Positions 1 through 64,000 of a DNA stretch of 64,000 nt are shown piece after piece. Within the stretch, counting starts at the first letter, position 1; every line of letters begins with the position of its first letter. The notes beneath the pieces were generated by a model, which was given only the letters and a program-made list of their open reading frames with translations, did no database searches and was not told the DNA's origin. The DNA lies in contig JBBCGO010000001.1 in assembly GCA_037200925.1 (NCBI GenBank), forward strand, positions 888,235 through 952,234, read 5' to 3'. The translations under genes and the position numbers were made by a program. Source of the DNA: Candidatus Doudnabacteria bacterium (GTDB lineage: Bacteria > Patescibacteriota > Doudnabacteria > UBA920 > O2-02-FULL-48-8).

Positions 1-45
1 TGATAGGAATGATCCAAATAAAGCGGTATTTACAGTTAAACCAAT

Positions 46-1524
46 ATGATTATAAGCGGGATTACTCTTGAAAATTTAGATAAAATTGATCTGAGCCAGC
101 TTCGGGATCCGAATTTTTTTTCCAAAGTTGAGGATTTCGTTTACGGGCTTGATGCGGAAGGAAGTCCGGATAACGCCCGGGTGGTTTTCCTGAGCCTTAC
201 TGATCTGATCAGCAAGGCCGACGATAACCGCGAGACTTTAGCCAAAAAATATTTTCCGATTTTATGCGCGCTTAGGTTAATCGGTTTGAGTTCTGTTTCC
301 GATCAGGAAAAAGAGTCGTTTATTTCTCAAAATTTAACCGTACTCCTGAATCAGGATTATGCAGATTTGAAATATTGGCTGAATTTTCTTTTCGTTTCCT
401 ACGGTTACGATGAAGAATTGTCAAAAAATCTTCAAAATCTTTTTATTTCAGCTATTTCGCAAAGCAACAGCAGAATAGGCGACAAAGACATGAGGATTTC
501 GACCGGTCTGGTTAAGCCGTTCGTAAAAAATTGGATATATGATTATAACGGCTCCTCGCTCACGTATCAATCAAAAAAGACCGTAGCTGATGAAACCTCT
601 TATACTAATCAATCACCAAATGCCAAATTATTGAGCAAGCTTGAAAGAATCACTCTGTTAAAATTATTGAGACTGTATGATTGGCTGCGTTTTGACGCCG
701 TAAAACCCAAGCTAGAGGTTGAAGAGCCGGCGCTCCCTGCAGAAATCCTGATAACATCAGTAAACTATCCGCCGGTGGCTCCCGGAGTTGCTGCCAAGCC
801 CGTACCTGCAAAGCCTGTTTCGGATTTTGATAAAAAGTTAGCAGGGGTTGCGGCATCCACTGCCCACGGCCAGGATCTGGAAGTAATTCGCAAGCAAATG
901 GAGCCGAAACAGGCAAACCCCGCACCCAGCCTTCGAACATTTGAAAAGACTGCACCTCCTTTGGCTCCTGCGGAAATAAGGCGAGAGGTCGGGACACAAG
1001 AGTTGCAGGCGCACCAAGAAACGGTCAGGCCGGTTTTCAAGCCAGCACCTGTTGCGCCAGCGCCCAGGCCGATTGCTCCAAAACCGGCAGCCAGTATTTA
1101 TCCTTCCAGTCTGCCAACGCCTCCGCCACCCGTCCGACGGTTGGATGAGACACCTTATCAATTAGGGGGAGAAGCAAAAATTGGGCTGCACTCTTTGGAC
1201 AAAATTAATGTCATTGAAGATCTGAAAAAAGTAGATGTATCGGTTCTGCGAGAGGGACCGGTTGACGTTCAAACCCAGGCGTTAAGATCGAAAATTCTAA
1301 ACCTGGCAAATGCCAACAAGATCTTACCTTACTACACGGTCAATGCTTTTGAGCAGAGTCCTCTGTTCAATGCCTACCTAGAGATCGGCTCTGCGATAAT
1401 TGCCGACAACAGTTCGGACCGGAAAGCCGCGTTTAAAGTCGCCGCAGCCAAGGTTGGGAGCCAGCTGACATTCCAGGAATTCGAAGCAATAGCTGATCTG
1501 AAAAAAGAGATAGAAAGATTGTAA
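46..1524 (+). CDS. Hypothetical protein. Related N- and C-terminal segments flank a Pro/Ala-rich low-complexity linker (PAxPV, KPAPVAPAP).
   Basis: Complete 492-aa ORF with in-frame stops upstream of the ATG at 46. The central region (aa about 230-360) is proline/alanine-rich. No recognisable catalytic motif. Confidence 0.5.
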   Translation: MIISGITLENLDKIDLSQLRDPNFFSKVEDFVYGLDAEGSPDNARVVFLSLTDLISKADDNRETLAKKYFPILCALRLIGLSSVSDQEKESFISQNLTVLLNQDYADLKYWLNFLFVSYGYDEELSKNLQNLFISAISQSNSRIGDKDMRISTGLVKPFVKNWIYDYNGSSLTYQSKKTVADETSYTNQSPNAKLLSKLERITLLKLLRLYDWLRFDAVKPKLEVEEPALPAEILITSVNYPPVAPGVAAKPVPAKPVSDFDKKLAGVAASTAHGQDLEVIRKQMEPKQANPAPSLRTFEKTAPPLAPAEIRREVGTQELQAHQETVRPVFKPAPVAPAPRPIAPKPAASIYPSSLPTPPPPVRRLDETPYQLGGEAKIGLHSLDKINVIEDLKKVDVSVLREGPVDVQTQALRSKILNLANANKILPYYTVNAFEQSPLFNAYLEIGSAIIADNSSDRKAAFKVAAAKVGSQLTFQEFEAIADLKKEIERL

Positions 1525-1579
1525 AAAAAGGAAAAGCTAAAAGTCAAAAGATGTGATACAATAAAGACATTGCGTAAGC

Positions 1580-2038
1580 ATGTCTTTTTATTTTTTTATG
1601 CTCAAAGTTGTTATTGACACCAATTTGCTTATTGACGGTTCCGAGGATTTTTATAATTTCGGCAACCGGATCATTGATCTGGCCATCAGCGGGAATATTG
1701 AAGCTTATGCCAACAAAGCGACGCTGAGGGAAAATCAGTTCTTGGCCGAAAAAAAAATTCATGACGAGGGCTATTTGAAGAAGCTGAAATATTTTTTTGA
1801 TGCGGTCAAACCTGCTGAGTCAAGCGCTCATTTGAAAGTTGTGGAGGACAGCGAAGACGATAAGATCCTGGAATCAGCCGTTTCGGCCGGCGTGGATTAC
1901 CTGATCACCTCAGATCATCATCTGCTAAAACTCGGAAAGTTCCGCGGCGTCAGAATTGTCCGACCGGGCGCGTTTTGGCAGATTTGGGAAGATGAGGGCG
2001 AGGGGTGGAAGAAGTGGATAAATAGCTTCCTAAAATAG
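1580..2038 (+). CDS. PIN-domain protein (VapC-like nuclease fold; TIGR00305-like PIN family).
   Basis: N-terminal 'VVIDTNLLID' acidic PIN signature and C-terminal 'LITSDHHLL'. The start could be the internal Met at 1598. Confidence 0.6.
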   Translation: MSFYFFMLKVVIDTNLLIDGSEDFYNFGNRIIDLAISGNIEAYANKATLRENQFLAEKKIHDEGYLKKLKYFFDAVKPAESSAHLKVVEDSEDDKILESAVSAGVDYLITSDHHLLKLGKFRGVRIVRPGAFWQIWEDEGEGWKKWINSFLK

Positions 2039-2138
2039 GTTATTGGTCAAAGAAAAACCCCGAAAGGGGTTATTTTGGTAAATAATAAATATATGGTATA
2101 ATATTTAGGAACTATAGACATTAGACACCAAAAGAAAT

Positions 2139-2570
2139 ATGCAATTCGCAGTCCCACAATTCACGGATGTTGAGGATAAGCTCATTGGCCCGCTAACCTT
2201 GAAACAATTCCTTTTTTTGATGGCCACGGGCGGGATCGTTCTGTTCTTTTATTCTCTGCTGAAGCTTTCCATCTTCTTTTTTCTTTTTGCCGTTCCCACC
2301 GCTCTTTTGGGTATCGGACTGACTTTCGGAAAATTTAACGGCCGGCCTCTTTTTGGCTATTTGGGAGTTTTTTTTAGTTTCGTGTCCCGCCCTCAGACCA
2401 GAATTTTTAAAAGGGAAGAACAGGATGAAATTATCAGCACCGAGAAAGCCAAGCCAGTGGCTGCAAATATCATCCCCGCGAACATAGAGCCTGCCGAAAG
2501 CCGGCTTAAGAAACTGGCGTATTTGCTGGATCAGAAAACAGAAGAGGAAAAGGAATTATTGCAAAAATAA
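2139..2570 (+). CDS. PrgI-family-like small membrane protein (VirB3 analogue of Gram-positive-type T4SS).
   Basis: 143 aa with two hydrophobic helices after a conserved N-terminal segment (FTDVEDKLIGPLTLKQFLFL). It lies immediately upstream of a VirB4-family ATPase, as in prgI-prgJ synteny. Confidence 0.45.
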   Translation: MQFAVPQFTDVEDKLIGPLTLKQFLFLMATGGIVLFFYSLLKLSIFFFLFAVPTALLGIGLTFGKFNGRPLFGYLGVFFSFVSRPQTRIFKREEQDEIISTEKAKPVAANIIPANIEPAESRLKKLAYLLDQKTEEEKELLQK

Positions 2571-2676
2571 AGCCCCACACCAAAATAATATGAATTTTTT
2601 TCAGGAACTAATTGTAAAAAAAATAATTAATACGCCTAAATCAAATTTCTTGATCTGGCGTTTGGTGTGGGGCTAA

Positions 2677-3375
2677 ATGGCCAAGCAGGAGATGCAGAAT
2701 TTAACAGGCAACAAACCCACGGCTTCTACCCAGAAGTACTTGGACATTGCCGAGATCAAGGAAGATACGATAATTATGCGCGACGGGTCATTGCGCGCGG
2801 TGATCGTCATTTCCTCGGTCAACTTTTCTTTGAAAAGCGGTGATGAACAAAACGCCTTGATTTCCAGCTACCAGAATTTTTTAAATGCGCTTGAATTTTC
2901 GATCGAGATCGTGATGCAGTCAAGGAAATTGGACATTCATGCATATTTGGATAAACTGCGCTCAACCATGCAGCAGCAGACCAATGAATTGCTGCGAATG
3001 CAAACTCAGGAATATATAGAATATATCAGCAAGCTGATCGAGTTCGCCAGCATCATGAACAAAACTTTTTATATCGTCGTGCCTCTGACAACGGGCGCGG
3101 TCAAGAGCGGCATCTTCGCAAAACTGACCGGATTGTTCAGCCCCGCAAAAGCAATTTCCACCCAGAAGCTCGGGTTTGAGAGTTCGCGCGAAGAATTGTT
3201 AAAGCGCACCAATCAAATTTCCGCAGGCTTAGGTTCCATGGGGTTGAAAACGATCGTTTTGAACACCGAGGAGTTGGTCGAACTGATGTATAACAGCTAC
3301 AATCTTAACACTGCCACCCCGATCAAGATCAAAAGCGTTGAGGACCTGGGCTTAGGCCCGCAACCAAATACATAA
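2677..3375 (+). CDS. Hypothetical protein, possibly the separately encoded N-terminal domain of VirB4/TraC.
   Basis: 232 aa. Its stop abuts the start of the VirB4-like ATPase (3375/3376), and 232+610 aa matches a full-length VirB4 of about 840 aa. The motif 'IMRDGSLRAVIVISSVNFSLKSGDEQ' resembles the VirB4 N-domain 'dG.l.a.ie..g..f.l..eeq'. Confidence 0.35.
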   Translation: MAKQEMQNLTGNKPTASTQKYLDIAEIKEDTIIMRDGSLRAVIVISSVNFSLKSGDEQNALISSYQNFLNALEFSIEIVMQSRKLDIHAYLDKLRSTMQQQTNELLRMQTQEYIEYISKLIEFASIMNKTFYIVVPLTTGAVKSGIFAKLTGLFSPAKAISTQKLGFESSREELLKRTNQISAGLGSMGLKTIVLNTEELVELMYNSYNLNTATPIKIKSVEDLGLGPQPNT

Positions 3376-5208
3376 ATGGCATTATTTTCAAATAAACAAC
3401 CTGATCCGAACCGCCAGCTCCAACGTCAATTGGTGGAGAAAGAGCGCGAGTATAAAAGAGGTTTGAATACGCTCCGTGATCTGATCGCGCCGTCGGCATT
3501 TCGGGTCAGCCAGAATTCTGTTGAAGTTTCCGGAAAATTCGCGCGTTCGTTTTTTATCCTCTCCTATCCGAGATTTATTTCAGTCGATTGGCTGGCGCCC
3601 ATAATCAACATGGACACGCCCATGGACATGGCCATGTATATCTATCCCATGGATACGGCTGAGATCATGAAAAAGCTCAAGAGCAAAGTAGGCCAGCTGG
3701 AATCCGGCATGAAATTATCGGCTGAAAAAGGCAATGTCAGGGATCCCATGATGGAAACGGCTTTCCAGGATGTGGAAGGCTTGCGCGACAGGTTGCAGCA
3801 GGGAACTGAGCGTTATTTCCGCTTTTCCATATATTTTACGATCTATGCCGGCGACGAAAAAGAGCTTGACCAGGCTTCGGCCAGTTTGGAATCGATCCTC
3901 GGATCCAAACTGATCATTGCCAAACCGGCGGTGCTGCAGATGGAACAGGGCTTCAATTCAACTCTCCCGTTGGGCAATGATGAGCTGGCGATCGCTCAGA
4001 ACATGAATACCGAGCCGCTGTCCACGACTTTTCCTTTCGTTTCCTCGGAACTTACATCCAACGACGGGATCTTATATGGCATCAACCGCCACAACAACAG
4101 CCTGATCCTGTTTGACCGGTTCCAGATGGAAAATGCCAATTCCGTCGTGTTTGCCAAATCCGGGTCAGGCAAAAGTTATGCCGTGAAGCTTGAGATTCTG
4201 CGCTCCCTGATGCTTGGCACCGAAGTGATCGTCATTGACCCTGAGAACGAATACAAGCATTTGTCAACGGCGGTCGGCGGATCGTTCCTGAATATATCGC
4301 TGAATTCAGAATCGCGGGTCAATCCTTTTGATCTGCCTCGCGGCATTGAAGGCGAGACCAACGAGGATATTTTGCGCGCGTCCGTGGTCAATCTTCTGGG
4401 ACTGATGAATTTGATGCTCGGCAAACTGGATCCGACGGAAGAGGCGGTGATGGACCGGGCGCTCTGGGAAACTTATGCAAAAAAAGATATAACCGCCAAC
4501 GCGGATTTCTCCAACATCGAGCCGCCGACCATGCAGGATCTGGTGGAGATCCTGACAGGAATGGTGGGCGGCGAAAGCCTGGCGCAGCGCCTGACCAAAT
4601 ATACGCAAGGAACTTTTTCCGGAATTTTTAACCAGCAGACGAACCTGAATTTGAACAATCAGCTCGTGGTTTTTTCGATCCGCGACCTGGAAGACACTCT
4701 GCGCCCGATCGCCATCTATGTAACATTGAATTATATCTGGAATGTTGTGCGCGCCACGCTTAAGAAACGCATTTTGGTCATCGATGAGGCCTGGTGGATG
4801 ATGCAGCATGACGATTCGGCCAAATTCCTGTTCGGCATAGCCAAGCGCGCCCGCAAATATTATTTGGGCGTGACCACGATCACCCAGGACGTGTCTGATT
4901 TTTTGCAGTCGCCTTACGGCAAGCCGATCGTCACCAACTCATCCATCCAGCTGCTCCTCAAGCAATCCCCGGCGGCGATCGATATGATCGTCGAGACTTT
5001 CTTTCTGACCGAAGGGGAGAAATATCTGCTCCTGGAATCGGATGTCGGAGAGGGGATCTTCTTCGCCGGCATCAAGCACGTGGCAATCAAGATCATTGCA
5101 TCATATATGGAAGACCAGATCATCACCACTGACCCGAAACGGGCGCTGGAAATAGAAGAGGCGAAGAAGGAACTGCAATCGCAACATGCACAAACGCCGC
5201 AGGAATAA
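3376..5208 (+). CDS. VirB4/TrbE/TraC-family conjugative-transfer (T4SS) ATPase, C-terminal ATPase portion.
   Basis: Walker A 'AKSGSGKSYAVK', Walker B 'ILVIDEAWWMM', and 'VTTITQD' sensor-like motifs typical of VirB4/CagE ATPases. Confidence 0.7.
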   Translation: MALFSNKQPDPNRQLQRQLVEKEREYKRGLNTLRDLIAPSAFRVSQNSVEVSGKFARSFFILSYPRFISVDWLAPIINMDTPMDMAMYIYPMDTAEIMKKLKSKVGQLESGMKLSAEKGNVRDPMMETAFQDVEGLRDRLQQGTERYFRFSIYFTIYAGDEKELDQASASLESILGSKLIIAKPAVLQMEQGFNSTLPLGNDELAIAQNMNTEPLSTTFPFVSSELTSNDGILYGINRHNNSLILFDRFQMENANSVVFAKSGSGKSYAVKLEILRSLMLGTEVIVIDPENEYKHLSTAVGGSFLNISLNSESRVNPFDLPRGIEGETNEDILRASVVNLLGLMNLMLGKLDPTEEAVMDRALWETYAKKDITANADFSNIEPPTMQDLVEILTGMVGGESLAQRLTKYTQGTFSGIFNQQTNLNLNNQLVVFSIRDLEDTLRPIAIYVTLNYIWNVVRATLKKRILVIDEAWWMMQHDDSAKFLFGIAKRARKYYLGVTTITQDVSDFLQSPYGKPIVTNSSIQLLLKQSPAAIDMIVETFFLTEGEKYLLLESDVGEGIFFAGIKHVAIKIIASYMEDQIITTDPKRALEIEEAKKELQSQHAQTPQE

Positions 5209-5211
5209 TTT

Positions 5212-6165
5212 ATGGCAGATTTAGACGAGGAAGAATTAGTTGAGCGTCAGCACGCAGAAGAATCATCGTTTGAGGAACAACAGAGGCAGGATTGGGAAGC
5301 GCGCCAGCAGCAGGACCGATTGTTGAGAATTCAGCAAGAGAGAAACCCAGAAAATCGTGTCCAAAAAGCTGCCAATGCGGTAAAAAAGATTCAAAAGTGG
5401 TCGGAACGCTATGAGAAAGCTTCGGCGATAATTACTTTTCTTGCTGCAACGTCTGAGATTTGGGTGCCGATTTTAATAGTTTTAGTTACTGTGATGATTG
5501 CTGTTACGGTGTTGATCGCCGGCTGCAATTCAAGCGGGATCAGCGGGTATTTAGCTGCGGGTGCTTCTAGGGTCAGCGGTGCATTGAATAGTATAGGTCT
5601 TACTTCATTTCCTCCGGATGTCTGTAAAAATTTAACGTTTAACGGCGGCACCAGTGGCGGCGCGGGCGGAGGCAGTGGATTTGGTACAGGAGTTGGTTAT
5701 ACAGGAGGCAGCAGTGATGCAGAAATACGTGCGTATCTGCTTGCGCTTGGTATTACAATCAATAAAAATGATTGCGCTCCAGGACAAACAACCAATTGCA
5801 CTTCGCTCGACGGCATGCAGACTTCAACCATAGACGAAATTACAGGCATTGCTAGGGATTGCGACGTGGCGACTAATCCTGAAGGACCGCCGGACAATGC
5901 ATGTGAAATTCAAGTGACAGGGGGAACAGAAGACTCACATGCAGAAGGCGTTTGTAGCCATGCCAATGGTTATAAAGTTGACCTGGCTTCTACCGCGGCA
6001 ATCAACAGCTATATTCTTAATCCGGTATATTTTACGAGAAACGGAACCCGAGGCGATGGCGCCCCTTTGTATAAACGAAACAGCGACGGGGCTACTTATG
6101 CCGATGAAAGAAATATTCCCGGCGGCGGACCGCACTGGGACATAACCGGTCCCGGTTGCGGATAA
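5212..6165 (+). CDS. Bitopic membrane protein with an N-terminal coiled coil, one TM helix, a Gly-rich linker and a Cys-rich C-terminal domain. Possibly a VirB1/PrgK-like peptidoglycan hydrolase (M15-like metallopeptidase motifs).
   Basis: TM 'IWVPILIVLVTVMIAVTVLIAG'; linker GGTSGGAGGGSGFGTGVGYTGG; about 10 Cys in the C-terminal domain. 'CSHANGYKVDL' fits H-x2-G-x3-D of M15 peptidases, followed by 'GGGPHWDI'. The position directly after VirB4 matches a T4SS cell-wall hydrolase. Motif-level evidence only. Confidence 0.35.
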   Translation: MADLDEEELVERQHAEESSFEEQQRQDWEARQQQDRLLRIQQERNPENRVQKAANAVKKIQKWSERYEKASAIITFLAATSEIWVPILIVLVTVMIAVTVLIAGCNSSGISGYLAAGASRVSGALNSIGLTSFPPDVCKNLTFNGGTSGGAGGGSGFGTGVGYTGGSSDAEIRAYLLALGITINKNDCAPGQTTNCTSLDGMQTSTIDEITGIARDCDVATNPEGPPDNACEIQVTGGTEDSHAEGVCSHANGYKVDLASTAAINSYILNPVYFTRNGTRGDGAPLYKRNSDGATYADERNIPGGGPHWDITGPGCG

Positions 6166-6174
6166 TAAAAATAT

Positions 6175-7206
6175 ATGAATAGACGATTAGTTATAATTCT
6201 AAGTGCGGTTGCTGTCGTGATCGTAGTTGTCGGGGTGCTTTTGAGCATTGCAGTACGCAAACAGAATCAGAAACAACCCACGGCTGCAGTGTTTCAGGTC
6301 AAAAAAGTTTTGGATGAAGCCGTGATCTCGCCTGTCGCGTCTTTTGACAACAACGCGATCTGGTATTTCAATTCCGAGGGCCGGCTGTTCCGGATAAACA
6401 CAGACGGATCCGGCTTGTCGGAATTCCCTCTGCCAGCGCTGTCAAGCGGGCTGCTGAATAGAGTTTTGTGGCCCAAAACCGGTTCCGATTTTATGGCGAT
6501 AGTCGGATCCGGAAGCAATGAGATCAAAAATTATTACAACAGCGCCCAGAAAATTTATATCAATCTGCCTGCTAATATCCAAAGTATTGACTGGATGCCT
6601 GATTCGCAGCGCGTGGTGTATATCTGGAAATCAGGTGACAACATGCACCAGCAGTTAGTTATGGCCAATGCCGACGGCACGGGTTTTACGGCGATCAAGG
6701 ACGTGTTTTGGCCGGATCTGGTTGTAAAAGCGGGCAATGACGGCAAAACCGTTCTGCTTTACCGCTCAGGCATCCAAGGAGACAGCAATAAAGTTTATTA
6801 TGCAAATTTGGACACGGGAGTAATCGCTACGGCTGTGGATTCAGGAAAAACTATTTCTGCCCAATGGCTGCCGGTAGGCAGCAGGTTCGTATTTGCCCAG
6901 ATCTCGCTCACGGCCTATCCTAAATTATATCTTTATGATTTTACCAACCACCAAGCGGTGGATTTGAGCTTGAATACCACGCTTGACAAGATCACTTTTG
7001 ACAGCGACGGCAAATACATGTATGCGGCGGTTCCGAAGAAAGACAATTCCGGCGATATCTTTGTTAAAGTGGATTTGACCAGTTTCAAACAAGAAACTTA
7101 TTTTGAGCCTGACCAGAACATCAGTGCAACACGATTATTTTTGGCCGGCAGCCAGCTTTATTTCGTGAACAGCCAGGATCAGAAATTGTATACTATAAGC
7201 AAATAA
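6175..7206 (+). CDS. Membrane-anchored TolB-like/PD40 beta-propeller repeat protein.
   Basis: N-terminal TM helix, then repeated 'DGSG/DGT..' and 'W.PD...V' segments typical of PD40/TolB-type propeller blades. Confidence 0.4.
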   Translation: MNRRLVIILSAVAVVIVVVGVLLSIAVRKQNQKQPTAAVFQVKKVLDEAVISPVASFDNNAIWYFNSEGRLFRINTDGSGLSEFPLPALSSGLLNRVLWPKTGSDFMAIVGSGSNEIKNYYNSAQKIYINLPANIQSIDWMPDSQRVVYIWKSGDNMHQQLVMANADGTGFTAIKDVFWPDLVVKAGNDGKTVLLYRSGIQGDSNKVYYANLDTGVIATAVDSGKTISAQWLPVGSRFVFAQISLTAYPKLYLYDFTNHQAVDLSLNTTLDKITFDSDGKYMYAAVPKKDNSGDIFVKVDLTSFKQETYFEPDQNISATRLFLAGSQLYFVNSQDQKLYTISK

Positions 7207-7242
7207 GGGCGTTCGGATACTGCAAAAAAATGGAATAAAAAA

Positions 7243-7275
7243 AGCCGGATGGATCTATAATCCATCCGGTTTGGA
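7243..7275 (+). terminator. Rho-independent terminator after the TolB-like gene.
   Basis: Perfect 10-bp stem CCGGATGGAT/ATCCATCCGG with a 5-nt loop and then TTTGG. It is preceded by an A-run, so it could act bidirectionally. Confidence 0.6.
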
Positions 7276-7299
7276 TAAATAACCGGACAGGCTGGGGAC

Positions 7300-8081
7300 A
7301 GCCGCCCGGTTGTTACCTTGGGATGAGGGTTGCTCACCTTCGGGTAACACCCTTGAAAAGTCTAAAAGGTAGCAAGATAACATGCCCCTTTGCTGTCTTT
7401 TAGGCTCTTCAGAGTCCCAACGATTAAGTCGCGGCTTGCGCCTGTGATGTTTTCGTTTGCGGCGAGGGTACTGCGACCTGCGGCAGAAGCTTGATTGCCC
7501 GATCTACGATCTCTTCCGTTGATAGAGTCGTATTTTGGCAACAGTCTCGTGCACCGCGGGTTGCGGCCACCCAGTCTTCTACTCTGGCGGTCCGACAGTT
7601 CATATTGCTTCTTGAGCTGAACTGCGGTTCGATCCTTGGGAGCGACGAACATAAAACAAATCGCACAAGTCTCCATGCAAGCTCCTCAGGTAGTTGACGA
7701 ATTTTTGAGGGGAACCAGATGGAGTGTTTTCACGGTGAGCGCGAATGCACGAAGCGCCTCCGAAGTCAACGGCGTTACCAGGAATGTAAATGCTCCGGTT
7801 CAGACGTTTCTGAAGTGGATGTTGTGGGATCTCAGCAGGTCCACGATGGACGGATCCTCAAAATCCACGAGTCTGGCGTTGATCGGGGGTGGCGATGGCG
7901 TCGCCTGACAGATCCAAGGCTTTCAGGGTACGGTATGACTTTGGTCCCGTCTTCCGTAACACCGACCGCTTGGAACTCAGGTTTGCTCAAACCCATTCGC
8001 GCCAACGCATCTTTGAACTGCGGTGTACTTGGCGTCCTTGATGCGCGCTGCAACGGGCGTACTAAACACGAAGTGCGACAT
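7300..8081 (-). pseudogene. Decayed foreign gene remnant: G+C-rich, frameshifted ORF fragments, function unknown.
   Basis: There is no ORF above 130 aa in about 850 bp. The minus-strand ATG at 8081..8079 has a GGAGG SD 9 nt upstream and reads MSHFVFSTPVAARIKDAKYTAVQ before hitting a stop. Protein-like text continues in shifted frames (FKDALARMGLSKPEFQAVGVTEDGTKVIPYP; IYIPGNAVDFGGASCIRAH). G+C is visibly higher than in flanking DNA. Confidence 0.3.
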
Positions 8082-8225
8082 CTATCAACCTCCAGACTTA
8101 GCAGCTAGGGATTGTTCGTGTTGTTCTGCATCTCTGATAGTTGAATTTTGCTATAAACCTCCTTGGTTGACCGAGTGTACGATATGCTAATTTTAAAGAT
8201 TTGTTTTTGATTAGTCAAGATGTCC

Positions 8226-10266
8226 TTACTCCAAGTGCACTAATGGCTGCGCCTGGATTTTTTGCTTCAAAAGAGGATAAGGATTTAAATTGATATCCTC
8301 ATTCAAAAGCTTTTCGGCATACACACGAGTCCGCTGGACCAGATCCAGATTCGTAAGATTGGCAATTTTGAAGTCATAACCTGACTGTTTCGTACCATAC
8401 AGATCGCCGGCTCCCCGGATCTGCAGGTCTTTTTCCGCCAGTTCAAACCCGTTGTTGCTTTCGACCAGGGCCTGTAATCGGGGATTGGCCAAGGAGTCCG
8501 GGTCGTCAGAAAACAGAAAACAATACGATTTATGTTCGCTTCGTCCCACCCGTCCGCGGAACTGGTGAAGCTGGGCCAGGCCGAAGCGCTCAGAACCTTC
8601 GATCATCATGACTGTGGCGTTGGGCACATCAACCCCGACTTCAATCACGGAGGTGGAAACCAAAATTTTTATAATATTGTCTTTGAACTGCTGCATAGTT
8701 TGTTCTTTGTCCGAAGGTCTCATTTTGCCGTGCAGCAGTCCGATTTTGAAGTTTGGAAAAATTTGCTCCGTCAGTTTTTTATATTCTGCGGCGGCGGATC
8801 TCACGCCCAATTTGTCCGACTCTTCGATCAGCGGACAGATCACAAAGGCCTGCCGGCCGGCTGAAATTTGCTTCGCTATAAATTCATAAGCCTTGGTCCG
8901 GTTTTCTTCCGATACTATTTTGGTTACGATCTTCTGCCGGCCGGCCGGCAGCTCTTTCAGCCGAGACAGATCCAGGTCGCCATAAAGCGTCAGCGCCAGG
9001 GTGCGGGGGATGGGCGTTGCGCTCATGGTCAGCAAATGGGTATTGTTGAGCTGTTTTAAAATAGAGCGCTGTTCAACTCCGAACCGATGCTGTTCGTCTA
9101 TCACGACCAATGCCAGTTTTGAAAATTTGATGTCTTTTTCCAGCAAAGCGTGAGTGCCTAAAATGATCTTCGTCTTGCCGGAAGTGATGGCGGCCAAGAG
9201 CGTATCTTTGGAAACCGGATTGCCGTTCAGGCGGCTTTGGGATGAGGTCAAAAGGCCCAGATCAAACCCGTCGTTTTTAAAAAGCTCAAGAAAGGTAGCG
9301 TAATGCTGGGAGGCCAGGATCTCGGTCGGGGAGAGCAAGGCCGTTTGCAGGCTGTTTTTGGCAACCACAAAGCTTGCCAGTGCGACAATAATGGTTTTGC
9401 CGCTTCCGACATCGCCTTCCAGCAGCCGATTGGCGGGATAAGGGCGGGAAAAATCCGCAATGATCTCGGTCAGAGCGGTTTTTTTGTCCTTCTGTGAGGC
9501 CAAAAGGCAGGCTGCTTATTTTCTCCGTCAGGTCAATACCGGTGTTAATTTTTAGGGAAGATCTCTGCTCGCGTTTTTTTTTTGTATTGCAGAACCCGCA
9601 ACTGGGTCTTGAAAATTTCATCAAATGCCAGCCGGTTCTGAGCATGATTCAGCGAACCGTAATCTTGGGGGAAATGGAAAGTTTTAACTGCCCGGTTTTC
9701 ATCCGATAATTTTTCGGTTTTCAATATTTCTCTCGGCAGATATTCGGGAATCATGATCTTATCCAGATAAGTTTTGATTATGGAGCGAAGTTGTTTTTGC
9801 GTCAGATTAGCGGTCAGGGAATAAAGCGGAACGAGGCGTGAAGTGTGGATCTGTTCGTTTTTTTCCTGCTCGTAAATTGGATTTTGAAGCTGCAGCTTGT
9901 TTTTACTGACAGCGACCTTTCCGGAAAAAATAAAATACTCGTTTTTTTTGAGCACTTTGGCCAAAAACGGCTGATGAACCAAACGCAAAGCATGCTTGCT
10001 GAATCGTCCTCGATCAAAGCCTGCGTCAGGGTAAAACGGCGCACTTTGGTACGGAAGCTTTTGACATCCAGGATTTTGGCTTTGACATTGGCGTTGTCTC
10101 CTGCTTTCAGATCGGCGATCGAAGTGAACTTTGACAGATCCTGGTGGGTGCGGGGAAAATAAAAAAGCAGGTCCTCAAGCGTGTTGATGCCAAGGTTTTT
10201 TAAAAGCTTAGCGCGCGCCGGACCCACTAAGTAAAGTTGTTCTACTGGGGTATTAAGATCAAACAT
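8226..10266 (-). pseudogene. recG: ATP-dependent DNA helicase RecG, interrupted by two frameshifts (pseudogene or homopolymer sequencing errors).
   Basis: Three collinear minus-strand ORFs cover the wedge/N-terminal domain (10266..9814), a middle part (9988..9545) and the helicase core (9503..8226; 'DVGSGKT', 'VIDEQHRFG', 'QLHQFRGRVGR'). T10 (9574-9583) and T8 (9942-9949) homopolymers lie at the frame changes. Confidence 0.6.
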
Positions 10267-10281
10267 TGTTAACGGTATTCT

Positions 10282-10356
10282 TGGTGCGCCCGCGAGGAAT
10301 CGAACCTCGATTACAAGCTCCGCAAGCTTGAGTCCTATCCGTTGAACGACGGGCGC
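10282..10356 (-). tRNA. tRNA-Arg (anticodon GCG).
   Basis: Reverse complement GCGCCCG...CGGGCGCACCA with a 7-bp acceptor stem, T-arm CGAGG-TTCGATT-CCTCG, anticodon loop TTGCGGA and encoded CCA. Confidence 0.8.
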
Positions 10357-10372
10357 TCGTCGCTAAATCTTA

Positions 10373-10852
10373 TCAAATCTTCAGGTTTCTGGCCAGAGTG
10401 TCCGTGAATGACTCTTCGCGGTCCAGATCTTCAGGGATATATTGATTCAAAAATAATTTTAGTTCCACCGGATCCTGGCTGCCCAATTCCAGGCTGATCT
10501 GGCTGTTCAGGTAAGCCGAAGTCTCAAAATTCAAAGTTTTTACAGTCGGCGGGTTGTAAATGATCCAGAAAGTTTTAACGGTTTTGTAGGGATAAACAAT
10601 GCCGCCCGAAACGATGCCCGTTTTGCTGGCTTTAAAGATCAAGGTTTTGGGTTGCTGTGAGGTGAACAGCAAAACCGAGAAGATGATGACCACGAAAGTT
10701 ACGACCATGAGAATACTGTGGTTATATATGCCGAAAATAATCAATGCGAGAGAGATGAATCCAAAACTTAAATACCAAACGGGCGGCCGTGATTGCCTCG
10801 TTTGGCTTAAAGCTTTCCAGGTTATGGTTTCGGGAAGTTTTTTATTTTCCAT
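10373..10852 (-). CDS. Small membrane protein (two TM helices), function unknown.
   Basis: The ORF-track start at 10900 would overlap tRNA-Ser; its first 16 codons are a tRNA antisense translation (FESRPH). The likely start is the Met at 10852 (MENKKLP...). Confidence 0.4.
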   Translation of the reverse strand: MENKKLPETITWKALSQTRQSRPPVWYLSFGFISLALIIFGIYNHSILMVVTFVVIIFSVLLFTSQQPKTLIFKASKTGIVSGGIVYPYKTVKTFWIIYNPPTVKTLNFETSAYLNSQISLELGSQDPVELKLFLNQYIPEDLDREESFTDTLARNLKI

Positions 10853-10859
10853 AAATTTT

Positions 10860-10949
10860 TGGCGGTGGGGGCGAGATTCGAACTCGCGGTCGGCTTTCAC
10901 CGACTCCGGTTTTCAAGACCGGTGCACTAAACCGCTATGCGACCCCACC
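10860..10949 (-). tRNA. tRNA-Ser (anticodon UGA), type II with a long variable arm.
   Basis: Reverse complement GGTGGGG...CCCCACCGCCA with anticodon loop CTTGAAA, variable arm GTCGGTGAAAGCCGAC and T-arm GCGAG-TTCGAAT-CTCGC. Confidence 0.8.
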
Positions 10950-11078
10950 GCATTAATTTTACCATTATTTTGATAGATAAGAAAAGACCCGCGTTTCCGC
11001 GGCCTTTTCCTCATATGAGTTTCTTTCCTTAGACGAATTTAATTATGGACAATCCATAATTAGAAAATTTAAATACGC

Positions 11079-12143
11079 TTACTGTGAGGCAGGAGTGGTG
11101 TCTGCGGCTGGGGTTTCAGTTTTAGCATCATCAACTGGTTTAGAATCGGATGTTTTAGCATCAGTTGCTTTAGGGTCAGGTTGGGTAACTGTTGTAGGGT
11201 CTTGAGTTAAAGTAATTGTCTGGGCGTATGTTTTATTGTCTTTGATGATTCCGTCAATATCCACCTGTTGATCGATAGTTAGATCGGCGGCTGTTGTATT
11301 TACGTATGCCGTATCTTTGGAAACCAGGAATTTGGCCGAGCCAATGCTGACATAGGTGTTTGTTACGGCGGTAAGTTTGCCTTGCGCCGAAACCGAATTA
11401 TCAGAGCTATTGGAATTGTCATCTGCTTTTGCGCCAGCCAGCTGGATGTTCGCAATAGTTTGTTCCAGTTCGATCTTGACCTCGCCTTCGCTGGTAATGG
11501 AAGCAACCTTGAGCTTGTTGGAAAGATCCGCGAGCTTGGTGGCAATTGCGGCCTTCGGCTGCTGACCGCTTGCATTAGCTGCAGCAGTTGCGGTTTTTTG
11601 CAGGTCCTTAACGGTGTCAGACACGATCTTTTGGGCTGTTTTGTCCGAGATCTGGCCGTCCTGCTGCTGTTGCAGGACCTGCTGGAGCTCGTCCACGCGA
11701 TTGTTGGCAAACTGGATCTGCAGGGAAGATTGCTGGTCAGCCGGAGCCAGTTTCAACTGGATATTTTCAACCACTTTTTTCAGCGGATATATTGCTTGTC
11801 CAGGCACGCTGTTTAAGGCAGCTACAGACGTACCCAAGGTCAGGCTGATAACGATCAAAACGCTGCCCAGGACCACGGTGCCGATGCGCAGCAACCTTGG
11901 GACGGTTGCTACGAACCATCCGGATTCTTGTCTATCCTCTTGGCGAGCAGCAATGCGGTCAAGGATCTGGTTTTTCACCCGCATAAAATCAAAATTTGGG
12001 ATATGGGCTTTGGGCAGGCTGTTGAGTTGCGAAAGCAAAGTTAGCAATCCGGAAGTTTTGCGGTCTTTTTTATAATCAGAAACATCGCCGTTAGTTTTCA
12101 AACGGTCGATGATCTCATCAAGTTTGTCCTGGTCTGGTTCCAT
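11079..12143 (-). CDS. Membrane-anchored anti-sigma-factor-like protein, downstream partner of the ECF sigma factor.
   Basis: Its start is 2 nt from the sigma gene stop (12143/12145). It has one TM helix ('IGTVVLGSVLIVISLTLG'), a coiled-coil and Q-rich extracytoplasmic domain and an acidic Thr/Asp-rich tail. Confidence 0.4.
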   Translation of the reverse strand: MEPDQDKLDEIIDRLKTNGDVSDYKKDRKTSGLLTLLSQLNSLPKAHIPNFDFMRVKNQILDRIAARQEDRQESGWFVATVPRLLRIGTVVLGSVLIVISLTLGTSVAALNSVPGQAIYPLKKVVENIQLKLAPADQQSSLQIQFANNRVDELQQVLQQQQDGQISDKTAQKIVSDTVKDLQKTATAAANASGQQPKAAIATKLADLSNKLKVASITSEGEVKIELEQTIANIQLAGAKADDNSNSSDNSVSAQGKLTAVTNTYVSIGSAKFLVSKDTAYVNTTAADLTIDQQVDIDGIIKDNKTYAQTITLTQDPTTVTQPDPKATDAKTSDSKPVDDAKTETPAADTTPASQ

Positions 12144-12144
12144 A

Positions 12145-12684
12145 TTATTGCTTATTTTTCAAAAGTTCTTTAAGTTTCGCAATTGCGCGGTGCTGAAGCA
12201 CTCGGACTGAGCCTTCGGTCTTTCCCATAATATAGGAAATTTCTTCATTTGAAAGGTCTTCAAAAAATCTGTATTTGATGATTTGCTGCTGATCCTGCGG
12301 GAGTTGGTTCAGGACATTGAGGATCTTGTTCTGCTGAAAGCTGAGATTCACGGAATCAACTGAACTGGCTTCATCTACCAAAAATTCTTCCACTTCTGAC
12401 AGGGCGATCAGTTCCTTTTTCAACCTATAGTAATCTATAATGTTGTTTTTGGCAATCTGGTAGAGCCACCCTGACAGGGCGCCGGGGGAATTGATCTGAT
12501 TGATCTTCTCCCAGCTTTTGACAAAAGTATCGGATAAAACGTCCTCTGCCACTTCTTTGTGGCCGACCCGGAAGTAGATGAACCGGTAGATCTTATCGGC
12601 AAAGTGGTCATAGATCCGGCCAAATGCGTCTTGGTCGCCGGATTGCGCCTTTTGCAGCCAATTTTTTAATTCTTCTTCCGTCAT
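12145..12684 (-). CDS. ECF-subfamily RNA polymerase sigma-70 factor (sigma-24 type).
   Basis: Region 2 'FGRIYDHFADKIYRFIYFRV', 'YQIAKNNIIDYYR', and region 4 'LSNEEISYIMGKTEGSVRVLQHRAIAKLK'. Confidence 0.75.
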   Translation of the reverse strand: MTEEELKNWLQKAQSGDQDAFGRIYDHFADKIYRFIYFRVGHKEVAEDVLSDTFVKSWEKINQINSPGALSGWLYQIAKNNIIDYYRLKKELIALSEVEEFLVDEASSVDSVNLSFQQNKILNVLNQLPQDQQQIIKYRFFEDLSNEEISYIMGKTEGSVRVLQHRAIAKLKELLKNKQ

Positions 12685-12795
12685 AGTTTAAGACGATTAT
12701 TCAGGTAAAATGTTACAAAGCCAGATTTTATTTTACCATAAATTGCGTAAATTGACTTTTAACCCAATTTAAGCCAAAATTAGCTGTAATAACTC

Positions 12796-12849
12796 TGTCA
12801 TTCCGGACTTGATCCGGAATCCAGATCCTGAAACAAGTTCAGGATGACA
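12796..12849. repeat. MITE/RPE-like palindromic element, copy A (two hairpin modules bounded by TGTCAT...ATGACA).
   Basis: tgtcattccggacttgatccggaatcc (stem attccgg/ccggaat) followed by gatcctgaaacaagttcaggatgaca (stem atcctgaa/ttcaggat). Homologous modules recur at 24080-24104 and 33804-33876. Confidence 0.6.
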
Positions 12850-12858
12850 GGGCGACGA

Positions 12859-12950
12859 GGAGAGTTGGCCGAGTGGCTTAAGGCAGTGGATTGCTAATCC
12901 ACGGGTGTCTAAAAAACGCCGCACAGGTTCGAATCCTGTACTCTCCGCCA
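12859..12950 (+). tRNA. tRNA-Ser (anticodon GCU), type II.
   Basis: GGAGAGT...ACTCTCCGCCA with anticodon loop TTGCTAA, a long variable arm and T-arm CAGGTTCGAATCCTG. Confidence 0.85.
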
Positions 12951-13112
12951 ATAAGAATTAGATGAATTTAATCGGATTCGAACGGGTTGAAGCGAGACAA
13001 GTCATCAGACGAAGTCGAGCGTCGACAAACGCGAGCAAGCGCAGCGTTTGGCGCAACCCAGTCCGCGCGAGCATCAGCGAGCGCTGAAGAATCCTGTACT
13101 CTCCGCCAATAA
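12931..13112. repeat. 24-nt perfect direct repeat of the tRNA-Ser(GCU) 3' end (12931-12954 and 13089-13112) flanking a 134-bp G+C-rich insert.
   Basis: gaatcctgtactctccgccaataa occurs twice. This is att-site-like duplication of a tRNA 3' end. The intervening segment contains the 18-mer GGATTCGAACGGGTTGAA, also found at 41245-41262. Confidence 0.6.
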
Positions 13113-13126
13113 AATTTAAGTTTACA

Positions 13127-13333
13127 ATGAATAAAAGGCATACAGTGTATCACAAAGACGGCAGTGTTTGGGCCAAAGGTAAAATGTCGGGCAGCGTACC
13201 GGATGGTTATTGGGAATGGTTCCGGAAAGACAGGACAAAAATGCGGTCCGGATATTTTAAAAAAGGCAAACAAACCGGAAAATGGACCACTTATGATAGA
13301 ACCGGAAAAGTGGTCAAGGTAACTAATTTTTAA
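13127..13333 (+). CDS. Small MORN-variant/YwqK-like repeat protein.
   Basis: 68 aa with repeated G-x-W-x-x-Y/W motifs (DGSVWAKGKM..GYWEWFRKD..SGYFKKGKQTGKWTTYDRTGKV). Confidence 0.4.
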   Translation: MNKRHTVYHKDGSVWAKGKMSGSVPDGYWEWFRKDRTKMRSGYFKKGKQTGKWTTYDRTGKVVKVTNF

Positions 13334-13345
13334 TTTTTTTGGACC

Positions 13346-14056
13346 TTACCCGTGCGCGGCGGTCAGGAGCCAGACTTCCTGTGCGTGATCATGTTTCAAA
13401 AGTTTTGCCAGTTCATTGGCTGTAGATCCTGAAGTGACCACATCATCCACCAGCAGGATCTTTTTGTTTGATGCATCGCCGATCAAACCAAAGGCGTTTT
13501 CCATGTTACGTTTTCGTTCTTCTGCTTTGAGTTTGACTTGCGGCTTTGTGAATTTTTGTCGCAACACAAGTTTATTGTCCACGTTGAGTTGCAGGTTTTC
13601 AGCAAGTTTACCGGCTAATAATTCTGCCTGATTGAAGCCGCGCCAGTTGAAGCGACGGGCATGCAATGGCACTGGAACAATGGTAAAGTCCCGGAAATAT
13701 TCGGCCAGCTCCTGCTTTTTTATCTCTTCCAAAATTGTTTCAGCCAGAGGAAGGCTTAGGTCGGAAATAAAGTTGTATTTGAAAGTCTCAATGATCTTAT
13801 TGACTTGCCGGTCTTTGTAGGGAAGAGCTGCAATACTGCCGTCTATTGTGTTTTTGGTTTTGCAACTAAGGTGCGTTTTGCCGAAAGGCGAAGCTGTCTG
13901 GCAGACAAGGCACTGCTGCTTATCCAATCTCGGCAATTCCGTAAGGCACTTATCGCAAAGATACAAGCCGTCCGCGCCGCAGAGGAGGCAAGAGATCGGA
14001 AAAAGCAGGTCAAGAAATTCTTGGCCTGCTTTTTTGAGGATATTTTTTACATCCAT
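13346..14056 (-). CDS. comF: ComF-family protein (double zinc-ribbon plus phosphoribosyltransferase domain).
   Basis: CxxC pairs at the N-terminus (CLLCGADGLYLCDKC, CLVCQ) and PRTase motif 'ILLVDDVVTSGSTANE'. Confidence 0.65.
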   Translation of the reverse strand: MDVKNILKKAGQEFLDLLFPISCLLCGADGLYLCDKCLTELPRLDKQQCLVCQTASPFGKTHLSCKTKNTIDGSIAALPYKDRQVNKIIETFKYNFISDLSLPLAETILEEIKKQELAEYFRDFTIVPVPLHARRFNWRGFNQAELLAGKLAENLQLNVDNKLVLRQKFTKPQVKLKAEERKRNMENAFGLIGDASNKKILLVDDVVTSGSTANELAKLLKHDHAQEVWLLTAAHG

Positions 14057-16576
14057 TTATGCCCGTGCTAATTCAACCTGTTTGATCTGGATAGCATCAT
14101 TAGCAACCGTGATCTTCGCCTCCGACATTTCGGCGATTTCACCGGTAATGATCTTTTCAGCCAGAGTGTCTTCGATCGTTTCCTGAATGTTGCGGCGGAT
14201 GAGACGCGCGCCTTGCGCCGGATCGTAACTTTTATCCGCTATGAACTTCAGCACTTCGCGGTCAAATGATAGGGTTATATTTTGCTGTTTTAATATCCGC
14301 TCCACCAGCCGGTTCAGTTCCAGGCTGACGATCTTCCGGATCTCTTCCATTCCCAAGGGGCGGAAAACAATGATCTTGTCGATACGATTGAGAAGCTCGG
14401 GCCGCATAGCCTCGCGCAGCGAAGATAAAACCTTGTCTTTCACCCGGTCGTATTCATGTTCGGCTTTTACCCGCACGTCCTCCTCGGTTTGGGTATTGCG
14501 GTCCTGCGAAAAGCCAAAGCTGCCGGCAGTGCGGGTCAGTTCGCTCATTCCGATGTTGGAGGTCATGATGACCACAGTGTTGCGGAAGTTGATCCTTTTT
14601 CCCGCCGCATCCGTCAGCTCGCCCTCTTCCAGGATCTGTAAAAGAATGTTGAATACGTCAGGGTGCGCTTTTTCAATTTCATCGAACAGGATCACGGCAT
14701 AGGGTTTTTTGCGTATCTCTTCGGTCAGCCGGCCGCCTTCCTCATAGCCAACGTAGCCGGCTGGCGCGCCGATCAATCTTGCCACATTGTGCCGTTCCAT
14801 GAATTCGGACATATCCACGCGCACCAGAGCGTCTTTGTTCTCAAACACTTCTTCAGCCAAAGCCTTGGCGGTCTCGGTCTTTCCCACGCCCGTAGGGCCT
14901 AAGAAAAGGAAAGAGGCGATAGGCCGTTTGGGTGAGGCGATACCTGCTCTGGAGCGCCTGATGGCCGAAGCGATCTGTTTGGTGGCCTCGTCCTGGCCCA
15001 CGATGCGGGTCTGCAGGGTTTTTTCCAGGCCGATAAGTTTTTTGCTCTCGGATTTTAGAAGTTTGGTCAGCGGGATCTTTGTGATATTAGAAACAGTACG
15101 GCCGATATCCTCAGCAGTGATCTGTATGTTGGCGGAGGTCTTGCGGCCCAGGGTTTTTTGGTATTCCTGTTTCTGTTTTTTCAGCTTGTCTTCCTGCGAC
15201 TTTAAATGCAGCGCTGTGGTGAAATCCTGCAGCATCACAGCTTTGGTCTTTTCCTCTTCCAGGCGCTTCAGTTCACTTTCGATCTTTTTCACGACCCGGA
15301 TATTGCGGGTCTTGGTGTTCAAAGTTTTGCTGTACGCCGCGGTTTCGTCGATCAGGTCCAGGGCCTTATCGGGCAGAAAACGGTCGGTCAGATAACGGGA
15401 CGACAGTTCCACAGCCGCTTTGATGGCTTCATCTGTGATCACGACATTATGGTGGCGCTCGTAATTTTCCCGAAGGCCACTTAAGATCTCCAAAGATTCT
15501 TCGTTGGACGGCTCTTCCACCAGGATCGGCTGGAAGCGCCTTTCCAGCGCCGCATCATGCTCAATGTGTTTTTTATATTCAGAAAGGGTTGTGGCCCCGA
15601 TCACTCGGATCTCGCCGCGGGCCAGCGCAGGCTTTAAGATATTGGCCGCATCCAAAGAACCGGTCGTAGCTCCTGCTCCGACAATGGTGTGCAGTTCGTC
15701 AATGAATAAAATGATGTTTGAATTGTCCCTGACTTCATCGATAACTTGTTTTAAACGTTGTTCAAATTCTCCGCGGAACATAGAGCCGGCCACGACCAGC
15801 GCCATGTCCAAAGTCAGGATCTTTTTATCAGCCAGCGTATCCGGGATCTCCTGTTTGGAAATGGCCAGAGCCAGGCCTTCAACGATCGCGGTTTTGCCGA
15901 CCCCCGGTTCGCCGATCAGCACGGGGTTATTTTTGGTGCGGCGATTAAGAATGGAGATCAGGCGTTCTATCTCGTTCTTGCGGCCGATGACCGGATCGAT
16001 CTTGCCCTTCAGAGCTTTTTTGGAAAGGTCCGAGGTGAAATAATCCAGAGCCGGCGTCTTGGTATTTTTTTCAGGAGCGGGCAATTCCGCCTGCTCGTCG
16101 ACATTCAGCAGATCGGGAAACCTGGAAACATTCTCAAAAATTGACAGCAGATTTTTCCGCAGCTCAGACACTGAAACTTTCAGACCCAGCAGCATGGTTT
16201 TCGCTTCGTCGGTCTCCATGTCCGTGATCCCATACAAAAAGTGCTCAGTGCCGATGAACTGGTATTGGTAGCGGCTGGCGATGATGGCGGCCTTCTCAAT
16301 GACCTCGCGCAGATTGTTGGAGAGCTTCGGCTGCCATTTATCAGAGATATGGTTTTGGTTCAGGCTGATGATCTGCTGCTTGACGGTTTCGCCGTTCACG
16401 CGGCTTTTCAGCAGGATTTCCGAGGCAAACGAAGCCTTCTCCTCTACGATGCCGTAAAGCAGATGCTCGGTACCGATGTGGTCATGGTGCAGATCTTCGG
16501 AAATGCGCTGTGAAGTTATCAAGGCGCTTTTCGCCCGACTGGATAGCCGTTCTAGAATAAATGAAAAGTGGTTCAT
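14057..16576 (-). CDS. clpC: ClpC/ClpB-family AAA+ chaperone (Clp ATPase with two nucleotide-binding domains).
   Basis: Duplicated Clp-N repeats, D1 Walker A 'GEPGVGKT', D2 'GPTGVGKT', sensor 'GARLIRR', 839 aa. The short middle domain favours ClpC over ClpB. Confidence 0.8.
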   Translation of the reverse strand: MNHFSFILERLSSRAKSALITSQRISEDLHHDHIGTEHLLYGIVEEKASFASEILLKSRVNGETVKQQIISLNQNHISDKWQPKLSNNLREVIEKAAIIASRYQYQFIGTEHFLYGITDMETDEAKTMLLGLKVSVSELRKNLLSIFENVSRFPDLLNVDEQAELPAPEKNTKTPALDYFTSDLSKKALKGKIDPVIGRKNEIERLISILNRRTKNNPVLIGEPGVGKTAIVEGLALAISKQEIPDTLADKKILTLDMALVVAGSMFRGEFEQRLKQVIDEVRDNSNIILFIDELHTIVGAGATTGSLDAANILKPALARGEIRVIGATTLSEYKKHIEHDAALERRFQPILVEEPSNEESLEILSGLRENYERHHNVVITDEAIKAAVELSSRYLTDRFLPDKALDLIDETAAYSKTLNTKTRNIRVVKKIESELKRLEEEKTKAVMLQDFTTALHLKSQEDKLKKQKQEYQKTLGRKTSANIQITAEDIGRTVSNITKIPLTKLLKSESKKLIGLEKTLQTRIVGQDEATKQIASAIRRSRAGIASPKRPIASFLFLGPTGVGKTETAKALAEEVFENKDALVRVDMSEFMERHNVARLIGAPAGYVGYEEGGRLTEEIRKKPYAVILFDEIEKAHPDVFNILLQILEEGELTDAAGKRINFRNTVVIMTSNIGMSELTRTAGSFGFSQDRNTQTEEDVRVKAEHEYDRVKDKVLSSLREAMRPELLNRIDKIIVFRPLGMEEIRKIVSLELNRLVERILKQQNITLSFDREVLKFIADKSYDPAQGARLIRRNIQETIEDTLAEKIITGEIAEMSEAKITVANDAIQIKQVELARA

Positions 16577-16621
16577 AAAGGGTTATACTATATATGTATT
16601 ATACCATGTGTGTCAAGCCAT

Positions 16622-17041
16622 ATGAATATCGAAGAAAAAGCCAAAAGTTTGCTTAAGATCCGGCCTCACCATTCGGAAGAACTGGCGAAAAAACTTCTGA
16701 TGCGCGGTTTTGACCGTGAGCAGGTCAATGCCGTTATTGCTAAATTAACAGATGAAAAGCTGATTGACAATCAGCAGTTTGCACAAAATTATTTGGACAG
16801 TTTGATAAGATATAAAAGTTTTGGTTTCTACGGTCTCAAGGCCAAACTGATGCAGCGGGGGATTGATGGCAAAGATGCGGAAGCTTTGTTGAAAGAAAAT
16901 TTGCCCATTGAGACAGAAAAAGAAATCGCCCTGAAAGCGGTTGAAAAATCGCAAGAAAAAGATAAAGCGAAACTGGCTCAAAAATTGTCCAGGAAAGGGT
17001 TTCGGAGCGAGGTGATTAGGGAAGTGGTCAAAACAAAATGA
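16622..17041 (+). CDS. recX: RecX regulatory protein.
   Basis: Repeated three-helix RecX motif 'LLMRGFDREQVNAVIAKL...IDNQQFAQNYLDS'. The ORF-track start at 16568 extends into the clpC overlap, so the Met at 16622 is preferred. Confidence 0.65.
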   Translation: MNIEEKAKSLLKIRPHHSEELAKKLLMRGFDREQVNAVIAKLTDEKLIDNQQFAQNYLDSLIRYKSFGFYGLKAKLMQRGIDGKDAEALLKENLPIETEKEIALKAVEKSQEKDKAKLAQKLSRKGFRSEVIREVVKTK

Positions 17042-17082
17042 TTATGATAGCATAAGCAAACAAAACAGAAGAAGGGATTTGT

Positions 17083-17430
17083 ATGGATGTAGATGCGGTC
17101 ATCAAATACCTGCAGGTGACGCAGCAGGATTTGAGTTGGATCACTCCGCCAAATTGGTCAGGACGCCGATATGTCGCTTATGAGATCTATGGAACTTTTA
17201 GAATAAGCGGATTTAACCGGTCATGCCCGCTGTCGCGGATCATAGATCAAGGCGTAGATCGATTAAATAGATTTGTGCCAGTCCCGGAACAAAAAAGGAT
17301 CATCCAGGCTTCTTTTGCGGTAACAGATTTTTTTGATCTTACTTCGAACCACAACACGATGCTTCGAAGAATTAGCCGTCAAGAACTGGAATTTGAAGTT
17401 TCGACGCATCCATTTTTGCCGTTCACATAA
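17083..17430 (+). CDS. Hypothetical protein.
   Basis: 115-aa ORF with a terminator hairpin downstream (17432-17458). No recognisable domain. Confidence 0.3.
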   Translation: MDVDAVIKYLQVTQQDLSWITPPNWSGRRYVAYEIYGTFRISGFNRSCPLSRIIDQGVDRLNRFVPVPEQKRIIQASFAVTDFFDLTSNHNTMLRRISRQELEFEVSTHPFLPFT

Positions 17431-17470
17431 GAGAAAGCGCTGTGCTTTTCTCTTTTTTATTACTGCATTT

Positions 17471-17500
17471 GCTCATGACTTTAGTCATGAGCATGCTCAG
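17471..17500. repeat. Palindromic motif built from GTCATGAGC/GCTCATGAC units, copy 1.
   Basis: gctcatgac-ttta-gtcatgagc-at-gctcag. It shares at least a 16-nt core with the perfect 22-nt palindrome at 37639-37660 and lies at the edge of the G+C-rich island. Confidence 0.6.
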
Positions 17501-17534
17501 TAGCAAAAAAAGAGCCAACCGCTTGCGCAGTTGG

Positions 17535-17843
17535 CTATTTGAACCCCAGGTCAGCCGCCTTCGACGGTCCGAGATGGACCATCAGTCCATGAGACCAGAG
17601 GACGTCACGTAGATCGTACAGCGATTTTCTTCCGAAATTGCCGACGCGCATGAGCTCGCCTTCGTCGGCGACCAGGATCTTGCGCAGGGACCACCCCGAC
17701 AAAGCTTGCTGTACGCGCAGGGGGAGTTCGGCCCGAATCTCGGCTTCCGTTGCTTTCGCTCCGATTTTCCGGATCCGTCCCGACAATCGTGCACGCCGTC
17801 CATGCAGTTCGGTTGCTGTTGGTTCGCTCCAGATCATTAACAC
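17535..17843 (-). CDS. Orphan RNA polymerase alpha-subunit C-terminal-domain (alpha-CTD)-like protein.
   Basis: 'ELPLRVQQALSGWSLRKILVADEGELMRVGNFGRKSLYDLRDVLWSHGL' aligns with RpoA-CTD 'LDLSVRSYNCLKRAGI...MKVRNLGRKSLEEVKAKLEELGL'. Only 102 aa with no alpha-NTD. G+C-rich, with an AGGAGG SD 8 nt upstream. Confidence 0.5.
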   Translation of the reverse strand: MLMIWSEPTATELHGRRARLSGRIRKIGAKATEAEIRAELPLRVQQALSGWSLRKILVADEGELMRVGNFGRKSLYDLRDVLWSHGLMVHLGPSKAADLGFK

Positions 17844-17935
17844 TGCCTCCTGTTGGCTTTTGAGGAGGTACCGAACTTTAAAGTCCGGAACCGCCTACTA
17901 TCAGAATAAGAGCAAGGTCCTATCTGTAATAACTA

Positions 17936-17965
17936 ATTTTACTCATAGTTTTGTCATTTTGTCAA
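17936..17965 (-). promoter_or_regulatory. Sigma-70-type promoter for the alpha-CTD-like gene.
   Basis: Minus strand TTGACA-18 nt-TAAAAT (plus-strand tgtcaa at 17960-17965 and atttta at 17936-17941). Confidence 0.4.
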
Positions 17966-18021
17966 TAGTTAAATAAACAAAAAAGACCCCGGACCAAGTC
18001 CGGGGCGGGGTGTATTAGGGA

Positions 18022-18927
18022 TTATTTCTCCATCTCTTCCAATCTTTTGATGCGTTCCTGAATAGGGGGGTGGGTGTCGAACAGGCGCGACAGGGCAGAA
18101 CCTGCCTGCCGGACATTGAGATTTTGTTTGAAAGGATTGACTATATAGAGGTGCGCCGTGGCATTATTAGCTTCTTCTAAAGGCTCGGTATCAGCCGCGA
18201 TTTTTTTGAGCGCCGAAGCCAAACCTTCCGGATAGCGCGTCAGCAAAGCGCCTGAGGCGTCAGCCAGATATTCGCGCTTGCGCGAAATTGCCAGTTGGAT
18301 CAGAGTTGCGGCGATGGGCGAGAGGATGGCTAGCACCAAACCGACTACCATAAAAATTACGCCGGCTTCACCTTCATTATTGCGGCGCCTGCCGCCGAAG
18401 AAACTGGCTCTCAACATCCAGTTGGACAAAAGCGAAACCACGCCAACCAGCACCACAATAATTGTTGAAAGCCGGATGTCATAATTACCGACATGCGACA
18501 GCTCGTGGGCGATCACGCCTTCCAGTTCCGGTTTGGTCAGTTTGCTTCGCAGTCCTGTCGTGATGCAGACCACGGCGTGCTTCGGGTCGCGGCCGGTGGC
18601 AAATGCATTGGGAGCCGTATCATCTATAAGATAGATTTTTGGTGTCGGCAGGCCCGCGGCGATGGCCAGGTTTTCAACTGTGTGGTAGAGCTCCGGATCA
18701 TCGGCGCGCTGGATCTGTTTTGCGTGCGACATGGAGAGAATGATCTTGTCCGAATAGAAATAACTGGTCAGGCTTAAGCCAACGGAAAAGATCACGGCGA
18801 TCGGCAAAATACCCGGCGAGTCAAAATACTGGCCGAAGAAGTAACCGAGCGCAATGATCAGAACCAAAAAGAATGTTATCAGTAGCGCTGTTTTGCGTTT
18901 GTTGGAAGAGATTTCAGAGTAGATCAT
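18022..18927 (-). CDS. htpX: Zinc metalloprotease HtpX (peptidase M48).
   Basis: 'HELSHVGNYD' HExxH motif, N-terminal TM helices, 301 aa. Confidence 0.8.
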   Translation of the reverse strand: MIYSEISSNKRKTALLITFFLVLIIALGYFFGQYFDSPGILPIAVIFSVGLSLTSYFYSDKIILSMSHAKQIQRADDPELYHTVENLAIAAGLPTPKIYLIDDTAPNAFATGRDPKHAVVCITTGLRSKLTKPELEGVIAHELSHVGNYDIRLSTIIVVLVGVVSLLSNWMLRASFFGGRRRNNEGEAGVIFMVVGLVLAILSPIAATLIQLAISRKREYLADASGALLTRYPEGLASALKKIAADTEPLEEANNATAHLYIVNPFKQNLNVRQAGSALSRLFDTHPPIQERIKRLEEMEK

Positions 18928-19473
18928 TTAGAATTGCACATTCACCGGCTGCTGGATGGCCTTGTTGTCATCGTCAAAGAAAGTTTTGGCGGTAAACCCG
19001 AGCATGCCCGCAAACAGGTTTGATGGGAATGTCTGAATTTTGGTATTGTAGTCGCGGACGTTGCCGTTATAGAACCTTCTGGCCGCCTGAATCTTATCTT
19101 CAGTGTCGGTCAGATCTCCCTGCAGCTGCAGGAAATTCTGGTTGGCTTTCAGTTCCGGATAATTTTCCGCCACGGCGAACAAAGAGCGGATGGTCTGCGA
19201 CAGCTGGTTTTCAGCAGCTAGTTTCTGTCCGGGGGTCGGCGCTGCCATGGCAGTGGCGCGGGCAGCGGTAACCTTAGTAAACACGCCTTCCTCATGTTTG
19301 GCGTATCCTTTGACCGTGTTGACCAAATTCGGGATCAGGTCGTAGCGGCGTTTGAGCTGGACTTCTATGTCTGACCAGGCTTCGTCCACGCGATTGCGCG
19401 ACTGGACCAGGCCGTTGTAAATAGCAATACCGGCTACAACCAGCACGACAACGACAATTAGCAAATAAATCAT
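18928..19473 (-). CDS. lemA: LemA-family membrane protein.
   Basis: N-terminal TM then 'YNGLVQSRNRVDEAWSDIEVQLKRRYDLIPNLV' LemA signature. The stop is adjacent to the htpX start. Confidence 0.75.
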   Translation of the reverse strand: MIYLLIVVVVLVVAGIAIYNGLVQSRNRVDEAWSDIEVQLKRRYDLIPNLVNTVKGYAKHEEGVFTKVTAARATAMAAPTPGQKLAAENQLSQTIRSLFAVAENYPELKANQNFLQLQGDLTDTEDKIQAARRFYNGNVRDYNTKIQTFPSNLFAGMLGFTAKTFFDDDNKAIQQPVNVQF

Positions 19474-19536
19474 ATTTTTCTCCTTTCTCTATCTTATTAT
19501 AGATATGGTATAATAAATTATCAATAACCAGTAATT

Positions 19537-19821
19537 ATGGCAATTTCTATAGAAGAAGTCAACAGGATCGCAAAGCTGGCCCGCTTATCATTTAGCGAAG
19601 ACCAGAAACAAAAATTGCAGCAAGAGTTGTCGGCAATTCTGGATTACGTGGACCAGCTGAAAGAAGTGGAAGGCAGGGTCAGTCCCGAAGCTGCAGATCC
19701 GGGTGCGGTTAACCTGATGCGCAACGACGTGGCGCAGGAAACCGCGGCACCGGAAGATTTTTTGAAGCAAGCGCCGGCTCGAGAGGGAAATTTTATTAAA
19801 GTAAAGAGTGTTTTAGACTGA
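19537..19821 (+). CDS. gatC: Asp/Glu-tRNA amidotransferase subunit C.
   Basis: 94 aa, 'ISIEEVNRIAKLARLSFSEDQKQKL...ILDYVDQLKEV', first gene of gatCAB. Confidence 0.8.
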   Translation: MAISIEEVNRIAKLARLSFSEDQKQKLQQELSAILDYVDQLKEVEGRVSPEAADPGAVNLMRNDVAQETAAPEDFLKQAPAREGNFIKVKSVLD

Positions 19822-21269
19822 TGGAAATTCTTGACCTGACAGTTAAAACTGCTGCTGATTTGCTGGCGAATAAGAAAATTTCCGCTAAAGAATTGGCCCA
19901 ATTATCTTTGAAGCGAATTAAACAGATAGATGATAAATTGCATGCATTTTTGTATGTTGCGGAAAAAGAAGCACTGGCTTCCGCAGACAAAGCTGACGGC
20001 CTGATCGCAGATGGCGAGAATTTTTCGCTCACAGGGATCCCTTACGCGGCCAAGGACAATATTTTGGTAAAAGGACTTCAAGCTACCGCCGCTTCGAAAA
20101 TTTTGGAAAATTACAAAGCAACCTATGACGCTACGGTTATTAAGAAATTAAACGAAGAACAGCCGGTGCTCATGGGTAAAACCAATCTAGATGAATTTGC
20201 CATGGGTTCCTCGACCGAAAATTCAGCCTACGGGCCGACGAAAAATCCTTACGATCTCACCCGCGTGCCGGGCGGTTCCTCAGGCGGCTCCGCTGCCGCG
20301 GTTGCGTCCGGCGAAGTTCTGTTCGCACTCGGCACAGATACCGGCGGATCGGTCAGGCAGCCGGCCAGCTTTTGCGGGATCGTCGGTTTTAAGCCGACGT
20401 ACGGCCGCGCTTCCCGCTACGGTTTGATAGCTTTGGGATCCTCCCTGGATCAGGTCGGAGTGCTGGCCAAAACGGTTGAAGATACGGCAGCGGTTTTTGA
20501 GATTATTGCGGGACAGGATTCTTATGATTCCACATCATTGCCCAAGCCCGTGCCTGATTACGGCAGTTTTTTAAAAGAAGACATGAAGGGAATAAAAATC
20601 GGAATTCCAAAAGAATATTTCATTGACGGCTTAGATCCGGAGGTTGATGCGATCGTAAAGAACGCTGTAAAAAAAATGCAGGAGTTGGGAGCCGAGGTTT
20701 CTGAAATGAGCCTGCCGCATTCCTCGTACGCTTTGGCCTGCTATTATATTATTTTGCCGGTTGAAATTTCCGCAAATCTTTCCAGGTATGACGGCATCCG
20801 CTACGGCCTGTCAGCCGCCGGGAACAATTTGGAAGAAGTTTATTATAACACCCGGTCAAAGGGATTTGGCGCGGAACCCAAGCGCCGGATCATGATTGGC
20901 ACTTATGCATCTTCCGCCGGATATTTTGACGCTTATTACAAAAAAGCCAAACAGGCCCAACAGCTCATCCGCCGGGATTTTATCGATGCTTTTAAAAAAT
21001 TCGATCTGATCGTCACTCCCACAACCCCGGCTCCGGCCTTCAAGCTCGGCGAAAAAACCGATCCGCTTTCCATGTATCTGGCGGATATTTTTACCGTCGG
21101 ACTGAACATCGCTGGCGTGCCGGGAATTTCAATTCCGGCCGGAACCACAAAGGCAGGCCTCCCGGTCGGGGTCCAGCTTGTGGCCGACCACTTTGCGGAA
21201 GAAAAATTGTTTGGCGCCGCGTTTGCTCTAGAAAAATCTTTAAACTTATCATTAAAACCAAAAATATGA
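19821..21269 (+). CDS. gatA: Asp/Glu-tRNA amidotransferase subunit A (amidase).
   Basis: Amidase signature 'GGSSGGSAAAVASG', 482 aa. Confidence 0.85.
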   Translation: MEILDLTVKTAADLLANKKISAKELAQLSLKRIKQIDDKLHAFLYVAEKEALASADKADGLIADGENFSLTGIPYAAKDNILVKGLQATAASKILENYKATYDATVIKKLNEEQPVLMGKTNLDEFAMGSSTENSAYGPTKNPYDLTRVPGGSSGGSAAAVASGEVLFALGTDTGGSVRQPASFCGIVGFKPTYGRASRYGLIALGSSLDQVGVLAKTVEDTAAVFEIIAGQDSYDSTSLPKPVPDYGSFLKEDMKGIKIGIPKEYFIDGLDPEVDAIVKNAVKKMQELGAEVSEMSLPHSSYALACYYIILPVEISANLSRYDGIRYGLSAAGNNLEEVYYNTRSKGFGAEPKRRIMIGTYASSAGYFDAYYKKAKQAQQLIRRDFIDAFKKFDLIVTPTTPAPAFKLGEKTDPLSMYLADIFTVGLNIAGVPGISIPAGTTKAGLPVGVQLVADHFAEEKLFGAAFALEKSLNLSLKPKI

Positions 21270-21670
21270 AAAAGAAAATTTTTGTTTTGATATTTATTTT
21301 CACTCTGACGGCCCCATTGCTTGCCGCTGCCGCTCCATGCTCTGTTAACGTAAATAATAACCCGCCGCTTACACCCAAGGACTTGCCGATATGCGTTAAT
21401 CAGATCTATATCTGGTCGCTCGGCATTTCGGCCCTTTTGGCCATGCTGATCCTGGTTATAGGCGGATATTACTACATGACAGCTTCCGGGAATGCCGAGC
21501 AATCGGGTAAGGGGATTCAAATGATCTGGTCGGCTGTTATTGGTTTGGGGCTTTTGTTCGCTGCCTATTTATTGCTGCATACTATCAATCCGGATCTGGT
21601 TAATTTTCCGGTAAATTCGTTAAATACAATTAATCAGCCTCAGCCAGGGCCCCGTCAAACGCCCCAATAA
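21266..21670 (+). CDS. Secreted small membrane protein, candidate TrbC/VirB2-family pilin, nested between gatA and gatB.
   Basis: Signal peptide MKKKIFVLIFIFTLTAPLLAAAA, then two hydrophobic helices separated by a short polar loop (TASGNAEQSGKG) and a Pro/Gln tail. Its start overlaps the gatA stop and its stop is 1 nt from the gatB start. Confidence 0.45.
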   Translation: MKKKIFVLIFIFTLTAPLLAAAAPCSVNVNNNPPLTPKDLPICVNQIYIWSLGISALLAMLILVIGGYYYMTASGNAEQSGKGIQMIWSAVIGLGLLFAAYLLLHTINPDLVNFPVNSLNTINQPQPGPRQTPQ

Positions 21671-21671
21671 A

Positions 21672-23150
21672 ATGATCAAGGATTACGAACCGGTTATTGG
21701 ATTGGAAGTCCACGTACAATTGAAAACTTCCAGCAAAATGTTTTGTCGCTCCAAAAATGCCGAAGCTGATCAGCCGAATATTCATATTTGCGAAGTTTGC
21801 ACAGGACAGCCGGGGACATTGCCGGTGATCAACGAAGAAGCTGTGAAGAAAGCCGTAATGGTCGGCCTGGCTTTGAACTGTAACATCGCCGAGTATTCAA
21901 AATTCGACCGCAAGAATTATTTTTATCCGGATCTTCCCAAGGGTTACCAGATATCGCAATTTGATATGCCCATAAACGGCCGCGGGCAAATGAAACTGGC
22001 GGTAAACGGAGAAACCCGGACAATAGGCATCACACGCGCTCATTTGGAAGAAGATGCGGGCAAGCTCGTGCATCCGCCGGGCGCAAACTACAGTTTGGTG
22101 GATTATAACCGCGCCGGGACGCCGCTTCTTGAGATAGTCTCTGAGCCGGACATCCGCAGTTCAGAAGAAGCCAGGCATTATTTACAGGAACTGCAAAACC
22201 TAATGCGTTATTTGAATGTTTCGGATGCTGATATGGAGAAGGGGCATTTGCGATGCGATGCCAATATTTCCCTGCGGAAAAAAGGGGAAAAAGGATTTCC
22301 GCCGTATAAAGTTGAGATCAAGAATATGAATTCTTTTAAATCCGTGGCATCAGCAATTGAATTTGAGATCAGGCGGCAAACGGAAATTTTGGATGGAGGA
22401 GAAATTCCAAAATTGGAAACCCGCGGCTGGGCGGATGACAAAGCAATTACGGTTTCCCAGCGGTCAAAAGAGGAGTCGCAGGACTACAGATATTTTCCGG
22501 AGCCGGACCTGCCGGTTTTGCATTTTACCAAAGATTATTTGTCCGGGTTGAAGCGGGAATTGCCGGAACTGCCGAAAGCCAGAAAGCAAAGGTTTATCAG
22601 CGAATTTGGTTTGGCCGAAAAAGACGCGCAGACTTTGGTTTCATACAAAGAACTGGCAGAATATTTTGAACATGTCGCAACCGAACTGGCCGAATGGTTT
22701 GAAGCCGAGCACGTGAAAGATGCCGGCAATAGCGGGCAGACGGTGGCGAATTGGGTTTTGGGGCCGTTTTTGGCGGCTATCAATGAACATAACTTGCTTC
22801 CGCGGGACTCAAAGGTCACTGAAGAAAATTTTGCGGAACTGATCAAGATGATCCGGCAGGGGAAAGTTTCTAATCTTGCAGCCAAGGATGTATTTGCCAA
22901 AATGTTCGAGACCGGCGAGGATCCGCACGTCATCCTGGACCAGCTGGGGCTTCACCAGGTTTCCGATGAATCGGTAATTTTGGAAGCCGTAAAAAAGACA
23001 ATTTCAGAAAATCCCAAAGGAGTTGCGGATGCTAGGACAAAAGGCGACAAAGCTTTAGGTTTTTTGATCGGGCAGGTTATGAAGGAATTGAAAGGAAAAG
23101 GCAATCCGCAGATTATCAATGAAATTTTGAAAAGAGAATTAAAAATTTAA
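21672..23150 (+). CDS. gatB: Asp/Glu-tRNA amidotransferase subunit B.
   Basis: 'PVIGLEVHVQL', the 'CEVCTGQPGTLPV' zinc-ribbon-like segment and a YqeY-like tail, 492 aa. Confidence 0.85.
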   Translation: MIKDYEPVIGLEVHVQLKTSSKMFCRSKNAEADQPNIHICEVCTGQPGTLPVINEEAVKKAVMVGLALNCNIAEYSKFDRKNYFYPDLPKGYQISQFDMPINGRGQMKLAVNGETRTIGITRAHLEEDAGKLVHPPGANYSLVDYNRAGTPLLEIVSEPDIRSSEEARHYLQELQNLMRYLNVSDADMEKGHLRCDANISLRKKGEKGFPPYKVEIKNMNSFKSVASAIEFEIRRQTEILDGGEIPKLETRGWADDKAITVSQRSKEESQDYRYFPEPDLPVLHFTKDYLSGLKRELPELPKARKQRFISEFGLAEKDAQTLVSYKELAEYFEHVATELAEWFEAEHVKDAGNSGQTVANWVLGPFLAAINEHNLLPRDSKVTEENFAELIKMIRQGKVSNLAAKDVFAKMFETGEDPHVILDQLGLHQVSDESVILEAVKKTISENPKGVADARTKGDKALGFLIGQVMKELKGKGNPQIINEILKRELKI

Positions 23151-23151
23151 T

Positions 23152-23739
23152 ATGAAAGAGTATTTAGTATCATTTGATAATATCCGCCTGGAACATAAGC
23201 TGACTGATGAAGAAAAAGCCGAAAAAGTTGAGGTTTTTTTGCGCTATTACCTGATCACAACCGCGGACCAGATACGGCTGACCCAGAGGATCCAAAAAGT
23301 ATATAATCCGTTCAGTTTTAAAAATTTCAGCTGGGGGAAGAAATTCGGAGGCGATGATGACCCTAAATTCCAAAAAACCCTGGCCAGCCTGAAAGATGAT
23401 TTTATAAAAAAAGAGACTGATGAAAAGCTTTATCATCTGGATCAGGGTGAGGGAAAAATATTTAACCACTACTATTACAGGCTATCTCCCAAGATCATAG
23501 AGATGATAAAAAAATCAACCCTGATCTGGCTGCATTATTATACCGAGAAAACTTATGAGCCTTTTTATGGTTTTGAAGACCCGAGTTTTTATAAAGAAGG
23601 CAGACTGGTCGCCCATGTCGTCAGCCATGAGAATTATGTTCATTTATTCTTAGACGAAGATATCGCATATAATTTTATGAGACGTCTGAGTGTGGAATTT
23701 CATGATATAACCAGTCAAAATATAAAAAGCTTAAAATAA
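23152..23739 (+). CDS. Hypothetical protein.
   Basis: 195 aa, start 1 nt after the gatB stop. No recognised motif. Confidence 0.4.
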   Translation: MKEYLVSFDNIRLEHKLTDEEKAEKVEVFLRYYLITTADQIRLTQRIQKVYNPFSFKNFSWGKKFGGDDDPKFQKTLASLKDDFIKKETDEKLYHLDQGEGKIFNHYYYRLSPKIIEMIKKSTLIWLHYYTEKTYEPFYGFEDPSFYKEGRLVAHVVSHENYVHLFLDEDIAYNFMRRLSVEFHDITSQNIKSLK

Positions 23740-24630
23740 TCAGGCTGACAGGTATTTTCTAACAAGCCGTTCGGCTTGTTTTTGATTTTTGATCCAATGA
23801 ATGCGGCTGTCGGTCTTAAACCAGGTCGTCTGGCGTCTGGCGAATTTGTGAATTGCTGATTTGAGCTGTTCAATCATCTGCCCGTAGGTTAAGTAGCCTT
23901 GCAGGTATAAAGAAACAAAGCGATATTCCAGGCCCATTTCTTGCAGACGTTTGTGAGCAACTTTTTGCTTAAGAAGTTTTTTGACTTCGAAGACCAGTCC
24001 TTGTTTAAAGCGGTTTTCTAAACGCTCGTCGATCAGTTTATACAGTTTTGGCAAATCTTTTTTTAAACCGAGTAAAAGAGATCCTGAACCAAGTTCAGGA
24101 TGACGCAATGGCGGCACCGGCTTCCCCGTGGACTTAATGATCTCAATGGCACGGATGAGGCGGCGCGGGTTCTGGCGGTCAATATTCATAGCGCGCCGGG
24201 GATCCAGTTTTTTCAGGATCTTAAAAAGTTCGGCAGGTGTTTTTTTATTCAATCGGTTGCGTAATTTGAAATTGGGCTTAACCCCGGGAATCTGCAAGTC
24301 GTCGATTGTGGCGTAAATATAGAAAGGCGTGCCGCCGACCAGAAACGGCAGTTTATTTTTTTCCCTGATCTGTTTGATCGCCTTTAAAGCCTTTGGTTTG
24401 AAATCCGCTACGGTGAATTGTGTTTTGGGCGAAGCAACATCAAGCAGGTGATGACGGACTTGCTTTTGTTCTTTTTTCGTGACCTTGCCCGTGCCGATGT
24501 CCATGCCTTTATAGACTTGTCTGGAATCTGCCGAAATTATCTCGCCTTGGAATTTTTGAGCAAGTTTAATTGCCAGGCTTGATTTGCCCGAGGAGGTGGG
24601 ACCCAGAATGACTACCAATCCGGGCTTCAT
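23740..24630 (-). CDS. miaA: tRNA dimethylallyltransferase MiaA.
   Basis: P-loop 'ILGPTSSGKSSLAI' and 'ISADSRQVYKGMDIGTGK'. It contains a partial copy of the palindromic repeat (24080-24104) encoding RHPELGSGS. Confidence 0.8.
   Translation of the reverse strand: MKPGLVVILGPTSSGKSSLAIKLAQKFQGEIISADSRQVYKGMDIGTGKVTKKEQKQVRHHLLDVASPKTQFTVADFKPKALKAIKQIREKNKLPFLVGGTPFYIYATIDDLQIPGVKPNFKLRNRLNKKTPAELFKILKKLDPRRAMNIDRQNPRRLIRAIEIIKSTGKPVPPLRHPELGSGSLLLGLKKDLPKLYKLIDERLENRFKQGLVFEVKKLLKQKVAHKRLQEMGLEYRFVSLYLQGYLTYGQMIEQLKSAIHKFARRQTTWFKTDSRIHWIKNQKQAERLVRKYLSA
24080..24104. repeat. Partial MITE/RPE-like hairpin module, copy B, inside the miaA coding sequence.
   Basis: gatcctgaaccaagttcaggatgac is a 24/25 match to 12824-12848. 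Confidence 0.5.
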
Positions 24631-24851
24631 TATTTTTTCTTGGCGATTTTAAGACCCGCAAACTTGGAAGGTTTGCGCAGTGATAATCCATGCACCCGCA
24701 TTCGCGGGCGCTTTTTTATTTCTCTTTTTTCTGCTTTGAGATTGTGTTCGGTTTTTTGTCTCATATTTGATATGATACGAGTCTGGAGGATCAATGGAGG
24801 ATCAGCCTGAGAATAAGGTGCAAGACTGCTGTTTATTTTGCTTCCGGCCAA
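24630..24851 (-). CDS. Small basic protein upstream of miaA, function unknown.
   Basis: Lys/Arg-rich tail (RMRVHGLSLRKPSKFAGLKIAKKK). No confident ribosomal-protein match. The true start may be the internal MRQKTE. Confidence 0.3.
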   Translation of the reverse strand: MAGSKINSSLAPYSQADPPLILQTRIISNMRQKTEHNLKAEKREIKKRPRMRVHGLSLRKPSKFAGLKIAKKK

Positions 24852-25054
24852 TCCCTCAGGAATCAGTGGAATCGATCAGTACTCCTAACGGGGTTTTCTG
24901 CAACTTCGGCCATCAGGTGAAACTCGCAGGCTACCTCTATATCTGCGAACTGGCGACAAAGGAGTCGCAGAAGTATCCAAAACACGAGGTAGACTTCGGG
25001 CTCGCGAATGCATATTTGATCGAAATGCTTGCCGCTTCTAAGGCCAAAGCCTAG
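24794..25054 (+). CDS. Small Cys-rich hypothetical protein.
   Basis: 86 aa with CC..C..C..C residues. It overlaps the neighbouring small ORF on the opposite strand, so one of the two may be spurious. Confidence 0.25.
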   Translation: MEDQPENKVQDCCLFCFRPIPQESVESISTPNGVFCNFGHQVKLAGYLYICELATKESQKYPKHEVDFGLANAYLIEMLAASKAKA

Positions 25055-25065
25055 CAGCGGTTTTT

Positions 25066-26874
25066 TTATTCGCGATTTTGAATTTCACCGGAAACTTTTT
25101 TGATGAACTTATCCGTTTTCATCGCACCCAGATCTTTCTGATTCCGGGCGCGGACAGCAACGGACTTTGCCGCAACTTCTTTTTCCCCCACGATCAGCAT
25201 ATAAGGGACTTTTTCCATTTCCGCATCGCGGATCTTTTTGCCCACGGATTCATTTCGGTCATCGAGTTCCACCCGGATCCCGTTTTCTTTTAACTCTTTC
25301 AAAACCGTCTCGGCGTATTTATTTTGTTTCTCTGTGATTGGCAGGATTTTTACCTGGACAGGGGAGAGCCATACAGGAAAGGCGCCCGCATAGTGCTCGA
25401 TCAGGATGCCGATGAATCTTTCAAGCGAGCCGTAGATCACGCGGTGAATTGCAACCGGAGTTTTTTTTGTTCCATCCGCGGCCGTATATTCAAGTTTGAA
25501 CCTTAACGGCTGCTGGAAATCTAATTGGATCGTACCCATCTGCCATTGCCGTCCTATCGCATCTTTCATTAAAATATCGACTTTAGGGCCGTAAAAAGCA
25601 CCATCTTTTTCTGCTATGGTAAATTTTTGGACGCTTTTTTTAAGAACATCTTTAAGAGTTTTTTCCGCTTTGTCCCAAGTTTTGATGTCACCCATAAAAT
25701 TATCCGGCCGAGTTCCTATTCGAAATGAATATTCCAGGCCAAAGATCGAATAAAATTTTTCAACTATTTCAAATATTTCTTCGTATTCTTGTCCGATCTG
25801 GTCCTCGCTCACAAAACAATGCGCATCATCCTGCCTGAATTCTCGAACACGCAACAAGCCGTTCAGCGCTCCCGAAATCTCATTTCGATGCAATGTATCC
25901 GTGTCGGATAAGCGCAGCGGCAGATCTTTGTAACTTCTGAGCTGGGATCCAAAAACAACCATGGCATTCGGGCAGTTCATCGGCTTCAGGGCGTATTCTT
26001 CGTTGTCTTTTGTTTTAACAACAAACATATCTTCCCAATAATGTTCGTAGTGGCCGGAAGTTTGATAAAGCTCTTTTTTATTCAGAAGAGGGGATACGAT
26101 CTCTTGATAGTTGCGCTTGCTGTGTTCAAAGCGCCAAAAGTTGACCAGTTCGTTGTACATGATCACACCTTTGGGCAGCCAATAAGGCATGCCCGGAGAA
26201 GTGTGGTGGAACATGAACAACCCTAATTTAGGTCCTAATTTTTTATGGTCCCGTTTTTCCGCTTCTTCCTGCATTTTTAAGTATTCTTCCAAATGCAACT
26301 TAGTTGCAAATGCTAATCCGTAGATCCTTTGCATCTGCGGATTTTTTTGGTCCCCGCGCCAGTAGGCGCCGGAGATTTTAGAAAGTTTGAAACTTTGCGG
26401 ATCTATCTCGGAAGTATTTTCCACGTGTCCGCCGCGGCACAGGTCAGTGAATTTTCCGGTTTTATACAAACTGACCTTTTCAACTTTTTCGCTTGATTTT
26501 TTTTCACCGGCTAAACTTGCCTCGGAGTTTAAAATTTTATCAGCTTCGGTCGTGCCAAACTTCTCAATATCTTTGATCAGTTCGATCTTAAACGGCTGAT
26601 GAGCTTGATCAAAATAAGTTTTGGCTTCGTGAGTAGTCAATTCCTGCCGTTCGAAAGGGAGTTTTGATTTGACCAGTTCGCGCATGCGTTTTTCGATTTT
26701 CGCAATATCCTCGGGAGTCAGGGGGCGGGGGAGCAGGAAATCGTAAAAGAAACCGTTCTCGATCACAGGCCCGACGCCTAACTGGGCTTTCGGGAACATT
26801 TCGATCACAGCACTGGCTAAAATGTGAGCGAGCGAATGGCGGATGTTATGCAATTTTTCATCACTGATTTTCAT
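25066..26874 (-). CDS. thrS: Threonyl-tRNA synthetase lacking the N-terminal TGS domain.
   Basis: Editing-domain start 'RHSLAHILASAV', class II motifs 'FRIGTRPD', 'HRVIYGSLERFIGILIEH', and an anticodon-binding C-terminal domain. 602 aa. Confidence 0.85.
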   Translation of the reverse strand: MKISDEKLHNIRHSLAHILASAVIEMFPKAQLGVGPVIENGFFYDFLLPRPLTPEDIAKIEKRMRELVKSKLPFERQELTTHEAKTYFDQAHQPFKIELIKDIEKFGTTEADKILNSEASLAGEKKSSEKVEKVSLYKTGKFTDLCRGGHVENTSEIDPQSFKLSKISGAYWRGDQKNPQMQRIYGLAFATKLHLEEYLKMQEEAEKRDHKKLGPKLGLFMFHHTSPGMPYWLPKGVIMYNELVNFWRFEHSKRNYQEIVSPLLNKKELYQTSGHYEHYWEDMFVVKTKDNEEYALKPMNCPNAMVVFGSQLRSYKDLPLRLSDTDTLHRNEISGALNGLLRVREFRQDDAHCFVSEDQIGQEYEEIFEIVEKFYSIFGLEYSFRIGTRPDNFMGDIKTWDKAEKTLKDVLKKSVQKFTIAEKDGAFYGPKVDILMKDAIGRQWQMGTIQLDFQQPLRFKLEYTAADGTKKTPVAIHRVIYGSLERFIGILIEHYAGAFPVWLSPVQVKILPITEKQNKYAETVLKELKENGIRVELDDRNESVGKKIRDAEMEKVPYMLIVGEKEVAAKSVAVRARNQKDLGAMKTDKFIKKVSGEIQNRE

Positions 26875-27048
26875 AGATTTTGGTTAAAAAATACCCAAAC
26901 GTCCTATGACGTTTGGGATCCTCGCGGATGGTTCCACCCAATCTTTGCTTCATTTTTTCCGTAACGCCGGAATTGTGCGGAGAACTCCATGGTTGGTGGC
27001 CATTTCTGCGTTCTCAAAACTTAAATAGATTATATAGCTCCCGGCGGT

Positions 27049-30000
27049 TTAGGGCAAGTTCGAGCCAAGAAGCTCTTTGATCTTCGATTTTAGTTCCTCA
27101 TTCAGGTCTATCCGGAACGGCGTTTTGATCTTTTGCTGGTCGATCATAAGATTTACATTCAGATCGCCGGGAGCCGATTCAAACAGCTGTTTTAATTGGC
27201 CAAACAGTTCATCGGATGCGGCTGTCGGAATTTTGATAGTGACGGATGATTCTTGGGAAGGAGCTGTGGTTTCCGCGAACAGTTTTATCGTGTCAGCCAG
27301 AAATTTCGGCTCGCCGTCCTTGTCCGACATCTTGCCGGTCATGAGCACGATCTTTTCCGCCACGATAAGATCCTTGAACTGGCTGAATAAATTTGGAAAA
27401 ACGATGACTTCTATTGTGCCGGTGGTGTCCTCCAGATCGATAAACGCCATTTGATCGCCTTTTTTTGTAAGAATTTTCTGGACCCTGGTAATAATTCCGC
27501 CAATGGTAGCGGTTGGTGTTCTGTTTTCTATGACTTGTTTGATAGATAAGGCCGATCTTTGCAATTTTGCAGCGTGTTCGGCAAGCGGATGAGAGGTAAC
27601 ATAAAGCCCCAGCAGTTCTTTTTCCCAAGCCAAACGTTCCCGCTCGGTTGCCGGTTCCACGTCGCGCAACTTCAATTTTGCATCAGGGATAAAATTTTCG
27701 CCAAATAAACTTGTTTGATTGTCAGCCGCCGCTTTTTGCAAATTTCGCGCAAACTCCAGAATTATTTCCGTATTGGCCAAAAGCTTGTTGCGCTCTCCCA
27801 AAGCGTCCAAAGCGCCTGACTTAGCCATTGCTTCCCAGGATTTTTTGTTGAAATTGCGCGTTTGCACCCGTTTGACGAAATCTTCGACGGAAGAAAATTT
27901 CCCGCCGGCTTTCCGCTGTTCGATAATGATGCTGATGATATCCGAACCTAGATTTTTGACGGCAGTCAGCCCGAACCGGATATTGCGTTCGTCTATGACC
28001 GTAAAGTTGGCCAGGCTTTCATTCACATCCGGTGGCAGGACCTGGATGCCCATGATTTTGCATTCTTCAACCGCTTCGGCAATGGTTTCCATATCGCCTG
28101 ATTCGGCCGTCATCAGGGCGGCCATGAATTCCACGGTGTAATTGGCTTTCATGTAAGCCGTTTGGTAGCTGACAATGCCGTACGATGCGGCGTGGGCTTT
28201 GCCAAATCCGTAGGCCGCAAATGGCTCGATCAGTCCGAACAGCTGTTCCGCCCGGTAAGGCTCCATTCCATTTTTTACGCATCCTTTAATGAACTTTTCT
28301 TTTTGTTTGGCCATCTCAGCAGGGATCTTTTTACCCATAGCTTTGCGGAGTTTATCCGCTTCTTCCCACGAATAACCGGCAATATTAACAGCCGTTGTGA
28401 GTACGTCGTCCTGATACACCAGTAATCCCAGCGATCTTCCAAGATATGCCTGCATGCGCGGATCGAAATATTCGATCTTGCTGCGCTTATGCTGCCGGGT
28501 AATATATTCAGGAATGATCCCCATTGGGCCGGGGCGGTATAAAGCGATCATGGCCATGATGTCGAAAATGCTTTTTGGTTTTAGGTCCATCAGGTACCGC
28601 GTGATGCCGGACGAGCCCATTTGGAATACGCCGAATGTGTGGCCTTCGGACAGAAGTTTGAAAGTTTTTTCATCCGGATGAGGAAGATTTGCGATATCGA
28701 TCTGCACTCCCTGTCTTTTCTCTGCAATTTTTACCGCGGCTTCCAGGGTGGACAAATTGCGGATGCCTAAAAGATCGAGTTTGACCACTCCCAATGCTTT
28801 TTCGCCGCTGGCATTGACGTCCAATGCGTACATATCGTATTGCGTGATGACGCGTTCGCCATCCGGTTCTTTTTGCAGCGGCATGTAGTCAGTCAGTTCG
28901 GTCGGGGTAATGACAATGCCGGCGGCATGCACAGAAGCGTGCCGTGCATTACCCTCCAGTTTTTTGGCAATGTCGAGGATCTTTTTTGTTTCCGGATCTT
29001 TTTCGTAAGCGGCTTTCAGGTCGGTATTTAAGTCCATGGCTTTGTCCAAGGTCATATGAAAACCCTGTTTGCCTGTAGGGATCATTTTGGCGATCTGGTC
29101 GCATTTGCCGTAGGCAACGCCCAACGCCCGCCCGACATCCCTTACCGCGGCTCTTGCCATCATAGTCCCGAAGGTAATGATCTGTGCGACTTTTTCAGCT
29201 CCGTATTTTTTTGTGATATAAGAGATCACTTCATCGCGGTGGTTGTCGGCAATATCCAGGTCGATATCGGGAGGAGTAGGGCGGTGTTCGGTTAAAAATC
29301 TTTCGAACGGCAGTTCATAATAAAGAGGGTCTACATTTGTAATGCCTAAGATGCGCCCGACAATGGACCCGGCCGCGCTTCCTCTGGTATTGGTGATGGC
29401 GCCAAGCTTATGAGCTCCTTCGACCACGTCCGCGACCATGAGAAAATAAGTGTCAAATCCTTTATTGATTATAATATTAAGCTCGTAATCAATTCGTTGT
29501 TTGATATCATCGGGGACAGCGCCATCCTTGCCGTAAAGCGGCAAAGCGCGGGCGTAAGTCAGCTCCCGCAGGTACTCGGCAGTTGTTTTGCCCTCCGGCA
29601 CCTCAACTTTAGGAAAGTATCTTTGATTGGTTAAAATTTTAAGATTGCATTTTGCGGCAACCAAGGCCGTATTGGCCACGGCTTCGGGCAGATCCTTGAA
29701 TCGTTCATACATTTTTTCCTCGGTCTTAAGCGACAGGTCGTATCCTCGCATATCCATGCGGTCCGTATCAGAAGTAGTCCTGCCCGTGCCGATGCAGAGC
29801 AGAACATCCTGCGCTTCAGCATCCTGCGGTTCAATATAATGGCAGTCAGCGGTGGCGACCAGCGTCAGATTTTCAGCTTTAGCCAAAGCGGCAAGTTTTT
29901 GGACCAGTTTTTTTTCATTGGCGTCGGGCAGGCGGCTGTTGCGCTGGATCTCAATATAATAATTATCCGGCCCGAAAATATCCAGGTATTTTTGCAGGAT

Positions 30001-30510
30001 TTCGCGGGTTTCAGAATCGGATTTGTTCATGACGGCCCGGGCCAACTCGCCTCGCTGGCAGCCTGATAGGGCAATCAGCCCCTCGCTGTGTTTTTTTAAA
30101 ACCTCCAGGTCAATCCGGGGTTTATAGTAATAGCCGTCGATATGGGCTACGGTCGTAAGTTTTAAAAGATTTTTGTATCCTGCCTGATTGGCCGCCAGCA
30201 GAGTCAAATGAAAATAGTCAGAATCAATCTTGCCATTTTTTTCTTGCAATGTCCGCGGGGCTACATAAGCTTCAACGCCGATGATCGGTTTGATCCCGGC
30301 TTCTTGGCATTTATTATAGAATTCAATGGCGCCGTACATCACCCCGTGGTCGGTCAAAGCCAAACTGTCCATGCCGAGTTTCTTGGCGGTGGATACCAGT
30401 TCGTTTATTTTCGGCAGTCCATCAAGCAGGGAAAAGTGCGAATGGACGTGCAAGTGAGTGAATTTGGACATAAGTAAGTCCATTATGGCAAAAGTCGCGT
30501 TACAGCGCAA
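27049..30510 (-). CDS. dnaE: DNA polymerase III alpha subunit.
   Basis: PHP domain 'HLHVHSHFSLLDG' plus polymerase core and OB-fold, 1153 aa. The start may be an internal Met (MDLLMSKF...). Confidence 0.85.
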   Translation of the reverse strand: MRCNATFAIMDLLMSKFTHLHVHSHFSLLDGLPKINELVSTAKKLGMDSLALTDHGVMYGAIEFYNKCQEAGIKPIIGVEAYVAPRTLQEKNGKIDSDYFHLTLLAANQAGYKNLLKLTTVAHIDGYYYKPRIDLEVLKKHSEGLIALSGCQRGELARAVMNKSDSETREILQKYLDIFGPDNYYIEIQRNSRLPDANEKKLVQKLAALAKAENLTLVATADCHYIEPQDAEAQDVLLCIGTGRTTSDTDRMDMRGYDLSLKTEEKMYERFKDLPEAVANTALVAAKCNLKILTNQRYFPKVEVPEGKTTAEYLRELTYARALPLYGKDGAVPDDIKQRIDYELNIIINKGFDTYFLMVADVVEGAHKLGAITNTRGSAAGSIVGRILGITNVDPLYYELPFERFLTEHRPTPPDIDLDIADNHRDEVISYITKKYGAEKVAQIITFGTMMARAAVRDVGRALGVAYGKCDQIAKMIPTGKQGFHMTLDKAMDLNTDLKAAYEKDPETKKILDIAKKLEGNARHASVHAAGIVITPTELTDYMPLQKEPDGERVITQYDMYALDVNASGEKALGVVKLDLLGIRNLSTLEAAVKIAEKRQGVQIDIANLPHPDEKTFKLLSEGHTFGVFQMGSSGITRYLMDLKPKSIFDIMAMIALYRPGPMGIIPEYITRQHKRSKIEYFDPRMQAYLGRSLGLLVYQDDVLTTAVNIAGYSWEEADKLRKAMGKKIPAEMAKQKEKFIKGCVKNGMEPYRAEQLFGLIEPFAAYGFGKAHAASYGIVSYQTAYMKANYTVEFMAALMTAESGDMETIAEAVEECKIMGIQVLPPDVNESLANFTVIDERNIRFGLTAVKNLGSDIISIIIEQRKAGGKFSSVEDFVKRVQTRNFNKKSWEAMAKSGALDALGERNKLLANTEIILEFARNLQKAAADNQTSLFGENFIPDAKLKLRDVEPATERERLAWEKELLGLYVTSHPLAEHAAKLQRSALSIKQVIENRTPTATIGGIITRVQKILTKKGDQMAFIDLEDTTGTIEVIVFPNLFSQFKDLIVAEKIVLMTGKMSDKDGEPKFLADTIKLFAETTAPSQESSVTIKIPTAASDELFGQLKQLFESAPGDLNVNLMIDQQKIKTPFRIDLNEELKSKIKELLGSNLP

Positions 30511-30551
30511 AAAGTGATATAATTAGTCAAGATTTAAGACTTGAAACAAAT

Positions 30552-31394
30552 ATGGCACTAACGGATAACGACAGGATTCAGGAGTTATTTCTGGTCGTCG
30601 GCGACAAACTCGCTCCCGTGAACAAAAAATGGTGGTATGCCCTGGTCATTTTTCTGATCGTGCTGATCCCGTTTTATTATTTGGCGAAATATTCCTTCGT
30701 ACAACTGATAATGAGCGGATATCATGCGCCGGAAATAGTTTATACTGCGGGGATCCAGGAATCTTTACAGATAATCGACAAGAAAATTTTTATTCTTGCG
30801 CCGAACACATATTCAGGTTACGTGAAAATAAAAAATATCAATCTGGAATGGGGAGTGCCCAGCCAGGATTATACGGCGGAATTTAAAACTTTGGGCGGGA
30901 CCAGTATTGCAAAAATAAGCGATTCAACGTTTATCCTTCCGGCTTCCGAAAAACTAATCGTTTTTCCGCGTTTTACCTCACAAACCAAACCCGATGAGAT
31001 CGACGTGACTTTGGGTGAGACGCAGTTTATCCAAAAACCCGATGTGACGGTCAATTATGAACTTCAACGCGTGAATCTTCAGAATAACCCCGCAGGCTTT
31101 TCTATGACGGCCGGGATAAAAAACACAATGGCTTTCACGGTCGGGCAGATCGATCTGCCTGTAGCTGTTTACGACAGCAATAATAATATAGTTGCCGTCA
31201 ATTTTACGACCATTAACGATGTTCTGTCCGGTGAAACCAGGACATTCACATATTCCTGGCCGGGCGCAGTGGCCGGCGCAGTCCGGGCGGAGATCAATCC
31301 GGAGATCAATATATTTGACCGGAATATATTTTCGCAGCCCGCCGGAGTCTCGCCATTCGACAGTTCAACGCAGCCCGCGCCCGCATCTCCATGA
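30552..31394 (+). CDS. Membrane-anchored hypothetical protein.
   Basis: N-terminal TM 'WWYALVIFLIVLIPFYYLA' and a beta-rich ectodomain. Its stop overlaps the start of the SEDS gene. Confidence 0.4.
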   Translation: MALTDNDRIQELFLVVGDKLAPVNKKWWYALVIFLIVLIPFYYLAKYSFVQLIMSGYHAPEIVYTAGIQESLQIIDKKIFILAPNTYSGYVKIKNINLEWGVPSQDYTAEFKTLGGTSIAKISDSTFILPASEKLIVFPRFTSQTKPDEIDVTLGETQFIQKPDVTVNYELQRVNLQNNPAGFSMTAGIKNTMAFTVGQIDLPVAVYDSNNNIVAVNFTTINDVLSGETRTFTYSWPGAVAGAVRAEINPEINIFDRNIFSQPAGVSPFDSSTQPAPASP

Positions 31395-32494
31395 GAAATT
31401 GGTTTGCGAATTTCCGTTATTTTGACCTTTATATTTTCGGCAGCAGCACTCTGCTGCTGATTTTGGGTTTGCTCATGATCTATTCCACCACGCTTGCCAG
31501 CCCGACCAATCTTCTAAGCCATCAGCTGGTGTTCGCCGTCCTGGGATTTATTGCGATGTTCCTGCTGGCTTTTTATGACTACAGAAAACTTAAAAAGAGT
31601 ACGGGGTTTTTCTATGTCCTGATCATATTAAGCCTGCTGCTGGTGTGGTTCTTGGGCCATAATGTCCGCGGATCGACCCGGTGGATCGATCTTGGGATCT
31701 TCCGCGCCCAGCCGGCGGAGTTTGCCAAACTGATAATGGTTGTGATCATGGCCAAATTCCTGGATCAAAGCGGCGAAAAATTGAAAGACATCAGGTATGT
31801 TCTCCTGTCGGCTGTTTATGTCAGCATTCCGGCAATACTGGTCTTGATCGAGCCGGACCTGGGTTCGGCCCTGGTTATTTTTTTCACCTGGCTGGGCATG
31901 CTGCTGTTCTCCAAGATGAATAAAAAACATTTGGGCATCCTGCTTTTAATTGCCGTCCTGGTTTCTTCCTTCAGCTGGTTCTTTGTGCTCCATGATTATC
32001 AGAAAAACCGCATTTATACTTTTTTGGACCCGAGCCAGGATCCGCGGGGCAGCGGCTATAATGTCCTGCAATCAATAATCGCCGTAGGCTCAGGCAGCAT
32101 TACGGGCCGGGGAGTGGGCAGGGGGCTGCAATCCCAGCTGAAATTCTTGCCGGAGCGGCAAACTGACTTTATCTTCGCTTCTACTGCAGAGGAATTGGGC
32201 TTGGTGGGAAGCCTGTTCATCCTGAGCATGTTCGCCATATTGTTTTTCGGCCTGGTCCGGGCGATCAAGCATGCCAGGGATAACTTCGGAATGTATCTGA
32301 CCCTGGGGATTTTTTTCATGCTATTGTCGCAAGTGCTGATAAATATCGGCATGAATGTCGGACTGCTTCCCGTCACCGGCATTCCTTTGCCGCTTTTAAG
32401 TTACGGCGGATCCTCACTTCTGACCACTATGGCGGCACTGGGATTAGTGCAAAGCGTTGTGGCCCGCCAGAAGGCTGTGAAGTTCGGCAACTGA
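31391..32494 (+). CDS. ftsW: SEDS-family peptidoglycan polymerase (FtsW/RodA).
   Basis: Ten TM helices and conserved 'LPERQTDFIFA', 'GLLPVTGIPLPLLSYGGSS'. Confidence 0.75.
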   Translation: MRNWFANFRYFDLYIFGSSTLLLILGLLMIYSTTLASPTNLLSHQLVFAVLGFIAMFLLAFYDYRKLKKSTGFFYVLIILSLLLVWFLGHNVRGSTRWIDLGIFRAQPAEFAKLIMVVIMAKFLDQSGEKLKDIRYVLLSAVYVSIPAILVLIEPDLGSALVIFFTWLGMLLFSKMNKKHLGILLLIAVLVSSFSWFFVLHDYQKNRIYTFLDPSQDPRGSGYNVLQSIIAVGSGSITGRGVGRGLQSQLKFLPERQTDFIFASTAEELGLVGSLFILSMFAILFFGLVRAIKHARDNFGMYLTLGIFFMLLSQVLINIGMNVGLLPVTGIPLPLLSYGGSSLLTTMAALGLVQSVVARQKAVKFGN

Positions 32495-32540
32495 TCTTTG
32501 GTTGACGCCAAAAATATTAGCCCTTACAATATAAGCATCT

Positions 32541-32897
32541 ATGCCGAAGTTTGATTTCAACAAAATCGTCCAGTGGCTGGCTTATATTTTGAAGTGTCCG
32601 GTTTGCGGGCACCAGTATACGCCGGAACAAACCAAGATCATTGATACGGGGGAAGAAAAACCGCTTTCCGGCCGCAGCCTTCTGGTCCACACTGACTGTG
32701 ACCGGTGCAAAAGCTCGGTGGTATTTTCCATTGCGATTGACGGACCCGAGATCTTTTCCATCGGCATGGTGACAGACCTGACCAGCCAGGATACATCCAA
32801 ATTTAAAAATGCCAAACCTATCACCACGGATGAAGTTTTGGCTACTCACGAATTTTTAAGGGGTTTTGACGGGGACTTCAAATCTGCTTTGAAATAG
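32541..32897 (+). CDS. Zinc-ribbon hypothetical protein.
   Basis: CPVCGHQY...CDRC four-Cys ribbon. Confidence 0.35.
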   Translation: MPKFDFNKIVQWLAYILKCPVCGHQYTPEQTKIIDTGEEKPLSGRSLLVHTDCDRCKSSVVFSIAIDGPEIFSIGMVTDLTSQDTSKFKNAKPITTDEVLATHEFLRGFDGDFKSALK

Positions 32898-32937
32898 CTT
32901 TGACCTATTCATCAGAAGATGTTATTATATTGCGGCT

Positions 32938-33639
32938 ATGGAAAATATTGCAATTGAAGCGACCAAACGAACTATTTTGGGCAAACGGGTAAAAACATTG
33001 CGTCAGGCAGGAAAGCTGCCCGGCATTTTGTATGGGCACAATACAGAGACAGCAGAAATCGAAATTAAGGAAAAAGATTTTTCCAAGGCATTTAAGCAGG
33101 CGGGTGAATCAACGCTGGTCAATCTGGTTATGGACGGCAAAACCACGCCGGTCTTGATCTACGATGTCCAGCACCACTATCTGAACGGCCAGCCACTGCA
33201 TGTGGATTTTTATGCCGTGAACATGACCGAAAAACTGAAGGTCCGCGTGCCAATCCAGTTCACCGGCGAATCGCAGGCGGTAAAGGGCTTAGGCGGGACT
33301 TTGCTTAAGAATCTTTCCGATGTTGAGGTGGAATGTTTGCCGGCTGATATTCCTAAATATTTTGAAATCGACATCAGTTCGTTGAACACATTTGAAGATG
33401 CTATCCGCATCCAGGACCTGAAAGTCAGCGACAAGGTAACAATTCTGGCTAAACCGGATGAAGTGATCGTCAATGTCGCGCCTCCCCGAACCGAAGAAGA
33501 GATGAAAGAATTATCCGAAAAACCGGTTGTTGAAGATGTAACCTTGGTTGAAGGGGTATTAAAGCCGGAAGAAACTCCTGAGGCAGTAGCAGGGGATGAG
33601 AAGGCTGAGAAGCCGGAGAAAAAAGAAGAGAAAAAATAG
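32938..33639 (+). CDS. rplY: 50S ribosomal protein L25 / general stress protein Ctc.
   Basis: 'RTILGKRVKTLRQAGKLPGILYG...LHVDFYAV' with a Glu/Lys-rich C-terminal extension. Confidence 0.75.
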   Translation: MENIAIEATKRTILGKRVKTLRQAGKLPGILYGHNTETAEIEIKEKDFSKAFKQAGESTLVNLVMDGKTTPVLIYDVQHHYLNGQPLHVDFYAVNMTEKLKVRVPIQFTGESQAVKGLGGTLLKNLSDVEVECLPADIPKYFEIDISSLNTFEDAIRIQDLKVSDKVTILAKPDEVIVNVAPPRTEEEMKELSEKPVVEDVTLVEGVLKPEETPEAVAGDEKAEKPEKKEEKK

Positions 33640-33641
33640 CT

Positions 33642-34550
33642 TTAGCTTATAGTTGATAGGTTTTGTAGAATTGCAAACCTCTCAAATCCGGATAAATCTT
33701 TATAAATTTTTGTTTCAAAAGCTGGTAAATATTTTTTTACCAGCTTTTTGATTGCCGGGCCGTGGGTCTCGCCGATCTCAAGGAAGAGAAATTGAGGCGC
33801 TCTTGTCATCCCGGACTTGATCCGGGATCCAGATAAAGAACTTTTTGTCTGGATTCCCGCTTTCGCGGGAATGACAAAAGAAATTTGCTTGAAAAGCTCT
33901 TCCAATAATCCGAGTCCTTTTTTTTCCGCGATTAAAGCTTGTTTCGGTTCAAACTTGGTTGATGCGTCAGTTTCTTCAGCCAGGTAAGGCAGATTGGCCA
34001 CAATAATATCGAAATGCTGTTTTTTCCACGGGGTCAAAAGCGAGCCGTGTTTGAAAATAATTTTAACTTTATGCTGTTTGGCATTCTTTTTTGCTATTAA
34101 TAAAGCGGCTGGTGAAATGTCCGAGGCGAAATATCGATTTTTTGACCCAAGTTTTTTTGCCACGCTTACGATAATATTTCCTGAGCCGGTCCCGACATCC
34201 AGAATGTTTAAGCCGTTTTTGATGCCAATAGTCTTCATGGCCAATTCCACCAGACCCTCGGTTTCGGGGCGGGGGATCAATACGTTTTCATCAACGTAAA
34301 AACCAAGGCCATAAAATTCTTTTTTTTTGGCCAGATAAGCAACAGGCCAGCCCATCAGCCTGCGGGTTAGAAATATATGAAATCGTTTTTCCAGCTTCTG
34401 ACTGACCGTTTGGCCGGGATTGGCAAGCAGATATTCTTTGGGCTTATCCAAGACATGCGACAAAAGCACTTCCGCATCCAGATCCGGGGAAGCGCTTTTT
34501 GATCTGGATAATCTTTTTGCGGCTAAATTTAGCAGTTCCCGAACCGTCAT
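33642..34550 (-). CDS. prmC: Release-factor glutamine methyltransferase PrmC/HemK carrying an in-frame repeat-element insertion.
   Basis: SAM motif '[11 protein letters not shown]' and a catalytic 'IVANLPY' motif (NLPY rather than NPPY). It overlaps the prfA stop. A 25-aa insert ([25 protein letters not shown]) is encoded by the palindromic element at 33804-33876. Confidence 0.8.
33804..33876. repeat. MITE/RPE-like palindromic element, copy C, inserted in frame in prmC.
   Basis: tgtcatcccggacttgatccgggatcc ... ggattcccgctttcgcgggaatgaca: two hairpins bounded by TGTCAT/ATGACA. The 73 nt plus 2 give 25 codons. Confidence 0.6.
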
Positions 34551-35602
34551 TTTGCAATTGATTCCAATTGCCGTTTCTGGTCTTCGGCGATCATGGCTTG
34601 GGTGATTTGTTCCATGTTTCCTTCCATGATCGTCTGGATCTGGTTCCAGTTTTGGTTGATCCTGTGGTCTGTGATGCGGTCCTGGGGGAAATTATAGGTC
34701 CGGATCTTTTCCGACCTATCCCCGGTGCCGATCTGGGATTTACGTTTGTCGCTTAGTTCCTTTCTTTTGCGCTCTTCCTCGAGCGCGAGCAGGCGGGCGC
34801 GCATGACATTCATCGCTTTTTCTTTGTTCTGTGATTGAGAACGCTCGTCCTGGATGACCACGACAATTCCGCTTGGAATATGCGTTAAGCGGACAGCGGA
34901 ATAAGTGGTGTTTACGGATTGCCCGCCGTGGCCGGATGACGTGGTAGCTTCAAATTTGATATCTTTCGGGTCTATCTTAAAATCAACTTCTTCGATCTCT
35001 GGCATGACCGCCACGGTAACAGTTGATGTGTGCACTCGCCCTGATTTTTCCGTTTCCGGGACCCGCTGCACCCGATGTACGCCGGATTCGTATTTAAATT
35101 TACTGAAAGCCGCGCGGCCCAGGATCTCAAAAATGATCTCTTTGAACCCGCCGATAGAGGTGCGGCTGGAAGAAAGAACGACGATTTTGTACTTTAACTT
35201 TTCCGCGTATTTTGAATACATCCGGAACAATTCGGCCGCGAACAGCCCGGCCTCATCGCCGCCGGCACCTGCGCGGATCTCCACGATAGTGTTTTTTTCA
35301 TCATATGGATCTTTGGGCAATAAGGCCTGCCGCAGGCTTTCGGCCAGTTTTTCACGCTCGGATCGCAGGGTAGGGAGTTCTGAGGCAGCCATGTCGGATA
35401 ATTCGGACCCTTCGGCAATCATTTTTTCATGCTCAGCGATCTCGGTTTCCAGTTTTTCCAGCCGGTTGATCTTCTCGATCATAGGCAAAAGCTCGGATTG
35501 CCGTTTCCCTAAGCTCGCCAGTTGTTTGCGGTCAGTGGTTTGAGAAAGCTTTTCCGAAATATCGCCGTATTCTTTTTTGATATGGTTATATTGGAGTTCC
35601 AT
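34547..35602 (-). CDS. prfA: Peptide chain release factor 1.
   Basis: GGQ motif '[11 protein letters not shown]', a PAT-like tripeptide '[17 protein letters not shown]', 351 aa, followed by prmC. Confidence 0.85.
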
Positions 35603-35663
35603 AAAGGTTTAAACAAAAAACAGGCCTTAATATAATTCTATATCAGTAGCCTGTTTTTGTCAG

Positions 35664-35912
35664 TTAAGCAGCTGCGAGTTTTTTGCTGATGCGCTTAGAT
35701 TTCATTTCTGCAGACTTGGTGCCGCGTTTCTTGAATTTATCGATCGTGCCCGCCACATCAAGCAGGTTTTGCTTGCCGGTATAGAACGGATGGCAATTTG
35801 AGCAAATTTCAACATGCAGTTCCTGTTTGGTGGAACCGGTGATAAAGGTGTTGCCGCAGGCGCAGACGACTTTGGCATCAGTAAAATAAGTCGGATGTAT
35901 GTCTTTTTTCAT
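35664..35912 (-). CDS. rpmE: 50S ribosomal protein L31.
   Basis: 'MKKDIHPTY...CACGNTF...[12 protein letters not shown]'. Confidence 0.85.
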
Positions 35913-35934
35913 AACTACAAAATTATATCGCAGA

Positions 35935-35963
35935 TTGACAGAAAAGTCAACAGGGGATATGAT
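35935..35963 (+). promoter_or_regulatory. Consensus sigma-70 promoter driving the island operon.
   Basis: TTGACA (35935-35940), 17-nt spacer, TATGAT (35958-35963). The first gene has an AAGGAAGGAGG SD. Confidence 0.5.
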
Positions 35964-35988
35964 TGTATGTCAAAAGGAAGGAGGACAC

Positions 35989-36096
35989 ATGAAGTTGGTG
36001 TATGCACTTTTTGGGCTAGTGGCACTTCAATGTGTCTTTCTCGTCTGGAGCCTGATCAAACAGCAACTACGCCGCAACCAAAGGTCAAAGAGGTGA
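35989..36096 (+). CDS. 35-aa single-TM peptide with a basic C-terminal tail (type-I-toxin/holin-like shape), island gene P1.
   Basis: MKLVYALFGLVALQCVFLVWSLIKQQLRRNQRSKR, with a strong SD and promoter directly upstream. Confidence 0.4.
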   Translation: MKLVYALFGLVALQCVFLVWSLIKQQLRRNQRSKR

Positions 36097-36100
36097 GTAG

Positions 36101-36664
36101 ATGAACACGCAACTTGAACTGATGCTGAAGGTTTGGGAGAGGCTGAACAACGAAGTGCTCCAGTACATGCGCATGCTGGACTATTGGATAATGTTCCTGA
36201 TCGCGCTGCTCGTGTTCCTCATCTACGCTTCGCGACAGGAAGGTTATCGCGATTTCATTGTCTGGGCCGCTGTCACGGGCGCTATTACGCCGGTTTGGAT
36301 CGGCAGGATAGACGTGCTGATTCACAGGCCGGTGCCGGCCACGATCGCGATCGAAGAGGAGATCAATGAATACCTGAGGCGCGATCCATCAGGGGAGCGG
36401 TTGAGGGAGGAACTGAAGCTTGGTCCGAGGTTTAAGACCTGGGAAAATTACTACAAACCCGGACTCAAGACCGGCGTCAAGATCCTCGTCCCTTTGGATG
36501 CTGTTGCGCTCGTGTTCCTTCTTTTCCTGTTCGCGCATGCCAACAACCGCGCGGCTCAATTCCTTGCGGACACAGGCTGGTCGGGCGTTTTCTGGTGGGG
36601 GTGCTGGGTCGTCTTTGTGTGCGGCGTCGGCATAATTGCCGCAGCCAAACCACTGGCGGAGTGA
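36101..36664 (+). CDS. Integral membrane protein, island gene P2, no recognisable domain.
   Basis: 187 aa with TM segments 'YWIMFLIALLVFLIY', 'ILVPLDAVALVFLLFLF', 'GVFWWGCWVVFVCGVGIIAAA'. SD GAGGTGAG. G+C-rich. Confidence 0.45.
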   Translation: MNTQLELMLKVWERLNNEVLQYMRMLDYWIMFLIALLVFLIYASRQEGYRDFIVWAAVTGAITPVWIGRIDVLIHRPVPATIAIEEEINEYLRRDPSGERLREELKLGPRFKTWENYYKPGLKTGVKILVPLDAVALVFLLFLFAHANNRAAQFLADTGWSGVFWWGCWVVFVCGVGIIAAAKPLAE

Positions 36665-36681
36665 AGCTGGGAGGAAAAAAC

Positions 36682-36978
36682 GTGACGCTGATCCTGGTAA
36701 TATTGGCAGCCGCTGCAGGTTTCGCGGCCGGAATACTGTACCGCCATTGGAATCAGTTGCCGGAGACTCGCGAACTTGGGGTATACCGCACCTGGCTCTG
36801 GCGGTCAGACATGAATGACGGCCCGATCAATCAGCCCGGAACAAAGTTCAGATTCAGCCTCGACGGCCGCAAGAGCATCTGGTGGGCGCAGGTTAAACCT
36901 GACGGCAGCGTAGGACCGGGAGAACTGGTGGCAGAGCCGCTCCCTTATCTGGAAGGTCCGCCAGTCGCGATCCATTAA
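36682..36978 (+). CDS. Membrane-anchored small protein, island gene P3 (GTG start).
   Basis: GGAGG then 8 nt then GTG. TM 'LILVILAAAAGFAAGIL' then a soluble domain of about 70 aa. Confidence 0.4.
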   Translation: MTLILVILAAAAGFAAGILYRHWNQLPETRELGVYRTWLWRSDMNDGPINQPGTKFRFSLDGRKSIWWAQVKPDGSVGPGELVAEPLPYLEGPPVAIH

Positions 36979-37054
36979 GCCCTCCGGGCAATCCGGTCGG
37001 CTTCTTTTTTTGGCTAATTTTGCTAGAATGTAATGAACTTCAGCAGGAGGATCC

Positions 37055-37609
37055 ATGAAGCCTAAGACCAAACCTTTGCATGAGTTTGAAATAGCGCAGT
37101 ATGCCGTGTATATGGCGCTACAACAAATGCAGAAAGAGATAGAAACCGGAGTTGAAGGATTCATTTCAAAATATCTTCGGATCTGCGGCGCCTTGGCGGT
37201 TGCGATCATTCTCGCGTTTTGGATGGGCGGTGCGATCCATCCGATCCGGTGGGGGTTGGTCGGTCTGAAATGGACAGCGATCGCGTACTGCACGCTGATC
37301 CTGCTTTGGACCTGCAGGGTTAAATTCTTCATCAACCGGGACCGCCGGCGGGGGATAAGCGAAGTCAGGCGTTTAAAGGCACTGCTTCGGAGGTGCTTGT
37401 TCAAAGGCAAGTGCCTCAATCGCCGCACAAAACTGCATCTAGCCAGAAATTATTTTGTCTGGTACGGACTGGGAATGTTCGGGAATCCCGGCCTTGCCGT
37501 CTGGTTGTATGTGATCAAAGCCAGAGCTTTCGTTTGTTGCTACTTTTTTCTGTTCACCGGCCTGTTCCGGCTGCGGAAACTGGATCAGCAAAATGCAGCC
37601 AATCTGTAA
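37055..37609 (+). CDS. Integral membrane protein, island gene P4.
   Basis: AGGAGG SD. TM helices 'ICGALAVAIILAFWMGGAI', 'WTAIAYCTLILLW', 'LAVWLYVIKARAFVCCYFFLFTGLF'. 184 aa. Confidence 0.45.
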   Translation: MKPKTKPLHEFEIAQYAVYMALQQMQKEIETGVEGFISKYLRICGALAVAIILAFWMGGAIHPIRWGLVGLKWTAIAYCTLILLWTCRVKFFINRDRRRGISEVRRLKALLRRCLFKGKCLNRRTKLHLARNYFVWYGLGMFGNPGLAVWLYVIKARAFVCCYFFLFTGLFRLRKLDQQNAANL

Positions 37610-37638
37610 GATTGGCTTTTCTTTTTGCTCAGTACCTA

Positions 37639-37660
37639 AGTCATGAGCATGCTCATGACT
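37639..37660. repeat. Perfect 22-nt palindrome AGTCATGAGCATGCTCATGACT (copy 2 of the island-associated motif).
   Basis: Its own reverse complement. The core is shared with 17471-17500. It lies 30 nt after the P4 stop. Confidence 0.65.
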
Positions 37661-37707
37661 AAAACACGGTCAGCTTAGTTCAGTCAGGTTTTTTACAAAA
37701 AAAAGAA

Positions 37708-37727
37708 CGGTTGCATATGTACAACCG
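37708..37727 (-). terminator. Hairpin plus T-run terminator for the convergent island gene P5.
   Basis: cggttg-catatgta-caaccg stem-loop, followed on the minus strand by TTCTTTTTTTT. Confidence 0.45.
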
Positions 37728-37742
37728 CTCGAAAAAGAAGCG

Positions 37743-38417
37743 TCAGAGACTGGGAACTGCGATGATCTTTCCATCAACCTCGATCAGATCCTGCAGTCCA
37801 TCCCAGCCGTAGAAGTACTCGGATTCGATGCCGCGCCGGCCAATATAGATGACCTTGAGAAACGGGTCGGCGCCCAGCCTATGGACCTCAAATTCGGCTT
37901 GGGGAAGTTTGTGGCAGATCCATTTCATCAGCATCAGCCCCGGATGAGGGATATCCCGGTTGCGATGAACCGGGCTGATGGTCCACTCATAATTAACCGT
38001 GCGTGCCGCCGCCGTGTCCAGACCGCTTTCCGCGTAGGAGAACGCGACTAAAGCTGCGACCGAGAGGATGAATCCCGCAGCCGGATAGAACGTGAGCGAT
38101 GTCCATCCTAGGCTCGCGAAGTTCGTTGTGAGGTGATCAGCAACCAGGGCCAGAATGCCGATCACGATCCCGAGAGCTGAGCCCAAAGCAGTCCACATGA
38201 TCGCACAGCAGAGCTTATGGATGCCGGCCAGCAGGCGTGGTTGTGCCACGGCCATGCGTTCAGACCAGCAGGCGGCGGCCAGCGCCTCTTGCCGTACTTG
38301 GGCTTTGTACGCTGACACGGCGTCAGGTGAGAACACGGTGATCTGCAGATCTTCCAGGACGTTGGCCAGGGTCGGAGTCACAAGAACAGGTCGCGCCGCA
38401 AACACAGCAGTTCCCAT
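37743..38417 (-). CDS. Membrane protein, island gene P5: cytoplasmic N-domain, two TM helices, C-terminal domain.
   Basis: AGGAGG SD. TM 'AIMWTALGSALGIVIGILALV' and 'FYPAAGFILSVAALVAF'. 224 aa, G+C-rich, no recognised domain. Confidence 0.45.
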   Translation of the reverse strand: MGTAVFAARPVLVTPTLANVLEDLQITVFSPDAVSAYKAQVRQEALAAACWSERMAVAQPRLLAGIHKLCCAIMWTALGSALGIVIGILALVADHLTTNFASLGWTSLTFYPAAGFILSVAALVAFSYAESGLDTAAARTVNYEWTISPVHRNRDIPHPGLMLMKWICHKLPQAEFEVHRLGADPFLKVIYIGRRGIESEYFYGWDGLQDLIEVDGKIIAVPSL

Positions 38418-38630
38418 ACCGCCTCCTTGAGAAAAGTTAAGATTATTTTATCATAAGCTGGTTTTGGTTTCCATTTCGTCTTGCCTTGATCTTGGTTTTA
38501 TGATAGAATCTTTGGGTTATTAATCATACATGTTCTCCTGATGTATTTGGGGCCTGTTTTAAGGTTCAAGACAATGAATCCTTAAGATCCCAAAGCAAAT
38601 GACGGGAACAGAAGTATAAAGGACATAATT

Positions 38631-39362
38631 ATGAAACCCATCACTCTGATGGATATGTTGAAAGCCGGAGTCCATTTCGGCCACAAAACTTCTTTGTGGA
38701 ATCCGAAAATGGCGCCTTTTATTTACACTCAGCGCAACAACATCCACGTCCTGGATCTGGAGAAGACCAAAACCAAGCTTGCCGAGGCTTTGAATTTTGC
38801 CAAAGATACGGCAAGCCGGGGCGGCATAATTTTGTTTGTCGGCACCAAGCGGCAAGCCAAAGAAGAAGTGCGCAAAGCGGCCGAAGTCTGCAATATGCCG
38901 TACGTGGTGACCCGCTGGCTGGGAGGCACATTTACGAATTTCCGCACTATCCAGCGCACGATCAAGAAAATGGAGCGCTACGAAAAAATGATCGCAGACG
39001 GCGAGATAAAGAAGTACACCAAAAAAGAGCAGTTGATGATCGCCCGCGAAGTTACGAAGATGAAAACATTTTTTTCCGGCATCAAAGACATGAAGAAACT
39101 GCCGGAGGCGATATTCGTGCTTGATTCCAAATACGATCACATTCCGGTGGAAGAAGCCCGCCAGTCAAAGGTCAAGATCATCGGCCTGGTGGATACGAAT
39201 GCCGACCCGACCAACATTGATTACATGATCCCGTCAAACGACGATGCAATTAAGGTTATTACATTCATGGCACAGGCTATGGCTGATGCGATCAATGAGG
39301 GACGGGCGACTATGGCCCAAGCCATCATGACGCAAACCGAAGGCGCGGCCGTTGCGAAGTAA
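38631..39362 (+). CDS. rpsB: 30S ribosomal protein S2.
   Basis: 'MLKAGVHFGHKTSLWNPKMAPFIY...IHVLDLEKT', 243 aa. Confidence 0.9.
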   Translation: MKPITLMDMLKAGVHFGHKTSLWNPKMAPFIYTQRNNIHVLDLEKTKTKLAEALNFAKDTASRGGIILFVGTKRQAKEEVRKAAEVCNMPYVVTRWLGGTFTNFRTIQRTIKKMERYEKMIADGEIKKYTKKEQLMIAREVTKMKTFFSGIKDMKKLPEAIFVLDSKYDHIPVEEARQSKVKIIGLVDTNADPTNIDYMIPSNDDAIKVITFMAQAMADAINEGRATMAQAIMTQTEGAAVAK

Positions 39363-39384
39363 TAAATAATAAAGTAAAAATCAT

Positions 39385-39972
39385 ATGAAAATTACACCAG
39401 ATGATATAAAAAAATTAAGAGATGATACCGGCGCCGGTATGCTGGACGCCAAAAAAGCTTTGGAAGCATCAGAGACTTTTCATGATGCAATAGTTTTTTT
39501 GCGCAAGAAAGGCCATGCCACGCTGGCAAAAAAATCCGACAGAGTCGCCAAAGAAGGCCTGATCACTTCCTACATCCACGCCGGCGGCAAAGTAGGCGTT
39601 TTGCTGGAGCTCAATTGCGAAACGGATTTTGTGGCGCGTAATGAGGAATTTAGGGAGTTGGCCAATGAAATATCTCTCCATATCGCGGCTGCGTCGCCGC
39701 TGTACGTTTCGCGCGAACAAATTCCGGCCAATGCCATAGATAATGAGAAACAGGTATATCTGGAGCAGGTAAAAGACAAACCTGAGAAGATGAAAGAACA
39801 GATCGTGGCCGGCAAGCTTGAAAAATACTATGAACAGGCGGCTCTCTTAGACCAGTCGTATGTTCGGGAGCCTGAGAAAAAGATCAAAGACCTGATCGCG
39901 GAAAAAGTCGGCAAGCTTGGTGAAAATATCCAGGTCCGCAGATTCGCCAGGTTTGTCCTGGGGGCGGAATAA
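39385..39972 (+). CDS. tsf: Elongation factor Ts.
   Basis: 'ITPDDIKKLRDDTGAGMLDAKKAL' UBA-like N-terminus, 'LLELNCETDFVARNEEF'. Confidence 0.85.
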   Translation: MKITPDDIKKLRDDTGAGMLDAKKALEASETFHDAIVFLRKKGHATLAKKSDRVAKEGLITSYIHAGGKVGVLLELNCETDFVARNEEFRELANEISLHIAAASPLYVSREQIPANAIDNEKQVYLEQVKDKPEKMKEQIVAGKLEKYYEQAALLDQSYVREPEKKIKDLIAEKVGKLGENIQVRRFARFVLGAE

Positions 39973-39974
39973 TC

Positions 39975-40856
39975 ATGATCTTATTTATCGCAATTTTATT
40001 CGTCGCTTCAGTTCTCGTGATCGTGAGCATGTTTTTGGTAAAGCTCGCGCAACTGAACCAGCGCCCGGTGGTGAGGGTCAAACTTGCAGGCGTGCCGCCG
40101 AATTATTATGAGACTTTATGGCCTTATTTCAGACAGAAGCTGGTATTTATCGCAAACAAACTCTGGCGGTTCATTCTAGAGGCAAAAGACCTGACTCCTG
40201 CCGCCACTAAAACCCTGCAAACTTCGGTTGCGAAAGCCAAAAATGTTTTCCGCATCCGCATCCGTTCTTCGGCCTCAGAACCGCAATGGCTTCCGGAAGC
40301 GGCGGAGTTGAGCATTAAGCCGACCGTATCTCAGAATCCGGAAGATCTTTATCTGGAAGCGATCAAAAAAAATCCGAACGACAAGCAGGCTTATGAAGCT
40401 TTGGGCCGCCTGTATCTGCAGAACAAGAATTATTCTGATGCATCGCAGACCTACGAGTATCTGACCAAGCTCGATGCCGGCCGCGATATCTATTTTTCGA
40501 ATTTGGGATTGGCATATTACTCTCTCGGCGAATATCAGAAAGCCGCGGCATCTTATGAGAAGGCGCTGAATATCAACAATAAAGTCGCGACCCGCTGGAT
40601 CAACCTGGCGCTTTGCTTTGAAGCTCTGGATGAGTTCACGAAAGCGGTGAAAGCCATCACGCAGGCTTTGGTACTGGACAAGCTGAACGTGAATTACCTG
40701 ATGCTTCTGGCGGATACCTACATCATGCTTGATAACAGTATCCGGGCAGAAGAAGTTTTAGAGCAGATCATGTCCATGGATCCCATGAACAAGCCGGCTC
40801 GCGAGAAGCTGATGAAACTAAAAGTAAAATATAAAGGGGTCGGGATAAAGTATTAG
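39975..40856 (+). CDS. TPR-repeat protein with an N-terminal TM anchor.
   Basis: TM 'ILFIAILFVASVLVIVSMFLV', then TPR-like repeats (AYEALGRLYLQNKNYSDASQTYEY, LGLAYYSLGEYQKAAASYEKAL). Confidence 0.6.
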   Translation: MILFIAILFVASVLVIVSMFLVKLAQLNQRPVVRVKLAGVPPNYYETLWPYFRQKLVFIANKLWRFILEAKDLTPAATKTLQTSVAKAKNVFRIRIRSSASEPQWLPEAAELSIKPTVSQNPEDLYLEAIKKNPNDKQAYEALGRLYLQNKNYSDASQTYEYLTKLDAGRDIYFSNLGLAYYSLGEYQKAAASYEKALNINNKVATRWINLALCFEALDEFTKAVKAITQALVLDKLNVNYLMLLADTYIMLDNSIRAEEVLEQIMSMDPMNKPAREKLMKLKVKYKGVGIKY

Positions 40857-40895
40857 GGTTGGAAAAAGTTCGTAAATTTGCTAAAATGTTCTATT

Positions 40896-40969
40896 GCCCC
40901 CTTAGTTCAGTGGCAGAACAACAGTTTTGTAAACTGTAGGCGGTAGTTCGATTCTACCCGGGGGCTCCA
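40896..40969 (+). tRNA. tRNA-Thr (anticodon UGU).
   Basis: GCCCCCT...CGGGGGCTCCA with anticodon loop TTTGTAA and T-arm GGTAG-TTCGATT-CTACC. Pair 7-66 is a mismatch. Confidence 0.75.
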
Positions 40970-41107
40970 GAAAAATCTGTTGCGAATAACACTTCACAAA
41001 ACATGAGGCGCAGCGTAGCGAGCACATGTTTTGTGAAAAAAGGAGCAGTATGCCGACCGCAGCACAATCGCTTATGCGATTTGCGAAGGTTCGGCCAACT
41101 GCGACGC

Positions 41108-41194
41108 GGGCAGGTAGCGAAGTGGTCAAACGCGGCTGACTGTAAATCAGCTGGCCTTGCGCCTTCATAGGTTCGAATCCTATCCTGCCCACCA
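41108..41194 (+). tRNA. tRNA-Tyr (anticodon GUA), type II.
   Basis: GGGCAGG...CCTGCCCACCA with anticodon loop CTGTAAA, a long variable arm and T-arm TAGGTTCGAATCCTA. Confidence 0.8.
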
Positions 41195-41265
41195 AGAAAA
41201 ATTCCTGACCTTGTGTCGGGAATTTTTCTTTTTGTTGCATGAAGGGATTCGAACGGGTTGAAATA

Positions 41266-42672
41266 TTAGAAACTGATTTGAAAAGTCGGATTATCCATGC
41301 TTGTCCAATCATTTCCTGTGCTGCCGCCCAGGTCTTGATTTTTTAAACCTACTGAATACAATATTTTTTTTGTTGCCGAATATCGGATAGGCTGATGGTC
41401 GAATGGATCCTGCGGAACTGCAGTAAGATATTGAGGGACAAGCTCTGCGAGCGTATTTGGAAGCTGGCCTTTGTCCATTTCATATTCCTTGATAGCCAGT
41501 TCAATTTGGGCGACGTTGGCAATTAGATCATTCTGGCATTCTTTTGTTACCACACTTCCTAACGAAACAGCGAATGTGGAAAACAAATTTTTGCCGATAG
41601 CATTTTCAGCAAACGGCAAGTTTCGGCTCGAAATATCGACTGCAAACTGACTCAGAGTAGTGTTCAGTTGTTGGTTTGATTCAGCTAAATCGCATTTCAC
41701 TCCGATTGCTGCAACCTGGGAATTATATAAATTTGTAAATAAATTTTTTGTTTGATTAGGTTTGTAGTAGTAACCATATTTGGCGTATTTAGCATAAGCA
41801 AAAGAACTGACGTCTCCATCTTTTACCGTCTGAGTAATTTGGTTGGAAATATTCGTATAATCAAACCGGAAACCATCCTTATAACCCTCTAAATTATTAC
41901 TGCTGTCCTGAAGGGTTGTTCTGACCGTTTCTAAAGTTTGCTTACCCGGATTATTAAAAGGCAGAATCCGCAGGATCGTTTGGGAGCCTAGTTGTCTTAT
42001 TGCCAGGCCGACCAGAACTCCGATGAGGCCATTGTGGCCATTGATAATATTGTATCCGACTTTATTTAGTTTCGCGGCTTCCAGCAGAGCTTCATCAGGT
42101 TTTCCCTGAGCTGACAGTGATAAGGCTTTAATGGCTTGAAGTCTTGCTGCGCTTCGCCAGGTATTCGTCGGAGGCTCGGCAGTATTGGGATTAATGTTAA
42201 TAGGATTCGCATAATCCGGGACCTGAACGTGACCTTTACCGGCGGCGGCATCAAACAAGCTCAAGGCTTGCTGGTTTTGACTCAGCACCTGATCTACCAA
42301 GTGCTGATCCCATTGCACGGGTTTGGTGAAGTCGGTATATTCAAGGTCAAAGGCGATTTTTTGGTCATTGCTCGGCACGTTGATCATCGTCGGCGTTATT
42401 TTATTTAGATCATAAAAACCGTTGTCAGCATCCGGCACTGAAACTTTTTGCAGTGTCAATTGAGAATCGTCAATCAATGTTGCATCACCGGGATGCAATA
42501 CAGTTAAAATGAACGGCAAGAAATAAATCCCTGCGCCGATCACTATTATCAGAATAACCAAAATCATTAGGATTTTTTTCCATAGTTTCATTTTGTGCTT
42601 CGGCGGAGGCTGAAGGGGAACAGAGGCAACTGTCGGGGATTCGGCTAATTGGTTTTGATTGTCATTTTCCAT
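41266..42672 (-). CDS. Membrane-anchored, largely extracytoplasmic hypothetical protein.
   Basis: N-terminal TM 'ILMILVILIIVIGAGIYFLPFIL' and 468 aa with no recognised catalytic motif. Confidence 0.45.
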   Translation of the reverse strand: MENDNQNQLAESPTVASVPLQPPPKHKMKLWKKILMILVILIIVIGAGIYFLPFILTVLHPGDATLIDDSQLTLQKVSVPDADNGFYDLNKITPTMINVPSNDQKIAFDLEYTDFTKPVQWDQHLVDQVLSQNQQALSLFDAAAGKGHVQVPDYANPININPNTAEPPTNTWRSAARLQAIKALSLSAQGKPDEALLEAAKLNKVGYNIINGHNGLIGVLVGLAIRQLGSQTILRILPFNNPGKQTLETVRTTLQDSSNNLEGYKDGFRFDYTNISNQITQTVKDGDVSSFAYAKYAKYGYYYKPNQTKNLFTNLYNSQVAAIGVKCDLAESNQQLNTTLSQFAVDISSRNLPFAENAIGKNLFSTFAVSLGSVVTKECQNDLIANVAQIELAIKEYEMDKGQLPNTLAELVPQYLTAVPQDPFDHQPIRYSATKKILYSVGLKNQDLGGSTGNDWTSMDNPTFQISF

Positions 42673-42818
42673 ATTTTTGTTTCGTTTACATCAATTATGA
42701 TTATTTGCTTAATTATAGCTCTTGATTGGTCATTAAACAAGTAATTGCGTGCATTTTTCCGTTTTTTGACGAATGTGCTATAATGTTGGCAATCATTATA
42801 ACCACTAGAGATAAAAAT

Positions 42819-43259
42819 ATGAGCGAAAAAAAGACCAAGATCTTAATTGTTGAGGACGAGGAAATTCTGCTGACTGCGCTTTCTGAGGAATTGACTCAGG
42901 AGGGATTTGCGGTTGCGGGAGCCAAAGACGGGGTGGAAGGTGTGGAAAAGGCCGTATCCGAAAAGCCTGATTTGATCCTTTTGGATCTGGTCATGCCGCG
43001 TCTGGACGGGATCGGAGCATTAAAAAAAATGAAAGAGAACCCGGTAATCAAGGAAATTCCTGTGGTGATCCTGACCAATTTGTCGGATTACGACAAGGTT
43101 TCAGATGCCCTGTCTTTAGGCGCCATGGATTATTTGGTAAAGGCCAATTACCGTTTGGATGAATTGGTGAACAAAATTAAAACAGTGCTTGAGCGAAAGC
43201 AATCCGGTGTGCTTACAGCGCCGGTTCAGCCGCCCCCGGCTCCGCCGCCAACCGCCTAA
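42819..43259 (+). CDS. Response-regulator receiver-domain protein (CheY-like, no output domain; Pro-rich tail).
   Basis: 'KILIVEDEE', 'LILLDLVMPRLDG', 'PVVILTN', 'AMDYLVK'. Likely start at MSEKK (42819) downstream of a TGcTATAAT extended -10 box at 42775-42783. Confidence 0.7.
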   Translation: MSEKKTKILIVEDEEILLTALSEELTQEGFAVAGAKDGVEGVEKAVSEKPDLILLDLVMPRLDGIGALKKMKENPVIKEIPVVILTNLSDYDKVSDALSLGAMDYLVKANYRLDELVNKIKTVLERKQSGVLTAPVQPPPAPPPTA

Positions 43260-43467
43260 GTTTTTGCGAAGCCTGTTTTATTCCGTTTGGTTCAGTTTTT
43301 TAAGTTAGGTTTTTCAAACTTGGCGGCAAAAGCCGGAATACTTAAAAACAATGGCGAATGCGCATCTCTGAATCAATTCAATTTTTTTCTTGTCGACAAT
43401 CTATAGTGTGATTGTCTTTGTTTTTATCAGGGAAATTAAAGCTTGACGAAATGATAGCCACAAAATA

Positions 43468-44196
43468 ATGCCAGAATCAAAAAAACCCCGAAAAAAACAT
43501 CACAAGGATATCCAGTCAGATTTTATTAATCTGACCTCGCACCAGCTGCGCACTCCGCTTTCCGGAAGCAAGTGGCTTTTGGAGCTTTTGCAGAAACCGG
43601 GCACCGGGAGCCTGAATAAAAAGCAGAGGGATTTTTTGGAAAAGATCAATATCGAAAATGAACGCATGATCGCTTTGGTCAATGACCTGCTGGAAGTCAC
43701 TCGCATTGAGGCCGGACAAACCAAGCTTTACCTGCAGCCCACGGACTTGACCACGGTCATCCGAGGATTGATCAAAGAAAAAGGAAAAGAAGTCAAGAAA
43801 AAAAGGCTGCAGATCGTTTTTACCATGCAGCAAAAGCCTTTCCCTCTAGTGCGCACCGAAATGAATAAGATCAGGCATGCCATGTCGAATCTGCTTTCCA
43901 ATGCCATTGCATATACGCATGAAGGCGGAAAGATCACAATCGACCTGCAGGTACAAGACGGCATGTTGCTGGGAACGATAAGCGATACCGGAGTTGGTAT
44001 TCCCAAAGATATGCAGGACGAAATATTTACCAAGTTTTTTCGTGGCGCGAACGTCACCAGCCTGGAAACAACCGGTACGGGTTTGGGGTTGTATATTTCC
44101 CGGGCTTTTATTGAAGCCTCCGGAGGCAAACTCTGGTTTAAATCAAATGAGGGCCAGGGCACCACGTTTTATTTCACGTTGCCGATAGTAAGATAG
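43468..44196 (+). CDS. Cytoplasmic sensor histidine kinase (HisKA plus HATPase_c).
   Basis: H-box 'LTSHQLRTPLSG', N-box 'LLSNAIAYT', G-boxes 'DTGVGIP' and 'GTGLGLYIS'. No TM segment. Confidence 0.7.
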   Translation: MPESKKPRKKHHKDIQSDFINLTSHQLRTPLSGSKWLLELLQKPGTGSLNKKQRDFLEKINIENERMIALVNDLLEVTRIEAGQTKLYLQPTDLTTVIRGLIKEKGKEVKKKRLQIVFTMQQKPFPLVRTEMNKIRHAMSNLLSNAIAYTHEGGKITIDLQVQDGMLLGTISDTGVGIPKDMQDEIFTKFFRGANVTSLETTGTGLGLYISRAFIEASGGKLWFKSNEGQGTTFYFTLPIVR

Positions 44197-44253
44197 GCCG
44201 GCTTGATTTATCTGCTGATTTTTGCTATAGTATGCAGGCAAGTTTTAAATTTT

Positions 44254-44329
44254 GCCCAGGTAGCTCAGCTGGTAGAGCAACTCCATGGTAAGGAGTAGGT
44301 CCGCGGTTCAATTCCGCGCCTGGGCTCCA
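44254..44329 (+). tRNA. tRNA-Thr (anticodon GGU).
   Basis: GCCCAGG...CCTGGGCTCCA with anticodon loop ATGGTAA and T-arm CGCGG-TTCAATT-CCGCG. Confidence 0.85.
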
Positions 44330-44372
44330 GGAACGCCAATCGTTTCCAGAATTTTAGATTAGAAAGGAAATC

Positions 44373-44528
44373 ATGTCACAAGATAACCTGATCAGTATGG
44401 AATGCTCAATTTGCCACCGTGTAAATTATCATTCCAGAAAAAATAAAAAGCTCACTCCCAGCCGTTTGGCTTTGGAGAAATTTTGCCGGTGGTGCCATAA
44501 GCATACCGAGCATAAAGAGACAAAATAA
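44373..44528 (+). CDS. rpmG: 50S ribosomal protein L33.
   Basis: 51 aa, below the ORF-track cutoff. MSQDNLISMECSICHRVNYHSRKNKKLTPSRLALEKFCRWCHKHTEHKETK matches L33 (C..C...Y.T.KN....P.RLEL.KYC..C..HT.H.E.K). SD AAGGAAA. Confidence 0.8.
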   Translation: MSQDNLISMECSICHRVNYHSRKNKKLTPSRLALEKFCRWCHKHTEHKETK

Positions 44529-44544
44529 CAGGGCGATTTTTGTT

Positions 44545-44618
44545 GGGGGCATAGTGTAACGGTAGCACAACGCTCTCCAAAAGCGTTTGTTGAGGTTCAA
44601 ATCCTCATGCCCCTGCCA
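44545..44618 (+). tRNA. tRNA-Trp (anticodon CCA).
   Basis: GGGGGCA...TGCCCCTGCCA with anticodon loop CTCCAAA and T-arm TGAGG-TTCAAAT-CCTCA. Confidence 0.75.
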
Positions 44619-44700
44619 AAAGTCGCTCTGGCTGAAACAAACAATCGTTAGCAATCGTCTTATTAATTGGCGGCTTTTATGTCGCGATTGATACTTTAAT

Positions 44701-46464
44701 ATGCTTAAAACCCAGAATTTTCGAACTAAAGATACATTCCGTATTTTTTGGCGGCATGCCAGGGCATATCCCTGGCTGATTTTGGTATTGTCCGCATCAT
44801 TGCTCGGCGCCACAATTGCCGAAGTGTTCGGGCCTTTCTTCTACAAACAGCTTTTCGACCTTTTGTCGGCTTCGGGATCTCTGCCCGCGCTTTTGGCTGT
44901 TGTTCTGAAGATATTAGCGGCTGCCTCCCTTGCCTGGTTCTTTTGGAGGATCGCGACTTTCGCAAACAATATGTTCCAGCCGGCCGTGATGCGGGATTTG
45001 GTCAACACATGTTTCAACTATCTTCACGACCATTCTTTTAATTTTTTCACCAATAATTTTGCTGGTAGCCTGGTAAAAAAGATCGGCCGGTATGAAAGGG
45101 CATTCGAGGATATAACCGATCAGATCTACTGGAGCCTTGCGCCGACAACGCTGAAAATTTCCATCATTGTCGGTATTTTGTATTTTGTACGGCCGGTATT
45201 TGCTTTGGCGGTTCTCGTCTGGTCGGCAGTTTATATTATTTTCAGCATCTGGTTTGCTTTTTACAAGCTTAAGTATGATGTAGAAAATGCGGAACTGGAC
45301 ACGGAGGTCGGGGGCAGACTGGCGGATACGATAACCAACAACGTTAACGTTAAATTGTTCGGCGGATTTAATCGGGAATCGAAATCTTTTGAACAATTAA
45401 CCCAAAGACAATACAAAATCCGAAAATGGACTTGGGATCTGGGATCCATCAATGAGGCTGTTCAGGGAGCTTTGTTTGCGATCCTGGAATTCACGCTTCT
45501 GAGTTTGGCGGTGCGGCTTTGGAAGCACGGATTACTGACGCTCGGCGATTTTGCCCTGCTCCAAGGCTATATGGTCCAGATGTTCGGCAGGCTCTGGGAT
45601 CTGGGCCGGCAGATAAAGAACATTTATTCCCGCCTGGGTGATGCGGAAGAAATGACTGAGATCCTTCTGACCCCGCACGAAATCCAGGACAAGCCGAATG
45701 CCCGCAAGCTTAAAATTGCAGGCGGCAAGATCGATTTTAAGGATGTGACGTTCGGCTACCACAACAGGCGAAAAATCTTCCAGAATTTCAATCTTACGAT
45801 TACGCCCGGGGAACGCGTGGCCCTGATCGGGCCTTCAGGCGGAGGCAAGACCACCATCGTGAAATTGTTGTTCCGGTTCTTTGACATCCAATCCGGCCAA
45901 ATTATGATCGACGGACAGAATATTAGCCGCGTCACCCAAGCAAGCTTAAGATCCGCTATGTCATTAGTGCCGCAGGAGCCGATTCTTTTCCATCGTTCGC
46001 TGTTTGAAAACATAGCCTACGGCAACCCGAATGCCACCCGCGATGATGTGATCAAAGCTGCCAAATCTGCTCATTGCCACGAATTTATAGTTAAATTTCC
46101 GGAACAGTATGAAACTTTAGTGGGCGAACGCGGTATCAAACTTTCCGGAGGCGAGCGCCAGAGGGTGGCTATCGCGCGCGCGATCCTGAAAAATGCGCCG
46201 ATCTTGGTTTTGGATGAGGCCACAAGTTCCTTGGACTCGGAATCGGAATACTATATCCAGGACGCTCTGAAAAACTTGATGAAAGGCAAAACAACGATCG
46301 TGATCGCGCACAGGCTTTCCACCATCATGCAAATGGACAGGATCATTGTCATCGAGAAAGGACGTATAAAAGAAGAGGGGAGACACGAAGAATTGCTCAA
46401 AGTGAACCAAGGCACATATCAGAAGCTTTGGCATATCCAGGCCGGGGGGTTTGCCAAAGCCTAG
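44701..46464 (+). CDS. ABC transporter, fused permease/ATP-binding subunit (MsbA/multidrug-exporter type).
   Basis: Six-TM N-domain. Walker A 'GPSGGGKTT', ABC signature 'LSGGERQRVAIARA', Walker B 'ILVLDEATS', H-loop 'IVIAHRLS'. Confidence 0.8.
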   Translation: MLKTQNFRTKDTFRIFWRHARAYPWLILVLSASLLGATIAEVFGPFFYKQLFDLLSASGSLPALLAVVLKILAAASLAWFFWRIATFANNMFQPAVMRDLVNTCFNYLHDHSFNFFTNNFAGSLVKKIGRYERAFEDITDQIYWSLAPTTLKISIIVGILYFVRPVFALAVLVWSAVYIIFSIWFAFYKLKYDVENAELDTEVGGRLADTITNNVNVKLFGGFNRESKSFEQLTQRQYKIRKWTWDLGSINEAVQGALFAILEFTLLSLAVRLWKHGLLTLGDFALLQGYMVQMFGRLWDLGRQIKNIYSRLGDAEEMTEILLTPHEIQDKPNARKLKIAGGKIDFKDVTFGYHNRRKIFQNFNLTITPGERVALIGPSGGGKTTIVKLLFRFFDIQSGQIMIDGQNISRVTQASLRSAMSLVPQEPILFHRSLFENIAYGNPNATRDDVIKAAKSAHCHEFIVKFPEQYETLVGERGIKLSGGERQRVAIARAILKNAPILVLDEATSSLDSESEYYIQDALKNLMKGKTTIVIAHRLSTIMQMDRIIVIEKGRIKEEGRHEELLKVNQGTYQKLWHIQAGGFAKA

Positions 46465-46569
46465 GGAATGTGTTATGCTTTATATGCAAAATATTCTAGG
46501 ATCAAGAAATTAGTCGAGTTTCGCAAAACCTATTTACTTTGCATTTTTACTCACTAACTTTCAAAATCA

Positions 46570-46767
46570 ATGGACGGTACAATCAAAAAGCTCACCGACA
46601 AAGGTTTCGGCTTCATCGCTGTTGAAGGCCAGGAAAAAGACGTTTTTTTCCATGGCAAATCTTTGGTCGGCGTGACTTTTGCAGAACTCCATGAAGGTGA
46701 CGCAGTCAGCTTCGATATGGAAGATTCTCCAAAGGGTCCAAACGCGGTCAACGTCAAGCGAGCCTAG
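46570..46767 (+). CDS. cspA: Cold-shock protein (CspA family).
   Basis: 'GTIKKLTDKGFGFIAVEGQEKDVFFH' RNP1/RNP2 motifs. Confidence 0.85.
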   Translation: MDGTIKKLTDKGFGFIAVEGQEKDVFFHGKSLVGVTFAELHEGDAVSFDMEDSPKGPNAVNVKRA

Positions 46768-46778
46768 GCTCTCTTATA

Positions 46779-46812
46779 AAACCCGCCCTCTAACCGGGGC
46801 GGTTTTATTTTT
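46779..46812 (+). terminator. Rho-independent terminator after the cold-shock gene.
   Basis: cccgccc...ggggcgg stem followed by TTTTATTTTTG. Confidence 0.5.
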
Positions 46813-46877
46813 GCTTGACAAGAATTTGAAAGACAATTATACTAATCCTACATTTCTAACTAATAGGAAAGGGAATA

Positions 46878-47120
46878 ATGCATACAAAAGAAAACTGTCC
46901 GTTTTATGGCTCGACAACTATCGGAGAAAAAGGCCAGGTCGTAATTCCGCAGCAGGTGCGCGAAACTATGAAATTGGAAAAAGGGGATAAGCTTTTGGTT
47001 TTCGGCATGGGCGAGGAGATGGTGGCTTTGGCCAAAGTTTCCCGGTTCGAAAAATTCGAGAAACATCTTTCCTCAAAGCTTGAGTCGATCAGAAAAATTA
47101 TTAAAGAAAATGGAGACTAA
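46878..47120 (+). CDS. AbrB/MazE/SpoVT-family DNA-binding protein.
   Basis: Swapped-hairpin motif 'IGEKGQVVIPQQVRETMKLEKGDKLLV'. Confidence 0.55.
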   Translation: MHTKENCPFYGSTTIGEKGQVVIPQQVRETMKLEKGDKLLVFGMGEEMVALAKVSRFEKFEKHLSSKLESIRKIIKENGD

Positions 47121-47121
47121 T

Positions 47122-47727
47122 ATGTTTGATACAATCCCGTCTGACGAAGTTATAAACAAAACGGCGGAAGCGCTGAAAGCCAATGGTATTGAAACCTTTG
47201 TCGTCAATACAGGCGCTGAAGCCAAAGCCAAGCTGTTTGAGATTATCCCGGCGGGCGTGCTGATCATGAACAGCACCTCGGTCACCCTGGATGCGATCGG
47301 GGCCGCAGAAGAGATCGTGAATTCGGGCAGGTATGACCCTGTGCGGGCGAAACTGAATGATCCTAATACACCGCCAAAAGAAAAAGTTATTTTAGGGGCT
47401 ACTGCAGACTGGGCGACAGGAAGCGCAAGTGCGGTCACGCAAGACGGAACTGTGCTGATTGCCTCCAACACAGGCAGCCAGCTTCCCTCCGAGGCTTACG
47501 GCTCGGCAAATGTTGTATTTGTTGTTGGAGCGCAGAAGATCGTTAAGGACCGCGATGAGGGCTTCAAAAGAATTTATGACTATGTCCTGCCCAAAGAATC
47601 GGTGCGGGCCAACAAAGCATACAATATCACAACCGGCAGTTTTGTAAGCAAATTGCTGATAATCAACCGCGAGATCAAACCCGGCCGCATTAAATTGATT
47701 TTGGTCAAAGAAGTCTTGGGCTTCTGA
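47122..47727 (+). CDS. LUD-domain protein (LutC/YkgG family).
   Basis: The ATG at 47122 sits 1 nt after the upstream stop. 'LIMNSTSVTLDAIGA' and 'NVVFVVGAQKIV' segments are typical of DUF162/LUD proteins. Family-level call only. Confidence 0.45.
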   Translation: MFDTIPSDEVINKTAEALKANGIETFVVNTGAEAKAKLFEIIPAGVLIMNSTSVTLDAIGAAEEIVNSGRYDPVRAKLNDPNTPPKEKVILGATADWATGSASAVTQDGTVLIASNTGSQLPSEAYGSANVVFVVGAQKIVKDRDEGFKRIYDYVLPKESVRANKAYNITTGSFVSKLLIINREIKPGRIKLILVKEVLGF

Positions 47728-47831
47728 TTATTTGACAGAACTAGCGTAAATGCTAAGGATTTGCTATACTAATTTGCGTATTGCCTGCCAGATGGCAGGC
47801 AGGTTAATAAAGTAATTAAGAAAGGTATCTT

Positions 47832-48116
47832 ATGGCCAAAGGAATGACCAAATCCGAGGTGCTCAATGCGGTTGCCGAAAAGACCGGCAAGAGCCGCAAA
47901 GAAGTCGCCGAATTTATCGACGCTGTCGTGGGTGTTGCCTACGAAGAGACCAAAAAGAGCGGGGAATTCACCATCCCGGGCTTAGGAAAGCTTTTAAAGA
48001 AGCACCGCGAAGCCCGCATGGGACGTAACCCGGCCACCGGCGAATCGATCAAGATCGGCGCCAAAACCGTTGTTAAGTTCCGCGTGGCAAAAGCCGCGAA
48101 AGACGCAATTCTTTAA
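47832..48116 (+). CDS. hup: HU-family nucleoid protein.
   Basis: 'MTKSEVLNAVAEKTGKSRKEV...FTIPGLGKL...RNPATGESIKIGAKTVVKFR'. Confidence 0.85.
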   Translation: MAKGMTKSEVLNAVAEKTGKSRKEVAEFIDAVVGVAYEETKKSGEFTIPGLGKLLKKHREARMGRNPATGESIKIGAKTVVKFRVAKAAKDAIL

Positions 48117-48133
48117 TTAGAATTACACAAAAG

Positions 48134-48165
48134 ATCCGCTCCTAAGATCAGAGCGGGTTTTTTGT
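48134..48165 (+). terminator. Rho-independent terminator after hup.
   Basis: ccgctc-ctaagatcag-agcgg hairpin then GTTTTTTG. Confidence 0.6.
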
Positions 48166-48341
48166 TTGATAAATGTTTGATAAAAATCAGGCTTGACGGC
48201 GGAAGGAAAATCTGCTATAATACACATAGATAGATTTTTTTGATGGAAACTAAATATCAATTCAAACTTGGAAAAACCGAGTAAATCCCGCTTTTTGGGT
48301 CTTGGTTTTTTTGTCTTGCATAAGTATTCAAATCCTGGGCC

Positions 48342-48779
48342 TTGATCAAAATCGAGAAACTAAAACTCAAAACCCAAAAACAATTCGAACTCATCGATAT
48401 TACTGATAAAGTCAAAACAGTTTTGGAATCCGCAGGTATTGATTCCGGGATGCTCACGGTGTTTTCGCCGCACACCACAGCTGCGATCCGCATCAACCAC
48501 AACGAACCGCTGCTCATCCAGGATATTATCAAAATGATCTATCGGCTGGTGCCGGTGGATATCAATTATTCCCACGATCTGTTTGAGATCCGCTCCGGGA
48601 TAGATGCGGGGGAGCGCAGCAACGGGCACGCGCATGTCAAAGCTTTTTTGCTGGGGTCATCGGAAACTATTCCCGTGGCTCATAAAGAAATGCAACTGGG
48701 GGGAAAGCAAAGTATATTTTTTGTTGAATTGGACGGCGCCAGAGACAGGGAAGTTGTTATTCAAGTAATGGGGGAATGA
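48342..48779 (+). CDS. YjbQ/UPF0047-family protein.
   Basis: 'LTVFSPHTTAAIRINHNEP' and 'GHAHVKAFLLGSSETIPV' conserved blocks. Confidence 0.7.
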   Translation: MIKIEKLKLKTQKQFELIDITDKVKTVLESAGIDSGMLTVFSPHTTAAIRINHNEPLLIQDIIKMIYRLVPVDINYSHDLFEIRSGIDAGERSNGHAHVKAFLLGSSETIPVAHKEMQLGGKQSIFFVELDGARDREVVIQVMGE

Positions 48780-48780
48780 T

Positions 48781-48836
48781 AAATTTCTAATTGACCTAAC
48801 TTTAGAAATTAGATCAATTAGGTTAATTAGAAATTT
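48781..48836. repeat. Imperfect 19-nt inverted repeat (AAATTTCTAATTGACCTAA / TTAGGTTAATTAGAAATTT).
   Basis: 18/19 complementary arms separated by 18 nt. It begins 2 nt after the YjbQ stop and may be a terminator or operator. Confidence 0.5.
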
Positions 48837-48880
48837 TATTTACTTTGTTTCCAAATCATTGGAAAAAATAAACTAAAGGT

Positions 48881-48920
48881 CGTCCGGTCGAATGACCGGA
48901 CGCCCGATCGGATGATCGGG
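48881..48920 (+). promoter_or_regulatory. Tandem G+C-rich hairpins in the 5' leader of the downstream membrane-protein gene.
   Basis: cgtccggtc-gaat-gaccggacg and cccgatc-ggat-gatcggg, then SD AAGGGGG and the ATG at 48944. Attenuator-like or riboswitch-like arrangement of unknown class. Confidence 0.35.
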
Positions 48921-48943
48921 CGAAATGAAAGGGGGTGAATCTA

Positions 48944-49633
48944 ATGAACAATTATTATCAAAATACATATTCACAGGCAATTACCGATTCTTTGAGCAAA
49001 CTTTATGATCAATTCATAAATTTTCTGCCAAGCTTCCTGGTCGCTGTTATTTTTTTGGTCATCGGCTGGGTCGTGGTAGTATTTATTGCCAAACTTATCA
49101 AACAAGCTTTGCATTCTTTAAGGCTGGATGAGTTCGGAGATAAGTTGGGATTAGATGTGGTCTCTGAGAGAACCGGAATGAAAATGACGGTTTCGGGCAC
49201 GATCGCCTGGCTGGTCAAGTGGTTCCTGCTGTTGGCCATATTCTTGGCCGCAGCTGATATCCTTGGACTGACTCAGGTCTCAGTGTTCTTAAACAATGTA
49301 TTATTGTACATTCCTAACGTGATTGCCGGAGCTGCAATACTTTTGGTCGGCACAATGGTCGCCAGATTCCTCGCGAAATTGGTCCGCCATTCTGTCGCTG
49401 CGGCAGGTTTGTCTTCTGCCGATATGCTGGGAGCAGTGACCCAATGGTCTGTCATGATCTTTACGATCCTGGCGACCCTGGATCAGCTGAAAGTGGCTCA
49501 AGCCTTCGTAGCAACCCTGTTCACCGGCATTATTGCCATGCTTGCAATTGCGGGCGGACTTGCTTTCGGTCTCGGCGGCCGTGATCATGCAACCAAGGTT
49601 TTGAATAGGATCGAAAGAGATATCAAATCGTAG
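48944..49633 (+). CDS. Membrane protein with two 'conserved TM helix' repeats (MscS-associated type).
   Basis: Two related halves, each with paired TM helices (FLVAVIFLVIGWVVVVFIAKLIK / LLYIPNVIAGAAILLVGTMVARFLAKLV). The ORF track starts at the GTG at 48935; the ATG at 48944 has better SD spacing. Confidence 0.45.
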   Translation: MNNYYQNTYSQAITDSLSKLYDQFINFLPSFLVAVIFLVIGWVVVVFIAKLIKQALHSLRLDEFGDKLGLDVVSERTGMKMTVSGTIAWLVKWFLLLAIFLAAADILGLTQVSVFLNNVLLYIPNVIAGAAILLVGTMVARFLAKLVRHSVAAAGLSSADMLGAVTQWSVMIFTILATLDQLKVAQAFVATLFTGIIAMLAIAGGLAFGLGGRDHATKVLNRIERDIKS

Positions 49634-49847
49634 GAGATAGGTTATAGTTCTTTCTAAAAATTTCCATCTAAAAAAACAAATCAACCGCATTCCAGCGGTT
49701 GATTTGTTTTCCGCCGCCGATCGCGAATTAAGAAACTCCACTATAAATATTGGGGTTGCACATCGGAGTAATATGTGCTATAATATAAGTGTAAGTTTGC
49801 AGTGTTTCTGAAACAAAAACAAAAGAAAACAAAATAAAAATCAAACA

Positions 49848-50327
49848 ATGATATCCAAGCTCCGCTTTGGGCTTTTATTGGCGTTAATAGGCATGTTTTT
49901 GGCCGGCAGCTATTCCAGTTCTCCGCTGACTGCGCAGCAAATTTTGAATTTGGTCAACCGCGACCGTGAAAAGCACGGTCTTTCTTCATTGTCTCTTAAT
50001 CCTACTTTGAACTTAGCTGCTCTGGCTAAAGCCGATGACATGATCAATAAAAATTATTTTGCGCATGTGAGTCCCGCCGGCACCAAGCCTTGGGACTGGT
50101 TTCTGAGCCTCGGCTATAACTACAGTTACGCCGGAGAAAATCTGGCCGAAGGTTATACTGATCCGTATGAGCTTGAAAATTCCTGGATGAGCAGCCCGGC
50201 TCACAGGGCCAATATTTTGTCGCCATTCTATTCCGAAGCGGGTTTAGCCGTCGTTGAGAGGAATAACACGAATATCATTGTCCAATTCTTCGGCAGCAAG
50301 GAAAACAAAGTCACATTGAGGCAATAA
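49848..50327 (+). CDS. Secreted CAP/SCP/PR1-like domain protein.
   Basis: Signal peptide, then 'LNLVNRDREKHGL', 'YFAHVSPAGTKPWDW', 'GENLAEGYTDP', 'SSPAHRANIL' CAP motifs. Confidence 0.7.
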   Translation: MISKLRFGLLLALIGMFLAGSYSSSPLTAQQILNLVNRDREKHGLSSLSLNPTLNLAALAKADDMINKNYFAHVSPAGTKPWDWFLSLGYNYSYAGENLAEGYTDPYELENSWMSSPAHRANILSPFYSEAGLAVVERNNTNIIVQFFGSKENKVTLRQ

Positions 50328-50343
50328 TAAATTTGCAGGCTTA

Positions 50344-50373
50344 ACTCCGCTCCGTTTCAGGAGCGGTTTTTTG
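50344..50373 (+). terminator. Rho-independent terminator.
   Basis: ctccgctcc-gtttca-ggagcgg then TTTTTTG. Confidence 0.6.
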
Positions 50374-50414
50374 TTGCCCTTTATACTTTATAACAAATAC
50401 TTTATACTTGTTTT

Positions 50415-51491
50415 ATGAACGAATACGAAATACCAAGATCAAGCAAAAGCATCAGAAACAAAGTGCAACTGGCAGCGGCAGTAGTTTTGGTCGCGCTTTT
50501 GGTCGCTGTAATTTATTATGAAACCAAGGTCAACCAGGCGGCCAGCTCCGAAAGCCGGCAAGTTATGTTCACGGTGGCCAAAGGATCCAGAACGCGGCAG
50601 GTGGCGGAAGAACTCGCGAAAGAAAAAATCATCGGCAGTCCGACTGTATTTTTAATTTATACATCTTTACATTCTGCGGCCAAGAAAATCCAAGCCGGGC
50701 AGTATTCGCTGAACGCCAACATGGCAATCCCGGAAATTGTTAATGTGCTGACGCAGGGAAAAGTTATTCCGACATCCAGCAAAGTGACCTTTATCGAAGG
50801 CGAAACGAATGCTCAAGTGGCGAAAGATCTGGGAGACCAAAATATTGCCGGCGCGGATGATTTTTTGCACGCGACCGCTGACAGCGGATACAGTTTTAAA
50901 TATTTGAGTGTTGCAGCCAAGGTCAATTACCAGGGCTTTCTTTTTCCGGATACTTACGAGATCGGTAAGACGGATACCGTAAAAGATATCGTGCAAAAAA
51001 TGCTGACAGATTTTCAGACAAAGTTTACTGACAAAATGTACGCCGACTCGCAGGCCCGCGATGTTAAATTAATTGATTTGATCACATTGGCTTCGATCGT
51101 AGAAAAAGAAGTCGGCAGAAACAAAACCAACCTCACAGCCGATGATCTGTCTACAATGCAAAAAGAACGCGAACTGGTTGCTTCGGTTTTTTATAATCGA
51201 CTGAGTGCAGGCATGCCTTTGGAATCCGATGCCACAGTCAATTACATCACAGGTAAATCTGACCGCTCGGTTACTACTGCGGACACCAAGATCAAATCGG
51301 CTTATAATACTTACCAAGTAAAGGGTTTGCCGCCAACACCGATCTCCAACCCGGGCCTAGATTCAATTATGGCCGCCATTTATCCGGCAAAGTCGGATTA
51401 TCTATATTTTTTGAATGCGCCGGACGGAACCGCGTATTTTGCCAAGACTTTGGATGAGCATAACGCTAATAAAGCCAAGTACCTGAAATAA
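50415..51491 (+). CDS. mltG: Endolytic murein transglycosylase MltG (YceG-like).
   Basis: N-terminal TM and YceG motifs 'IAGADDFLHATA', 'GFLFPDTYEI', 'TLASIVEKE', 'LESDATVNYITG'. Confidence 0.75.
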   Translation: MNEYEIPRSSKSIRNKVQLAAAVVLVALLVAVIYYETKVNQAASSESRQVMFTVAKGSRTRQVAEELAKEKIIGSPTVFLIYTSLHSAAKKIQAGQYSLNANMAIPEIVNVLTQGKVIPTSSKVTFIEGETNAQVAKDLGDQNIAGADDFLHATADSGYSFKYLSVAAKVNYQGFLFPDTYEIGKTDTVKDIVQKMLTDFQTKFTDKMYADSQARDVKLIDLITLASIVEKEVGRNKTNLTADDLSTMQKERELVASVFYNRLSAGMPLESDATVNYITGKSDRSVTTADTKIKSAYNTYQVKGLPPTPISNPGLDSIMAAIYPAKSDYLYFLNAPDGTAYFAKTLDEHNANKAKYLK

Positions 51492-51493
51492 AA

Positions 51494-51931
51494 GTGGCCG
51501 GAAACCGAAAAAATCACGGATTTACTTTGATAGAATTGCTGGTAGTGATAGCCATAATCGGTCTTTTGGCCACAATAATCCTGGTTTCTTTAAATAGCGC
51601 AAGAGTCAAAGCCAGAAATGCCCGCAGACTGGCCGATGCTCATCAATTGGTAACAGCCATGCAATTGTATTTATCCGATAACGGGAATATGATGGCTTGC
51701 GGTGGGGCCGTCAGCAATAACCCTACCGATTGGGACAATGGCCGATGTCTGCAAAACGCCCTTTCTCCGTATATGAGCAAACTGCCTTTGGATCCTCTTA
51801 ATGATGTCAATTATTATTATTATGTTTGTACGGAAGGATCGGGATGTAATGCTAGTTATCCGGATTCCCGTTATTGGGTGCAATTTTGGCTGGAAAATTT
51901 GGGCGGGCAAACATTTTTCGTTTACAAATAG
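51494..51931 (+). CDS. Type IV pilin-like/pseudopilin protein (prepilin-type N-terminal cleavage/methylation domain).
   Basis: Class III signal 'NHGFTLIELLVVIAIIGLLATII'. Confidence 0.65.
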   Translation: MAGNRKNHGFTLIELLVVIAIIGLLATIILVSLNSARVKARNARRLADAHQLVTAMQLYLSDNGNMMACGGAVSNNPTDWDNGRCLQNALSPYMSKLPLDPLNDVNYYYYVCTEGSGCNASYPDSRYWVQFWLENLGGQTFFVYK

Positions 51932-52091
51932 GCTTGTTGACATGATCCCGGAATTCATCTATACTGTTTAGGAATTAAATATCTCCAAAGACCGTAGCTG
52001 ACATTTGTCTTAATTCGCTACGCAGGAACAAAAATCACTTAGTGATATTGAACCGTTGTCTTTGGACAGCGGATTTATTTTTATTAATTTA

Positions 52092-52215
52092 CGAAAAAAT
52101 TGAGTCGCAGTCCCTACTTGTCGGGACGAGAACAATTTTTTCGAGAGGAGTAATATGTCGACCATAGCGTATTCCGACTTGTCGGGATCGCGAAGGTTCG
52201 ACAAATTACGACGAT
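52092..52215 (+). promoter_or_regulatory. Conserved structured leader element, copy 1 (upstream of rplJ).
   Basis: cgaaaaaattgagtcgcag-[hairpin gtccc/gggac]-gagaacaattttttcgagaggag... The blocks are shared with 52778-52895 and 63143-63262, and the variable hairpins show compensatory base changes. Confidence 0.6.
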
Positions 52216-52740
52216 ATGGCAGTAACCAGAAAAGAAAAAGAAGCATCACTAGCATCGTTAACGGAAGATTTGAAATCCGCTCGCGGTGTGGTCTTTACCG
52301 AATACCGCGGCATGACCGTAAAGCAGATGGATAACGTGCGCAAGAATTTGCGCAAAGAAAACGTGAAGTATCAGGTGGTGAAGATCACCTTGCTGAAAAA
52401 AGCTTTAGCCGCCTTGGGAATTAATGCTGACGGGTTGAAGTATGCAGGGCCTCTGGCTGTGGCAGTATCGGATGAGGAAGAAACAGCGCCGGCGAGAATT
52501 CTTAAGAGTCTTATCCGCGAAAACCCTCAACTGGTTTTGGACGGCGGAATTTTCAATCATGAATTGGTTGGCTCGGATGTTGTGGCTAAGCTGGCTTCAT
52601 TACCAAGCAAACAGCAGCTGCTGGGGCAATTAGTTTCTGTTCTGTCAGGCCCGGCCCGAGGATTGGTCACTGTACTTTCCGGCAACACCAGAAATCTGTT
52701 GAACGTATTGAATGCAATTAAGGATAAGAAGAATAATTAA
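52216..52740 (+). CDS. rplJ: 50S ribosomal protein L10.
   Basis: 'VTRKEKEASLASLTEDLKSARGVVFTEYRGMTVKQMDNVRKNLR'. Confidence 0.85.
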   Translation: MAVTRKEKEASLASLTEDLKSARGVVFTEYRGMTVKQMDNVRKNLRKENVKYQVVKITLLKKALAALGINADGLKYAGPLAVAVSDEEETAPARILKSLIRENPQLVLDGGIFNHELVGSDVVAKLASLPSKQQLLGQLVSVLSGPARGLVTVLSGNTRNLLNVLNAIKDKKNN

Positions 52741-52777
52741 AGGTCGATTTACTTGTTATAGAGTCTATAATTAATTA

Positions 52778-52895
52778 CGAAAAAATTGAGTCGCAGGCTC
52801 GAAGAGCCGAGAACAATTTTTTCGAGAGGAGTAATAAGTCGACCGGAGCGCATTTTACGAAGTAAAATCGCGAAGGTTCGACCAATTACGACGAC
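52778..52895 (+). promoter_or_regulatory. Conserved structured leader element, copy 2 (upstream of rplL).
   Basis: Same primary blocks as copy 1. Hairpin 1 is replaced by ggctc-gaag-gagcc and hairpin 2 by attttac-gaa-gtaaaat. It is preceded by a TATAAT box (52766-52771). Confidence 0.6.
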
Positions 52896-53273
52896 ATGGC
52901 AAATTTTGATAACATAGTTTCTGAGATCGAAAAGCTTACCGTGCTGGAAGTTTCCGAATTGGTGAAAACCTTGGAAGAAAAATTCGGTGTTTCGGCTGCC
53001 GCTCCCATGATGATGGCAGCAGCAGGTCCTTCAGCCGGTGGAGGCGCACCCGTTGAAGAAAAAACTGAATTTACGGTTGAACTGACGGAAGCCGGCGCTA
53101 ATAAGATCAACGTCATCAAGGTAGTGCGCGAGGTAACCGGCAAGGGTCTGAAAGAAGCGAAAGATCTGGTTGACGCAGCTCCAAAGCCGATCAAAGAGAA
53201 CATAGGAAAAGCTGAAGCCGAGGAACTGAAGAAGAAATTGGAAGAAGCCGGCGCGAAGGTAATATTGAAATAG
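52896..53273 (+). CDS. rplL: 50S ribosomal protein L7/L12.
   Basis: '[31 protein letters not shown]' and '[28 protein letters not shown]'. Confidence 0.85.
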
Positions 53274-53293
53274 GTAATAAGTAATAAGTTTTA

Positions 53294-53325
53294 GACCCGA
53301 GTCAACACTCGGGTTTTTGTTTTTC
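53294..53325 (+). terminator. Rho-independent terminator after rplL.
   Basis: acccgagt-caac-actcgggt stem followed by TTTTTGTTTTT. Confidence 0.6.
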
Positions 53326-53535
53326 TATACCCTAAAACCTATTAACCTCAAACTTATCAAATTGCTCTTTACAAGTTCTCTTTTTTGTGCTATAATGTTT
53401 ACAGATACAGTATTGGTTAGCCGATACTTTGCGGCAAATCATTACAAATCCCCAAGAAACAAAAATAAAATTGAATAAAGAGAGAAGATCAGGGAACAAT
53501 TTTTTTCCTGAGCTTTCTTCTTACTTTGATACAAA

Positions 53536-53766
53536 ATGGAAATCCAAACCGACGAGCTTTTAAGCTTAAAAGAAGCTTCCGAACTGTCGCCTTACAGCGC
53601 TGATTATTTGAATCTTCTGGCGCGAAAAGGGAAGTTAAAGGCGCGTAAAATAGGCCGCGACTGGCTGATCACCAAAGCCGATCTTTTTGATTATCTGCAT
53701 AAACAGCATCTGGACTCAAAGAGCCGTCTCAAGCAGCTTTCAAAATATTTAAACCTGCTTATGTAA
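53536..53766 (+). CDS. Excisionase-family helix-turn-helix DNA-binding protein.
   Basis: 'LSLKEASELSPYSADYLNLLARKGKLKARKIGRDWLITKADLFDYL' HTH. Confidence 0.55.
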   Translation: MEIQTDELLSLKEASELSPYSADYLNLLARKGKLKARKIGRDWLITKADLFDYLHKQHLDSKSRLKQLSKYLNLLM

Positions 53767-53855
53767 GTTGTGTCCTTCGAGGATAAATTCCTTACAGCTT
53801 TGCGCCACTTCAATGGCACCAAACAATCGTAAATTAATTAGAATTAATTAAATCT

Positions 53856-54296
53856 ATGGCAAAAAAATCGAAACCAAAAACTAAAACAACAAGAGTAAAA
53901 AAATATCCGACCCATCATTTGGTCACGATATTGACCTGCGTGCTGGTTCTAGAAGGAATTTTGTTTGCGGTCAGCACTCCGGCTGACTGGCTGAATGCCG
54001 CCAATATTTTGGATGTTTCGGGCGGTGTTTCGGAAACCATGCAGGAAACGATCGTAACTTTTCAGCCGATGATCGACGTGGTGCGGGGCATCAATCAGTT
54101 TTATCAGCTTTCAGCCACCCAGATGATGCGGCTTTTGGATCTGTCCGACAGCGGCGCTGGTCAGGAGATCGGATATATCTATAACGGTGTGGCTGATTTT
54201 TATCAGCAGACCAGTTCTCAGATGGCTCAGCTTCTTGATGTTTCGGATAATCGGTTGTGGACGCCAAAGGTTTCCGGGATTTCAATACAGCGATAA
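53856..54296 (+). CDS. Membrane-anchored hypothetical protein with internal repeats.
   Basis: N-terminal TM and repeated 'FYQ(L/Q)S(A/S)TQM..LLD(L/V)SD' segments. Paralogous to the next gene. Confidence 0.4.
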   Translation: MAKKSKPKTKTTRVKKYPTHHLVTILTCVLVLEGILFAVSTPADWLNAANILDVSGGVSETMQETIVTFQPMIDVVRGINQFYQLSATQMMRLLDLSDSGAGQEIGYIYNGVADFYQQTSSQMAQLLDVSDNRLWTPKVSGISIQR

Positions 54297-54316
54297 TTAC
54301 ACAAAGATCAAAATAA

Positions 54317-54916
54317 ATGCAGAGAGCCGCCGCAATCTTTTATGGTTTGAGTATTTTCGTCCTGATGACGGCTTTTTTCGTCTTGCAGCCGTCGAAGGCG
54401 CCGGAAGTCGCGGCTTTTCAGCAAAGCGTGAAACTGCAAGTCAGTGTGGCCTGGCAGCAAACGATCGGTGACGGACCTTATTTTGACACCCTGGCCAATA
54501 TATATGACGGCGTCACAGGATTTTATATGCAAGCTTCAAATCAGGCGATAGCTTTGCTGTCACAGCCTGATTCTGACGCAGCGGTATATTATGTTTTCCA
54601 TACAACGTACCAGGATTTTGCGCAAATTTTTAAATCAAGACAAGTTCATTTGGCGCAAACTTTAAATTCACCGGGACCCGATAAATTTATGACCGAAGCT
54701 GCGATTGATAATATAATTCCGGATAGCATTGTCCAGGCCAGTGAATCTTCGGGCGTAATTGCGGGTGCTGCCGTCAACGCCGTTGATGCGCCTGTGAACC
54801 AAGAAAATTCATGGGTGACGATCCAGGATAATTTTACGGGCCAAAAATATTGCCTGGCGATCTATAACGGGGAAGTGAATAAATATCTGGGAGAATGTAA
54901 ATCGATTTATCGCTAG
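54317..54916 (+). CDS. Secreted hypothetical protein, paralogue of the preceding gene.
   Basis: Signal/TM 'IFYGLSIFVLMTAFFVL' and 'GFYMQASNQAIALLSQPD' related to the upstream repeats. Confidence 0.4.
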   Translation: MQRAAAIFYGLSIFVLMTAFFVLQPSKAPEVAAFQQSVKLQVSVAWQQTIGDGPYFDTLANIYDGVTGFYMQASNQAIALLSQPDSDAAVYYVFHTTYQDFAQIFKSRQVHLAQTLNSPGPDKFMTEAAIDNIIPDSIVQASESSGVIAGAAVNAVDAPVNQENSWVTIQDNFTGQKYCLAIYNGEVNKYLGECKSIYR

Positions 54917-54955
54917 AATAAAAAAAACGCTCCACCGGAGCGTTTTTTGTTTTGA

Positions 54956-56839
54956 CTATAATGTGATCTTATAAAGCTTATTGTCGCCCAAAATATACAG
55001 GCTGCGTGAACTTTCATCCACGGCCAGGTCAAAAAGTTTATCCAGAGTCGGCAAATATATCTGGTTTAAGAGTTGTCCGTTCTTATTGAGGATGACAACC
55101 CGCTTTTTGTTTGCTTCCAGAATATAAAGGTTGGATCCGACAAAGATCTTCGTGGCATTGGTGATCGGGTCACTCAGAGCCGGATAGGGGAAAGACTGGG
55201 CCTTATTATTGGTTATCTTCTCAATTTTGTCCGTAAACAGCAGATAAATGTCTTTGTCGGCCCCCAAGTCGCGGATATTTTCCTGGCTTCCCGTACTGAT
55301 ACCGACGCTTGAATACTTATTTTTGGTAAAATTGGTTTTGATAACCTGGCCGGCGGCCGGGTTGAGGGTATATAAATTGCTGCCGAAAGTTGCAAGGCCA
55401 ATGAACGCGCTACTTGGCGTGGTGACAATCGGTTCAAACTGCTTCAGGGTCGGGTCAATATGATAAATGCTGTCGCCCGATGTCACCACTACGCCGGCCG
55501 GATTGAAGTAATTGATGCCGGTAATGTCGGACTTCAGGCTGTTAAGCAAAAAATAATCATTCAGGCTGGAATCATAAAGGGACAATGAATTGGAATCTTT
55601 ATTTGCAAACAAAAAGCCGATACTTGCGCGGGAGACATAGACGGGCGAGTGCTTCAATTCCACAAAAACCTTAGGATCAGCGATCGTACTGACTTTATTG
55701 ACCTGATCTTTAAGCTTCTGAAGTTCCCCTGAAAGTCCGTCGGCTTTGGAAGCGCTGAGCTTCTGCAGGGCGGTGAAATCAGATTCAGCCTGGGCCAGGG
55801 ATTGGAAAGCCTCTTTATCGTTTTTATATATAAGAGCTGACTGCGCATCAGACATATCATTGGCAAGGTTTTGAGCCAGTACATCGATGTTGCTTTGGGA
55901 TTTTTTGCCGTGCGCCTTTATGGCATAAACGCCAAGATTTCCCAGGAACAGCAGCAGGAAGATAGAGAAGCTGATGAAGAAGAATTTTCCCGATGTGCTG
56001 AGGTTTTGAAAAAATCCCAGCTGTAAGCGCGGCATCTTGGGAAGGCTGAATCGCGGCTTTTGTAATTTGGGCAAGGCCGGCATTGCCCAAGAGCTTTTAT
56101 TTTGTTCCTCGTTTTCCTCCTGCATCGGGGCGTAAATAGAGTTTGCCCTTTCTTGGGCAGGCTTAGCTTCCACGGCTGTTTTTTTGCCGAAGCTTAAGAA
56201 GAAAGAAGAAAATCCCTCTTCCGAGCTTTGCGAATCTTGCAGGATCTTTGAAATCTCGTTCGCGGCTTCTCCCAGCGGTTTGTTGGCAAGGATCTTTGAG
56301 AATAGTTCGACCGAAATGAAATTAAATATATTTGAAGTGGTGATGATGACGCCGTCGCCTTCCTTTAATCTTCCTTGGGTGAAGTTCGTGAATGTTTTCA
56401 GGGGATGGATCCCGTGCTTTTCGGATTTAAGTATTTCCAAAAGCTCCGATTTGCGCAAAAGCCAGGCGGATGTCTGGCCGTCATTCGCAATGTAAATATT
56501 CTCGCCGGATTTGAGGGCGATCAGGCAGGAAAATTTGCCAACCCAGGATTTGTGCCCCGAATGGGCCAGATCCGCCAGGTTCTGGTTGACCTGGGCCAAT
56601 GCTGATTCAAACAGCGTTTCTGCTGCCAGTTTTTTATTGGCGTGGAAGGATTCCAGGATAATTTCAGAGATTTTTTTGAGGTCTTGTGCTTCTGATTTGC
56701 GCAGCAGATTTTTCAATTCGGCCAAAACAAACAAATGAGCCGAGTTGCTTATCTCTTCTTCATATAAAATCAAAGAAGATTTTTTACTCTCCGGATCTGT
56801 CAGATAAATTTGATTGATTTCTGTTTCCAGCCGCGCCAT
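54956..56839 (-). CDS. Large bitopic hypothetical protein: cytoplasmic N-domain (possibly PPM-phosphatase-like), one TM, extracytoplasmic beta-rich C-domain.
   Basis: 627 aa with TM 'FFFISFSIFLLLFLGNLGVYAI'. The N-domain call is tentative ('NIYIANDGQTSAWLL', 'GDGVIITTSNIFNFI'). Confidence 0.45.
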   Translation of the reverse strand: MARLETEINQIYLTDPESKKSSLILYEEEISNSAHLFVLAELKNLLRKSEAQDLKKISEIILESFHANKKLAAETLFESALAQVNQNLADLAHSGHKSWVGKFSCLIALKSGENIYIANDGQTSAWLLRKSELLEILKSEKHGIHPLKTFTNFTQGRLKEGDGVIITTSNIFNFISVELFSKILANKPLGEAANEISKILQDSQSSEEGFSSFFLSFGKKTAVEAKPAQERANSIYAPMQEENEEQNKSSWAMPALPKLQKPRFSLPKMPRLQLGFFQNLSTSGKFFFISFSIFLLLFLGNLGVYAIKAHGKKSQSNIDVLAQNLANDMSDAQSALIYKNDKEAFQSLAQAESDFTALQKLSASKADGLSGELQKLKDQVNKVSTIADPKVFVELKHSPVYVSRASIGFLFANKDSNSLSLYDSSLNDYFLLNSLKSDITGINYFNPAGVVVTSGDSIYHIDPTLKQFEPIVTTPSSAFIGLATFGSNLYTLNPAAGQVIKTNFTKNKYSSVGISTGSQENIRDLGADKDIYLLFTDKIEKITNNKAQSFPYPALSDPITNATKIFVGSNLYILEANKKRVVILNKNGQLLNQIYLPTLDKLFDLAVDESSRSLYILGDNKLYKITL

Positions 56840-56898
56840 ATTCGGGTTTTATAATAGCATATTTTAATCATTGAGGCTATTTATGCTATAATATTTGC

Positions 56899-57489
56899 AT
56901 GTTGGCACAGCTTTTATCATCTAAACCTAAAGCGAATCTGATCAATCTGTTTTTGGCGCACCCCCAGCGCAGTTTTTCTTTCAAAGAATTGAAGATGAGC
57001 AGTTTATGCCCGAATAAATTGCTCAAAGAAACTTTGAAAGAGCTGGACAAAATGGACTTTTTGTCCGTGACGCAAAAAAACCGCGTAAAGTATTATCAGA
57101 TGAACCGGCATTTTCCGCTTTATCCGGAGCTTTTAAATCTTTTGCGGAAAGTAAAAAAAGTGCCTGTGGATCTTCTGGCCAAACAAGCCGCAAGGTTGGG
57201 CGATTGCAGGCTGGCAGCCTTGACCGGGGTATTTGTGGGCAGGCCAAGAATTGAGACCGATCTTTTGTTTGTGGGAAAGATCAGCCCGAAAAAACTGCAG
57301 GGCTTTTTGAAATTCGCGGAAAAGCTGGCCGAGCAGCAGGTCAGCTATACCGTATTCAGCGTCCAGGAGTTTGAATACCGCAAACTCATGAACGACAGGT
57401 TTGTCAAGAATATCCTGGAAAATGACCCGGTATTGGCTGTCGATAAAATGAAGCACCGGACTTTATCTAAGATCGTTTATAAATTTTGA
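56899..57489 (+). CDS. Hypothetical protein (possible wHTH regulator-like).
   Basis: 196-aa ORF with no catalytic motifs. Confidence 0.35.
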   Translation: MLAQLLSSKPKANLINLFLAHPQRSFSFKELKMSSLCPNKLLKETLKELDKMDFLSVTQKNRVKYYQMNRHFPLYPELLNLLRKVKKVPVDLLAKQAARLGDCRLAALTGVFVGRPRIETDLLFVGKISPKKLQGFLKFAEKLAEQQVSYTVFSVQEFEYRKLMNDRFVKNILENDPVLAVDKMKHRTLSKIVYKF

Positions 57490-57519
57490 TCTATTAATAA
57501 CTCATAACGATAAAAAAAT

Positions 57520-57756
57520 ATGGAACAAATTTCCTCCATTTATAATCAATTCTTAAGTTTTTTTCCTGCCAATCTCCATGGCCTCGTTTCTTTGGTCCTG
57601 GCTATCCTGATCGTGATAGGCATTTTCAAAGTCATCCGCAAGGATTTCATATATATTATTTTGTTGATCGTCCTGCTGCCGGCCTCGGTGCCGATCCTAA
57701 AGAACATCTGGGAAAGCCTGGTAAATATCTTAAATTTCCTGTTGTCAAAGAAATAG
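57520..57756 (+). CDS. Small membrane protein.
   Basis: 78 aa with two hydrophobic helices. Confidence 0.4.
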   Translation: MEQISSIYNQFLSFFPANLHGLVSLVLAILIVIGIFKVIRKDFIYIILLIVLLPASVPILKNIWESLVNILNFLLSKK

Positions 57757-57762
57757 GATGTT

Positions 57763-57791
57763 TTGACGTTTCAGAAACTATCCAGTATAAT
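57763..57791 (+). promoter_or_regulatory. Consensus sigma-70 promoter (TTGACG-17-TATAAT).
   Basis: TTGACG at 57763-57768 and TATAAT at 57786-57791 with an exact 17-nt spacer. Downstream are the leader hairpin gatccgc-agact-cgcggatc and a 38-codon acidic ORF (57845-57961). Confidence 0.5.
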
Positions 57792-58225
57792 ATTTGCAAT
57801 ATTAAGATCCGCAGACTCGCGGATCAGAAAGTCACATATTCAATATGGATGACGACGGCAAGATGCCACCAGATGACATGCCATCAGATGATACCGCTGA
57901 TAAGAAAAAGGATGATGGCGCGGAAGATACTGGTACAGGCGACGAAAGTGATGTTATATAGCAAGGTATCGGAAGTTTGATCAGCTGCTGACAAAGGTTA
58001 AAGTAAATTTGTGATCAAACTTCGACATTTTATCAAACTGCTAAAATTATCCAGTAGGGGAGTTCGATTATTCCGGGAAACTCGGATCAACTTCCACTAC
58101 TGGATTAGAGGCAGTTTTTTAGTGGATAACCTGATTGTGGAGTAAAATTTAACTAGTTGACCAAGTTTAGCAATTCTGTTGCAATTTAGCCTTATTTGAG
58201 GGCTTTTTTTGTTTGATTAAACTCT

Positions 58226-58297
58226 TTGACGAGTGGTTTAAGGTGGATTATAATGATTAGGAAGTGGTAAGTTGTGGATAAAAGTGGGGAAAAGTGG
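58226..58297 (+). promoter_or_regulatory. mraZ promoter (TTGACG-17-TATAAT) overlapped by an array of six GTGG repeats at 10-bp periodicity (candidate MraZ operator).
   Basis: -35 at 58226-58231 and -10 at 58249-58254. GTGG at 58233, 58243, 58264, 58274, 58284 and 58294. The one slot without GTGG coincides with the -10 box. Confidence 0.6.
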
Positions 58298-58334
58298 AAA
58301 ACTATCTTTGAACCTCAAGGAAACAGGAAAATCA

Positions 58335-58766
58335 ATGTTTATCGGGGAATATACAATCAGCATGGATGCCAAGGGGCGAATCGCAGTTCCTTCAAAATTC
58401 CGCAGCCTTTTGAACACCGCAGCCGTGGTCACTAGGGGATTGGATCAAAGCTTGTTCTTATATCCGCGGAAAGAATGGGAAGTAATTGCGGCCAAGCTGG
58501 CTGCCCTGCCTTTGTCCAAAGCCAATTCCCGGGCATTTTCACGTTTGATGCTGGCCGGGGCATGGGATATTGAGCTCGATAAGCAGGGGCGCATCATGAT
58601 CCCCGAATATTTGCGCAAATTTGCCGGGTTGAGCAAAAAAATTGTTGTGGCGGGTTTATACGACCGGATCGAGCTCTGGGATGAGCAGACTTGGTTGGAA
58701 TATAAGAGAAACACGGAACGGGAAAGTACGAAGATCGCCGAAGAATTGGGGGAGTTGGGAGTTTAA
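58335..58766 (+). CDS. mraZ: Transcriptional regulator MraZ.
   Basis: 'MFIGEYTISMDAKGRIAVPSKFR' and a second 'DKQGRIMIPEYLR' SpoVT/AbrB-like repeat. The ORF-track start at 58272 runs through the operator repeats, so the Met at 58335 is preferred. Confidence 0.8.
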   Translation: MFIGEYTISMDAKGRIAVPSKFRSLLNTAAVVTRGLDQSLFLYPRKEWEVIAAKLAALPLSKANSRAFSRLMLAGAWDIELDKQGRIMIPEYLRKFAGLSKKIVVAGLYDRIELWDEQTWLEYKRNTERESTKIAEELGELGV

Positions 58767-59726
58767 ATGCATGTCCCGGTACTTCTTAAGGAAGTTCTAG
58801 AATATTTAAATGTTCAGAAGGGGAAAAAGTTTGTTGACGGCACAGCCGGGGGAGGGGGGCATATTTTTGCCATCAAACATGCCAATCCGAAAGCAAAAAT
58901 TTTAGGTATTGATTTGGATCAAACCTCTTTGGATAACTTGCAGACTGAAGTTGACCAAAAAGGCTTGGGCCAAACCATCGAGCTGGTCCAGGGAAATTAC
59001 AGGGATATTGATAAGATCCTCAGCGCGGCAAAGTTCGGTTCGGTCGACGGGATATTGGTCGATTTGGGTTTCTCGTCAATGCAGCTGGACCATCCAGACC
59101 GGGGTTTTTCCTTCCAACAGGATAGCCCTTTGGATATGCGATATGACACCAGTTCCAAGTTAACCGCGGCAGATGTGGTTAACCGGTACCACCAAAAAGA
59201 GCTGGAAAAGGTAATTGCCGAGTTTGGAGAGGATCGGTTTTACCGGCGAATTGCCCAGGGTTTGATCGCATCACGCAAGGCCAAGCCGATCGAAACCACA
59301 AGCCAACTGGCCGAGTCCGTAAGAAAGGCTGTTCCGCCTCAGGTCAGATTTAAGGCCAATGACAATATCAGGCGGGTGTTCCAGGCGATCCGGATCGAGG
59401 TCAACCGGGAACTTGAGAATTTGAAGATATTTTTGCCGAAAGCATTAGACTTGCTGACTCCTGCCGGGCGATTGGTAATAATTTCTTTTCATTCACTTGA
59501 AGACCGGATCGTCAAAGAATTTTTTCGGGAACAGGCAAAAGATTGTATTTGCCCGCCGGAGTTCCCGATGTGCGTGTGCGGTAAGGCTTCGAAACTTAGA
59601 ATTTTGACGCGCAAACCGGTAACGGCAACCGAACAGGAACTTGAGGAAAACCCCAAGAGCAAACCGGCGAAGCTTAGGGCCTGCGAAAAAATAGAAAGTG
59701 CGAAAAAAATTAAAACTAAATATTAA
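58767..59726 (+). CDS. rsmH: 16S rRNA (cytosine1402-N4)-methyltransferase RsmH/MraW.
   Basis: 'HVPVLLKEVLEYL', 'DGTAGGGGH', 'GILVDLGFSSMQLD'. Confidence 0.85.
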   Translation: MHVPVLLKEVLEYLNVQKGKKFVDGTAGGGGHIFAIKHANPKAKILGIDLDQTSLDNLQTEVDQKGLGQTIELVQGNYRDIDKILSAAKFGSVDGILVDLGFSSMQLDHPDRGFSFQQDSPLDMRYDTSSKLTAADVVNRYHQKELEKVIAEFGEDRFYRRIAQGLIASRKAKPIETTSQLAESVRKAVPPQVRFKANDNIRRVFQAIRIEVNRELENLKIFLPKALDLLTPAGRLVIISFHSLEDRIVKEFFREQAKDCICPPEFPMCVCGKASKLRILTRKPVTATEQELEENPKSKPAKLRACEKIESAKKIKTKY

Positions 59727-59737
59727 AGGCGGCAAAA

Positions 59738-60073
59738 ATGCGTGATTTAACACTAGCGATTCCCGTGGGATTTACTAAAAAAAGAACTGGGAATTCCGTT
59801 TCCAATAAAATTTTGAATCTGTCTATTTTGGTTGCTACATTGTGTTTCGGATTTATCTACCTGTTTGAGATCAATGCCATGGGGACAAAAGGCTATCAGA
59901 TCCGAAGCCTGGAGCAGCAGGTCAGGCAGGTGCAGGAGGTGCAGAAGAATTTGCAGCTTCAGACCTCCGATCTGCAATCAATCAACAGGATCCAATTGCT
60001 GGCCCAAACTTTAAATTTTGTCCCGACCACCAATGTCACTTATCTTAAAGATTCCGATTTTGCTCTCAAATAA
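59738..60073 (+). CDS. ftsL: FtsL/DivIC-like cell-division protein.
   Basis: Single TM followed by a coiled coil (LEQQVRQVQEVQKNLQLQTSDLQ). Its position between rsmH and the PBP fits the dcw-cluster order. Confidence 0.45.
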   Translation: MRDLTLAIPVGFTKKRTGNSVSNKILNLSILVATLCFGFIYLFEINAMGTKGYQIRSLEQQVRQVQEVQKNLQLQTSDLQSINRIQLLAQTLNFVPTTNVTYLKDSDFALK

Positions 60074-60084
60074 CCGAGCTTTTC

Positions 60085-61830
60085 ATGAATAAGGCTGTGA
60101 AAGCAAATCCACCGCCGTCAAAAAATTCTTATAATCTAAGAATTTTTTTGTTAATGCTGCTGCTGACTTCTTTTATCGGCGTGATCGGCATCAGGCTGTT
60201 TAATCTGCAAATTTTAGACCATAGTTATTACAAGGCTTTGGCATCAAATCAGCATGGACTTGAAACCACTATCGATCCGCAGCGGGGGCAAATTTATCTG
60301 CAGCCAGTAAACCCCGATTCACAGCCGCTGCTGGTGGCGACGAATCTGAGCAAAAATATGGTTTTTGCCATTCCGAAGCAAATTCCCGATAAAGCCGCGG
60401 CTGCAGCAAAACTTGCCCGCTTGCTTGATATGTCCGTAAGCGATTTGCAGGCAAGAATAAGCGGTCCCAGTTATGTGGCGTTAAAAAAGCAATTGACCGA
60501 TGATGTTTCGGCCAAGATCAAGGCCCTCAAAATTCCCGGCATTTATTTGGAAGCCCAGAATATCCGGTTTTATCCGGAAGATAATCTGGCCAGCCAGGTT
60601 TTGGGATTTTTGGGCTTCAAAGGAGACCAGCGGGTCGGCCAATACGGAATTGAGGGAAAGTTTGAAAAAAATTTGGCCGGTGACAAGGGTTCGCTGGGCA
60701 CGGATACTGACCAGACCGGCAGCTGGATCTCTCTATCGGGGCGCAATCTGGTGCCGGCTACCGACGGAGACGACATTTATCTGACGATCGATCCGACCAT
60801 CCAGTATAAGGCTCAGCAGGTTTTAGCCGACACTGTGAAGGCGCATCAAGCCGATGGCGGCAGTGTGGTCATCTTAAATCCCAAAACCGGCGCGGTACTG
60901 GCAATGACTTCGTTCCCTGATTTTGATCCTAATAACTACGGCAACGTGACAGACCCTTCGGCCTTCAGCAATCAAGTACTGACAGAGCCGTATGAACCGG
61001 GATCGGTGTTCAAGGGAATCACCATGGCTGCGGCGATCGACACGGGCAAAGTAACCCCTGATACGACATTTGAAAACACCGGTTCCGTCCAGGTGGACGA
61101 TAAATTGATCAAAAATTCCGATCCTACGCTTTTTTTGGGCACGCAGAATATGATCACGGTTTTGGACGAATCGCTGAACACGGGCGCGTATTTCGCGGAG
61201 CAGCAGATCGGCAACGATGTTTTTAAAAATTATGTTGAAAAAATGGGTTTCGGCAAACCGACGGGTTTTGAGCTGCCGGAAGTGGCCGGCAATCTGAAAA
61301 ATCTTGAGCAAAAAGGCAATGTGTTCTTTGCCACGGCATCATTCGGCCAGGGTATTACAGTTACCCCTCTGGAACTGGCCCAGGCTTATTCCGCACTTGC
61401 CAATGGCGGCAAAATGGCCAAACCATACATTGTGGCAAAGATCGTGCATCCCGACGGGTCCCAGGATGTGACCAAACCCGCTGATCCGGTTGAGGTCATC
61501 AGCCCCAAGACCGCCTCTACGGTTTCAGCCATGCTCGTGGATGTGGTGGAGAACGGCCATGGGAAAAAAGCCGCAGTCAAAGGCTATTACATCGCAGGCA
61601 AGACAGGAACCGCGCAAGTCCCGCTGGTCGGCAAGTCAGGATATGATCCCAATAAAAATATCGGGTCCTTCATCGGATTTGGCCCGGTGGACAACCCGCA
61701 ATTCGTAATGCTGGTGCGCATTGATAATCCGAAAGACGTAAAATTCGCCGAAACCACAGCTGCGCCGGCATTTGGCGAGATAGCCAGTTTTATCCTAAAC
61801 TACCTGCAGATTCCTCCCTCTAGACAATGA
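60085..61830 (+). CDS. ftsI: Penicillin-binding protein (FtsI/PBP2-type transpeptidase).
   Basis: N-terminal TM, SxxK 'SVFK', SxN-like 'KNSD' and KTG 'KTGTAQ' motifs. Confidence 0.8.
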   Translation: MNKAVKANPPPSKNSYNLRIFLLMLLLTSFIGVIGIRLFNLQILDHSYYKALASNQHGLETTIDPQRGQIYLQPVNPDSQPLLVATNLSKNMVFAIPKQIPDKAAAAAKLARLLDMSVSDLQARISGPSYVALKKQLTDDVSAKIKALKIPGIYLEAQNIRFYPEDNLASQVLGFLGFKGDQRVGQYGIEGKFEKNLAGDKGSLGTDTDQTGSWISLSGRNLVPATDGDDIYLTIDPTIQYKAQQVLADTVKAHQADGGSVVILNPKTGAVLAMTSFPDFDPNNYGNVTDPSAFSNQVLTEPYEPGSVFKGITMAAAIDTGKVTPDTTFENTGSVQVDDKLIKNSDPTLFLGTQNMITVLDESLNTGAYFAEQQIGNDVFKNYVEKMGFGKPTGFELPEVAGNLKNLEQKGNVFFATASFGQGITVTPLELAQAYSALANGGKMAKPYIVAKIVHPDGSQDVTKPADPVEVISPKTASTVSAMLVDVVENGHGKKAAVKGYYIAGKTGTAQVPLVGKSGYDPNKNIGSFIGFGPVDNPQFVMLVRIDNPKDVKFAETTAAPAFGEIASFILNYLQIPPSRQ

Positions 61831-63095
61831 AGAAGCTAATTCAGAAAATTCTATACGGTTTGGCAAAACTAACCCTGGCCCGCTATCGGCCCAGGGTTAT
61901 TGCTGTCACCGGAAGCGTGGGGAAAACTTCCACGACAGGAGCTATCGTTAAAGTTTTGGAGACCAAGTTTTCGGTCAGGGGCAGTGCGGGCAATTATAAT
62001 AATGAATTCGGAGTGCCTCTGACTATTATCAATGAAAAATCCGGGGGGAGAAATCTGCTGCTTTGGATATTGATTATCATTAAAGCCGTGCTTAAGTTAA
62101 TCTACGCCGATTACCCGCAAGTGCTGGTCTTGGAATTGGGCGCTGACCGCCCGGGCGATATCGGATACTTAGCCGGTATGCTGGGCAGGATCGAGATCGG
62201 GGTTTTAACTGACATCGGCATAAGCCATCTGGAGTTTTTTTCCAGTCAAAGCGAACTGGCTAAGGAGAAATGGACTTTGATAAAAAAACTGGATCGCAGC
62301 GCCCTGGCTATCCTTAATTTTGACAACCCGAAGATCTTTGAATACAGAACCCAGGCTAAAGCGGATGTTTGGGGTTATGGATTCAATCCTTCTGCCCAGA
62401 TAATGATCTCTGATTTTCAGATCATCCGGGTGAATGACAAGTGGGGAGTGAATTTCAAGATCCATCATAACGGCAATGTCGTGCCTTACTTTTTGCCGGA
62501 CGCTTTGGGCAAACCGCCGGTGTATGCGGCGGCGGCCGCAGTAGGATGTGCTGTCAGATTTGGCATTGATCTGGCCACAGCTTCCGAAATATTAAAATCA
62601 TTTTCACCGCCTCCCGGGCGGCTGCGGATGCTGTCCGGCATCAAGAATACGCTGATCATTGATGATACTTATAATGCGGCTCCTGATTCGACCTTTGCAG
62701 CGCTGGAAGCCTTGAGCCAAATTTCATCCGGGCGCAAGGTTATAGCGTTTGGCGGCATGACAGAGTTGGGAAACAAGACGGAATCAGGACACAGGGAAGT
62801 GGCGGGGAAAATTATGGAAAATAATATCGACCTTGTTTTTCTGGTTGGCGAAAATGCCAGGATAGTTGAGCATGAATTGCGTAAACGCAAGTTTGGCGGC
62901 CAAGTAAAGTGGTTTGAAACCGCAGACCAGGCACGCATCCCGATCCAAGATGAATTACGGGAACAAGATACGATCTTGGTGAAGGGCTCGCAGGCCGGCC
63001 GTATGGAAAAGATCGTAAAAGAGATAATGGATGAGCCTCTTCGGGCAGAAGAATTGCTAGTCCGGCAATCCCAAAAATGGCTGGCCACGCCATAA
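61827..63095 (+). CDS. murF: UDP-MurNAc-tripeptide--D-Ala-D-Ala ligase MurF (Mur ligase family).
   Basis: P-loop 'VIAVTGSVGKTSTTGAI' and 'IIDDTYNAAPDS'. Its start overlaps the ftsI stop. A hydrophobic segment (LLLWILIIIKAVLKLIYA) is unusual for MurF. Confidence 0.7.
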   Translation: MKKLIQKILYGLAKLTLARYRPRVIAVTGSVGKTSTTGAIVKVLETKFSVRGSAGNYNNEFGVPLTIINEKSGGRNLLLWILIIIKAVLKLIYADYPQVLVLELGADRPGDIGYLAGMLGRIEIGVLTDIGISHLEFFSSQSELAKEKWTLIKKLDRSALAILNFDNPKIFEYRTQAKADVWGYGFNPSAQIMISDFQIIRVNDKWGVNFKIHHNGNVVPYFLPDALGKPPVYAAAAAVGCAVRFGIDLATASEILKSFSPPPGRLRMLSGIKNTLIIDDTYNAAPDSTFAALEALSQISSGRKVIAFGGMTELGNKTESGHREVAGKIMENNIDLVFLVGENARIVEHELRKRKFGGQVKWFETADQARIPIQDELREQDTILVKGSQAGRMEKIVKEIMDEPLRAEELLVRQSQKWLATP

Positions 63096-63142
63096 TTATG
63101 GGTTTTAGTTTTAGCCAAAAGTGAGTATAATAGTGTAGTTCC

Positions 63143-63262
63143 CGAAAAATTTGAGTCGCAACCGCCGAAGGCGGTGAGAACAAATTTTTCGAGAGGAGCA
63201 GCAAGTAAACCGTAGCGCTTTTGACGAAGTCAAAACGCGAAGTGTTTACCGGACTGCGACGA
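63143..63262 (+). promoter_or_regulatory. Conserved structured leader element, copy 3 (immediately upstream of tRNA-Glu).
   Basis: cgaaaaatttgagtcgca-[accgcc-gaag-ggcggt]-gagaacaaatttttcgagaggag...[ttttgac-gaa-gtcaaaa]. TATAAT at 63125-63130. It ends 1 nt before the tRNA. Confidence 0.55.
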
Positions 63263-63263
63263 A

Positions 63264-63338
63264 GGCCCTATCGTCTAGTGGTTAGGACAGGTGGTTCTCA
63301 TCCACCAAACCCGGGTTCGACTCCCGGTAGGGTCACCA
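63264..63338 (+). tRNA. tRNA-Glu (anticodon CUC).
   Basis: GGCCCTA...TAGGGTCACCA with anticodon loop TTCTCAT and T-arm CCGGG-TTCGACT-CCCGG. Confidence 0.75.
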
Positions 63339-63367
63339 AATATCATTTATTAAAATTAAAAATCCAA

Positions 63368-63880
63368 ATGATCCTAAATCAACTTCATGATTTCCTCCTG
63401 GCCAGCGTCGGCGCCTCAGCTTCTTTTATCGGTTTGCTGTTTGTGGCTTTAACTTTGGTCATGGAGCGCGGAGACGTCAACAGCACAGTTTCGGCAAGGG
63501 ACCGCGTTTTGGCCGAGAGCGCGTATACGGCGCTGTTGACCATATTTTTTATCTCACTTGTGGGCCTTATTCCGAATGCGGATATCAGCTGGGTCCTCAT
63601 CGTCTTTGGCTTATTGGGTCTTACGCAGTCCTTGCGCATGTTCATCGGCGGAAAAAAACATCACGTTTACATAGGCAATAAATTGATCCTTGTTGCCCTG
63701 ATAATTGTTTATCTGGTTATTGTGATATATGGCGCATATCTGCTCTCAAACACTGAAGCCATGCTCAATCTTGACATATTCTTCACTATAATTTTTATCC
63801 TGTACAGCATAGCACTGGGACGGTCCTGGGCTCTCATTGGCCTAAGAAACAACTCTTCCAATAATAAAAAAGAGCTTTAA
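63368..63880 (+). CDS. Integral membrane protein.
   Basis: The ORF-track start at 63221 runs through the tRNA-Glu gene. The Met at 63368 (MILNQLHDFLL...) precedes four hydrophobic helices. Confidence 0.4.
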   Translation: MILNQLHDFLLASVGASASFIGLLFVALTLVMERGDVNSTVSARDRVLAESAYTALLTIFFISLVGLIPNADISWVLIVFGLLGLTQSLRMFIGGKKHHVYIGNKLILVALIIVYLVIVIYGAYLLSNTEAMLNLDIFFTIIFILYSIALGRSWALIGLRNNSSNNKKEL

Positions 63881-64000
63881 TAATTATTGCTCATGCCAGA
63901 ATATCAGATAGTCTGGCCGGAGGGGTTCGACCCCGGCAAATACCCGGTTCATAGTTACAACCAGCTGTTTATTCCGGCCTCAGCGGAAGATATTTGGCGA

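Follow-up and report, generated by a model that had tools for sequence, protein, structure and literature searches.

Tagged hairpin repeats of a widespread bacterial type lie in frame within prmC and miaA of a Candidatus Doudnabacteria genome

The window, that is the whole 64-kb stretch of Candidatus Doudnabacteria (CPR) DNA that was analysed, contains exactly five hairpin units, organised as two pairs (elements A and C) and one single unit (element B). Three of the five lie in frame inside essential genes, two in prmC and one in miaA. We consider it likely that the five are copies of a CGTC/TGTC-tagged REP, those within genes riding as in-frame passengers in permissive loops, and that they spread either through a single-stranded DNA (ssDNA) hairpin handled by an Ssn-type nuclease or by recombination between copies. 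The units are non-coding, non-autonomous repeats, near base-for-base identical with those found in bacteria of many phyla. The repeat is thus a known and widespread one, and what is new is its presence in the Doudnabacteria lineage and its prmC and miaA hosts.

Searching the window for the hairpin modules quoted in an earlier sequence-only reading, all of which were found where that reading had placed them, gave 2, 2 and 1 matches with up to 3 mismatches, as against 0 in 100 shuffles each. A hairpin scan after all 106 GTCAT motifs of the window returned five with a perfect stem of 6-7 bp followed by ATC, starting at 12797 (+), 12848 (-), 24104 (-), 33805 (+) and 33875 (-); at two further GTCAT sites the stems were only 4 bp long and no ATC followed. 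A covariance model trained solely on units from other organisms recovered exactly U1-U5 in the window (34.8-45.3 bits, E 4e-10 to 3e-7); what ranked next was the reverse strand of these loci, echoing the units, and a GC hairpin (E 0.1) unrelated to them. The palindromic repeat family put forward earlier was therefore upheld. All five units share the form (C/T)GTC, 8-9 bp stem starting AT, 3-5 nt loop and C(C/T)N tail (Table 1). The tag is TGTC in every unit except U3 (CGTC), the stems are perfect with A-T and T-A as their first two pairs (AT...AT), the loops measure 5, 5, 5 and 4 nt in U1, U2, U4 and U5, and the tail is CCA in U1, U4 and U5, CTG in U2 and CTC in U3. The published SRM search pattern, HGTCWYN(0-2)YYVSBRHN(0-5)WNVSBRGN(0-2)RNCYNB (PMC11893778), matched the window three times for 0.26 expected, at U4, at U5 and at an unrelated site (10382-10413); U1-U3 fall outside this strict pattern, U1 by one stem position on hand check. 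Copy density is low, with 5 units in about 74 kb (the window and a further 10 kb beyond it, in which no unit was found).

Table 1. Hairpin units, the elements they form and their host genes in the window.
Feature	Position	Strand	Description	Score
Element A	12796..12849	.	tags-outward (head-head) heterodimer of U1 + U2	
U1	12796..12824	+	TGTC tag, stem ATTCCGGA/TCCGGAAT, loop CTTGA, tail CCAG	45.3 bits, E 3.7e-10
U2	12821..12849	-	TGTC tag, stem ATCCTGAA/TTCAGGAT, loop CTTGT, tail CTGG	37.2 bits, E 6e-8
miaA (296 aa), U3 host	23740..24630	-	TIGR00174; PDB MiaA matches	E 4e-73
U3 (element B)	24077..24105	-	CGTC tag, stem ATCCTGAA(C)/(G)TTCAGGAT, tail CTCT	34.8 bits, E 2.7e-7
prmC (302 aa), element C host	33642..34550	-	TIGR03534; PDB HemK matches; AlphaFold model	E 4e-62
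Element C	33804..33876	.	tags-outward heterodimer of U4 + U5	
U4	33804..33832	+	TGTC tag, stem ATCCCGGA/TCCGGGAT, loop CTTGA, tail CCAG	44.5 bits, E 6e-10
U4-U5 spacer, 16 nt	33833..33848	.	ATAAAGAACTTTTTGT; third stem formed with the two tails	
U5	33849..33876	-	TGTC tag, stem ATTCCCGC/GCGGGAAT, loop GAAA, tail CCAG	39.7 bits, E 1.2e-8

Element A, in which the tails of U1 and U2 overlap by 4 nt, is intergenic. On one side of it is a divergent sigma-70-family gene (12145-12684, minus), on the other the tRNA-Ser-GCT gene (12859-12950, plus), which starts 9 nt past the end of the element. Its predicted fold reaches -16 kcal/mol as ssDNA (z -5.1) and -25 kcal/mol as RNA (z -4.1). The corresponding values for element C are -23.8 (z -7.8) and -38.3 kcal/mol (z -7.9), so that the folding check proposed for the modules returned strong predicted DNA and RNA folds for both pairs.

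Element C, of which U5 is a dRS3/NTS-type unit, lies within prmC, itself overlapping the end of prfA (34547-35602). Read on the prmC strand, the palindrome GTC ATT ... ATG ACA covers 72 nt, or 24 codons in frame, and three of the six reading frames through the element are open. The TIGR03534 match to PrmC is obtained in two stretches divided at the insert; prmC and miaA are both intact and above their equivalog cut-offs (TIGR03534, TIGR00174), in agreement with the earlier view that PrmC is intact outside the insert. The net gain is 22 residues over the closest insert-free orthologues and about 25 over T. maritima HemK, residues 222-252 standing opposite 6 HemK residues. An insertion of 25 codons in a loop that is short elsewhere had been described: the in-frame insertion into such a loop held, and its size had to be corrected to 24 codons with a net gain of 22, the leading F codon supplying only its last T. 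AlphaFold models PrmC with a mean pLDDT of 89, and the value drops below 50 only over residues 227-244, in the coil that follows helix 208-223 and precedes strand 253-257; the element C peptide is thus predicted to occupy a disordered surface loop of PrmC.

Element B is one complete unit on the coding strand of miaA (CGTCATCCTGAACTTGGTTCAGGATCTCT, 24105-24077), without a partner, whose fold admits two readings, one with 8 bp of stem and a 5-nt loop, the other with 9 bp of stem and a 3-nt loop. It encodes in frame RHPELGSGS in the hypervariable MiaA linker. This linker measures 10 residues in the MiaA of the window, as against 9-11 in the majority of orthologues lacking a unit, and element B is therefore not a net insertion; the module reported inside miaA was indeed there, as a whole single unit that makes the protein hardly any longer. 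The miaA gene of the window and that of locus L323 share 72% DNA identity overall, whereas the unit is identical at 25 of 26 positions despite encoding the most variable segment of the protein, which suggests conservation of the unit at the DNA and not at the protein level. The MiaA unit was also found in an independent Logan assembly (L241) and the PrmC insert in a 99% identical protein (P0001) from another NCBI assembly; the elements are therefore not assembly artefacts.

By their sequence, U1-U5 are best assigned to the superfamily of CGTC/TGTC-tagged REPs, which includes Neisseria dRS3/NTS and Rickettsia RPE-4/RPE-6, and neither to a new family nor to MITEs. CGTC REPs have been described in 5 phyla, mostly in Alphaproteobacteria (Di Nocera, De Gregorio & Rocco 2013, PMC3733652). 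They are characterised by a CGTC tag (TGTC or CCTC being allowed), an 8-9 bp stem starting A-T, T-A, a loop of 4-5 nt and a tail near CCA; they mostly form tags-outward (HH) dimers, heterodimers being common and intragenic dimers encoding 20-30 aa, and have no associated transposase (PMC3733652). Tag, stem, loop, tail and tags-outward heterodimers were all found among U1-U5, together with the intragenic location, and the geometry is that of CGTC-1/CGTC-2. The differences are the 3-nt loop of U3 when its stem is read as 9 bp and the CTG/CTC tails of two window units in place of CCA, similar tails being also present among units of other genomes. None of the papers searched reports CGTC REPs in Candidate Phyla Radiation genomes. 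Within the superfamily, U5 GTCATTCCCGCGAAAGCGGGAATCCAG fits the NTS consensus CGTCATTCCCGCGMAVGCGGGAATCYRG save for a T in place of the first C. Like RPE-4 and RPE-6, and like RPE-1 in behaviour only, the window units are in-frame palindromes at tolerated sites of intact genes for functional proteins, but their host belongs to a free-standing CPR lineage; they also differ from RPE-1, which is longer and of a different sequence family (PMC3733652), in measuring 28-29 nt as units and 54-73 nt as dimers. Kinship with RPE-4 and RPE-6 is suggested by the published statement that these are CGTC-4 and CGTC-1 elements (PMC3733652) and by one Rickettsiaceae locus (L221) carrying the 25-mer shared by elements A and B. 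RPE-like behaviour in another lineage, as proposed from the sequence alone, was upheld.

Among GTDB genomes, the exact 25-mer of U2/U3 (elements A and B) turned up in no fewer than 120 stretches, from Patescibacteria, Bacteroidota, Alpha- and Gammaproteobacteria (including Rickettsiaceae), Campylobacterota, Spirochaetota, Elusimicrobiota, Firmicutes, Chloroflexota and Dependentiae, and a family peculiar to one lineage is thereby contradicted. Viral contigs gave 174 matches to a pattern that fixed only 5 of the 8 stem pairs; 159 of them have a perfect stem of at least 8 bp, with many compensatory variants, suggesting that the stem structure is under constraint. Ssn-related motifs are cut as ssDNA, not as RNA, by small GIY-YIG nucleases (Chenal et al. 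2025, PMC11893778); what has been demonstrated for Ssn is cutting of these motifs and not their transposition, and, in Neisseria, a role in the restriction of transforming ssDNA (PMC11893778). A small GIY-YIG homologue (94-97 aa) is encoded in 7 of 241 loci (120 from the viral scan, 120 from the genome scan and L241), and three of the proteins, scanned against Pfam, matched PF01541 with E 2e-14 to 2e-18. Units lie to either side of three of these genes, among them that of L213, which is flanked by a CCTGAA-type unit, as in U2/U3; two more have units at one end. The unit-ssn-unit layout of the Neisseria SRM/SsnA system, with whose pattern U4 and U5 agree, is thus reproduced in other genomes. 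The window differs from that system in its low copy density, in having no ssn gene in the 74 kb examined, and in that no natural-transformation link is known for the Doudnabacteria organism. Specifically, a six-frame HMM check, with Pfam on 23 selected window ORFs, detected no Ssn-like or other GIY-YIG gene (none of the cd10448-type single-domain ssn kind), RAYT gene or transposase gene in the window or 10 kb upstream, the best window match for Ssn having E 1.7. No Ssn gene was close to any of the genome-scan loci labelled as Patescibacteria, and no Doudnabacteria was among the matches listed in the ssn family search.

These observations can be assembled into the following mechanism. Each unit is a short hairpin of DNA whose 5' tag and 3' tail are left unpaired. 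It would spread through an ssDNA hairpin intermediate on which a small GIY-YIG nuclease of the Ssn type would act in trans; elsewhere, Ssn genes have such units at their flanks, and the nuclease binds the units and cuts them as ssDNA. Exchange between copies by recombination is the alternative route. Inside a gene, a copy would survive only if its length is a multiple of 3, its frame open and its site a permissive loop. The loops in question tolerate any sequence: in PrmC it is the one predicted to be disordered, where the last helix of the methyltransferase fold gives way to the following strand, and in MiaA it is the variable linker. The inserts, judging from the intact reading frames, are presumably translated as passenger peptides without harm to the enzymes.

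Most PrmC and MiaA orthologues are without the segment. In Doudnabacteria the same two loops hold units that vary in type and orientation and whose carriers are dispersed across the gene trees, which were built by crude neighbour-joining. Among 120 MiaA orthologues, at least three unit types or orientations occupy one position of the linker, including an HPELx type and a reverse-strand DSRFRGND, their carriers being scattered among unit-free relatives in tree order. The PrmC loop of P0026, which belongs to a different subclade from the prmC of the window, holds a dimer of U5 and U4 types in the same order, decayed to 21 and 28.7 bits compared with 39.7 and 44.5 in the window; both dimer carriers have insert-free nearest relatives, and in other orthologues other palindromic peptide types stand in this loop. 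Different units in the same loops, scattered over the trees, thus point to recurrent colonisation of permissive loops in the PrmC and MiaA of Doudnabacteria.

Site-directed turnover could also give such a pattern: units would be directed to particular sites or swapped there, for instance when a unit already in a loop is replaced by another that recombines with it via the conserved tag and tail, and the loops would act as diversifying cassettes. The variety of MiaA units at one position among unit-free relatives, the P0026 dimer and the other palindromic peptides of the PrmC loop would fit this explanation, which we nevertheless regard as unlikely: random insertion under strong selection yields the same pattern, since 9-25 additional residues are tolerated in only a few loops; the loop is shared by no fewer than three palindrome families unrelated to one another, favouring a permissive-site filter over sequence targeting; and the supporting trees are crude. 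That the PrmC and MiaA segments are old protein features merely resembling palindromes has a negligible probability. The sequence-only reading had held that the segment in PrmC proteins of unrelated taxa would indicate an ancestral loop, and P0026, with its related segment, goes part of the way; its DNA is a decayed repeat dimer and not an ancestral protein loop. This reading is refuted by element A, in which the same DNA is intergenic, and by the recurrence of that DNA across many phyla; further against it are the lack of the segment in most orthologues, the far better conservation of unit DNA than of its surroundings and the predicted disorder of the segment.

It is very improbable that the hairpins are functional RNA or regulatory structures selected in place, element A serving tRNA-Ser and element C prfA-prmC expression, for example as stabilisers of mRNA or pre-tRNA or as processing sites. 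The strong predicted RNA folds, the closeness of element A to tRNA-Ser, a weak promoter-like site upstream of it (12752-12780) and the RNA-level REP roles considered in published papers speak for such functions. Yet no Rfam family reaches its gathering threshold at these sites, the hairpins are not followed by a T-run, their sequence recurs in unrelated contexts and phyla, orthologous genes are without the elements, the promoter-like site is within chance (1 found, 0.8 expected) and Ssn acts on ssDNA rather than RNA. Hardly more credit, and if anything slightly less, can be given to a MITE, one half of the earlier MITE/RPE-like label, with TGTCAT/ATGACA terminal inverted repeats and mobilised in trans by the DDE transposase of a parent insertion sequence. 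Like bacterial MITEs such as Correia elements, elements A and C are short, repeated, located in or beside genes and bounded by inverted termini of 6-7 nt. MITE membership was rejected on the lack of a direct repeat, and hence of a target-site duplication, at the borders (..AACTC|..|GGGCG.. and ..GCTCT|..|AAAGA..) and on the partnerless U3: the supposed termini are the tags of two independent, inverted units, which also occur singly (U3, and singletons in many other genomes), so that the true repeat is the single modular unit. In addition, the two halves of each element differ in stem sequence, no transposase or parent IS was found in the window, and the published family has none. GTAG REP/BIME elements with RAYT (IS200/IS605-like), also considered, are likewise short tagged hairpins, often in inverted pairs, whose movement is thought to be driven by ssDNA hairpin recognition; they were rejected because the tag here is (C/T)GTC and not GTAG and no RAYT gene was present among the window ORFs scanned.

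Beyond the tagged REP interpretation retained here, tagged hairpins may have occupied the same PrmC and MiaA loops of Doudnabacteria repeatedly and independently through a targeted or cassette-exchange process, a proposal that we advance tentatively and hold to be rather improbable. If it were true, different unit types and both orientations would mark different sublineages in the MiaA linker and in the PrmC loop, which precedes the strand carrying FLEIG, both in essential enzymes related to translation; selfish hairpins would keep supplying reduced genomes with new loop variants, and the process might run without a resident Ssn nuclease.

Finally, the earlier reading had remarked on NLPY in this prmC in place of the canonical NPPY catalytic motif. 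It is present, but 119 of the 120 closest PrmC homologues also have NLPY, which is therefore a trait of the clade and not a defect.

The sequences quoted for the three loci by the sequence-only reading were all read in the window exactly as given there. A scan of the window showed that the five hairpins they comprise (units U1 to U5) share one grammar: an unpaired (C/T)GTC tag, a stem, a loop and a C(C/T)N tail. The stems are perfect, measure 8–9 bp and always begin with A-T then T-A, and the loops have 3–5 nt. Stem sequences differ among the units (TCCGGA, CCTGAA, CCTGAAC, CCCGGA, TCCCGC) yet stay self-complementary. U1 and U2 form element A, inverted with tags outward and overlapping by 4 nt at their tails, between a sigma-70-family gene and tRNA-Ser-GCT. 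U4 and U5 form element C, also inverted with tags outward and separated by a 16-nt spacer. Element B is a lone U3. Folded as single strands, both dimers were predicted to form two or three hairpins on a closing stem. Element A had predicted energies of -16 kcal/mol (z -5.1) as DNA and -25.1 kcal/mol (z -4.1) as RNA, and element C of -23.8 kcal/mol (z -7.8) and -38.3 kcal/mol (z -7.9), respectively.

Features of the window and their positions
Feature	Positions	Strand	Basis or remark
U1	12796-12824	+	hairpin grammar
U2	12821-12849	-	hairpin grammar
U3	24077-24105	-	hairpin grammar
U4	33804-33832	+	hairpin grammar
U5	33849-33876	-	hairpin grammar
prmC	33642-34550	-	TIGR03534, E 4e-62, match in two stretches divided at the insert
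miaA	23740-24630	-	TIGR00174, E 4e-73
sigma-70-family gene	12145-12684	-	neighbour of element A
tRNA-Ser-GCT	12859-12950	+	neighbour of element A
60-aa ORF	12769-12951	-	runs through element A
24-nt repeat, copy 1	12931-12954		tRNA-Ser-GCT end and 3' flank
24-nt repeat, copy 2	13089-13112		exact, 158 nt downstream
~140-nt segment, copy 1	52082-52221		shared blocks
~140-nt segment, copy 2	52768-52901		shared blocks
~140-nt segment, copy 3	63133-63242		shared blocks
L10_leader	51967-52088		Rfam match
second palindrome, copy 1	17453-17510		28-nt arms, 2 nt apart
second palindrome, copy 2	37624-37664		
recG, split	8226-10266	-	425 aa and fragments
conjugation-like cluster	46-7206		

The three quoted modules, searched with up to 3 mismatches, gave 2, 2 and 1 matches in the window and 0 in 100 shuffles each. 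We also assembled 66 distinct units, all from other organisms, into a covariance model and scored every window position with filters off. Exactly five units stood out, at 34.8–45.3 bits (E 4e-10 to 3e-7), followed by reverse-strand echoes of the same palindromes and an unrelated GC-rich hairpin (E 0.1). The earlier observation is confirmed. No degenerate copy was detectable in the window with this model, the 10 kb upstream contained 0 units, and no Rfam family was found at the elements at the gathering threshold. The label MITE had been attached to these loci, with inverted TGTCAT…ATGACA termini noted for A and C. These termini are the tags of two inverted units and therefore not transposon ends, and inspection of the flanks revealed no target-site duplication at the borders of elements A and C; the MITE reading was rejected on these grounds. 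A reading of the elements as terminators was rejected too.

The repeat is of a known kind. CGTC-tagged REPs carry a CGTC tag, often TGTC, a stem of 8–9 bp with a complementary AT almost invariably at its start, a 4–5 nt loop and a tail near CCA. They occur mostly as HH dimers (tags outside), with heterodimers common and without an associated transposase, and their intragenic dimers encode 20–30 amino acids (Di Nocera et al. 2013, PMC3733652). The same paper assigns Neisseria dRS3 and Rickettsia RPE-6 to CGTC-1 and RPE-4 to CGTC-4 (PMC3733652). The likeness to Rickettsia palindromic elements drawn earlier is right, and more literally than claimed. dRS3 was later redefined as an oriented NTS, CGTCATTCCCGCGMAVGCGGGAATCYRG, and generalised to Ssn-related motifs, or SRMs (Chenal et al. 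2025, PMC11893778). The GIY-YIG protein SsnA (single-domain, 94 aa, cd10448) binds this motif and makes its cut immediately upstream of it, on ssDNA only and on one strand only; ssn genes are typically bracketed by motifs and are present in 81% of the genomes with >200 motifs (PMC11893778). What has been demonstrated for Ssn is motif cutting, not motif movement. Unit U5 fits the Neisseria NTS consensus except at the first base. The published SRM search pattern matched U4 and U5 and gave 3 window matches in all versus 0.26 expected; U1–U3 miss this strict pattern, U1 by one stem position on a hand check.

Related units were searched for in viral contigs with the pattern GTCATYCC-N10-11-GGRATCCAG, which fixes only 5 of the 8 stem pairs and leaves three free. 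At least 120 contigs carried units. Perfect stems (≥8 bp) were present in 159 of the 174 matches listed, and compensatory stem variants were many (e.g. CCCGC/GCGGG, CCCAC/GTGGG, CCGGC/GCCGG, CCATC/GATGG). The exact 25-mer of U2/U3, with one N, occurred in at least 120 stretches of GTDB genomes. The matches listed included Patescibacteria (Gracilibacteria, Magasanikbacteria, Saccharibacteria, Wolfebacteria and others), Alpha- and Gammaproteobacteria (with one Rickettsiaceae MAG), Dependentiae, Bacteroidota, Campylobacterota, Spirochaetota, Elusimicrobiota, Firmicutes, Chloroflexota, Armatimonadetes and Melainabacteria. With this spread over many phyla, the idea of a family peculiar to the lineage is not supported.

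Of the 241 loci examined with an HMM of Ssn-like proteins, 7 encode a homologue. The three proteins scanned against Pfam have 94–97 aa and match PF01541 (E 2e-14 to 2e-18). Among the Ssn-like genes of these other loci, units flank 3 on either side and adjoin one end of 2 more; in locus L213 the flanking unit is of the CCTGAA type, as in U2/U3. Small GIY-YIG (Ssn-like) genes are present in the viral-contig loci L002, L059, L085 and L110 (IMG/VR), directly adjoining units in the first three, and phages or prophage regions could be carriers of the module between phyla. No Ssn-like gene was detected in the window (HMM, best E 1.7) or the upstream 10 kb, and no other GIY-YIG protein, RAYT or transposase was found in 23 selected window ORFs (Pfam) or in that upstream segment (Pfam-marked gene calls). 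When six Ssn-like queries were run against the protein database, 7999 of 8000 candidates matched, with no Patescibacteria among the 120 listed. From what is known of the family, an Ssn-type nuclease may be linked to the units in the window's organism as well. We found no literature report of CGTC-tagged REPs or SRMs for the Candidate Phyla Radiation (CPR), and nothing on unit-derived peptides.

Homologues of PrmC and MiaA assign the window to Candidatus Doudnabacteria (Patescibacteria/CPR). Within prmC, element C reads on the coding strand as GTC ATT … ATG ACA; 3 of its 6 frames are open. The insertion proposed earlier is indeed in frame, and its size of 25 codons needs correcting: the palindrome spans exactly 24 codons, and this site is shorter by 22 residues in the closest insert-free orthologues (P0002, P0003 and P0010, with 64–65% identity in the alignment). 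In T. maritima HemK (1NV8/1SG9), 6 solved-chain residues lie opposite residues 222–252 of the window PrmC. The AlphaFold model (mean pLDDT 89.3) is confident throughout save at residues 227–244, a coil linking helix 208–223 to strand 253–257. Because confidence drops only there, the insert is predicted to be a surface loop that is disordered and borders the Rossmann fold. An exact protein look-up returned no record of the window's PrmC sequence, and the matches listed in a metagenome scan with generic motifs of the PrmC alignment were PrmC genes of other bacteria, 29–44% identical. The weight placed earlier on NLPY in place of the canonical NPPY is not supported. This motif is carried by 119 of the 120 closest PrmC homologues and is invariant, P0001 excepted, across the alignment of 36 Doudnabacteria-type proteins; it is a clade trait, uninformative on the window prmC in particular.

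The module reported inside miaA is present as well. The translation of U3, RHPELGSGS, falls in the linker that joins ...TGKPVPP to LLLGL.... This linker is hypervariable, with 8–29 residues, mostly 9–11, among solved structures and 120 orthologues. It has 10 residues in the window, so element B is no net insertion: the unit lies within a linker of variable length and sequence. Between the window and the miaA of locus L323 the DNA is 72% and the proteins 76% identical. The unit is 25/26 identical and among the gene's best-conserved 26-mers, despite encoding the most variable segment of the protein; its retention or introduction thus took place at the level of DNA.

We then scanned 240 PrmC and MiaA homologues for unit-encoded 7-mers. 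In the MiaA linker, HPELxSGS was found in 6 proteins, SFPRKRES-type peptides in 6, and the reverse-orientation DSRFRGND in one; further proteins have the variants RYPELVSGS, RNPELDSGS and RNPELVSGS, some have dimers (e.g. RHPEFISGSQDQIPKQVRND), and peptides typical of other GTCAT-initiated palindromes also occur. In tree order, carriers of MiaA units are interspersed with unit-free relatives. Among the PrmC proteins, P0026 has a U5-type and a U4-type unit in the position and order of the window prmC; it comes from another subclade, and its closest relatives there are free of inserts. This dimer is decayed, with a GTCAC tag and stem mismatches (21 and 28.7 bits versus 39.7 and 44.5 in the window). 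Other orthologues have unrelated palindrome-like peptides in the same loop (SPPFKG.., ..NLRGGG.., ..RDLRSLAM..), and a second hot spot lies after LAKxL. We also observed other palindrome-derived peptide families in Doudnabacteria, at columns ~170–222 and 345–416 of the PrmC alignment (A1) and in the MiaA linker (e.g. ..FASEAKQS..EIASSLRSSQRQ.., ..SPPFKGE.., ..PPLNLRGGG.., ILSGAKDL..SASPQND); colonisation of these loops is therefore not limited to CGTC units.

An assembly artefact was rejected for element C, since P0001, a 99% identical PrmC from another assembly (GCA_015689235.1), has the identical insert. The reading as an ancestral protein loop was rejected. The same-loop pattern is most simply read as insertion that happened repeatedly, with selection sparing it in those few loops able to accommodate additional residues; a less probable alternative is that insertion is targeted, or that units are exchanged via their conserved tag and tail. 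What is new is the CPR as host lineage, prmC and miaA as host genes, and the repeated occupation of the same loops in different Doudnabacteria. A recently explained class, the CGTC-tagged REPs or Ssn-related motifs, is thereby extended to the CPR, and in-frame colonisation of housekeeping genes in the Rickettsia style occurs also in its small genomes. Peptides of the prmC-insert type and RHPELVSGS, in CPR proteins or in short 'hypothetical' ORFs, should be interpreted as products of the repeats, and loop-length differences in PrmC and MiaA alignments largely as repeat insertions. The patchy same-site pattern offers a tractable data set on how repeats of this family move.

Several side observations were also made. 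The 60-aa ORF antisense to tRNA-Ser (..CHPELVSGSGFRIKSGMT..) is a spurious 'hypothetical protein' of the kind these repeats generate. The exactly repeated 24-nt end of tRNA-Ser-GCT with its 3' flank (GAATCCTGTACTCTCCGCCAATAA), adjoining element A, looks like the attachment-site scar of an integrative element. A second palindrome (TTTGCTCATGAC..GTCATGAGCATGCTCA), unrelated to the units, has two copies. The ~140-nt segment has the conserved blocks ACGAAAAAATTGAGTCGCA, GAGAACAATTTTTTCGAGAGGAG and GCGAAGGTTCGAC.AATTACGACG, separated by two hairpins whose stems vary by copy with complementarity kept. Its copies directly precede the rplJ start (beside the L10_leader match), the rplL start and tRNA-Glu-CTC, and it could represent a leader or promoter module common to the three sites, or else an RNA motif not yet described. 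RecG is encoded by a single gene (679 aa) in a Logan assembly from the same organism (L325, 18182-20221) and is split in the NCBI contig (L326, 18181-19458) and in the window; either an error of assembly or a difference between strains may account for this frameshift. Finally, a type IV secretion or conjugation-like cluster, found in the window and in L326 (7152-10004), comprises TrbL_3, PrgI, TraC-like and VirB4/TraG-type ATPase members and a PIN_3 protein.

Follow-up and report, generated by a model that had tools for sequence, protein, structure and literature searches.

A divergent stand-alone homologue of the RNA polymerase alpha C-terminal domain in a one-gene insertion of Candidatus Doudnabacteria, with relatives beside integrases

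The C-terminal domain of the RNA polymerase alpha subunit (alpha-CTD) recognises UP elements and is the part of the polymerase that most class I activators contact. Escherichia coli alpha reads the minor groove of the UP element through the residues of its DNA-binding '265 determinant' (R265, N268, C269, G296, K298, and S299), and the acidic 261 determinant (D258, D259, and E261) contacts region 4 of sigma. Since small alpha-CTD-only proteins are already annotated in phages and also occur in metagenomes, stand-alone alpha-CTD proteins are a known kind, and apparently an unstudied one; we know of no such phage protein with a tested function, in the literature searched or otherwise, and our literature search on stand-alone alpha-CTD proteins found nothing relevant. 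Mobile elements also carry small basic binders of the minor groove or of A/T tracts, such as proteins of the Xis and Sfh type, sometimes encoded beside the integrase. To our knowledge, almost nothing has been learned about transcription regulation in Patescibacteria. Here we describe a small protein related to the alpha-CTD that is encoded in a 64,000-nt stretch of a Candidatus Doudnabacteria genome (hereafter the window), and which an earlier note made from the sequence alone had singled out as an orphan alpha-CTD-like protein.

The gene and the features surrounding it, in positions of the window, are as follows.

17535 to 17837, minus strand: intact coding sequence of the alpha-CTD-like protein, 100 aa, from ATG 17837 to the stop codon at 17535, given by the ORF list and two gene callers.
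17846 to 17851, minus strand: Shine-Dalgarno sequence AGGAGG, read from the sequence, 8 nt 5' of ATG 17837.
17838 to 17929, minus strand: predicted 5' leader of about 92 nt, its transcription start placed from the position of the -10 element.
17863 to 17896, minus strand: imperfect palindrome or hairpin in the leader (inverted repeat I3), AGGCGGTTCCGGACTTTAAAGTTCGGTACCTCCT.
17936 to 17965, minus strand: putative sigma-70-type promoter TTGACA-18-TAAAAT, matching at 11/12 positions.
17966 to 17985: A/T-rich tract 5' of the promoter.
17986 to 18006, minus strand: terminator-like hairpin and T-run 3' of htpX, at the upstream edge of the cassette; 9-bp stem with 7 GC pairs, then CTTTTTTGTT.
17513 to 17536, minus strand: terminator-like hairpin at or after the stop codon of the gene; 10-bp stem with 6 GC pairs, then the T-run CTTTTTTTGC.
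17495 to 18021, minus strand: inserted cassette of 527 bp, from the htpX stop codon to the palindrome, delimited by synteny with five relatives.
17467 to 17494, no strand: ancestral palindrome ATTTGCTCATGAC-N4-GTCATGAGCAT, the downstream edge of the insertion, in common with positions 6930-6957 of the closest relative at the locus (L007).

The product is deposited at NCBI as MEJ0021930.1, a 'hypothetical protein' of Candidatus Doudnabacteria on a 964-kb contig, and its length of 100 aa was given by two independent gene callers (the NCBI record and the Logan assembly). An ORF of 102 aa at 17535-17843 on the minus strand had been reported in the earlier note; the ORF is present, but ATG 17837 is the preferred start and the product the shorter one, because the AGGAGG that the note had also pointed out, found at 17851-17846, is spaced 8 nt from this ATG vs. 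2 nt from GTG 17843. The proposed TTGACA-18-TAAAAT promoter was likewise located, at 17965..17936 on the minus strand, and promoter matches of at least 11/12 positions number 13 in the window vs. 1.4 in shuffles, an enrichment of about 9-fold, so that sites of this quality are probably genuine promoters in this genome. At the other end, the terminator-like hairpin overlaps the stop codon of the coding sequence. As read from these signals, the gene is a complete expression unit, with its own predicted promoter, Shine-Dalgarno sequence, and putative terminator. The fold of the leader RNA (-31.8 kcal/mol, z = -2.1) is only weakly unusual, and the Rfam search gave no match in the leader or elsewhere in or near the gene. 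The 3' arm of the leader hairpin ends in CCTCCT, making an alternative pairing with the AGGAGG 15 nt downstream possible, and the hairpin might act as an operator or as a switch of translation.

Related genomes share the gene order lemA-htpX-(convergent) recX-clpB. From stop codon to stop codon, htpX and recX lie 7-115 bp apart in five of these relatives (L007, L008, L009, L014, and L015) vs. 980 bp here, the closest relative at the locus being L007, with an HtpX 83% identical; the alpha-CTD-like protein is encoded in 0 of 80 related loci. Because htpX and recX adjoin in close Doudnabacteria relatives, the 527-bp cassette is an insertion. Its extent (17495-18021) is defined by the palindrome, which is near-perfect and follows htpX by 11 nt in L007, and which here stands just beyond the terminator of the alpha-CTD-like gene, the two copies agreeing at 27/28 positions (E 5e-10, BLAST-short on intergenic regions). 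This palindrome may act in termination or be bound by a protein. Within the cassette the order is terminator, promoter, leader, coding sequence, and terminator, and no flanking direct repeats usable as att sites were found around it. The arrangement recurs in a second assembly (GCA_015689235.1), with an unchanged spacing of 184 nt and a protein that is 99% identical, differing at one residue.

The possibility that the gene is the 3' remnant of a disrupted full-length rpoA, raised in the earlier note, was checked and ruled out: the gene is an insertion between htpX and recX, and no remnant coding for the alpha N-terminal domain lies upstream. Indeed, no sequence resembling this domain was found in the window, and the ORF is preceded by its own putative promoter and the htpX terminator. 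The absence of an alpha N-terminal or dimerisation region, as originally described, thus holds, the N-terminal 36 residues being specific to the family defined below.

The neighborhood of the cassette has features of its own. In the second assembly, the two contigs appear to end near the palindrome. At 42 nt 3' of recX, and on the same strand, lies ORF115 (17083-17430, plus strand), an ORFan with no match in Pfam, PHROGs, NCBIfam, or PADLOC and absent from all 80 related loci. Its sole relative, 95% identical and C-terminally shorter, is on a 693-bp contig of GCA_015689235.1, where it follows a partial upstream gene at the same 42-nt spacing; between the two assemblies ORF115 diverges more (95%) than the alpha-CTD-like gene (99%). 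In six more distant relatives (L010, L011, L012, L013, L016, and L020), unrelated ORFs of 100-210 aa occupy the place 3' of htpX, and to the eye the ORFs of 190 aa in L010, 178 aa in L012, and 169 aa in L020 look similar at their C-terminal ends. The htpX/recX intergenic site looks like a hotspot for the gain of small genes.

To assess how widely such proteins occur, we used an exhaustive HMMER search that covered 1.84 billion representatives and gave 28 matches. The relatives that are both small and full-length (P0003, P0004, and P0006) share 42-54% identity with the protein, and nine other matches scanned with Pfam all contain strong, often tandem PF03118 domains. With P0029-P0031, recovered by a profile search, the total comes to seven clusters of one or two members each, a family of seven small clusters among 5.8 billion proteins; a word-index search with the single protein returned only itself.

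While the similarity to alpha-CTD is faint at the level of single-sequence searches, it is clear at the level of profiles and predicted structure. The Pfam model PF03118 matches the ORF with E 0.0055 and 16.8 bits, below the gathering threshold of 23.8, the match being limited to the second helix-hairpin-helix (profile positions 37-65). Weak matches of similar strength occur in six of the seven family members, and searches of NCBIfam and PDB sequences gave an equally weak signal confined to the C-terminal part. A PDB profile search reached E 7.6e-6, an HMM made from ten bona fide alpha-CTD domains matched this ORF alone in the six-frame translated window (E 4.4e-10), and hhalign of the seven-member family vs. 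these ten domains gave 98% probability and E 1.5e-13 over 54 columns, which correspond to E. coli alpha residues 261-317 and take in both helix-hairpin-helix motifs. The resemblance to the RpoA C-terminal domain over about 55 residues that the earlier note had described is thereby confirmed. AlphaFold2 with the family alignment returned a model with pLDDT 85.3 and pTM 0.73, for which alpha-CTD chains occupy nearly all of the first 47 ranks of a Foldseek search against the PDB; the structural check that had been suggested thus came out in favor of the assignment, the best superpositions on alpha-CTD having an rmsd of 1.3-1.4 Å over 55 columns, with 33% identity and TM (target) of 0.57-0.74. Many proteins with bona fide PF03118 repeats are also among the HMMER matches to the protein. 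Because hhalign, the alpha-CTD HMM, AlphaFold2, and Foldseek agree, homology and fold are established: by profile and by model, the protein is a true but divergent alpha-CTD homologue despite its sub-threshold Pfam score. Of the PF03118 search that had been proposed as a check, the homology stands by profile-profile comparison, and the Pfam cut-off is not reached.

These comparisons bear on the notion that the ORF is spurious or non-functional, with a chance helix-hairpin-helix likeness in a non-coding or decaying insertion. Such an explanation would be consistent with a Pfam score under the gathering threshold and with the tiny size of the family, but it sits poorly with the profile-profile E value and with a model that superposes on alpha-CTD at 1.3 Å. 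Moreover, dN/dS is 0.13 at dS 0.76 (P0031 vs. P0030), indicating that the family is under purifying selection, 23 residues are invariant among family members that share only 41-57% identity, and a canonical Shine-Dalgarno sequence, promoter, and terminator are present. Collectively, these data largely refute a spurious ORF, which we regard as barely credible.

The protein consists of two parts, a core and an extension.

17568 to 17729, minus strand: double helix-hairpin-helix core, aa 37-90, delimited by hhalign, Foldseek, and the PDB profile search.
17727 to 17816, minus strand: basic N-terminal helical extension, aa 8-37, delimited by the family alignment and the AlphaFold2 model.

In the hhalign register, R41 corresponds to R265 of E. 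coli alpha, Q44 to N268, A45 to C269, G69 to G296, K71 to K298, and S72 to S299. R41, G69, R70, K71, and S/T72 are invariant across the seven family members, which therefore retain the 265 determinant at the equivalents of R265, G296, K298, and S299; the family has N, Q, H, R, or K at the position of N268 and C, A, or V at that of C269, and N294 is without conservation. The acidic 261 determinant is lost, with D258 and D259 replaced by I34 and R35 (or F) and the E261 position variable (E/S/N), and the region aligned to it belongs to the added N-terminal helix; the positions of the 287 determinant are not conserved. The extension has no counterpart in alpha-CTD by hhalign. It is invariant at R14, L18, R21, I22, R23, K24, and G26 in the seven-member alignment, and in the AlphaFold2 model it forms helices at residues 8-25 and 27-37 (pLDDT 84-92). 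The protein has a pI of 10.3 and a net charge of +6, vs. 5.1 and -3 for the E. coli alpha-CTD, and the other family members have a pI of 8.4-10.8.

On the strength of these comparisons and of the model, we propose that the protein may be a mobile-element-derived, alpha-CTD-fold regulator or architectural factor that binds DNA in the minor groove, a proposal that we consider about evenly balanced between right and wrong. A divergent double helix-hairpin-helix of alpha-CTD type combined with an Arg/Lys-rich N-terminal helix would make a small basic DNA-binding protein, which, lacking the alpha N-terminal domain, could not be assembled into RNA polymerase. Most likely it would bind the narrow minor groove of A/T-rich DNA as alpha-CTD binds UP elements, with R41 (the R265 equivalent) and the G-[RK]-K-[ST] hairpin (equivalent to G296-S299) making the minor-groove contacts and the extra basic N-terminal helix adding contacts to the backbone. 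DNA binding, a preference for A/T-rich sequence, and a regulatory role are thus properties that we infer for this protein.

The same residues may be viewed differently, with the protein acting as a decoy or competitor for RNA polymerase alpha that either sits on UP elements or sequesters the usual contacts of alpha-CTD, whether activators, sigma region 4, or NusA-type partners; the outcome would be a global damping of UP- or activator-dependent transcription, such as a mobile element might use for takeover or silencing. The retained fold and DNA-contact residues would fit competition for A/T-rich DNA, a protein without the N-terminal domain could not recruit polymerase, small alpha-CTD-only proteins are annotated in phages, and phages are known to attack the interaction of alpha-CTD with UP elements, as in T4 Alt/ModA and phage G1 gp67 (PMC2988021, PMC3694059). 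However, since the 261 determinant is replaced (I34, R35, and a variable E261 position) and the 287-determinant positions are not conserved, faithful mimicry of the protein-contact surfaces is unlikely, and the added basic helix and a pI of 10 point to a DNA binder with its own specificity. We therefore consider a decoy rather unlikely. That an element-borne mimic of alpha-CTD competes with alpha at UP-like A/T tracts, or covers A/T-rich DNA in the manner of a xenogeneic silencer, is a long shot in our estimation; if true, it would constitute a new class of transcription-modulating factor, apparently found mainly in Patescibacteria and captured and kept by the Doudnabacteria chromosome.

The protein and its relatives come from four independent genomic contexts, two of which are in elements with integrases or a relaxase. 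The gene for P0003 (locus L005) directly follows that of a tyrosine integrase, at a distance of 200 bp, and its element also has a DNA methyltransferase, an FtsK/DUF87-type ATPase, and a Replic_Relax relaxase. P0031 and P0030 (L002-L004) lie in a conserved module of the order 313-105-alpha-CTD-like-111, which is 84-85% identical between two samples; a T4SS coupling protein precedes this module, and a serine integrase follows it at a distance of about 1.6 kb. P0004 and P0029 have chromosome-like contexts, beside TrmB and followed by an overlapping, non-homologous small ORF; these two TrmB proteins are just 34% identical over an alignment of 118 residues, and the window itself lacks TrmB. Across the four contexts no conserved neighboring gene was found, and in two of them, this window and L006/L088, a recombinase is absent nearby. 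T4SS genes are mostly chromosomal in Patescibacteria (PMC12102498), so that those near P0031 are weak markers of a mobile element, and the recombinases and the relaxase are the stronger ones. Taken together, the family is very rare, apparently found mainly in Patescibacteria, and associated with mobile elements.

The position of two of these genes near an integrase raises the alternative of an excisionase-like RDF or architectural cofactor of the integrase, with the window copy as the relic of a lost element. Size and charge would suit such a role, as would the adjoining tyrosine integrase in L005 and the serine integrase in L002-L004, and no mobility genes stand beside the window copy, neither the window nor L006 having an integrase. 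Yet tyrosine and serine integrases are unrelated and one type of cofactor rarely serves both, the fold is unlike that of known Xis proteins, and the protein matched no excisionase or RDF family of Pfam, PHROGs, or NCBIfam. The L005 gene has its own promoter-like site, read from its upstream sequence, and is not co-transcribed with int. The window copy, with its 11/12 promoter and 99% conservation in a second strain, is unlike a decaying relic. An RDF is accordingly improbable, and we favor the minor-groove regulator or architectural protein, which would be element-encoded and travel with integrative elements, the Doudnabacteria copy probably surviving between htpX and recX as an autonomous one-gene cassette.

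A phage origin, also considered in the earlier note, finds no support at the sequence level, as no family members were detected in PHROGs, in INPHARED phages or PLSDB plasmids (both by tblastn), or in IMG/VR; nor did the PADLOC models of anti-phage defence match the protein. In a scan of JGI metagenomes, a first pattern gave no match, and a second recovered the known L002 contig, full-length RpoA genes, and two canonical small alpha-CTD ORFs (L090 and L098) of 93 aa and at least 108 aa. The best structural matches in BFVD are small phage proteins annotated 'RNA polymerase, alpha subunit, C-terminal', among them A0A6J7WD60 (135 aa), A0A6J5NZM6 (111 aa), and A0A2P1JY10 of Rhodococcus phage Finch. 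The search for stand-alone alpha-CTD proteins of phages and mobile elements that the note had recommended thus found structural analogues in phages but no sequence relatives in the phage and plasmid collections.

A foreign or mobile origin of the gene, likewise proposed, is supported by synteny and by the relatives beside integrases and a relaxase, rather than by base composition as the earlier note had argued. The elevated G+C content is real (58.3-58.7% vs. 46.6%, the 98.9th percentile), but the GC3 of the gene (0.644) is host-like, equal to that of the neighboring clpB, lemA, and htpX (0.61-0.64). Codon positions 1 and 2 account for the excess, which therefore reflects amino-acid composition; high G+C is consequently not evidence of (recent) foreign origin, and we rejected it as a sign of foreignness.

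Elsewhere in the window, a second G+C-elevated stretch extends from about 36100 to 38420, between prfA/prmC and rpsB/tsf, with ORFs at 36101-36664 (plus strand), 36805-37428 (minus), 37055-37609 (plus), and 37743-38417 (minus) that encode 184-224 aa and have no Pfam match. A T4SS_pilin gene (PF18895, 134 aa, 21266-21670, plus strand) is wedged between gatA and gatB. Rfam found ten sites in the window, including an L10 leader at 51967-52088 (plus strand) upstream of rplJ and eight tRNA genes.

The family keeps the DNA-reading residues of alpha-CTD, loses the patch that contacts sigma, gains a basic helix, and appears to ride integrative elements in the ultra-small Patescibacteria. The protein is therefore a small and easily purified candidate with which to ask whether mobile elements use mimics of polymerase domains to tune the transcription of the host or of the element. 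If it is only an ordinary small DNA-binding regulator, its value is limited to the annotation of seven 'hypothetical protein' clusters.

Compared with the alpha-CTD of RpoA (PF03118; PDB 1LB2, 3K4G, and 9ZUM), the protein has the same double helix-hairpin-helix fold, but it is untethered to an alpha N-terminal domain, has a deletion of three residues in the first hairpin, carries an extra pair of basic N-terminal helices and a short C-terminal helix, and is basic (pI 10.3) where the alpha-CTD is acidic (pI 5.1). With excisionases or RDFs and the nucleoid-associated 'stealth' proteins of plasmids (lambda Xis and the H-NS-like Sfh), the likeness would be one of role only; their folds are unrelated, and they have no homology to the protein. 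The best sequence matches outside the family (E 8e-22 to 1e-6) are multi-repeat alpha-CTD proteins, which demonstrate that the alpha-CTD module is reused outside RpoA: P0002 has 11 PF03118 repeats, and P0007, P0009, and P0010 have 3-4 repeats together with sigma-70 region 4. The latter three also possess a long C-terminal region and are an unusual reuse of two promoter-reading modules. Unlike the present family, the multi-repeat proteins are large, with tandem canonical repeats, and are without the single-domain basic form and the N-terminal extension. The small alpha-CTD proteins of phages and those of L090 and L098 are likewise stand-alone, with about 90-200 aa, in mobile or viral DNA, and without an N-terminal domain; the phage proteins carry a canonical alpha-CTD sequence recognised by Pfam and have no sequence-level link to the family described here. 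Nothing in our data shows an unusual mechanism, and the protein is a new, divergent variant among stand-alone proteins of the alpha-CTD fold.

Follow-up and report, generated by a model that had tools for sequence, protein, structure and literature searches.

A probable integrase-free accessory-gene slot between rpmE and rpsB in Candidatus Doudnabacteria

Integrons combine an intI integrase and attI/attC sites with a promoter, Pc, that reads into exchangeable cassettes, while phage morons are autonomous promoter-gene-terminator units of deviating G+C content. Type I toxins and holins are small peptides with a single transmembrane (TM) helix and a charged tail. Hotspots that lack mobile genetic elements and owe their diversity to recombination at the core genes beside them are an established concept (Oliveira et al., 2017, PMC5635113); there a fixed core-gene pair encloses varied accessory genes, integrase and other mobility genes are absent, and double homologous recombination in the flanks accounts for the turnover. 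According to another report (PMC5541211), the hypervariable islet hotspot lmo0443-lmo0449 of Listeria carries SSI-1, SSI-2 or a single gene, i.e. alternative short inserts of one to few genes at a fixed site between conserved genes, and these inserts have assigned stress functions. We propose that the rpmE-rpsB region of Doudnabacteria is probably a hotspot for accessory genes that lacks an integrase and is equipped with a conserved platform for expression, and that the DNA analyzed here is one filling of it. The region shares the fixed core-gene pair, the varied content and the lack of mobility genes with the hotspots of Oliveira et al., which differ among strains of one species, whereas the slot differs among species of a CPR class; its edge also carries a conserved promoter, Shine-Dalgarno (SD) site and micro-ORF, which fall outside the definition of those hotspots. 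Compared with these Listeria inserts, the products of the slot are mostly membrane or secreted proteins without assigned function.

The window is a 64-kb stretch of a Candidatus Doudnabacteria (CPR) MAG, referred to as W in species comparisons. Five genes, P1 to P5, lie between rpmE (ribosomal protein L31; 35664-35912, minus strand; PF01197; 80-93% identity across relatives) and rpsB (ribosomal protein S2; 38631-39362, plus strand; PF00318), and these matches agree with the flanks named in the original prediction, which had been made by reading the letters. Its G+C-rich island also proved real: G+C and tetranucleotide scans both single out 35955-38497, which contains 53.8% G+C vs 46.6% for the window; within the 64 kb it ranks first among 2.5-kb windows for G+C (about +3 SD) and first for tetranucleotide deviation (z = 4.4). 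The excess stems partly from synonymous sites and partly from amino-acid make-up. The GC3s values of P2 (z = 2.9) and P5 (z = 2.1) exceed those of all 54 host genes, GC1+2 is raised in P3 (z about 4) and P5 (z about 3.5), and Trp is enriched 5-fold and Cys 4-fold. In synonymous codon preference P2-P5 stay within the range of host genes (z between -1.3 and +0.4), which does not look freshly foreign. All five island genes, but none of 55 host genes, have an anti-SD duplex of <= -10 kcal/mol (host energies taken at the longest-ORF start; Fisher's exact p about 2e-7 by our own arithmetic), and only 5/55 host genes reach <= -8 kcal/mol; the predicted strong SD sites on every island gene, unlike in the host, were thus borne out, and the predicted antisense ORFs overlapping island genes are present in the ORF list. 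A codon model that distinguishes reading frames, trained on the host genes, rates each of P2, P3, P4 and P5 as coding in its own frame (P1 falls below the length that this statistic needs). Of five overlapping alternative ORFs, four score like non-coding frames, and the fifth, antisense and 207 aa long, is marginal at 0.02 per codon vs 0.12-0.20. The whole region is reproduced at 100% DNA identity by another assembly, an 18-kb Logan contig of run SRR28211699, and a 3.1-kb contig of GCA_015689235.1 encodes identical P2 and P4 proteins with equal gene spacing.

The gap was compared in 13 species with both flanks (W, L003, L007, L011, L013, L014, L017, L018, L019, L021, L025, L026 and L028). In all 13, prfA and rpmE form the left flank and rpsB and tsf the right one. 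The gap measures 159-4,893 bp, with at least seven unrelated contents; two gaps are empty (159 and 211 bp) and one is nearly empty (447 bp). The closest sampled species, L011 (RF1 83% and L31 93% identical), is collinear with the window from 29295 to 35954 and again from 38498 to 40822; between these stretches it has 32 bp, where the window has the 2,543-bp segment 35955-38497. On the right the variable segment is bordered by the rpsB promoter TTGCCT-17-TAGAAT and the conserved rpsB leader (38481-38630, plus strand; 89% identity to L011), and the segment junctions coincide exactly with conserved promoters. The gap of L025 holds a P4 homolog, a 197-aa secreted protein and a 991-aa surface protein; that of L026 two putative purN- and purD-like ORFs (judged by eye; 58-60% G+C); that of L013 a secreted protein that ends in FFGYGG and has a homolog directly behind P2 in L004 (E 1e-22); and that of L019 a 67-aa protein with two TM helices. 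Members of the island also occur apart: L003, L007, L021 and L008 carry P2 but none of P3-P5, L025 has a P4 homolog but no P2, and in L013 and L019 P1 precedes unrelated cargo. What lies behind the platform varies by species. Taken together with the atypical composition, the missing segment in L011 and the different genes in other gaps support the predicted status of the island as flexible genome. Syntenic housekeeping homologs had been named as grounds against that status; P1, P2 and P4 do have syntenic homologs in relatives, but these are patchy accessory genes and not housekeeping genes.

The left edge is not cargo but a conserved platform for expression. A promoter-like site for rpmE, TTGACT-17-TATAAT (35922-35950, minus strand), has its -10 ending 9 nt before the rpmE start codon, and from this position the rpmE mRNA would have a short leader or none. 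Interlocked with it face to face is the slot promoter TTGACA-17-TATGAT (35935-35963, plus strand), where the predicted promoter was confirmed with 11/12 consensus matches; its -35 lies in DNA common to the empty-site species and its -10 in the variable part. The platform motif TTCATANC-N6-AT-NN-TA-N-C-N4-ATTGAC-N6-GTCAA is found in the window (scored via the identical copies L001 and L002), L008, L013, L014, L019 and L021. The SD of P1, GGAAGGAGGA (35976-35985, plus strand; -11.0 kcal/mol), is identical in L008 and L013, and the interlocked promoter plus this SD marks the left edge in six species. P1 itself (35989-36096, plus strand) has the predicted 35 aa, single TM helix and basic tail, a shape and position kept in three other species (41 aa in L008, 30 aa in L013 and 38 aa in L019; 30-41 aa across the four). 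It is present in only four of the six loci with the motif; the L014 copy is disrupted, and the platform SD of L021 drives P2 directly. The terminal codons of P1, AAG AGG TGA, are also the SD of P2, and thus the first cargo gene would be translationally coupled to P1. From the promoter and SD through P1 to the coupling SD AAG-AGG-TGA the window and L013 agree, yet their next genes are unrelated. A fixed edge promoter driving a varying first cargo gene recalls the integron; however, no intI, attI or attC repeats were found in the slot, and P4 and P5 have their own putative promoters and terminators. P1 resembles type I toxins and holins in size and shape and differs from them in a position kept in four species and in its coupling to varied downstream genes. 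A role as a type I toxin is not supported: there is no Rfam match and, by a consensus scan (weak evidence), no antisense promoter opposite P1 except rpmE's own, upstream of P1. A holin is likewise not supported, since no endolysin, phage or lysis genes were found.

Behind P1 the island is organized, judging from its predicted signals, into three transcription units. P1, P2 (36101-36664, plus strand) and P3 (36661-36978, plus strand) are tightly spaced. P3 begins either at GTG 36661 (105 aa, with a GTGA overlap with the P2 stop) or at GTG 36682 (98 aa, with a GGAGG SD 7 nt upstream); it carries an N-terminal TM anchor and is an ORFan, with no relatives anywhere. In one assembly an antisense ORF of 56 aa is annotated in place of P3. 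The 76-bp P3-P4 spacer holds a terminator-like hairpin followed by U7 (36977-37011, plus strand; -14.6 kcal/mol, z = -2.0) and then an extended -10-like element, TGCTAGAAT (TGcTAGAAT; 37021-37029, plus strand), a putative P4 promoter recognized from the sequence only and missed by the two-hexamer scan; the tight operon of four genes proposed originally thus comes down to P1-P2-P3. P4 (37055-37609, plus strand) is a 184-aa polytopic membrane protein with an AGGAGG SD, and its homolog adjoins rpmE in L025 (6577-7119; 29% identity over 161 aa, E 2e-10; phmmer 3e-12). The hairpin of the terminator after P4 (37597-37625, plus strand; -11.6 kcal/mol) can be read on both strands, and 0/200 shuffles fold as well. 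P5 (37743-38417, minus strand; 224 aa, AAGGAGG SD) has a weak promoter-like site (38445-38473, minus strand; 9/12 matches with TG) and a terminator with an 11-bp stem and U8 (37697-37730, minus strand; -15.8 kcal/mol, z = -4.6). Its convergent orientation and own terminator had been foreseen correctly; its topology is not bitopic, as a two-helix TM hairpin lies between a soluble N-terminal part and a C-terminal part of about 90 aa. P5 is an ORFan, whose sole match in a search of 5.8 billion proteins is itself, and its AF2 single-sequence model (pLDDT 50) is unusable. In being self-contained and of a composition unlike the surrounding genome, P4 and P5 resemble morons; in contrast to morons, there is no prophage context, and no phage relatives were found in IMG/VR, PHROGs or BFVD.

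P2 (187 aa; 55.9% G+C, GC3 0.72) belongs to an unnamed family defined here from a 12-member alignment, with about 165-215 aa, about 4 TM helices and invariant H-R after TM2, W-E..K before TM3 and E in the N-terminal helix. In P2 the invariant residues are E18, H75, R76, E85, W114, E115 and K119, the motifs read R-x-D-x-L-I-H-R-P and G-W-E-N-x-Y-K, and the AF2 model (pLDDT 79) is all-helical. The family is rare: 1.84 billion representatives include 8 clusters of it, with profile E-values from 7e-68 to 8e-4, and its members were found only in Doudnabacteria-like contexts. P2 lies in the rpmE-rpsB gap in the window, L003, L007 and L021 and beside rpmE or rpsB on partial contigs L005, L006 and L008, so that it recurs at this site in at least seven loci. 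All homologs inspected, including that of L021, have a strong SD. The genes contain 51-57% G+C (GC3 0.56-0.74) in hosts of about 38-48%, irrespective of the G+C of the host flanks (38-46% where measured); the extreme case is L007, with 56.6% G+C and GC3 0.74 against a host at 38% and 0.31-0.41. In accordance with the predicted lack of a recognizable domain, P1-P5 have no match in Pfam, NCBIfam, PADLOC, PHROGs or PDB, and the 12 P2 homologs have no significant match in Pfam, PADLOC or PHROGs; one of the 12 reaches E 0.77 in PADLOC-DB 2.0, and one has a sub-threshold holin PHROG match (E 0.017). One homolog, P0009, also shows sub-threshold matches to both SLATT and DUF4231 (PF18181, PF14015) over residues 7-67 in equal register, a region comprising the N-terminal helix and TM hairpin (13.0 and 10.9 bits vs cut-offs of 24.7 and 26.3; 1/12 members). 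P2 differs from these domains in having two more TM helices and conserved motifs of its own, and assignment to SLATT/DUF4231 was rejected, the scores being below gathering thresholds in one homolog only and PADLOC being empty.

In the window the cargo consists of P2 and P3 on the predicted platform transcript, followed by P4 and the convergent P5 as two self-contained promoter-SD-gene-terminator units. How the slot changes its content may be pictured as follows. Cargo would arrive, be exchanged and disappear through double homologous recombination in the flanks, which are highly conserved, and P2 and other G+C-rich cargo may stem from a gene pool whose G+C exceeds that of every Doudnabacteria genome sampled. 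We found no domain match of any kind, integrase or recombinase included, among all listed ORFs of 35913-38630, no tRNA within 2 kb of the island, no att-like repeats (only 12-21-nt repeats at chance level) and no repeated imperfect palindromes between island genes. Despite the deviating composition, a classical genomic island or integrative element was rejected, integrase, tRNA and att repeats being absent. On the side of difficulties for the slot, no donor of the G+C-rich cargo is known, P2 is seen only in Doudnabacteria-like contexts, codon preference is host-like, P1 accompanies the platform in only four of six loci, and the occurrence of P2 at seven or more equivalent sites fits ancestry plus losses equally well.

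An ancestral, vertically inherited and lineage-specific operon is the strongest alternative, although we regard it as rather unlikely. It holds that P1-P2, perhaps with P4, occupied the ancestor's gap and underwent differential loss and fast divergence, and that G+C and SD sites were kept by selection, e.g. for expression of SD-led membrane proteins where many genes have short leaders or none, and so are no foreign mark. Besides the recurrence of P2 in the equivalent gap, which extends to very divergent members such as P0011 of L007 (E 2e-11 to the profile), it would explain the promoter interlocked with that of rpmE in six species, the host-like codon preference of P2-P5 and the high G+C and SD common to the whole P2 family; furthermore, the divergence of P2 between W and L003 (46%) matches that of PrmC (45%) in that genome pair. 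P2 identities as a whole are at odds with the flanks: W-L003 share 48%, L003-L021 68% and any pair with L007 26-30%, whereas RF1, S2, Tsf and L31 are 69-85% identical in all the same pairs, and the L008 flanks are near W (TPR protein 67%) yet its P2 is only 30% identical. In a single-gene NJ tree of RF1, P2-bearing species are scattered among P2-less ones; the host markers give a star-like tree, so the incongruence between P2 and host is only suggestive. P2 GC3 does not track host GC3 (0.31-0.55) despite saturation of synonymous sites, and hence the ancestral view needs strong, unexplained selection. Clearly non-ancestral cargo (the putative purN/purD-like ORFs and the 991-aa surface protein) and the clean empty site in the closest species also speak against it.

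The original prediction favored one acquired module, in which P1 would be toxin- or holin-like, P2-P4 its immunity or partner proteins and P5 an accessory, serving as a toxin/immunity, abortive-infection or phage-exclusion system. This is improbable. The small-membrane-toxin shape of P1, five membrane products without assigned function, the atypical composition and absence from the closest species would all fit, and toxin-antitoxin genes are found close to two distant homologs of P2 (zeta toxin in L009, a Gp49/HTH pair in L010). However, the five genes never occur together elsewhere and P1, P2 and P4 homologs are found separately, the genes form three putative transcription units, and the platform is common to other cargo; the lack of PADLOC, Pfam and PHROGs matches for the members and the 12 homologs, of an integrase, att repeat or tRNA, of phage or lysis context and of any scanned promoter opposite P1 other than that of rpmE is equally against it. 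A known anti-phage defence system was rejected, as P1-P5 gave 0 matches to PADLOC-DB 2.0 components. An artefact, either a chimera created in MAG assembly or ORFs that arose by chance in non-coding DNA of high G+C (P1, P3 and P5 above all), could draw on the lack of relatives of P3 and P5, the antisense ORF annotated in place of P3 and long chance ORFs such as the 207-aa one, but is highly improbable given the matching contigs of other assemblies, the junctions exactly at conserved promoters, the in-frame coding scores, the strong SD on each gene and the terminator hairpin closing each unit.

Returning to the accessory-gene slot, its products may be small envelope proteins of an episymbiont's accessory repertoire (surface, host-contact or phage-contact), to judge solely by TM and signal-sequence features, and the cargo tentatively appears to be neither a toxin-antitoxin nor a defence system. 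A bolder and doubtful extension is that promoter-SD-P1 constitutes a dedicated, integrase-free cassette platform for envelope proteins, with cargo, the constantly G+C-rich P2 family included, circulating among CPR genomes via the conserved rpmE/rpsB homology arms. Translation of the P1 TM helix would then carry the ribosome-mRNA complex to the membrane, and the SD in the basic tail would pass the ribosome to the membrane or secreted cargo gene behind; if true, this would be a new route for ultra-small episymbionts to vary their surface. The locus reveals no new defence or toxin system. It does define three new small-protein families (P1, P2 and P4) and poses a compositional puzzle, in that the P2 family stays G+C-rich in much less G+C-rich genomes. 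As its proteins cannot be given functions, the locus is chiefly useful as a starting point for comparative genomics of the CPR. Genomes of these bacteria are tiny, and variation of their cell surface is poorly understood; if our reading is correct, the locus would be an alignable example of envelope-gene swapping in a CPR lineage without mobile-element machinery.

The G+C-rich island lies on a 964-kb contig of a Candidatus Doudnabacteria MAG (CPR/Patescibacteria), between rpmE (35664-35912, minus strand) on the left and rpsB (38631-39362, plus strand) on the right. Four of its genes are on the plus strand, P1 (35989-36096, 35 aa), P2 (36101-36664, 187 aa; NCBI protein WDN47_05270), P3 (36661 or 36682 to 36978, 105 or 98 aa) and P4 (37055-37609, 184 aa), and P5 (37743-38417, 224 aa; WDN47_05285) is on the minus strand. 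We think it fairly probable that the locus is an integrase-free accessory-gene hotspot between two conserved core genes, with a platform of promoter, Shine-Dalgarno (SD) site and P1 at its left edge. The highly conserved rpmE and rpsB flank the gap, the left-edge promoter, SD and P1 form a conserved expression platform, and the cargo would be exchanged by recombination. The G+C-rich cargo would be of foreign origin, and its products may be envelope-related, to judge only by the TM and signal features that nearly all of the cargo shows. A search for integrase, att repeats and tRNA at the island found none of them.

Eighteen further Doudnabacteria-type loci were fetched via the conserved neighbor x118, and across such loci the rpmE-rpsB gap is hypervariable. 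It is empty in L028 (159 bp) and in L011, the closest sampled species (211 bp), and nearly empty in L017 (447 bp). L011 is collinear with the window at 29295-35954 and 38498-40822, so that the empty site is seen directly: 32 bp in L011 versus 2,543 bp in the window. Alternative contents are observed just as directly. L019 (676 bp) carries P1 and a 67-aa protein with two TM helices, L013 (1,030 bp) carries P1 and a secreted protein ending in FFGYGG whose L004 homolog is encoded by the gene following P2 (E 1e-22), and L021 (1,508 bp) carries P2 and a convergent 235-aa protein; the gaps of L018 and L014 measure 923 and 1,177 bp. In L025 (4,893 bp) a full-length P4 homolog directly adjoins rpmE (161 aa aligned at 29% identity, E 2e-10; E 3e-12 with phmmer), and then come genes for a secreted protein of 197 aa and a surface protein of 991 aa. 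The 2,671-bp gap of L026 holds two ORFs judged by eye to be purN-like (256 aa) and purD-like (423 aa); they span 13909-15960, their G+C is 58-60% (flanks 46%), and a strong SD precedes the purD-like one. The 235-aa ORF of L021 (15994-16701, minus strand), which adjoins the P2 homolog and holds the position of P5 in the window, shows by eye a cytidine/deoxycytidylate-deaminase-like zinc motif (CAE...PCxxC). P2 homologs are inside the gap of L003, L007 and L021, and adjoin rpmE or rpsB on the partial contigs L005, L006 and L008; the wider order dnaE-x280-ftsW-x118-L25-prmC-prfA-rpmE, then rpsB-tsf-TPR, is kept in L003 and L007. In an RF1 tree the species with P2 are interspersed among species without it.

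The window at 40895-43530 and L011 at 9709-13275 form a second non-collinear stretch around tRNA genes 40896-40966 and 41108-41191 (the window has eight tRNA genes); one of its ORFs (41266-42672, minus strand, 468 aa) has no Pfam match on record, and the stretch may be another variable locus. The rpsB 5' leader of about 130 nt (window 38498-38630, L011 7368-7504) is 89% identical between the two versus about 74-78% for neighboring coding DNA, and a hairpin at about 38546-38595 shows compensatory changes in 7 of 16 predicted pairs among seven species. The leader, which had no match in Rfam even at E <= 1, is a candidate for S2 autoregulation. An ordinary ribosomal protein L10 leader (Rfam RF00557, 54.6 bits) is located at 51967-52088, upstream of rplJ.

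At the left edge of the gap, the motif TTCATANC-N6-AT-NN-TA-N-C-N4-ATTGAC-N6-GTCAA is found in six species among the loci compared (window, L008, L013, L014, L019 and L021). Outward from the rpmE start the layout is CAT, about 20 nt, AGATTGACA-N6-GTCAAG and a TATGAT-like -10 box, and then about 15 nt, GGAAGGAGGA, about 5 nt and a start codon. In the window this includes the consensus promoter TTGACA-17-TATGAT at 35935-35963, which is present as originally predicted. The TTGAC/GTCAA palindrome consists of the -35 boxes of a pair of interlocked promoters that diverge, towards rpmE on one side and into the gap on the other; L011 keeps it only in degenerate form. Behind the platform SD, four species encode a P1-shaped peptide: MKLVYALFGLVALQCVFLVWSLIKQQLRRNQRSKR in the window, MTEAQAIRAVLFVTLIVLFGCVLRIKQLERRKKRSSKLRNK in L008, MQIVAIAIVFLSLIIRRILVIRRNQLRKKR in L013 and MDSWTIFILLAAFVFSFVFGIQMSMKRRSQRKIRKRRS in L019. 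In all four, the SD of the next gene is made up of purine-rich codons from the basic P1 tail. P1 ends in AAG AGG TGA in the window and L013, with the ATG 4 or 5 nt further, respectively; the P1 stop and the next start overlap in L019 (ATGA), and the L008 junction reads TGAGGTGATCATG. To judge from these junctions, the arrangement is probably a classic translational-coupling layout. The first cargo behind the platform is seen to be swapped: the gene after P1 is one P2 subtype in the window, a distant P2 subtype in L008 (30% identical), the FFGYGG protein in L013 and the 2-TM mini-protein in L019. Because promoter and P1 are conserved while the next gene differs, they are framework and not imported cargo. 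In L021 the platform SD leads directly into P2, and the P1 frame of L014 is interrupted after its third codon. A doubtful extension of this reading would make P1 a leader that targets the membrane and couples translation, with the gap serving as a slot for cassettes of envelope proteins.

The island was expected to be richer in G+C than its surroundings, and this holds: G+C is 53.8% versus 46.6% in the window, and a windowed scan places it as the top 2.5-kb window for G+C (about +3 SD) and as the strongest outlier in tetranucleotide deviation (z = 4.4). The excess has two sources, synonymous sites and amino-acid composition. GC3s is 0.70 in P2 and 0.65 in P5, above all 54 host genes of the window; the amino-acid share shows in GC1+2 (z about 4 for P3 and about 3.5 for P5) and in a 5-fold enrichment of Trp and a 4-fold one of Cys, with depletion of Lys, Asn, Asp and Ser. 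By their synonymous-codon preference scores P2-P5 fall within the spread of the host genes (z from -1.3 to +0.4), thus codon choice, G+C aside, is not obviously foreign. This host-like preference, together with the recurrent synteny, is what an account by vertical inheritance of P1-P2, differential loss and selection for G+C and SD can draw on. We regard that account as unlikely, though not negligible, since GC3 is independent of the host, unrelated cargo occupies the gap and P2 identities are incongruent. P2-family genes have 51-57% G+C and GC3 of 0.56-0.74 in every locus, versus 38%-46% G+C in the measured host flanks; L007 is the extreme, with P2 at 56.6% G+C and GC3 0.74 and host genes at 37-41% and 0.31-0.41. 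Expression-linked codon bias was rejected as the cause, because rpsB and tsf of L007 track host G+C (GC3 0.36-0.37 versus 0.74 for P2). P2 identity is 68% between L003 and L021, 48% between the window and L003, 45% between the window and L021 and 26-30% in pairs with L007, out of step with RF1, S2, Tsf and L31, which are 69-85% identical in all those pairs. The flanks of L008 are near those of the window, with a distant P2 (30% identical). Either the P2 family circulates from a G+C-richer pool, or G+C-rich codons are under some selection in the family. Its distant members in L009 and L010 are elsewhere, adjoining toxin-antitoxin genes. Despite the distance between these proteins, L009 (2851-3000) and L010 (3410-3570) have in common the upstream sequence CCCTTCTAAGTTCAT...GTGGATTTGGAAGGGAAAT...ATTTCTGTAGGAGGAA, in which CCCTTC and GAAGGG could pair and which may be a 5'-UTR regulatory element.

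The SD sites set the island apart as foreseen: the anti-SD duplex is -10.1 to -11.0 kcal/mol for 5/5 island genes, while 0/55 host genes taken at the longest-ORF start reach -10 kcal/mol and only 5/55 reach -8. Every P2 homolog inspected also has a strong SD. Most host genes in the window lack an SD, and 11 of 55 have a -10-like (TATAAT-like) hexamer ending 4-13 nt 5' of the start codon versus 2.1 expected at random, about 5-fold (for example rpmE at 35913-35930, clpC upstream of 16576 and L25 upstream of 32938). This suggests that leaderless or short-leader mRNAs are frequent in the organism; a literature search on SD and leaderless usage in CPR yielded nothing relevant. Between minus-strand ORFs 23740-24630 and 25066-26874, an 86-aa Cys-rich ORF (MEDQPENKVQDCCLFCF...) stands alone at 24794-25054 with a GGAGG SD (-9.3 kcal/mol, as in very few host genes) and raised GC3 (0.61), and may be another small inserted gene.

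The original prediction also saw a tight four-gene operon within one acquired toxin/immunity or abortive-infection (Abi) module, and neither part is supported. P1, P2 and P3 are packed, with 4 nt between the first two and an overlap between the last two, and a hairpin with U7 at 36977-37011 (-14.6 kcal/mol) separates P3 from P4. P4 has a putative promoter, the extended -10-like TGCTAGAAT at 37021-37029, and a terminator of its own (37597-37625). The convergent P5 has its own strong terminator (37730-37697) as proposed, and its topology is amended to a two-helix TM hairpin flanked by soluble ends. By these predicted signals the island comprises three autonomous transcription units. The spacer that divides the terminators of P4 and P5 holds a perfect palindrome of 20 nt at 37640-37659, GTCATGAGCATGCTCATGAC, whose fold energy is unexceptional (z = -1.2). 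A single toxin/immunity or Abi module is very unlikely, as its parts are found independently elsewhere, there are three units, and no defence, TA or phage signature is seen. The absence of recognizable domains did bear out: P1-P5 and 12 P2 homologs gave no above-threshold match in Pfam, NCBIfam, PADLOC or PHROGs, and no PDB sequence matched the P2 profile, P4 or P5. P4 and P5 matched only themselves among 5.8 billion proteins, and neither these two proteins nor the platform motif turned up in scans of viral contigs. The P5 single-sequence structure model is unusable (pLDDT 50). First P2-alignment scans of genome and metagenome contig collections found no relatives; three relatives (67, 59 and 46% identity) came from the 5.8 billion proteins, and the P2 profile matched only 8 clusters among 1.84 billion cluster representatives. 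An all-against-all comparison of accessory proteins in the first ten loci gave no further links; later links joined L004_140 to the FFGYGG protein of L013, and P4 to the L025 protein. A homology of P3 to a 92-aa ORF of L003 was rejected, the two having merely the heptapeptide AE(P/Q)LPYL in common (pairwise E 0.048). Members of the P2 family combine an N-terminal helix with roughly four TM helices and have the invariant polar residues E18, H75-R76 (in R-x-D-x-L-I-H-R-P after TM2), E85 and W114-E115..K119 (in G-W-E-N-x-Y-K before TM3); R69 and D133 are kept in at least 90% of members. By eye and the positive-inside rule this polar cluster probably faces the cytoplasm. The AF2 model of P2 is an all-helical bundle (pLDDT 79) with generic fold matches only.

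An artefact or chance ORFs would be a hardly credible source of the island, given the identical region in another assembly, the strong SDs, the in-frame coding scores and the terminator hairpins. Misassembly was ruled out because an 18-kb Logan contig of run SRR28211699 matches the region at 100% DNA identity and a 3.1-kb contig of GCA_015689235.1 has identical P2 and P4 proteins at equal gene spacing (protein-level comparison). In the latter, P4 is annotated at 177 aa (100% identity over 96% of the 184 aa in the window), and a 56-aa antisense ORF is called at the place of the annotated P3. A frame-specific model of codon usage, with host genes as its training set, assigned P2, P3, P4 and P5 to their own annotated frames, P1 being below the length at which it can make a call. 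The model put 4/5 overlapping alternative ORFs in non-coding frames; the fifth, a 207-aa antisense ORF, is marginal (0.02 versus 0.12-0.20 per codon).

The proposed hotspot between rpmE and rpsB belongs to a locus type that is already known, and a new system is not claimable from it. If the purN and purD identity of the L026 ORFs is true, metabolic genes would have been acquired at the same hotspot. The promoter-micro-ORF coupling platform is a new detail in a poorly studied lineage, as are three uncharacterized families, P1, P2 and P4, and the high G+C that P2 keeps throughout.
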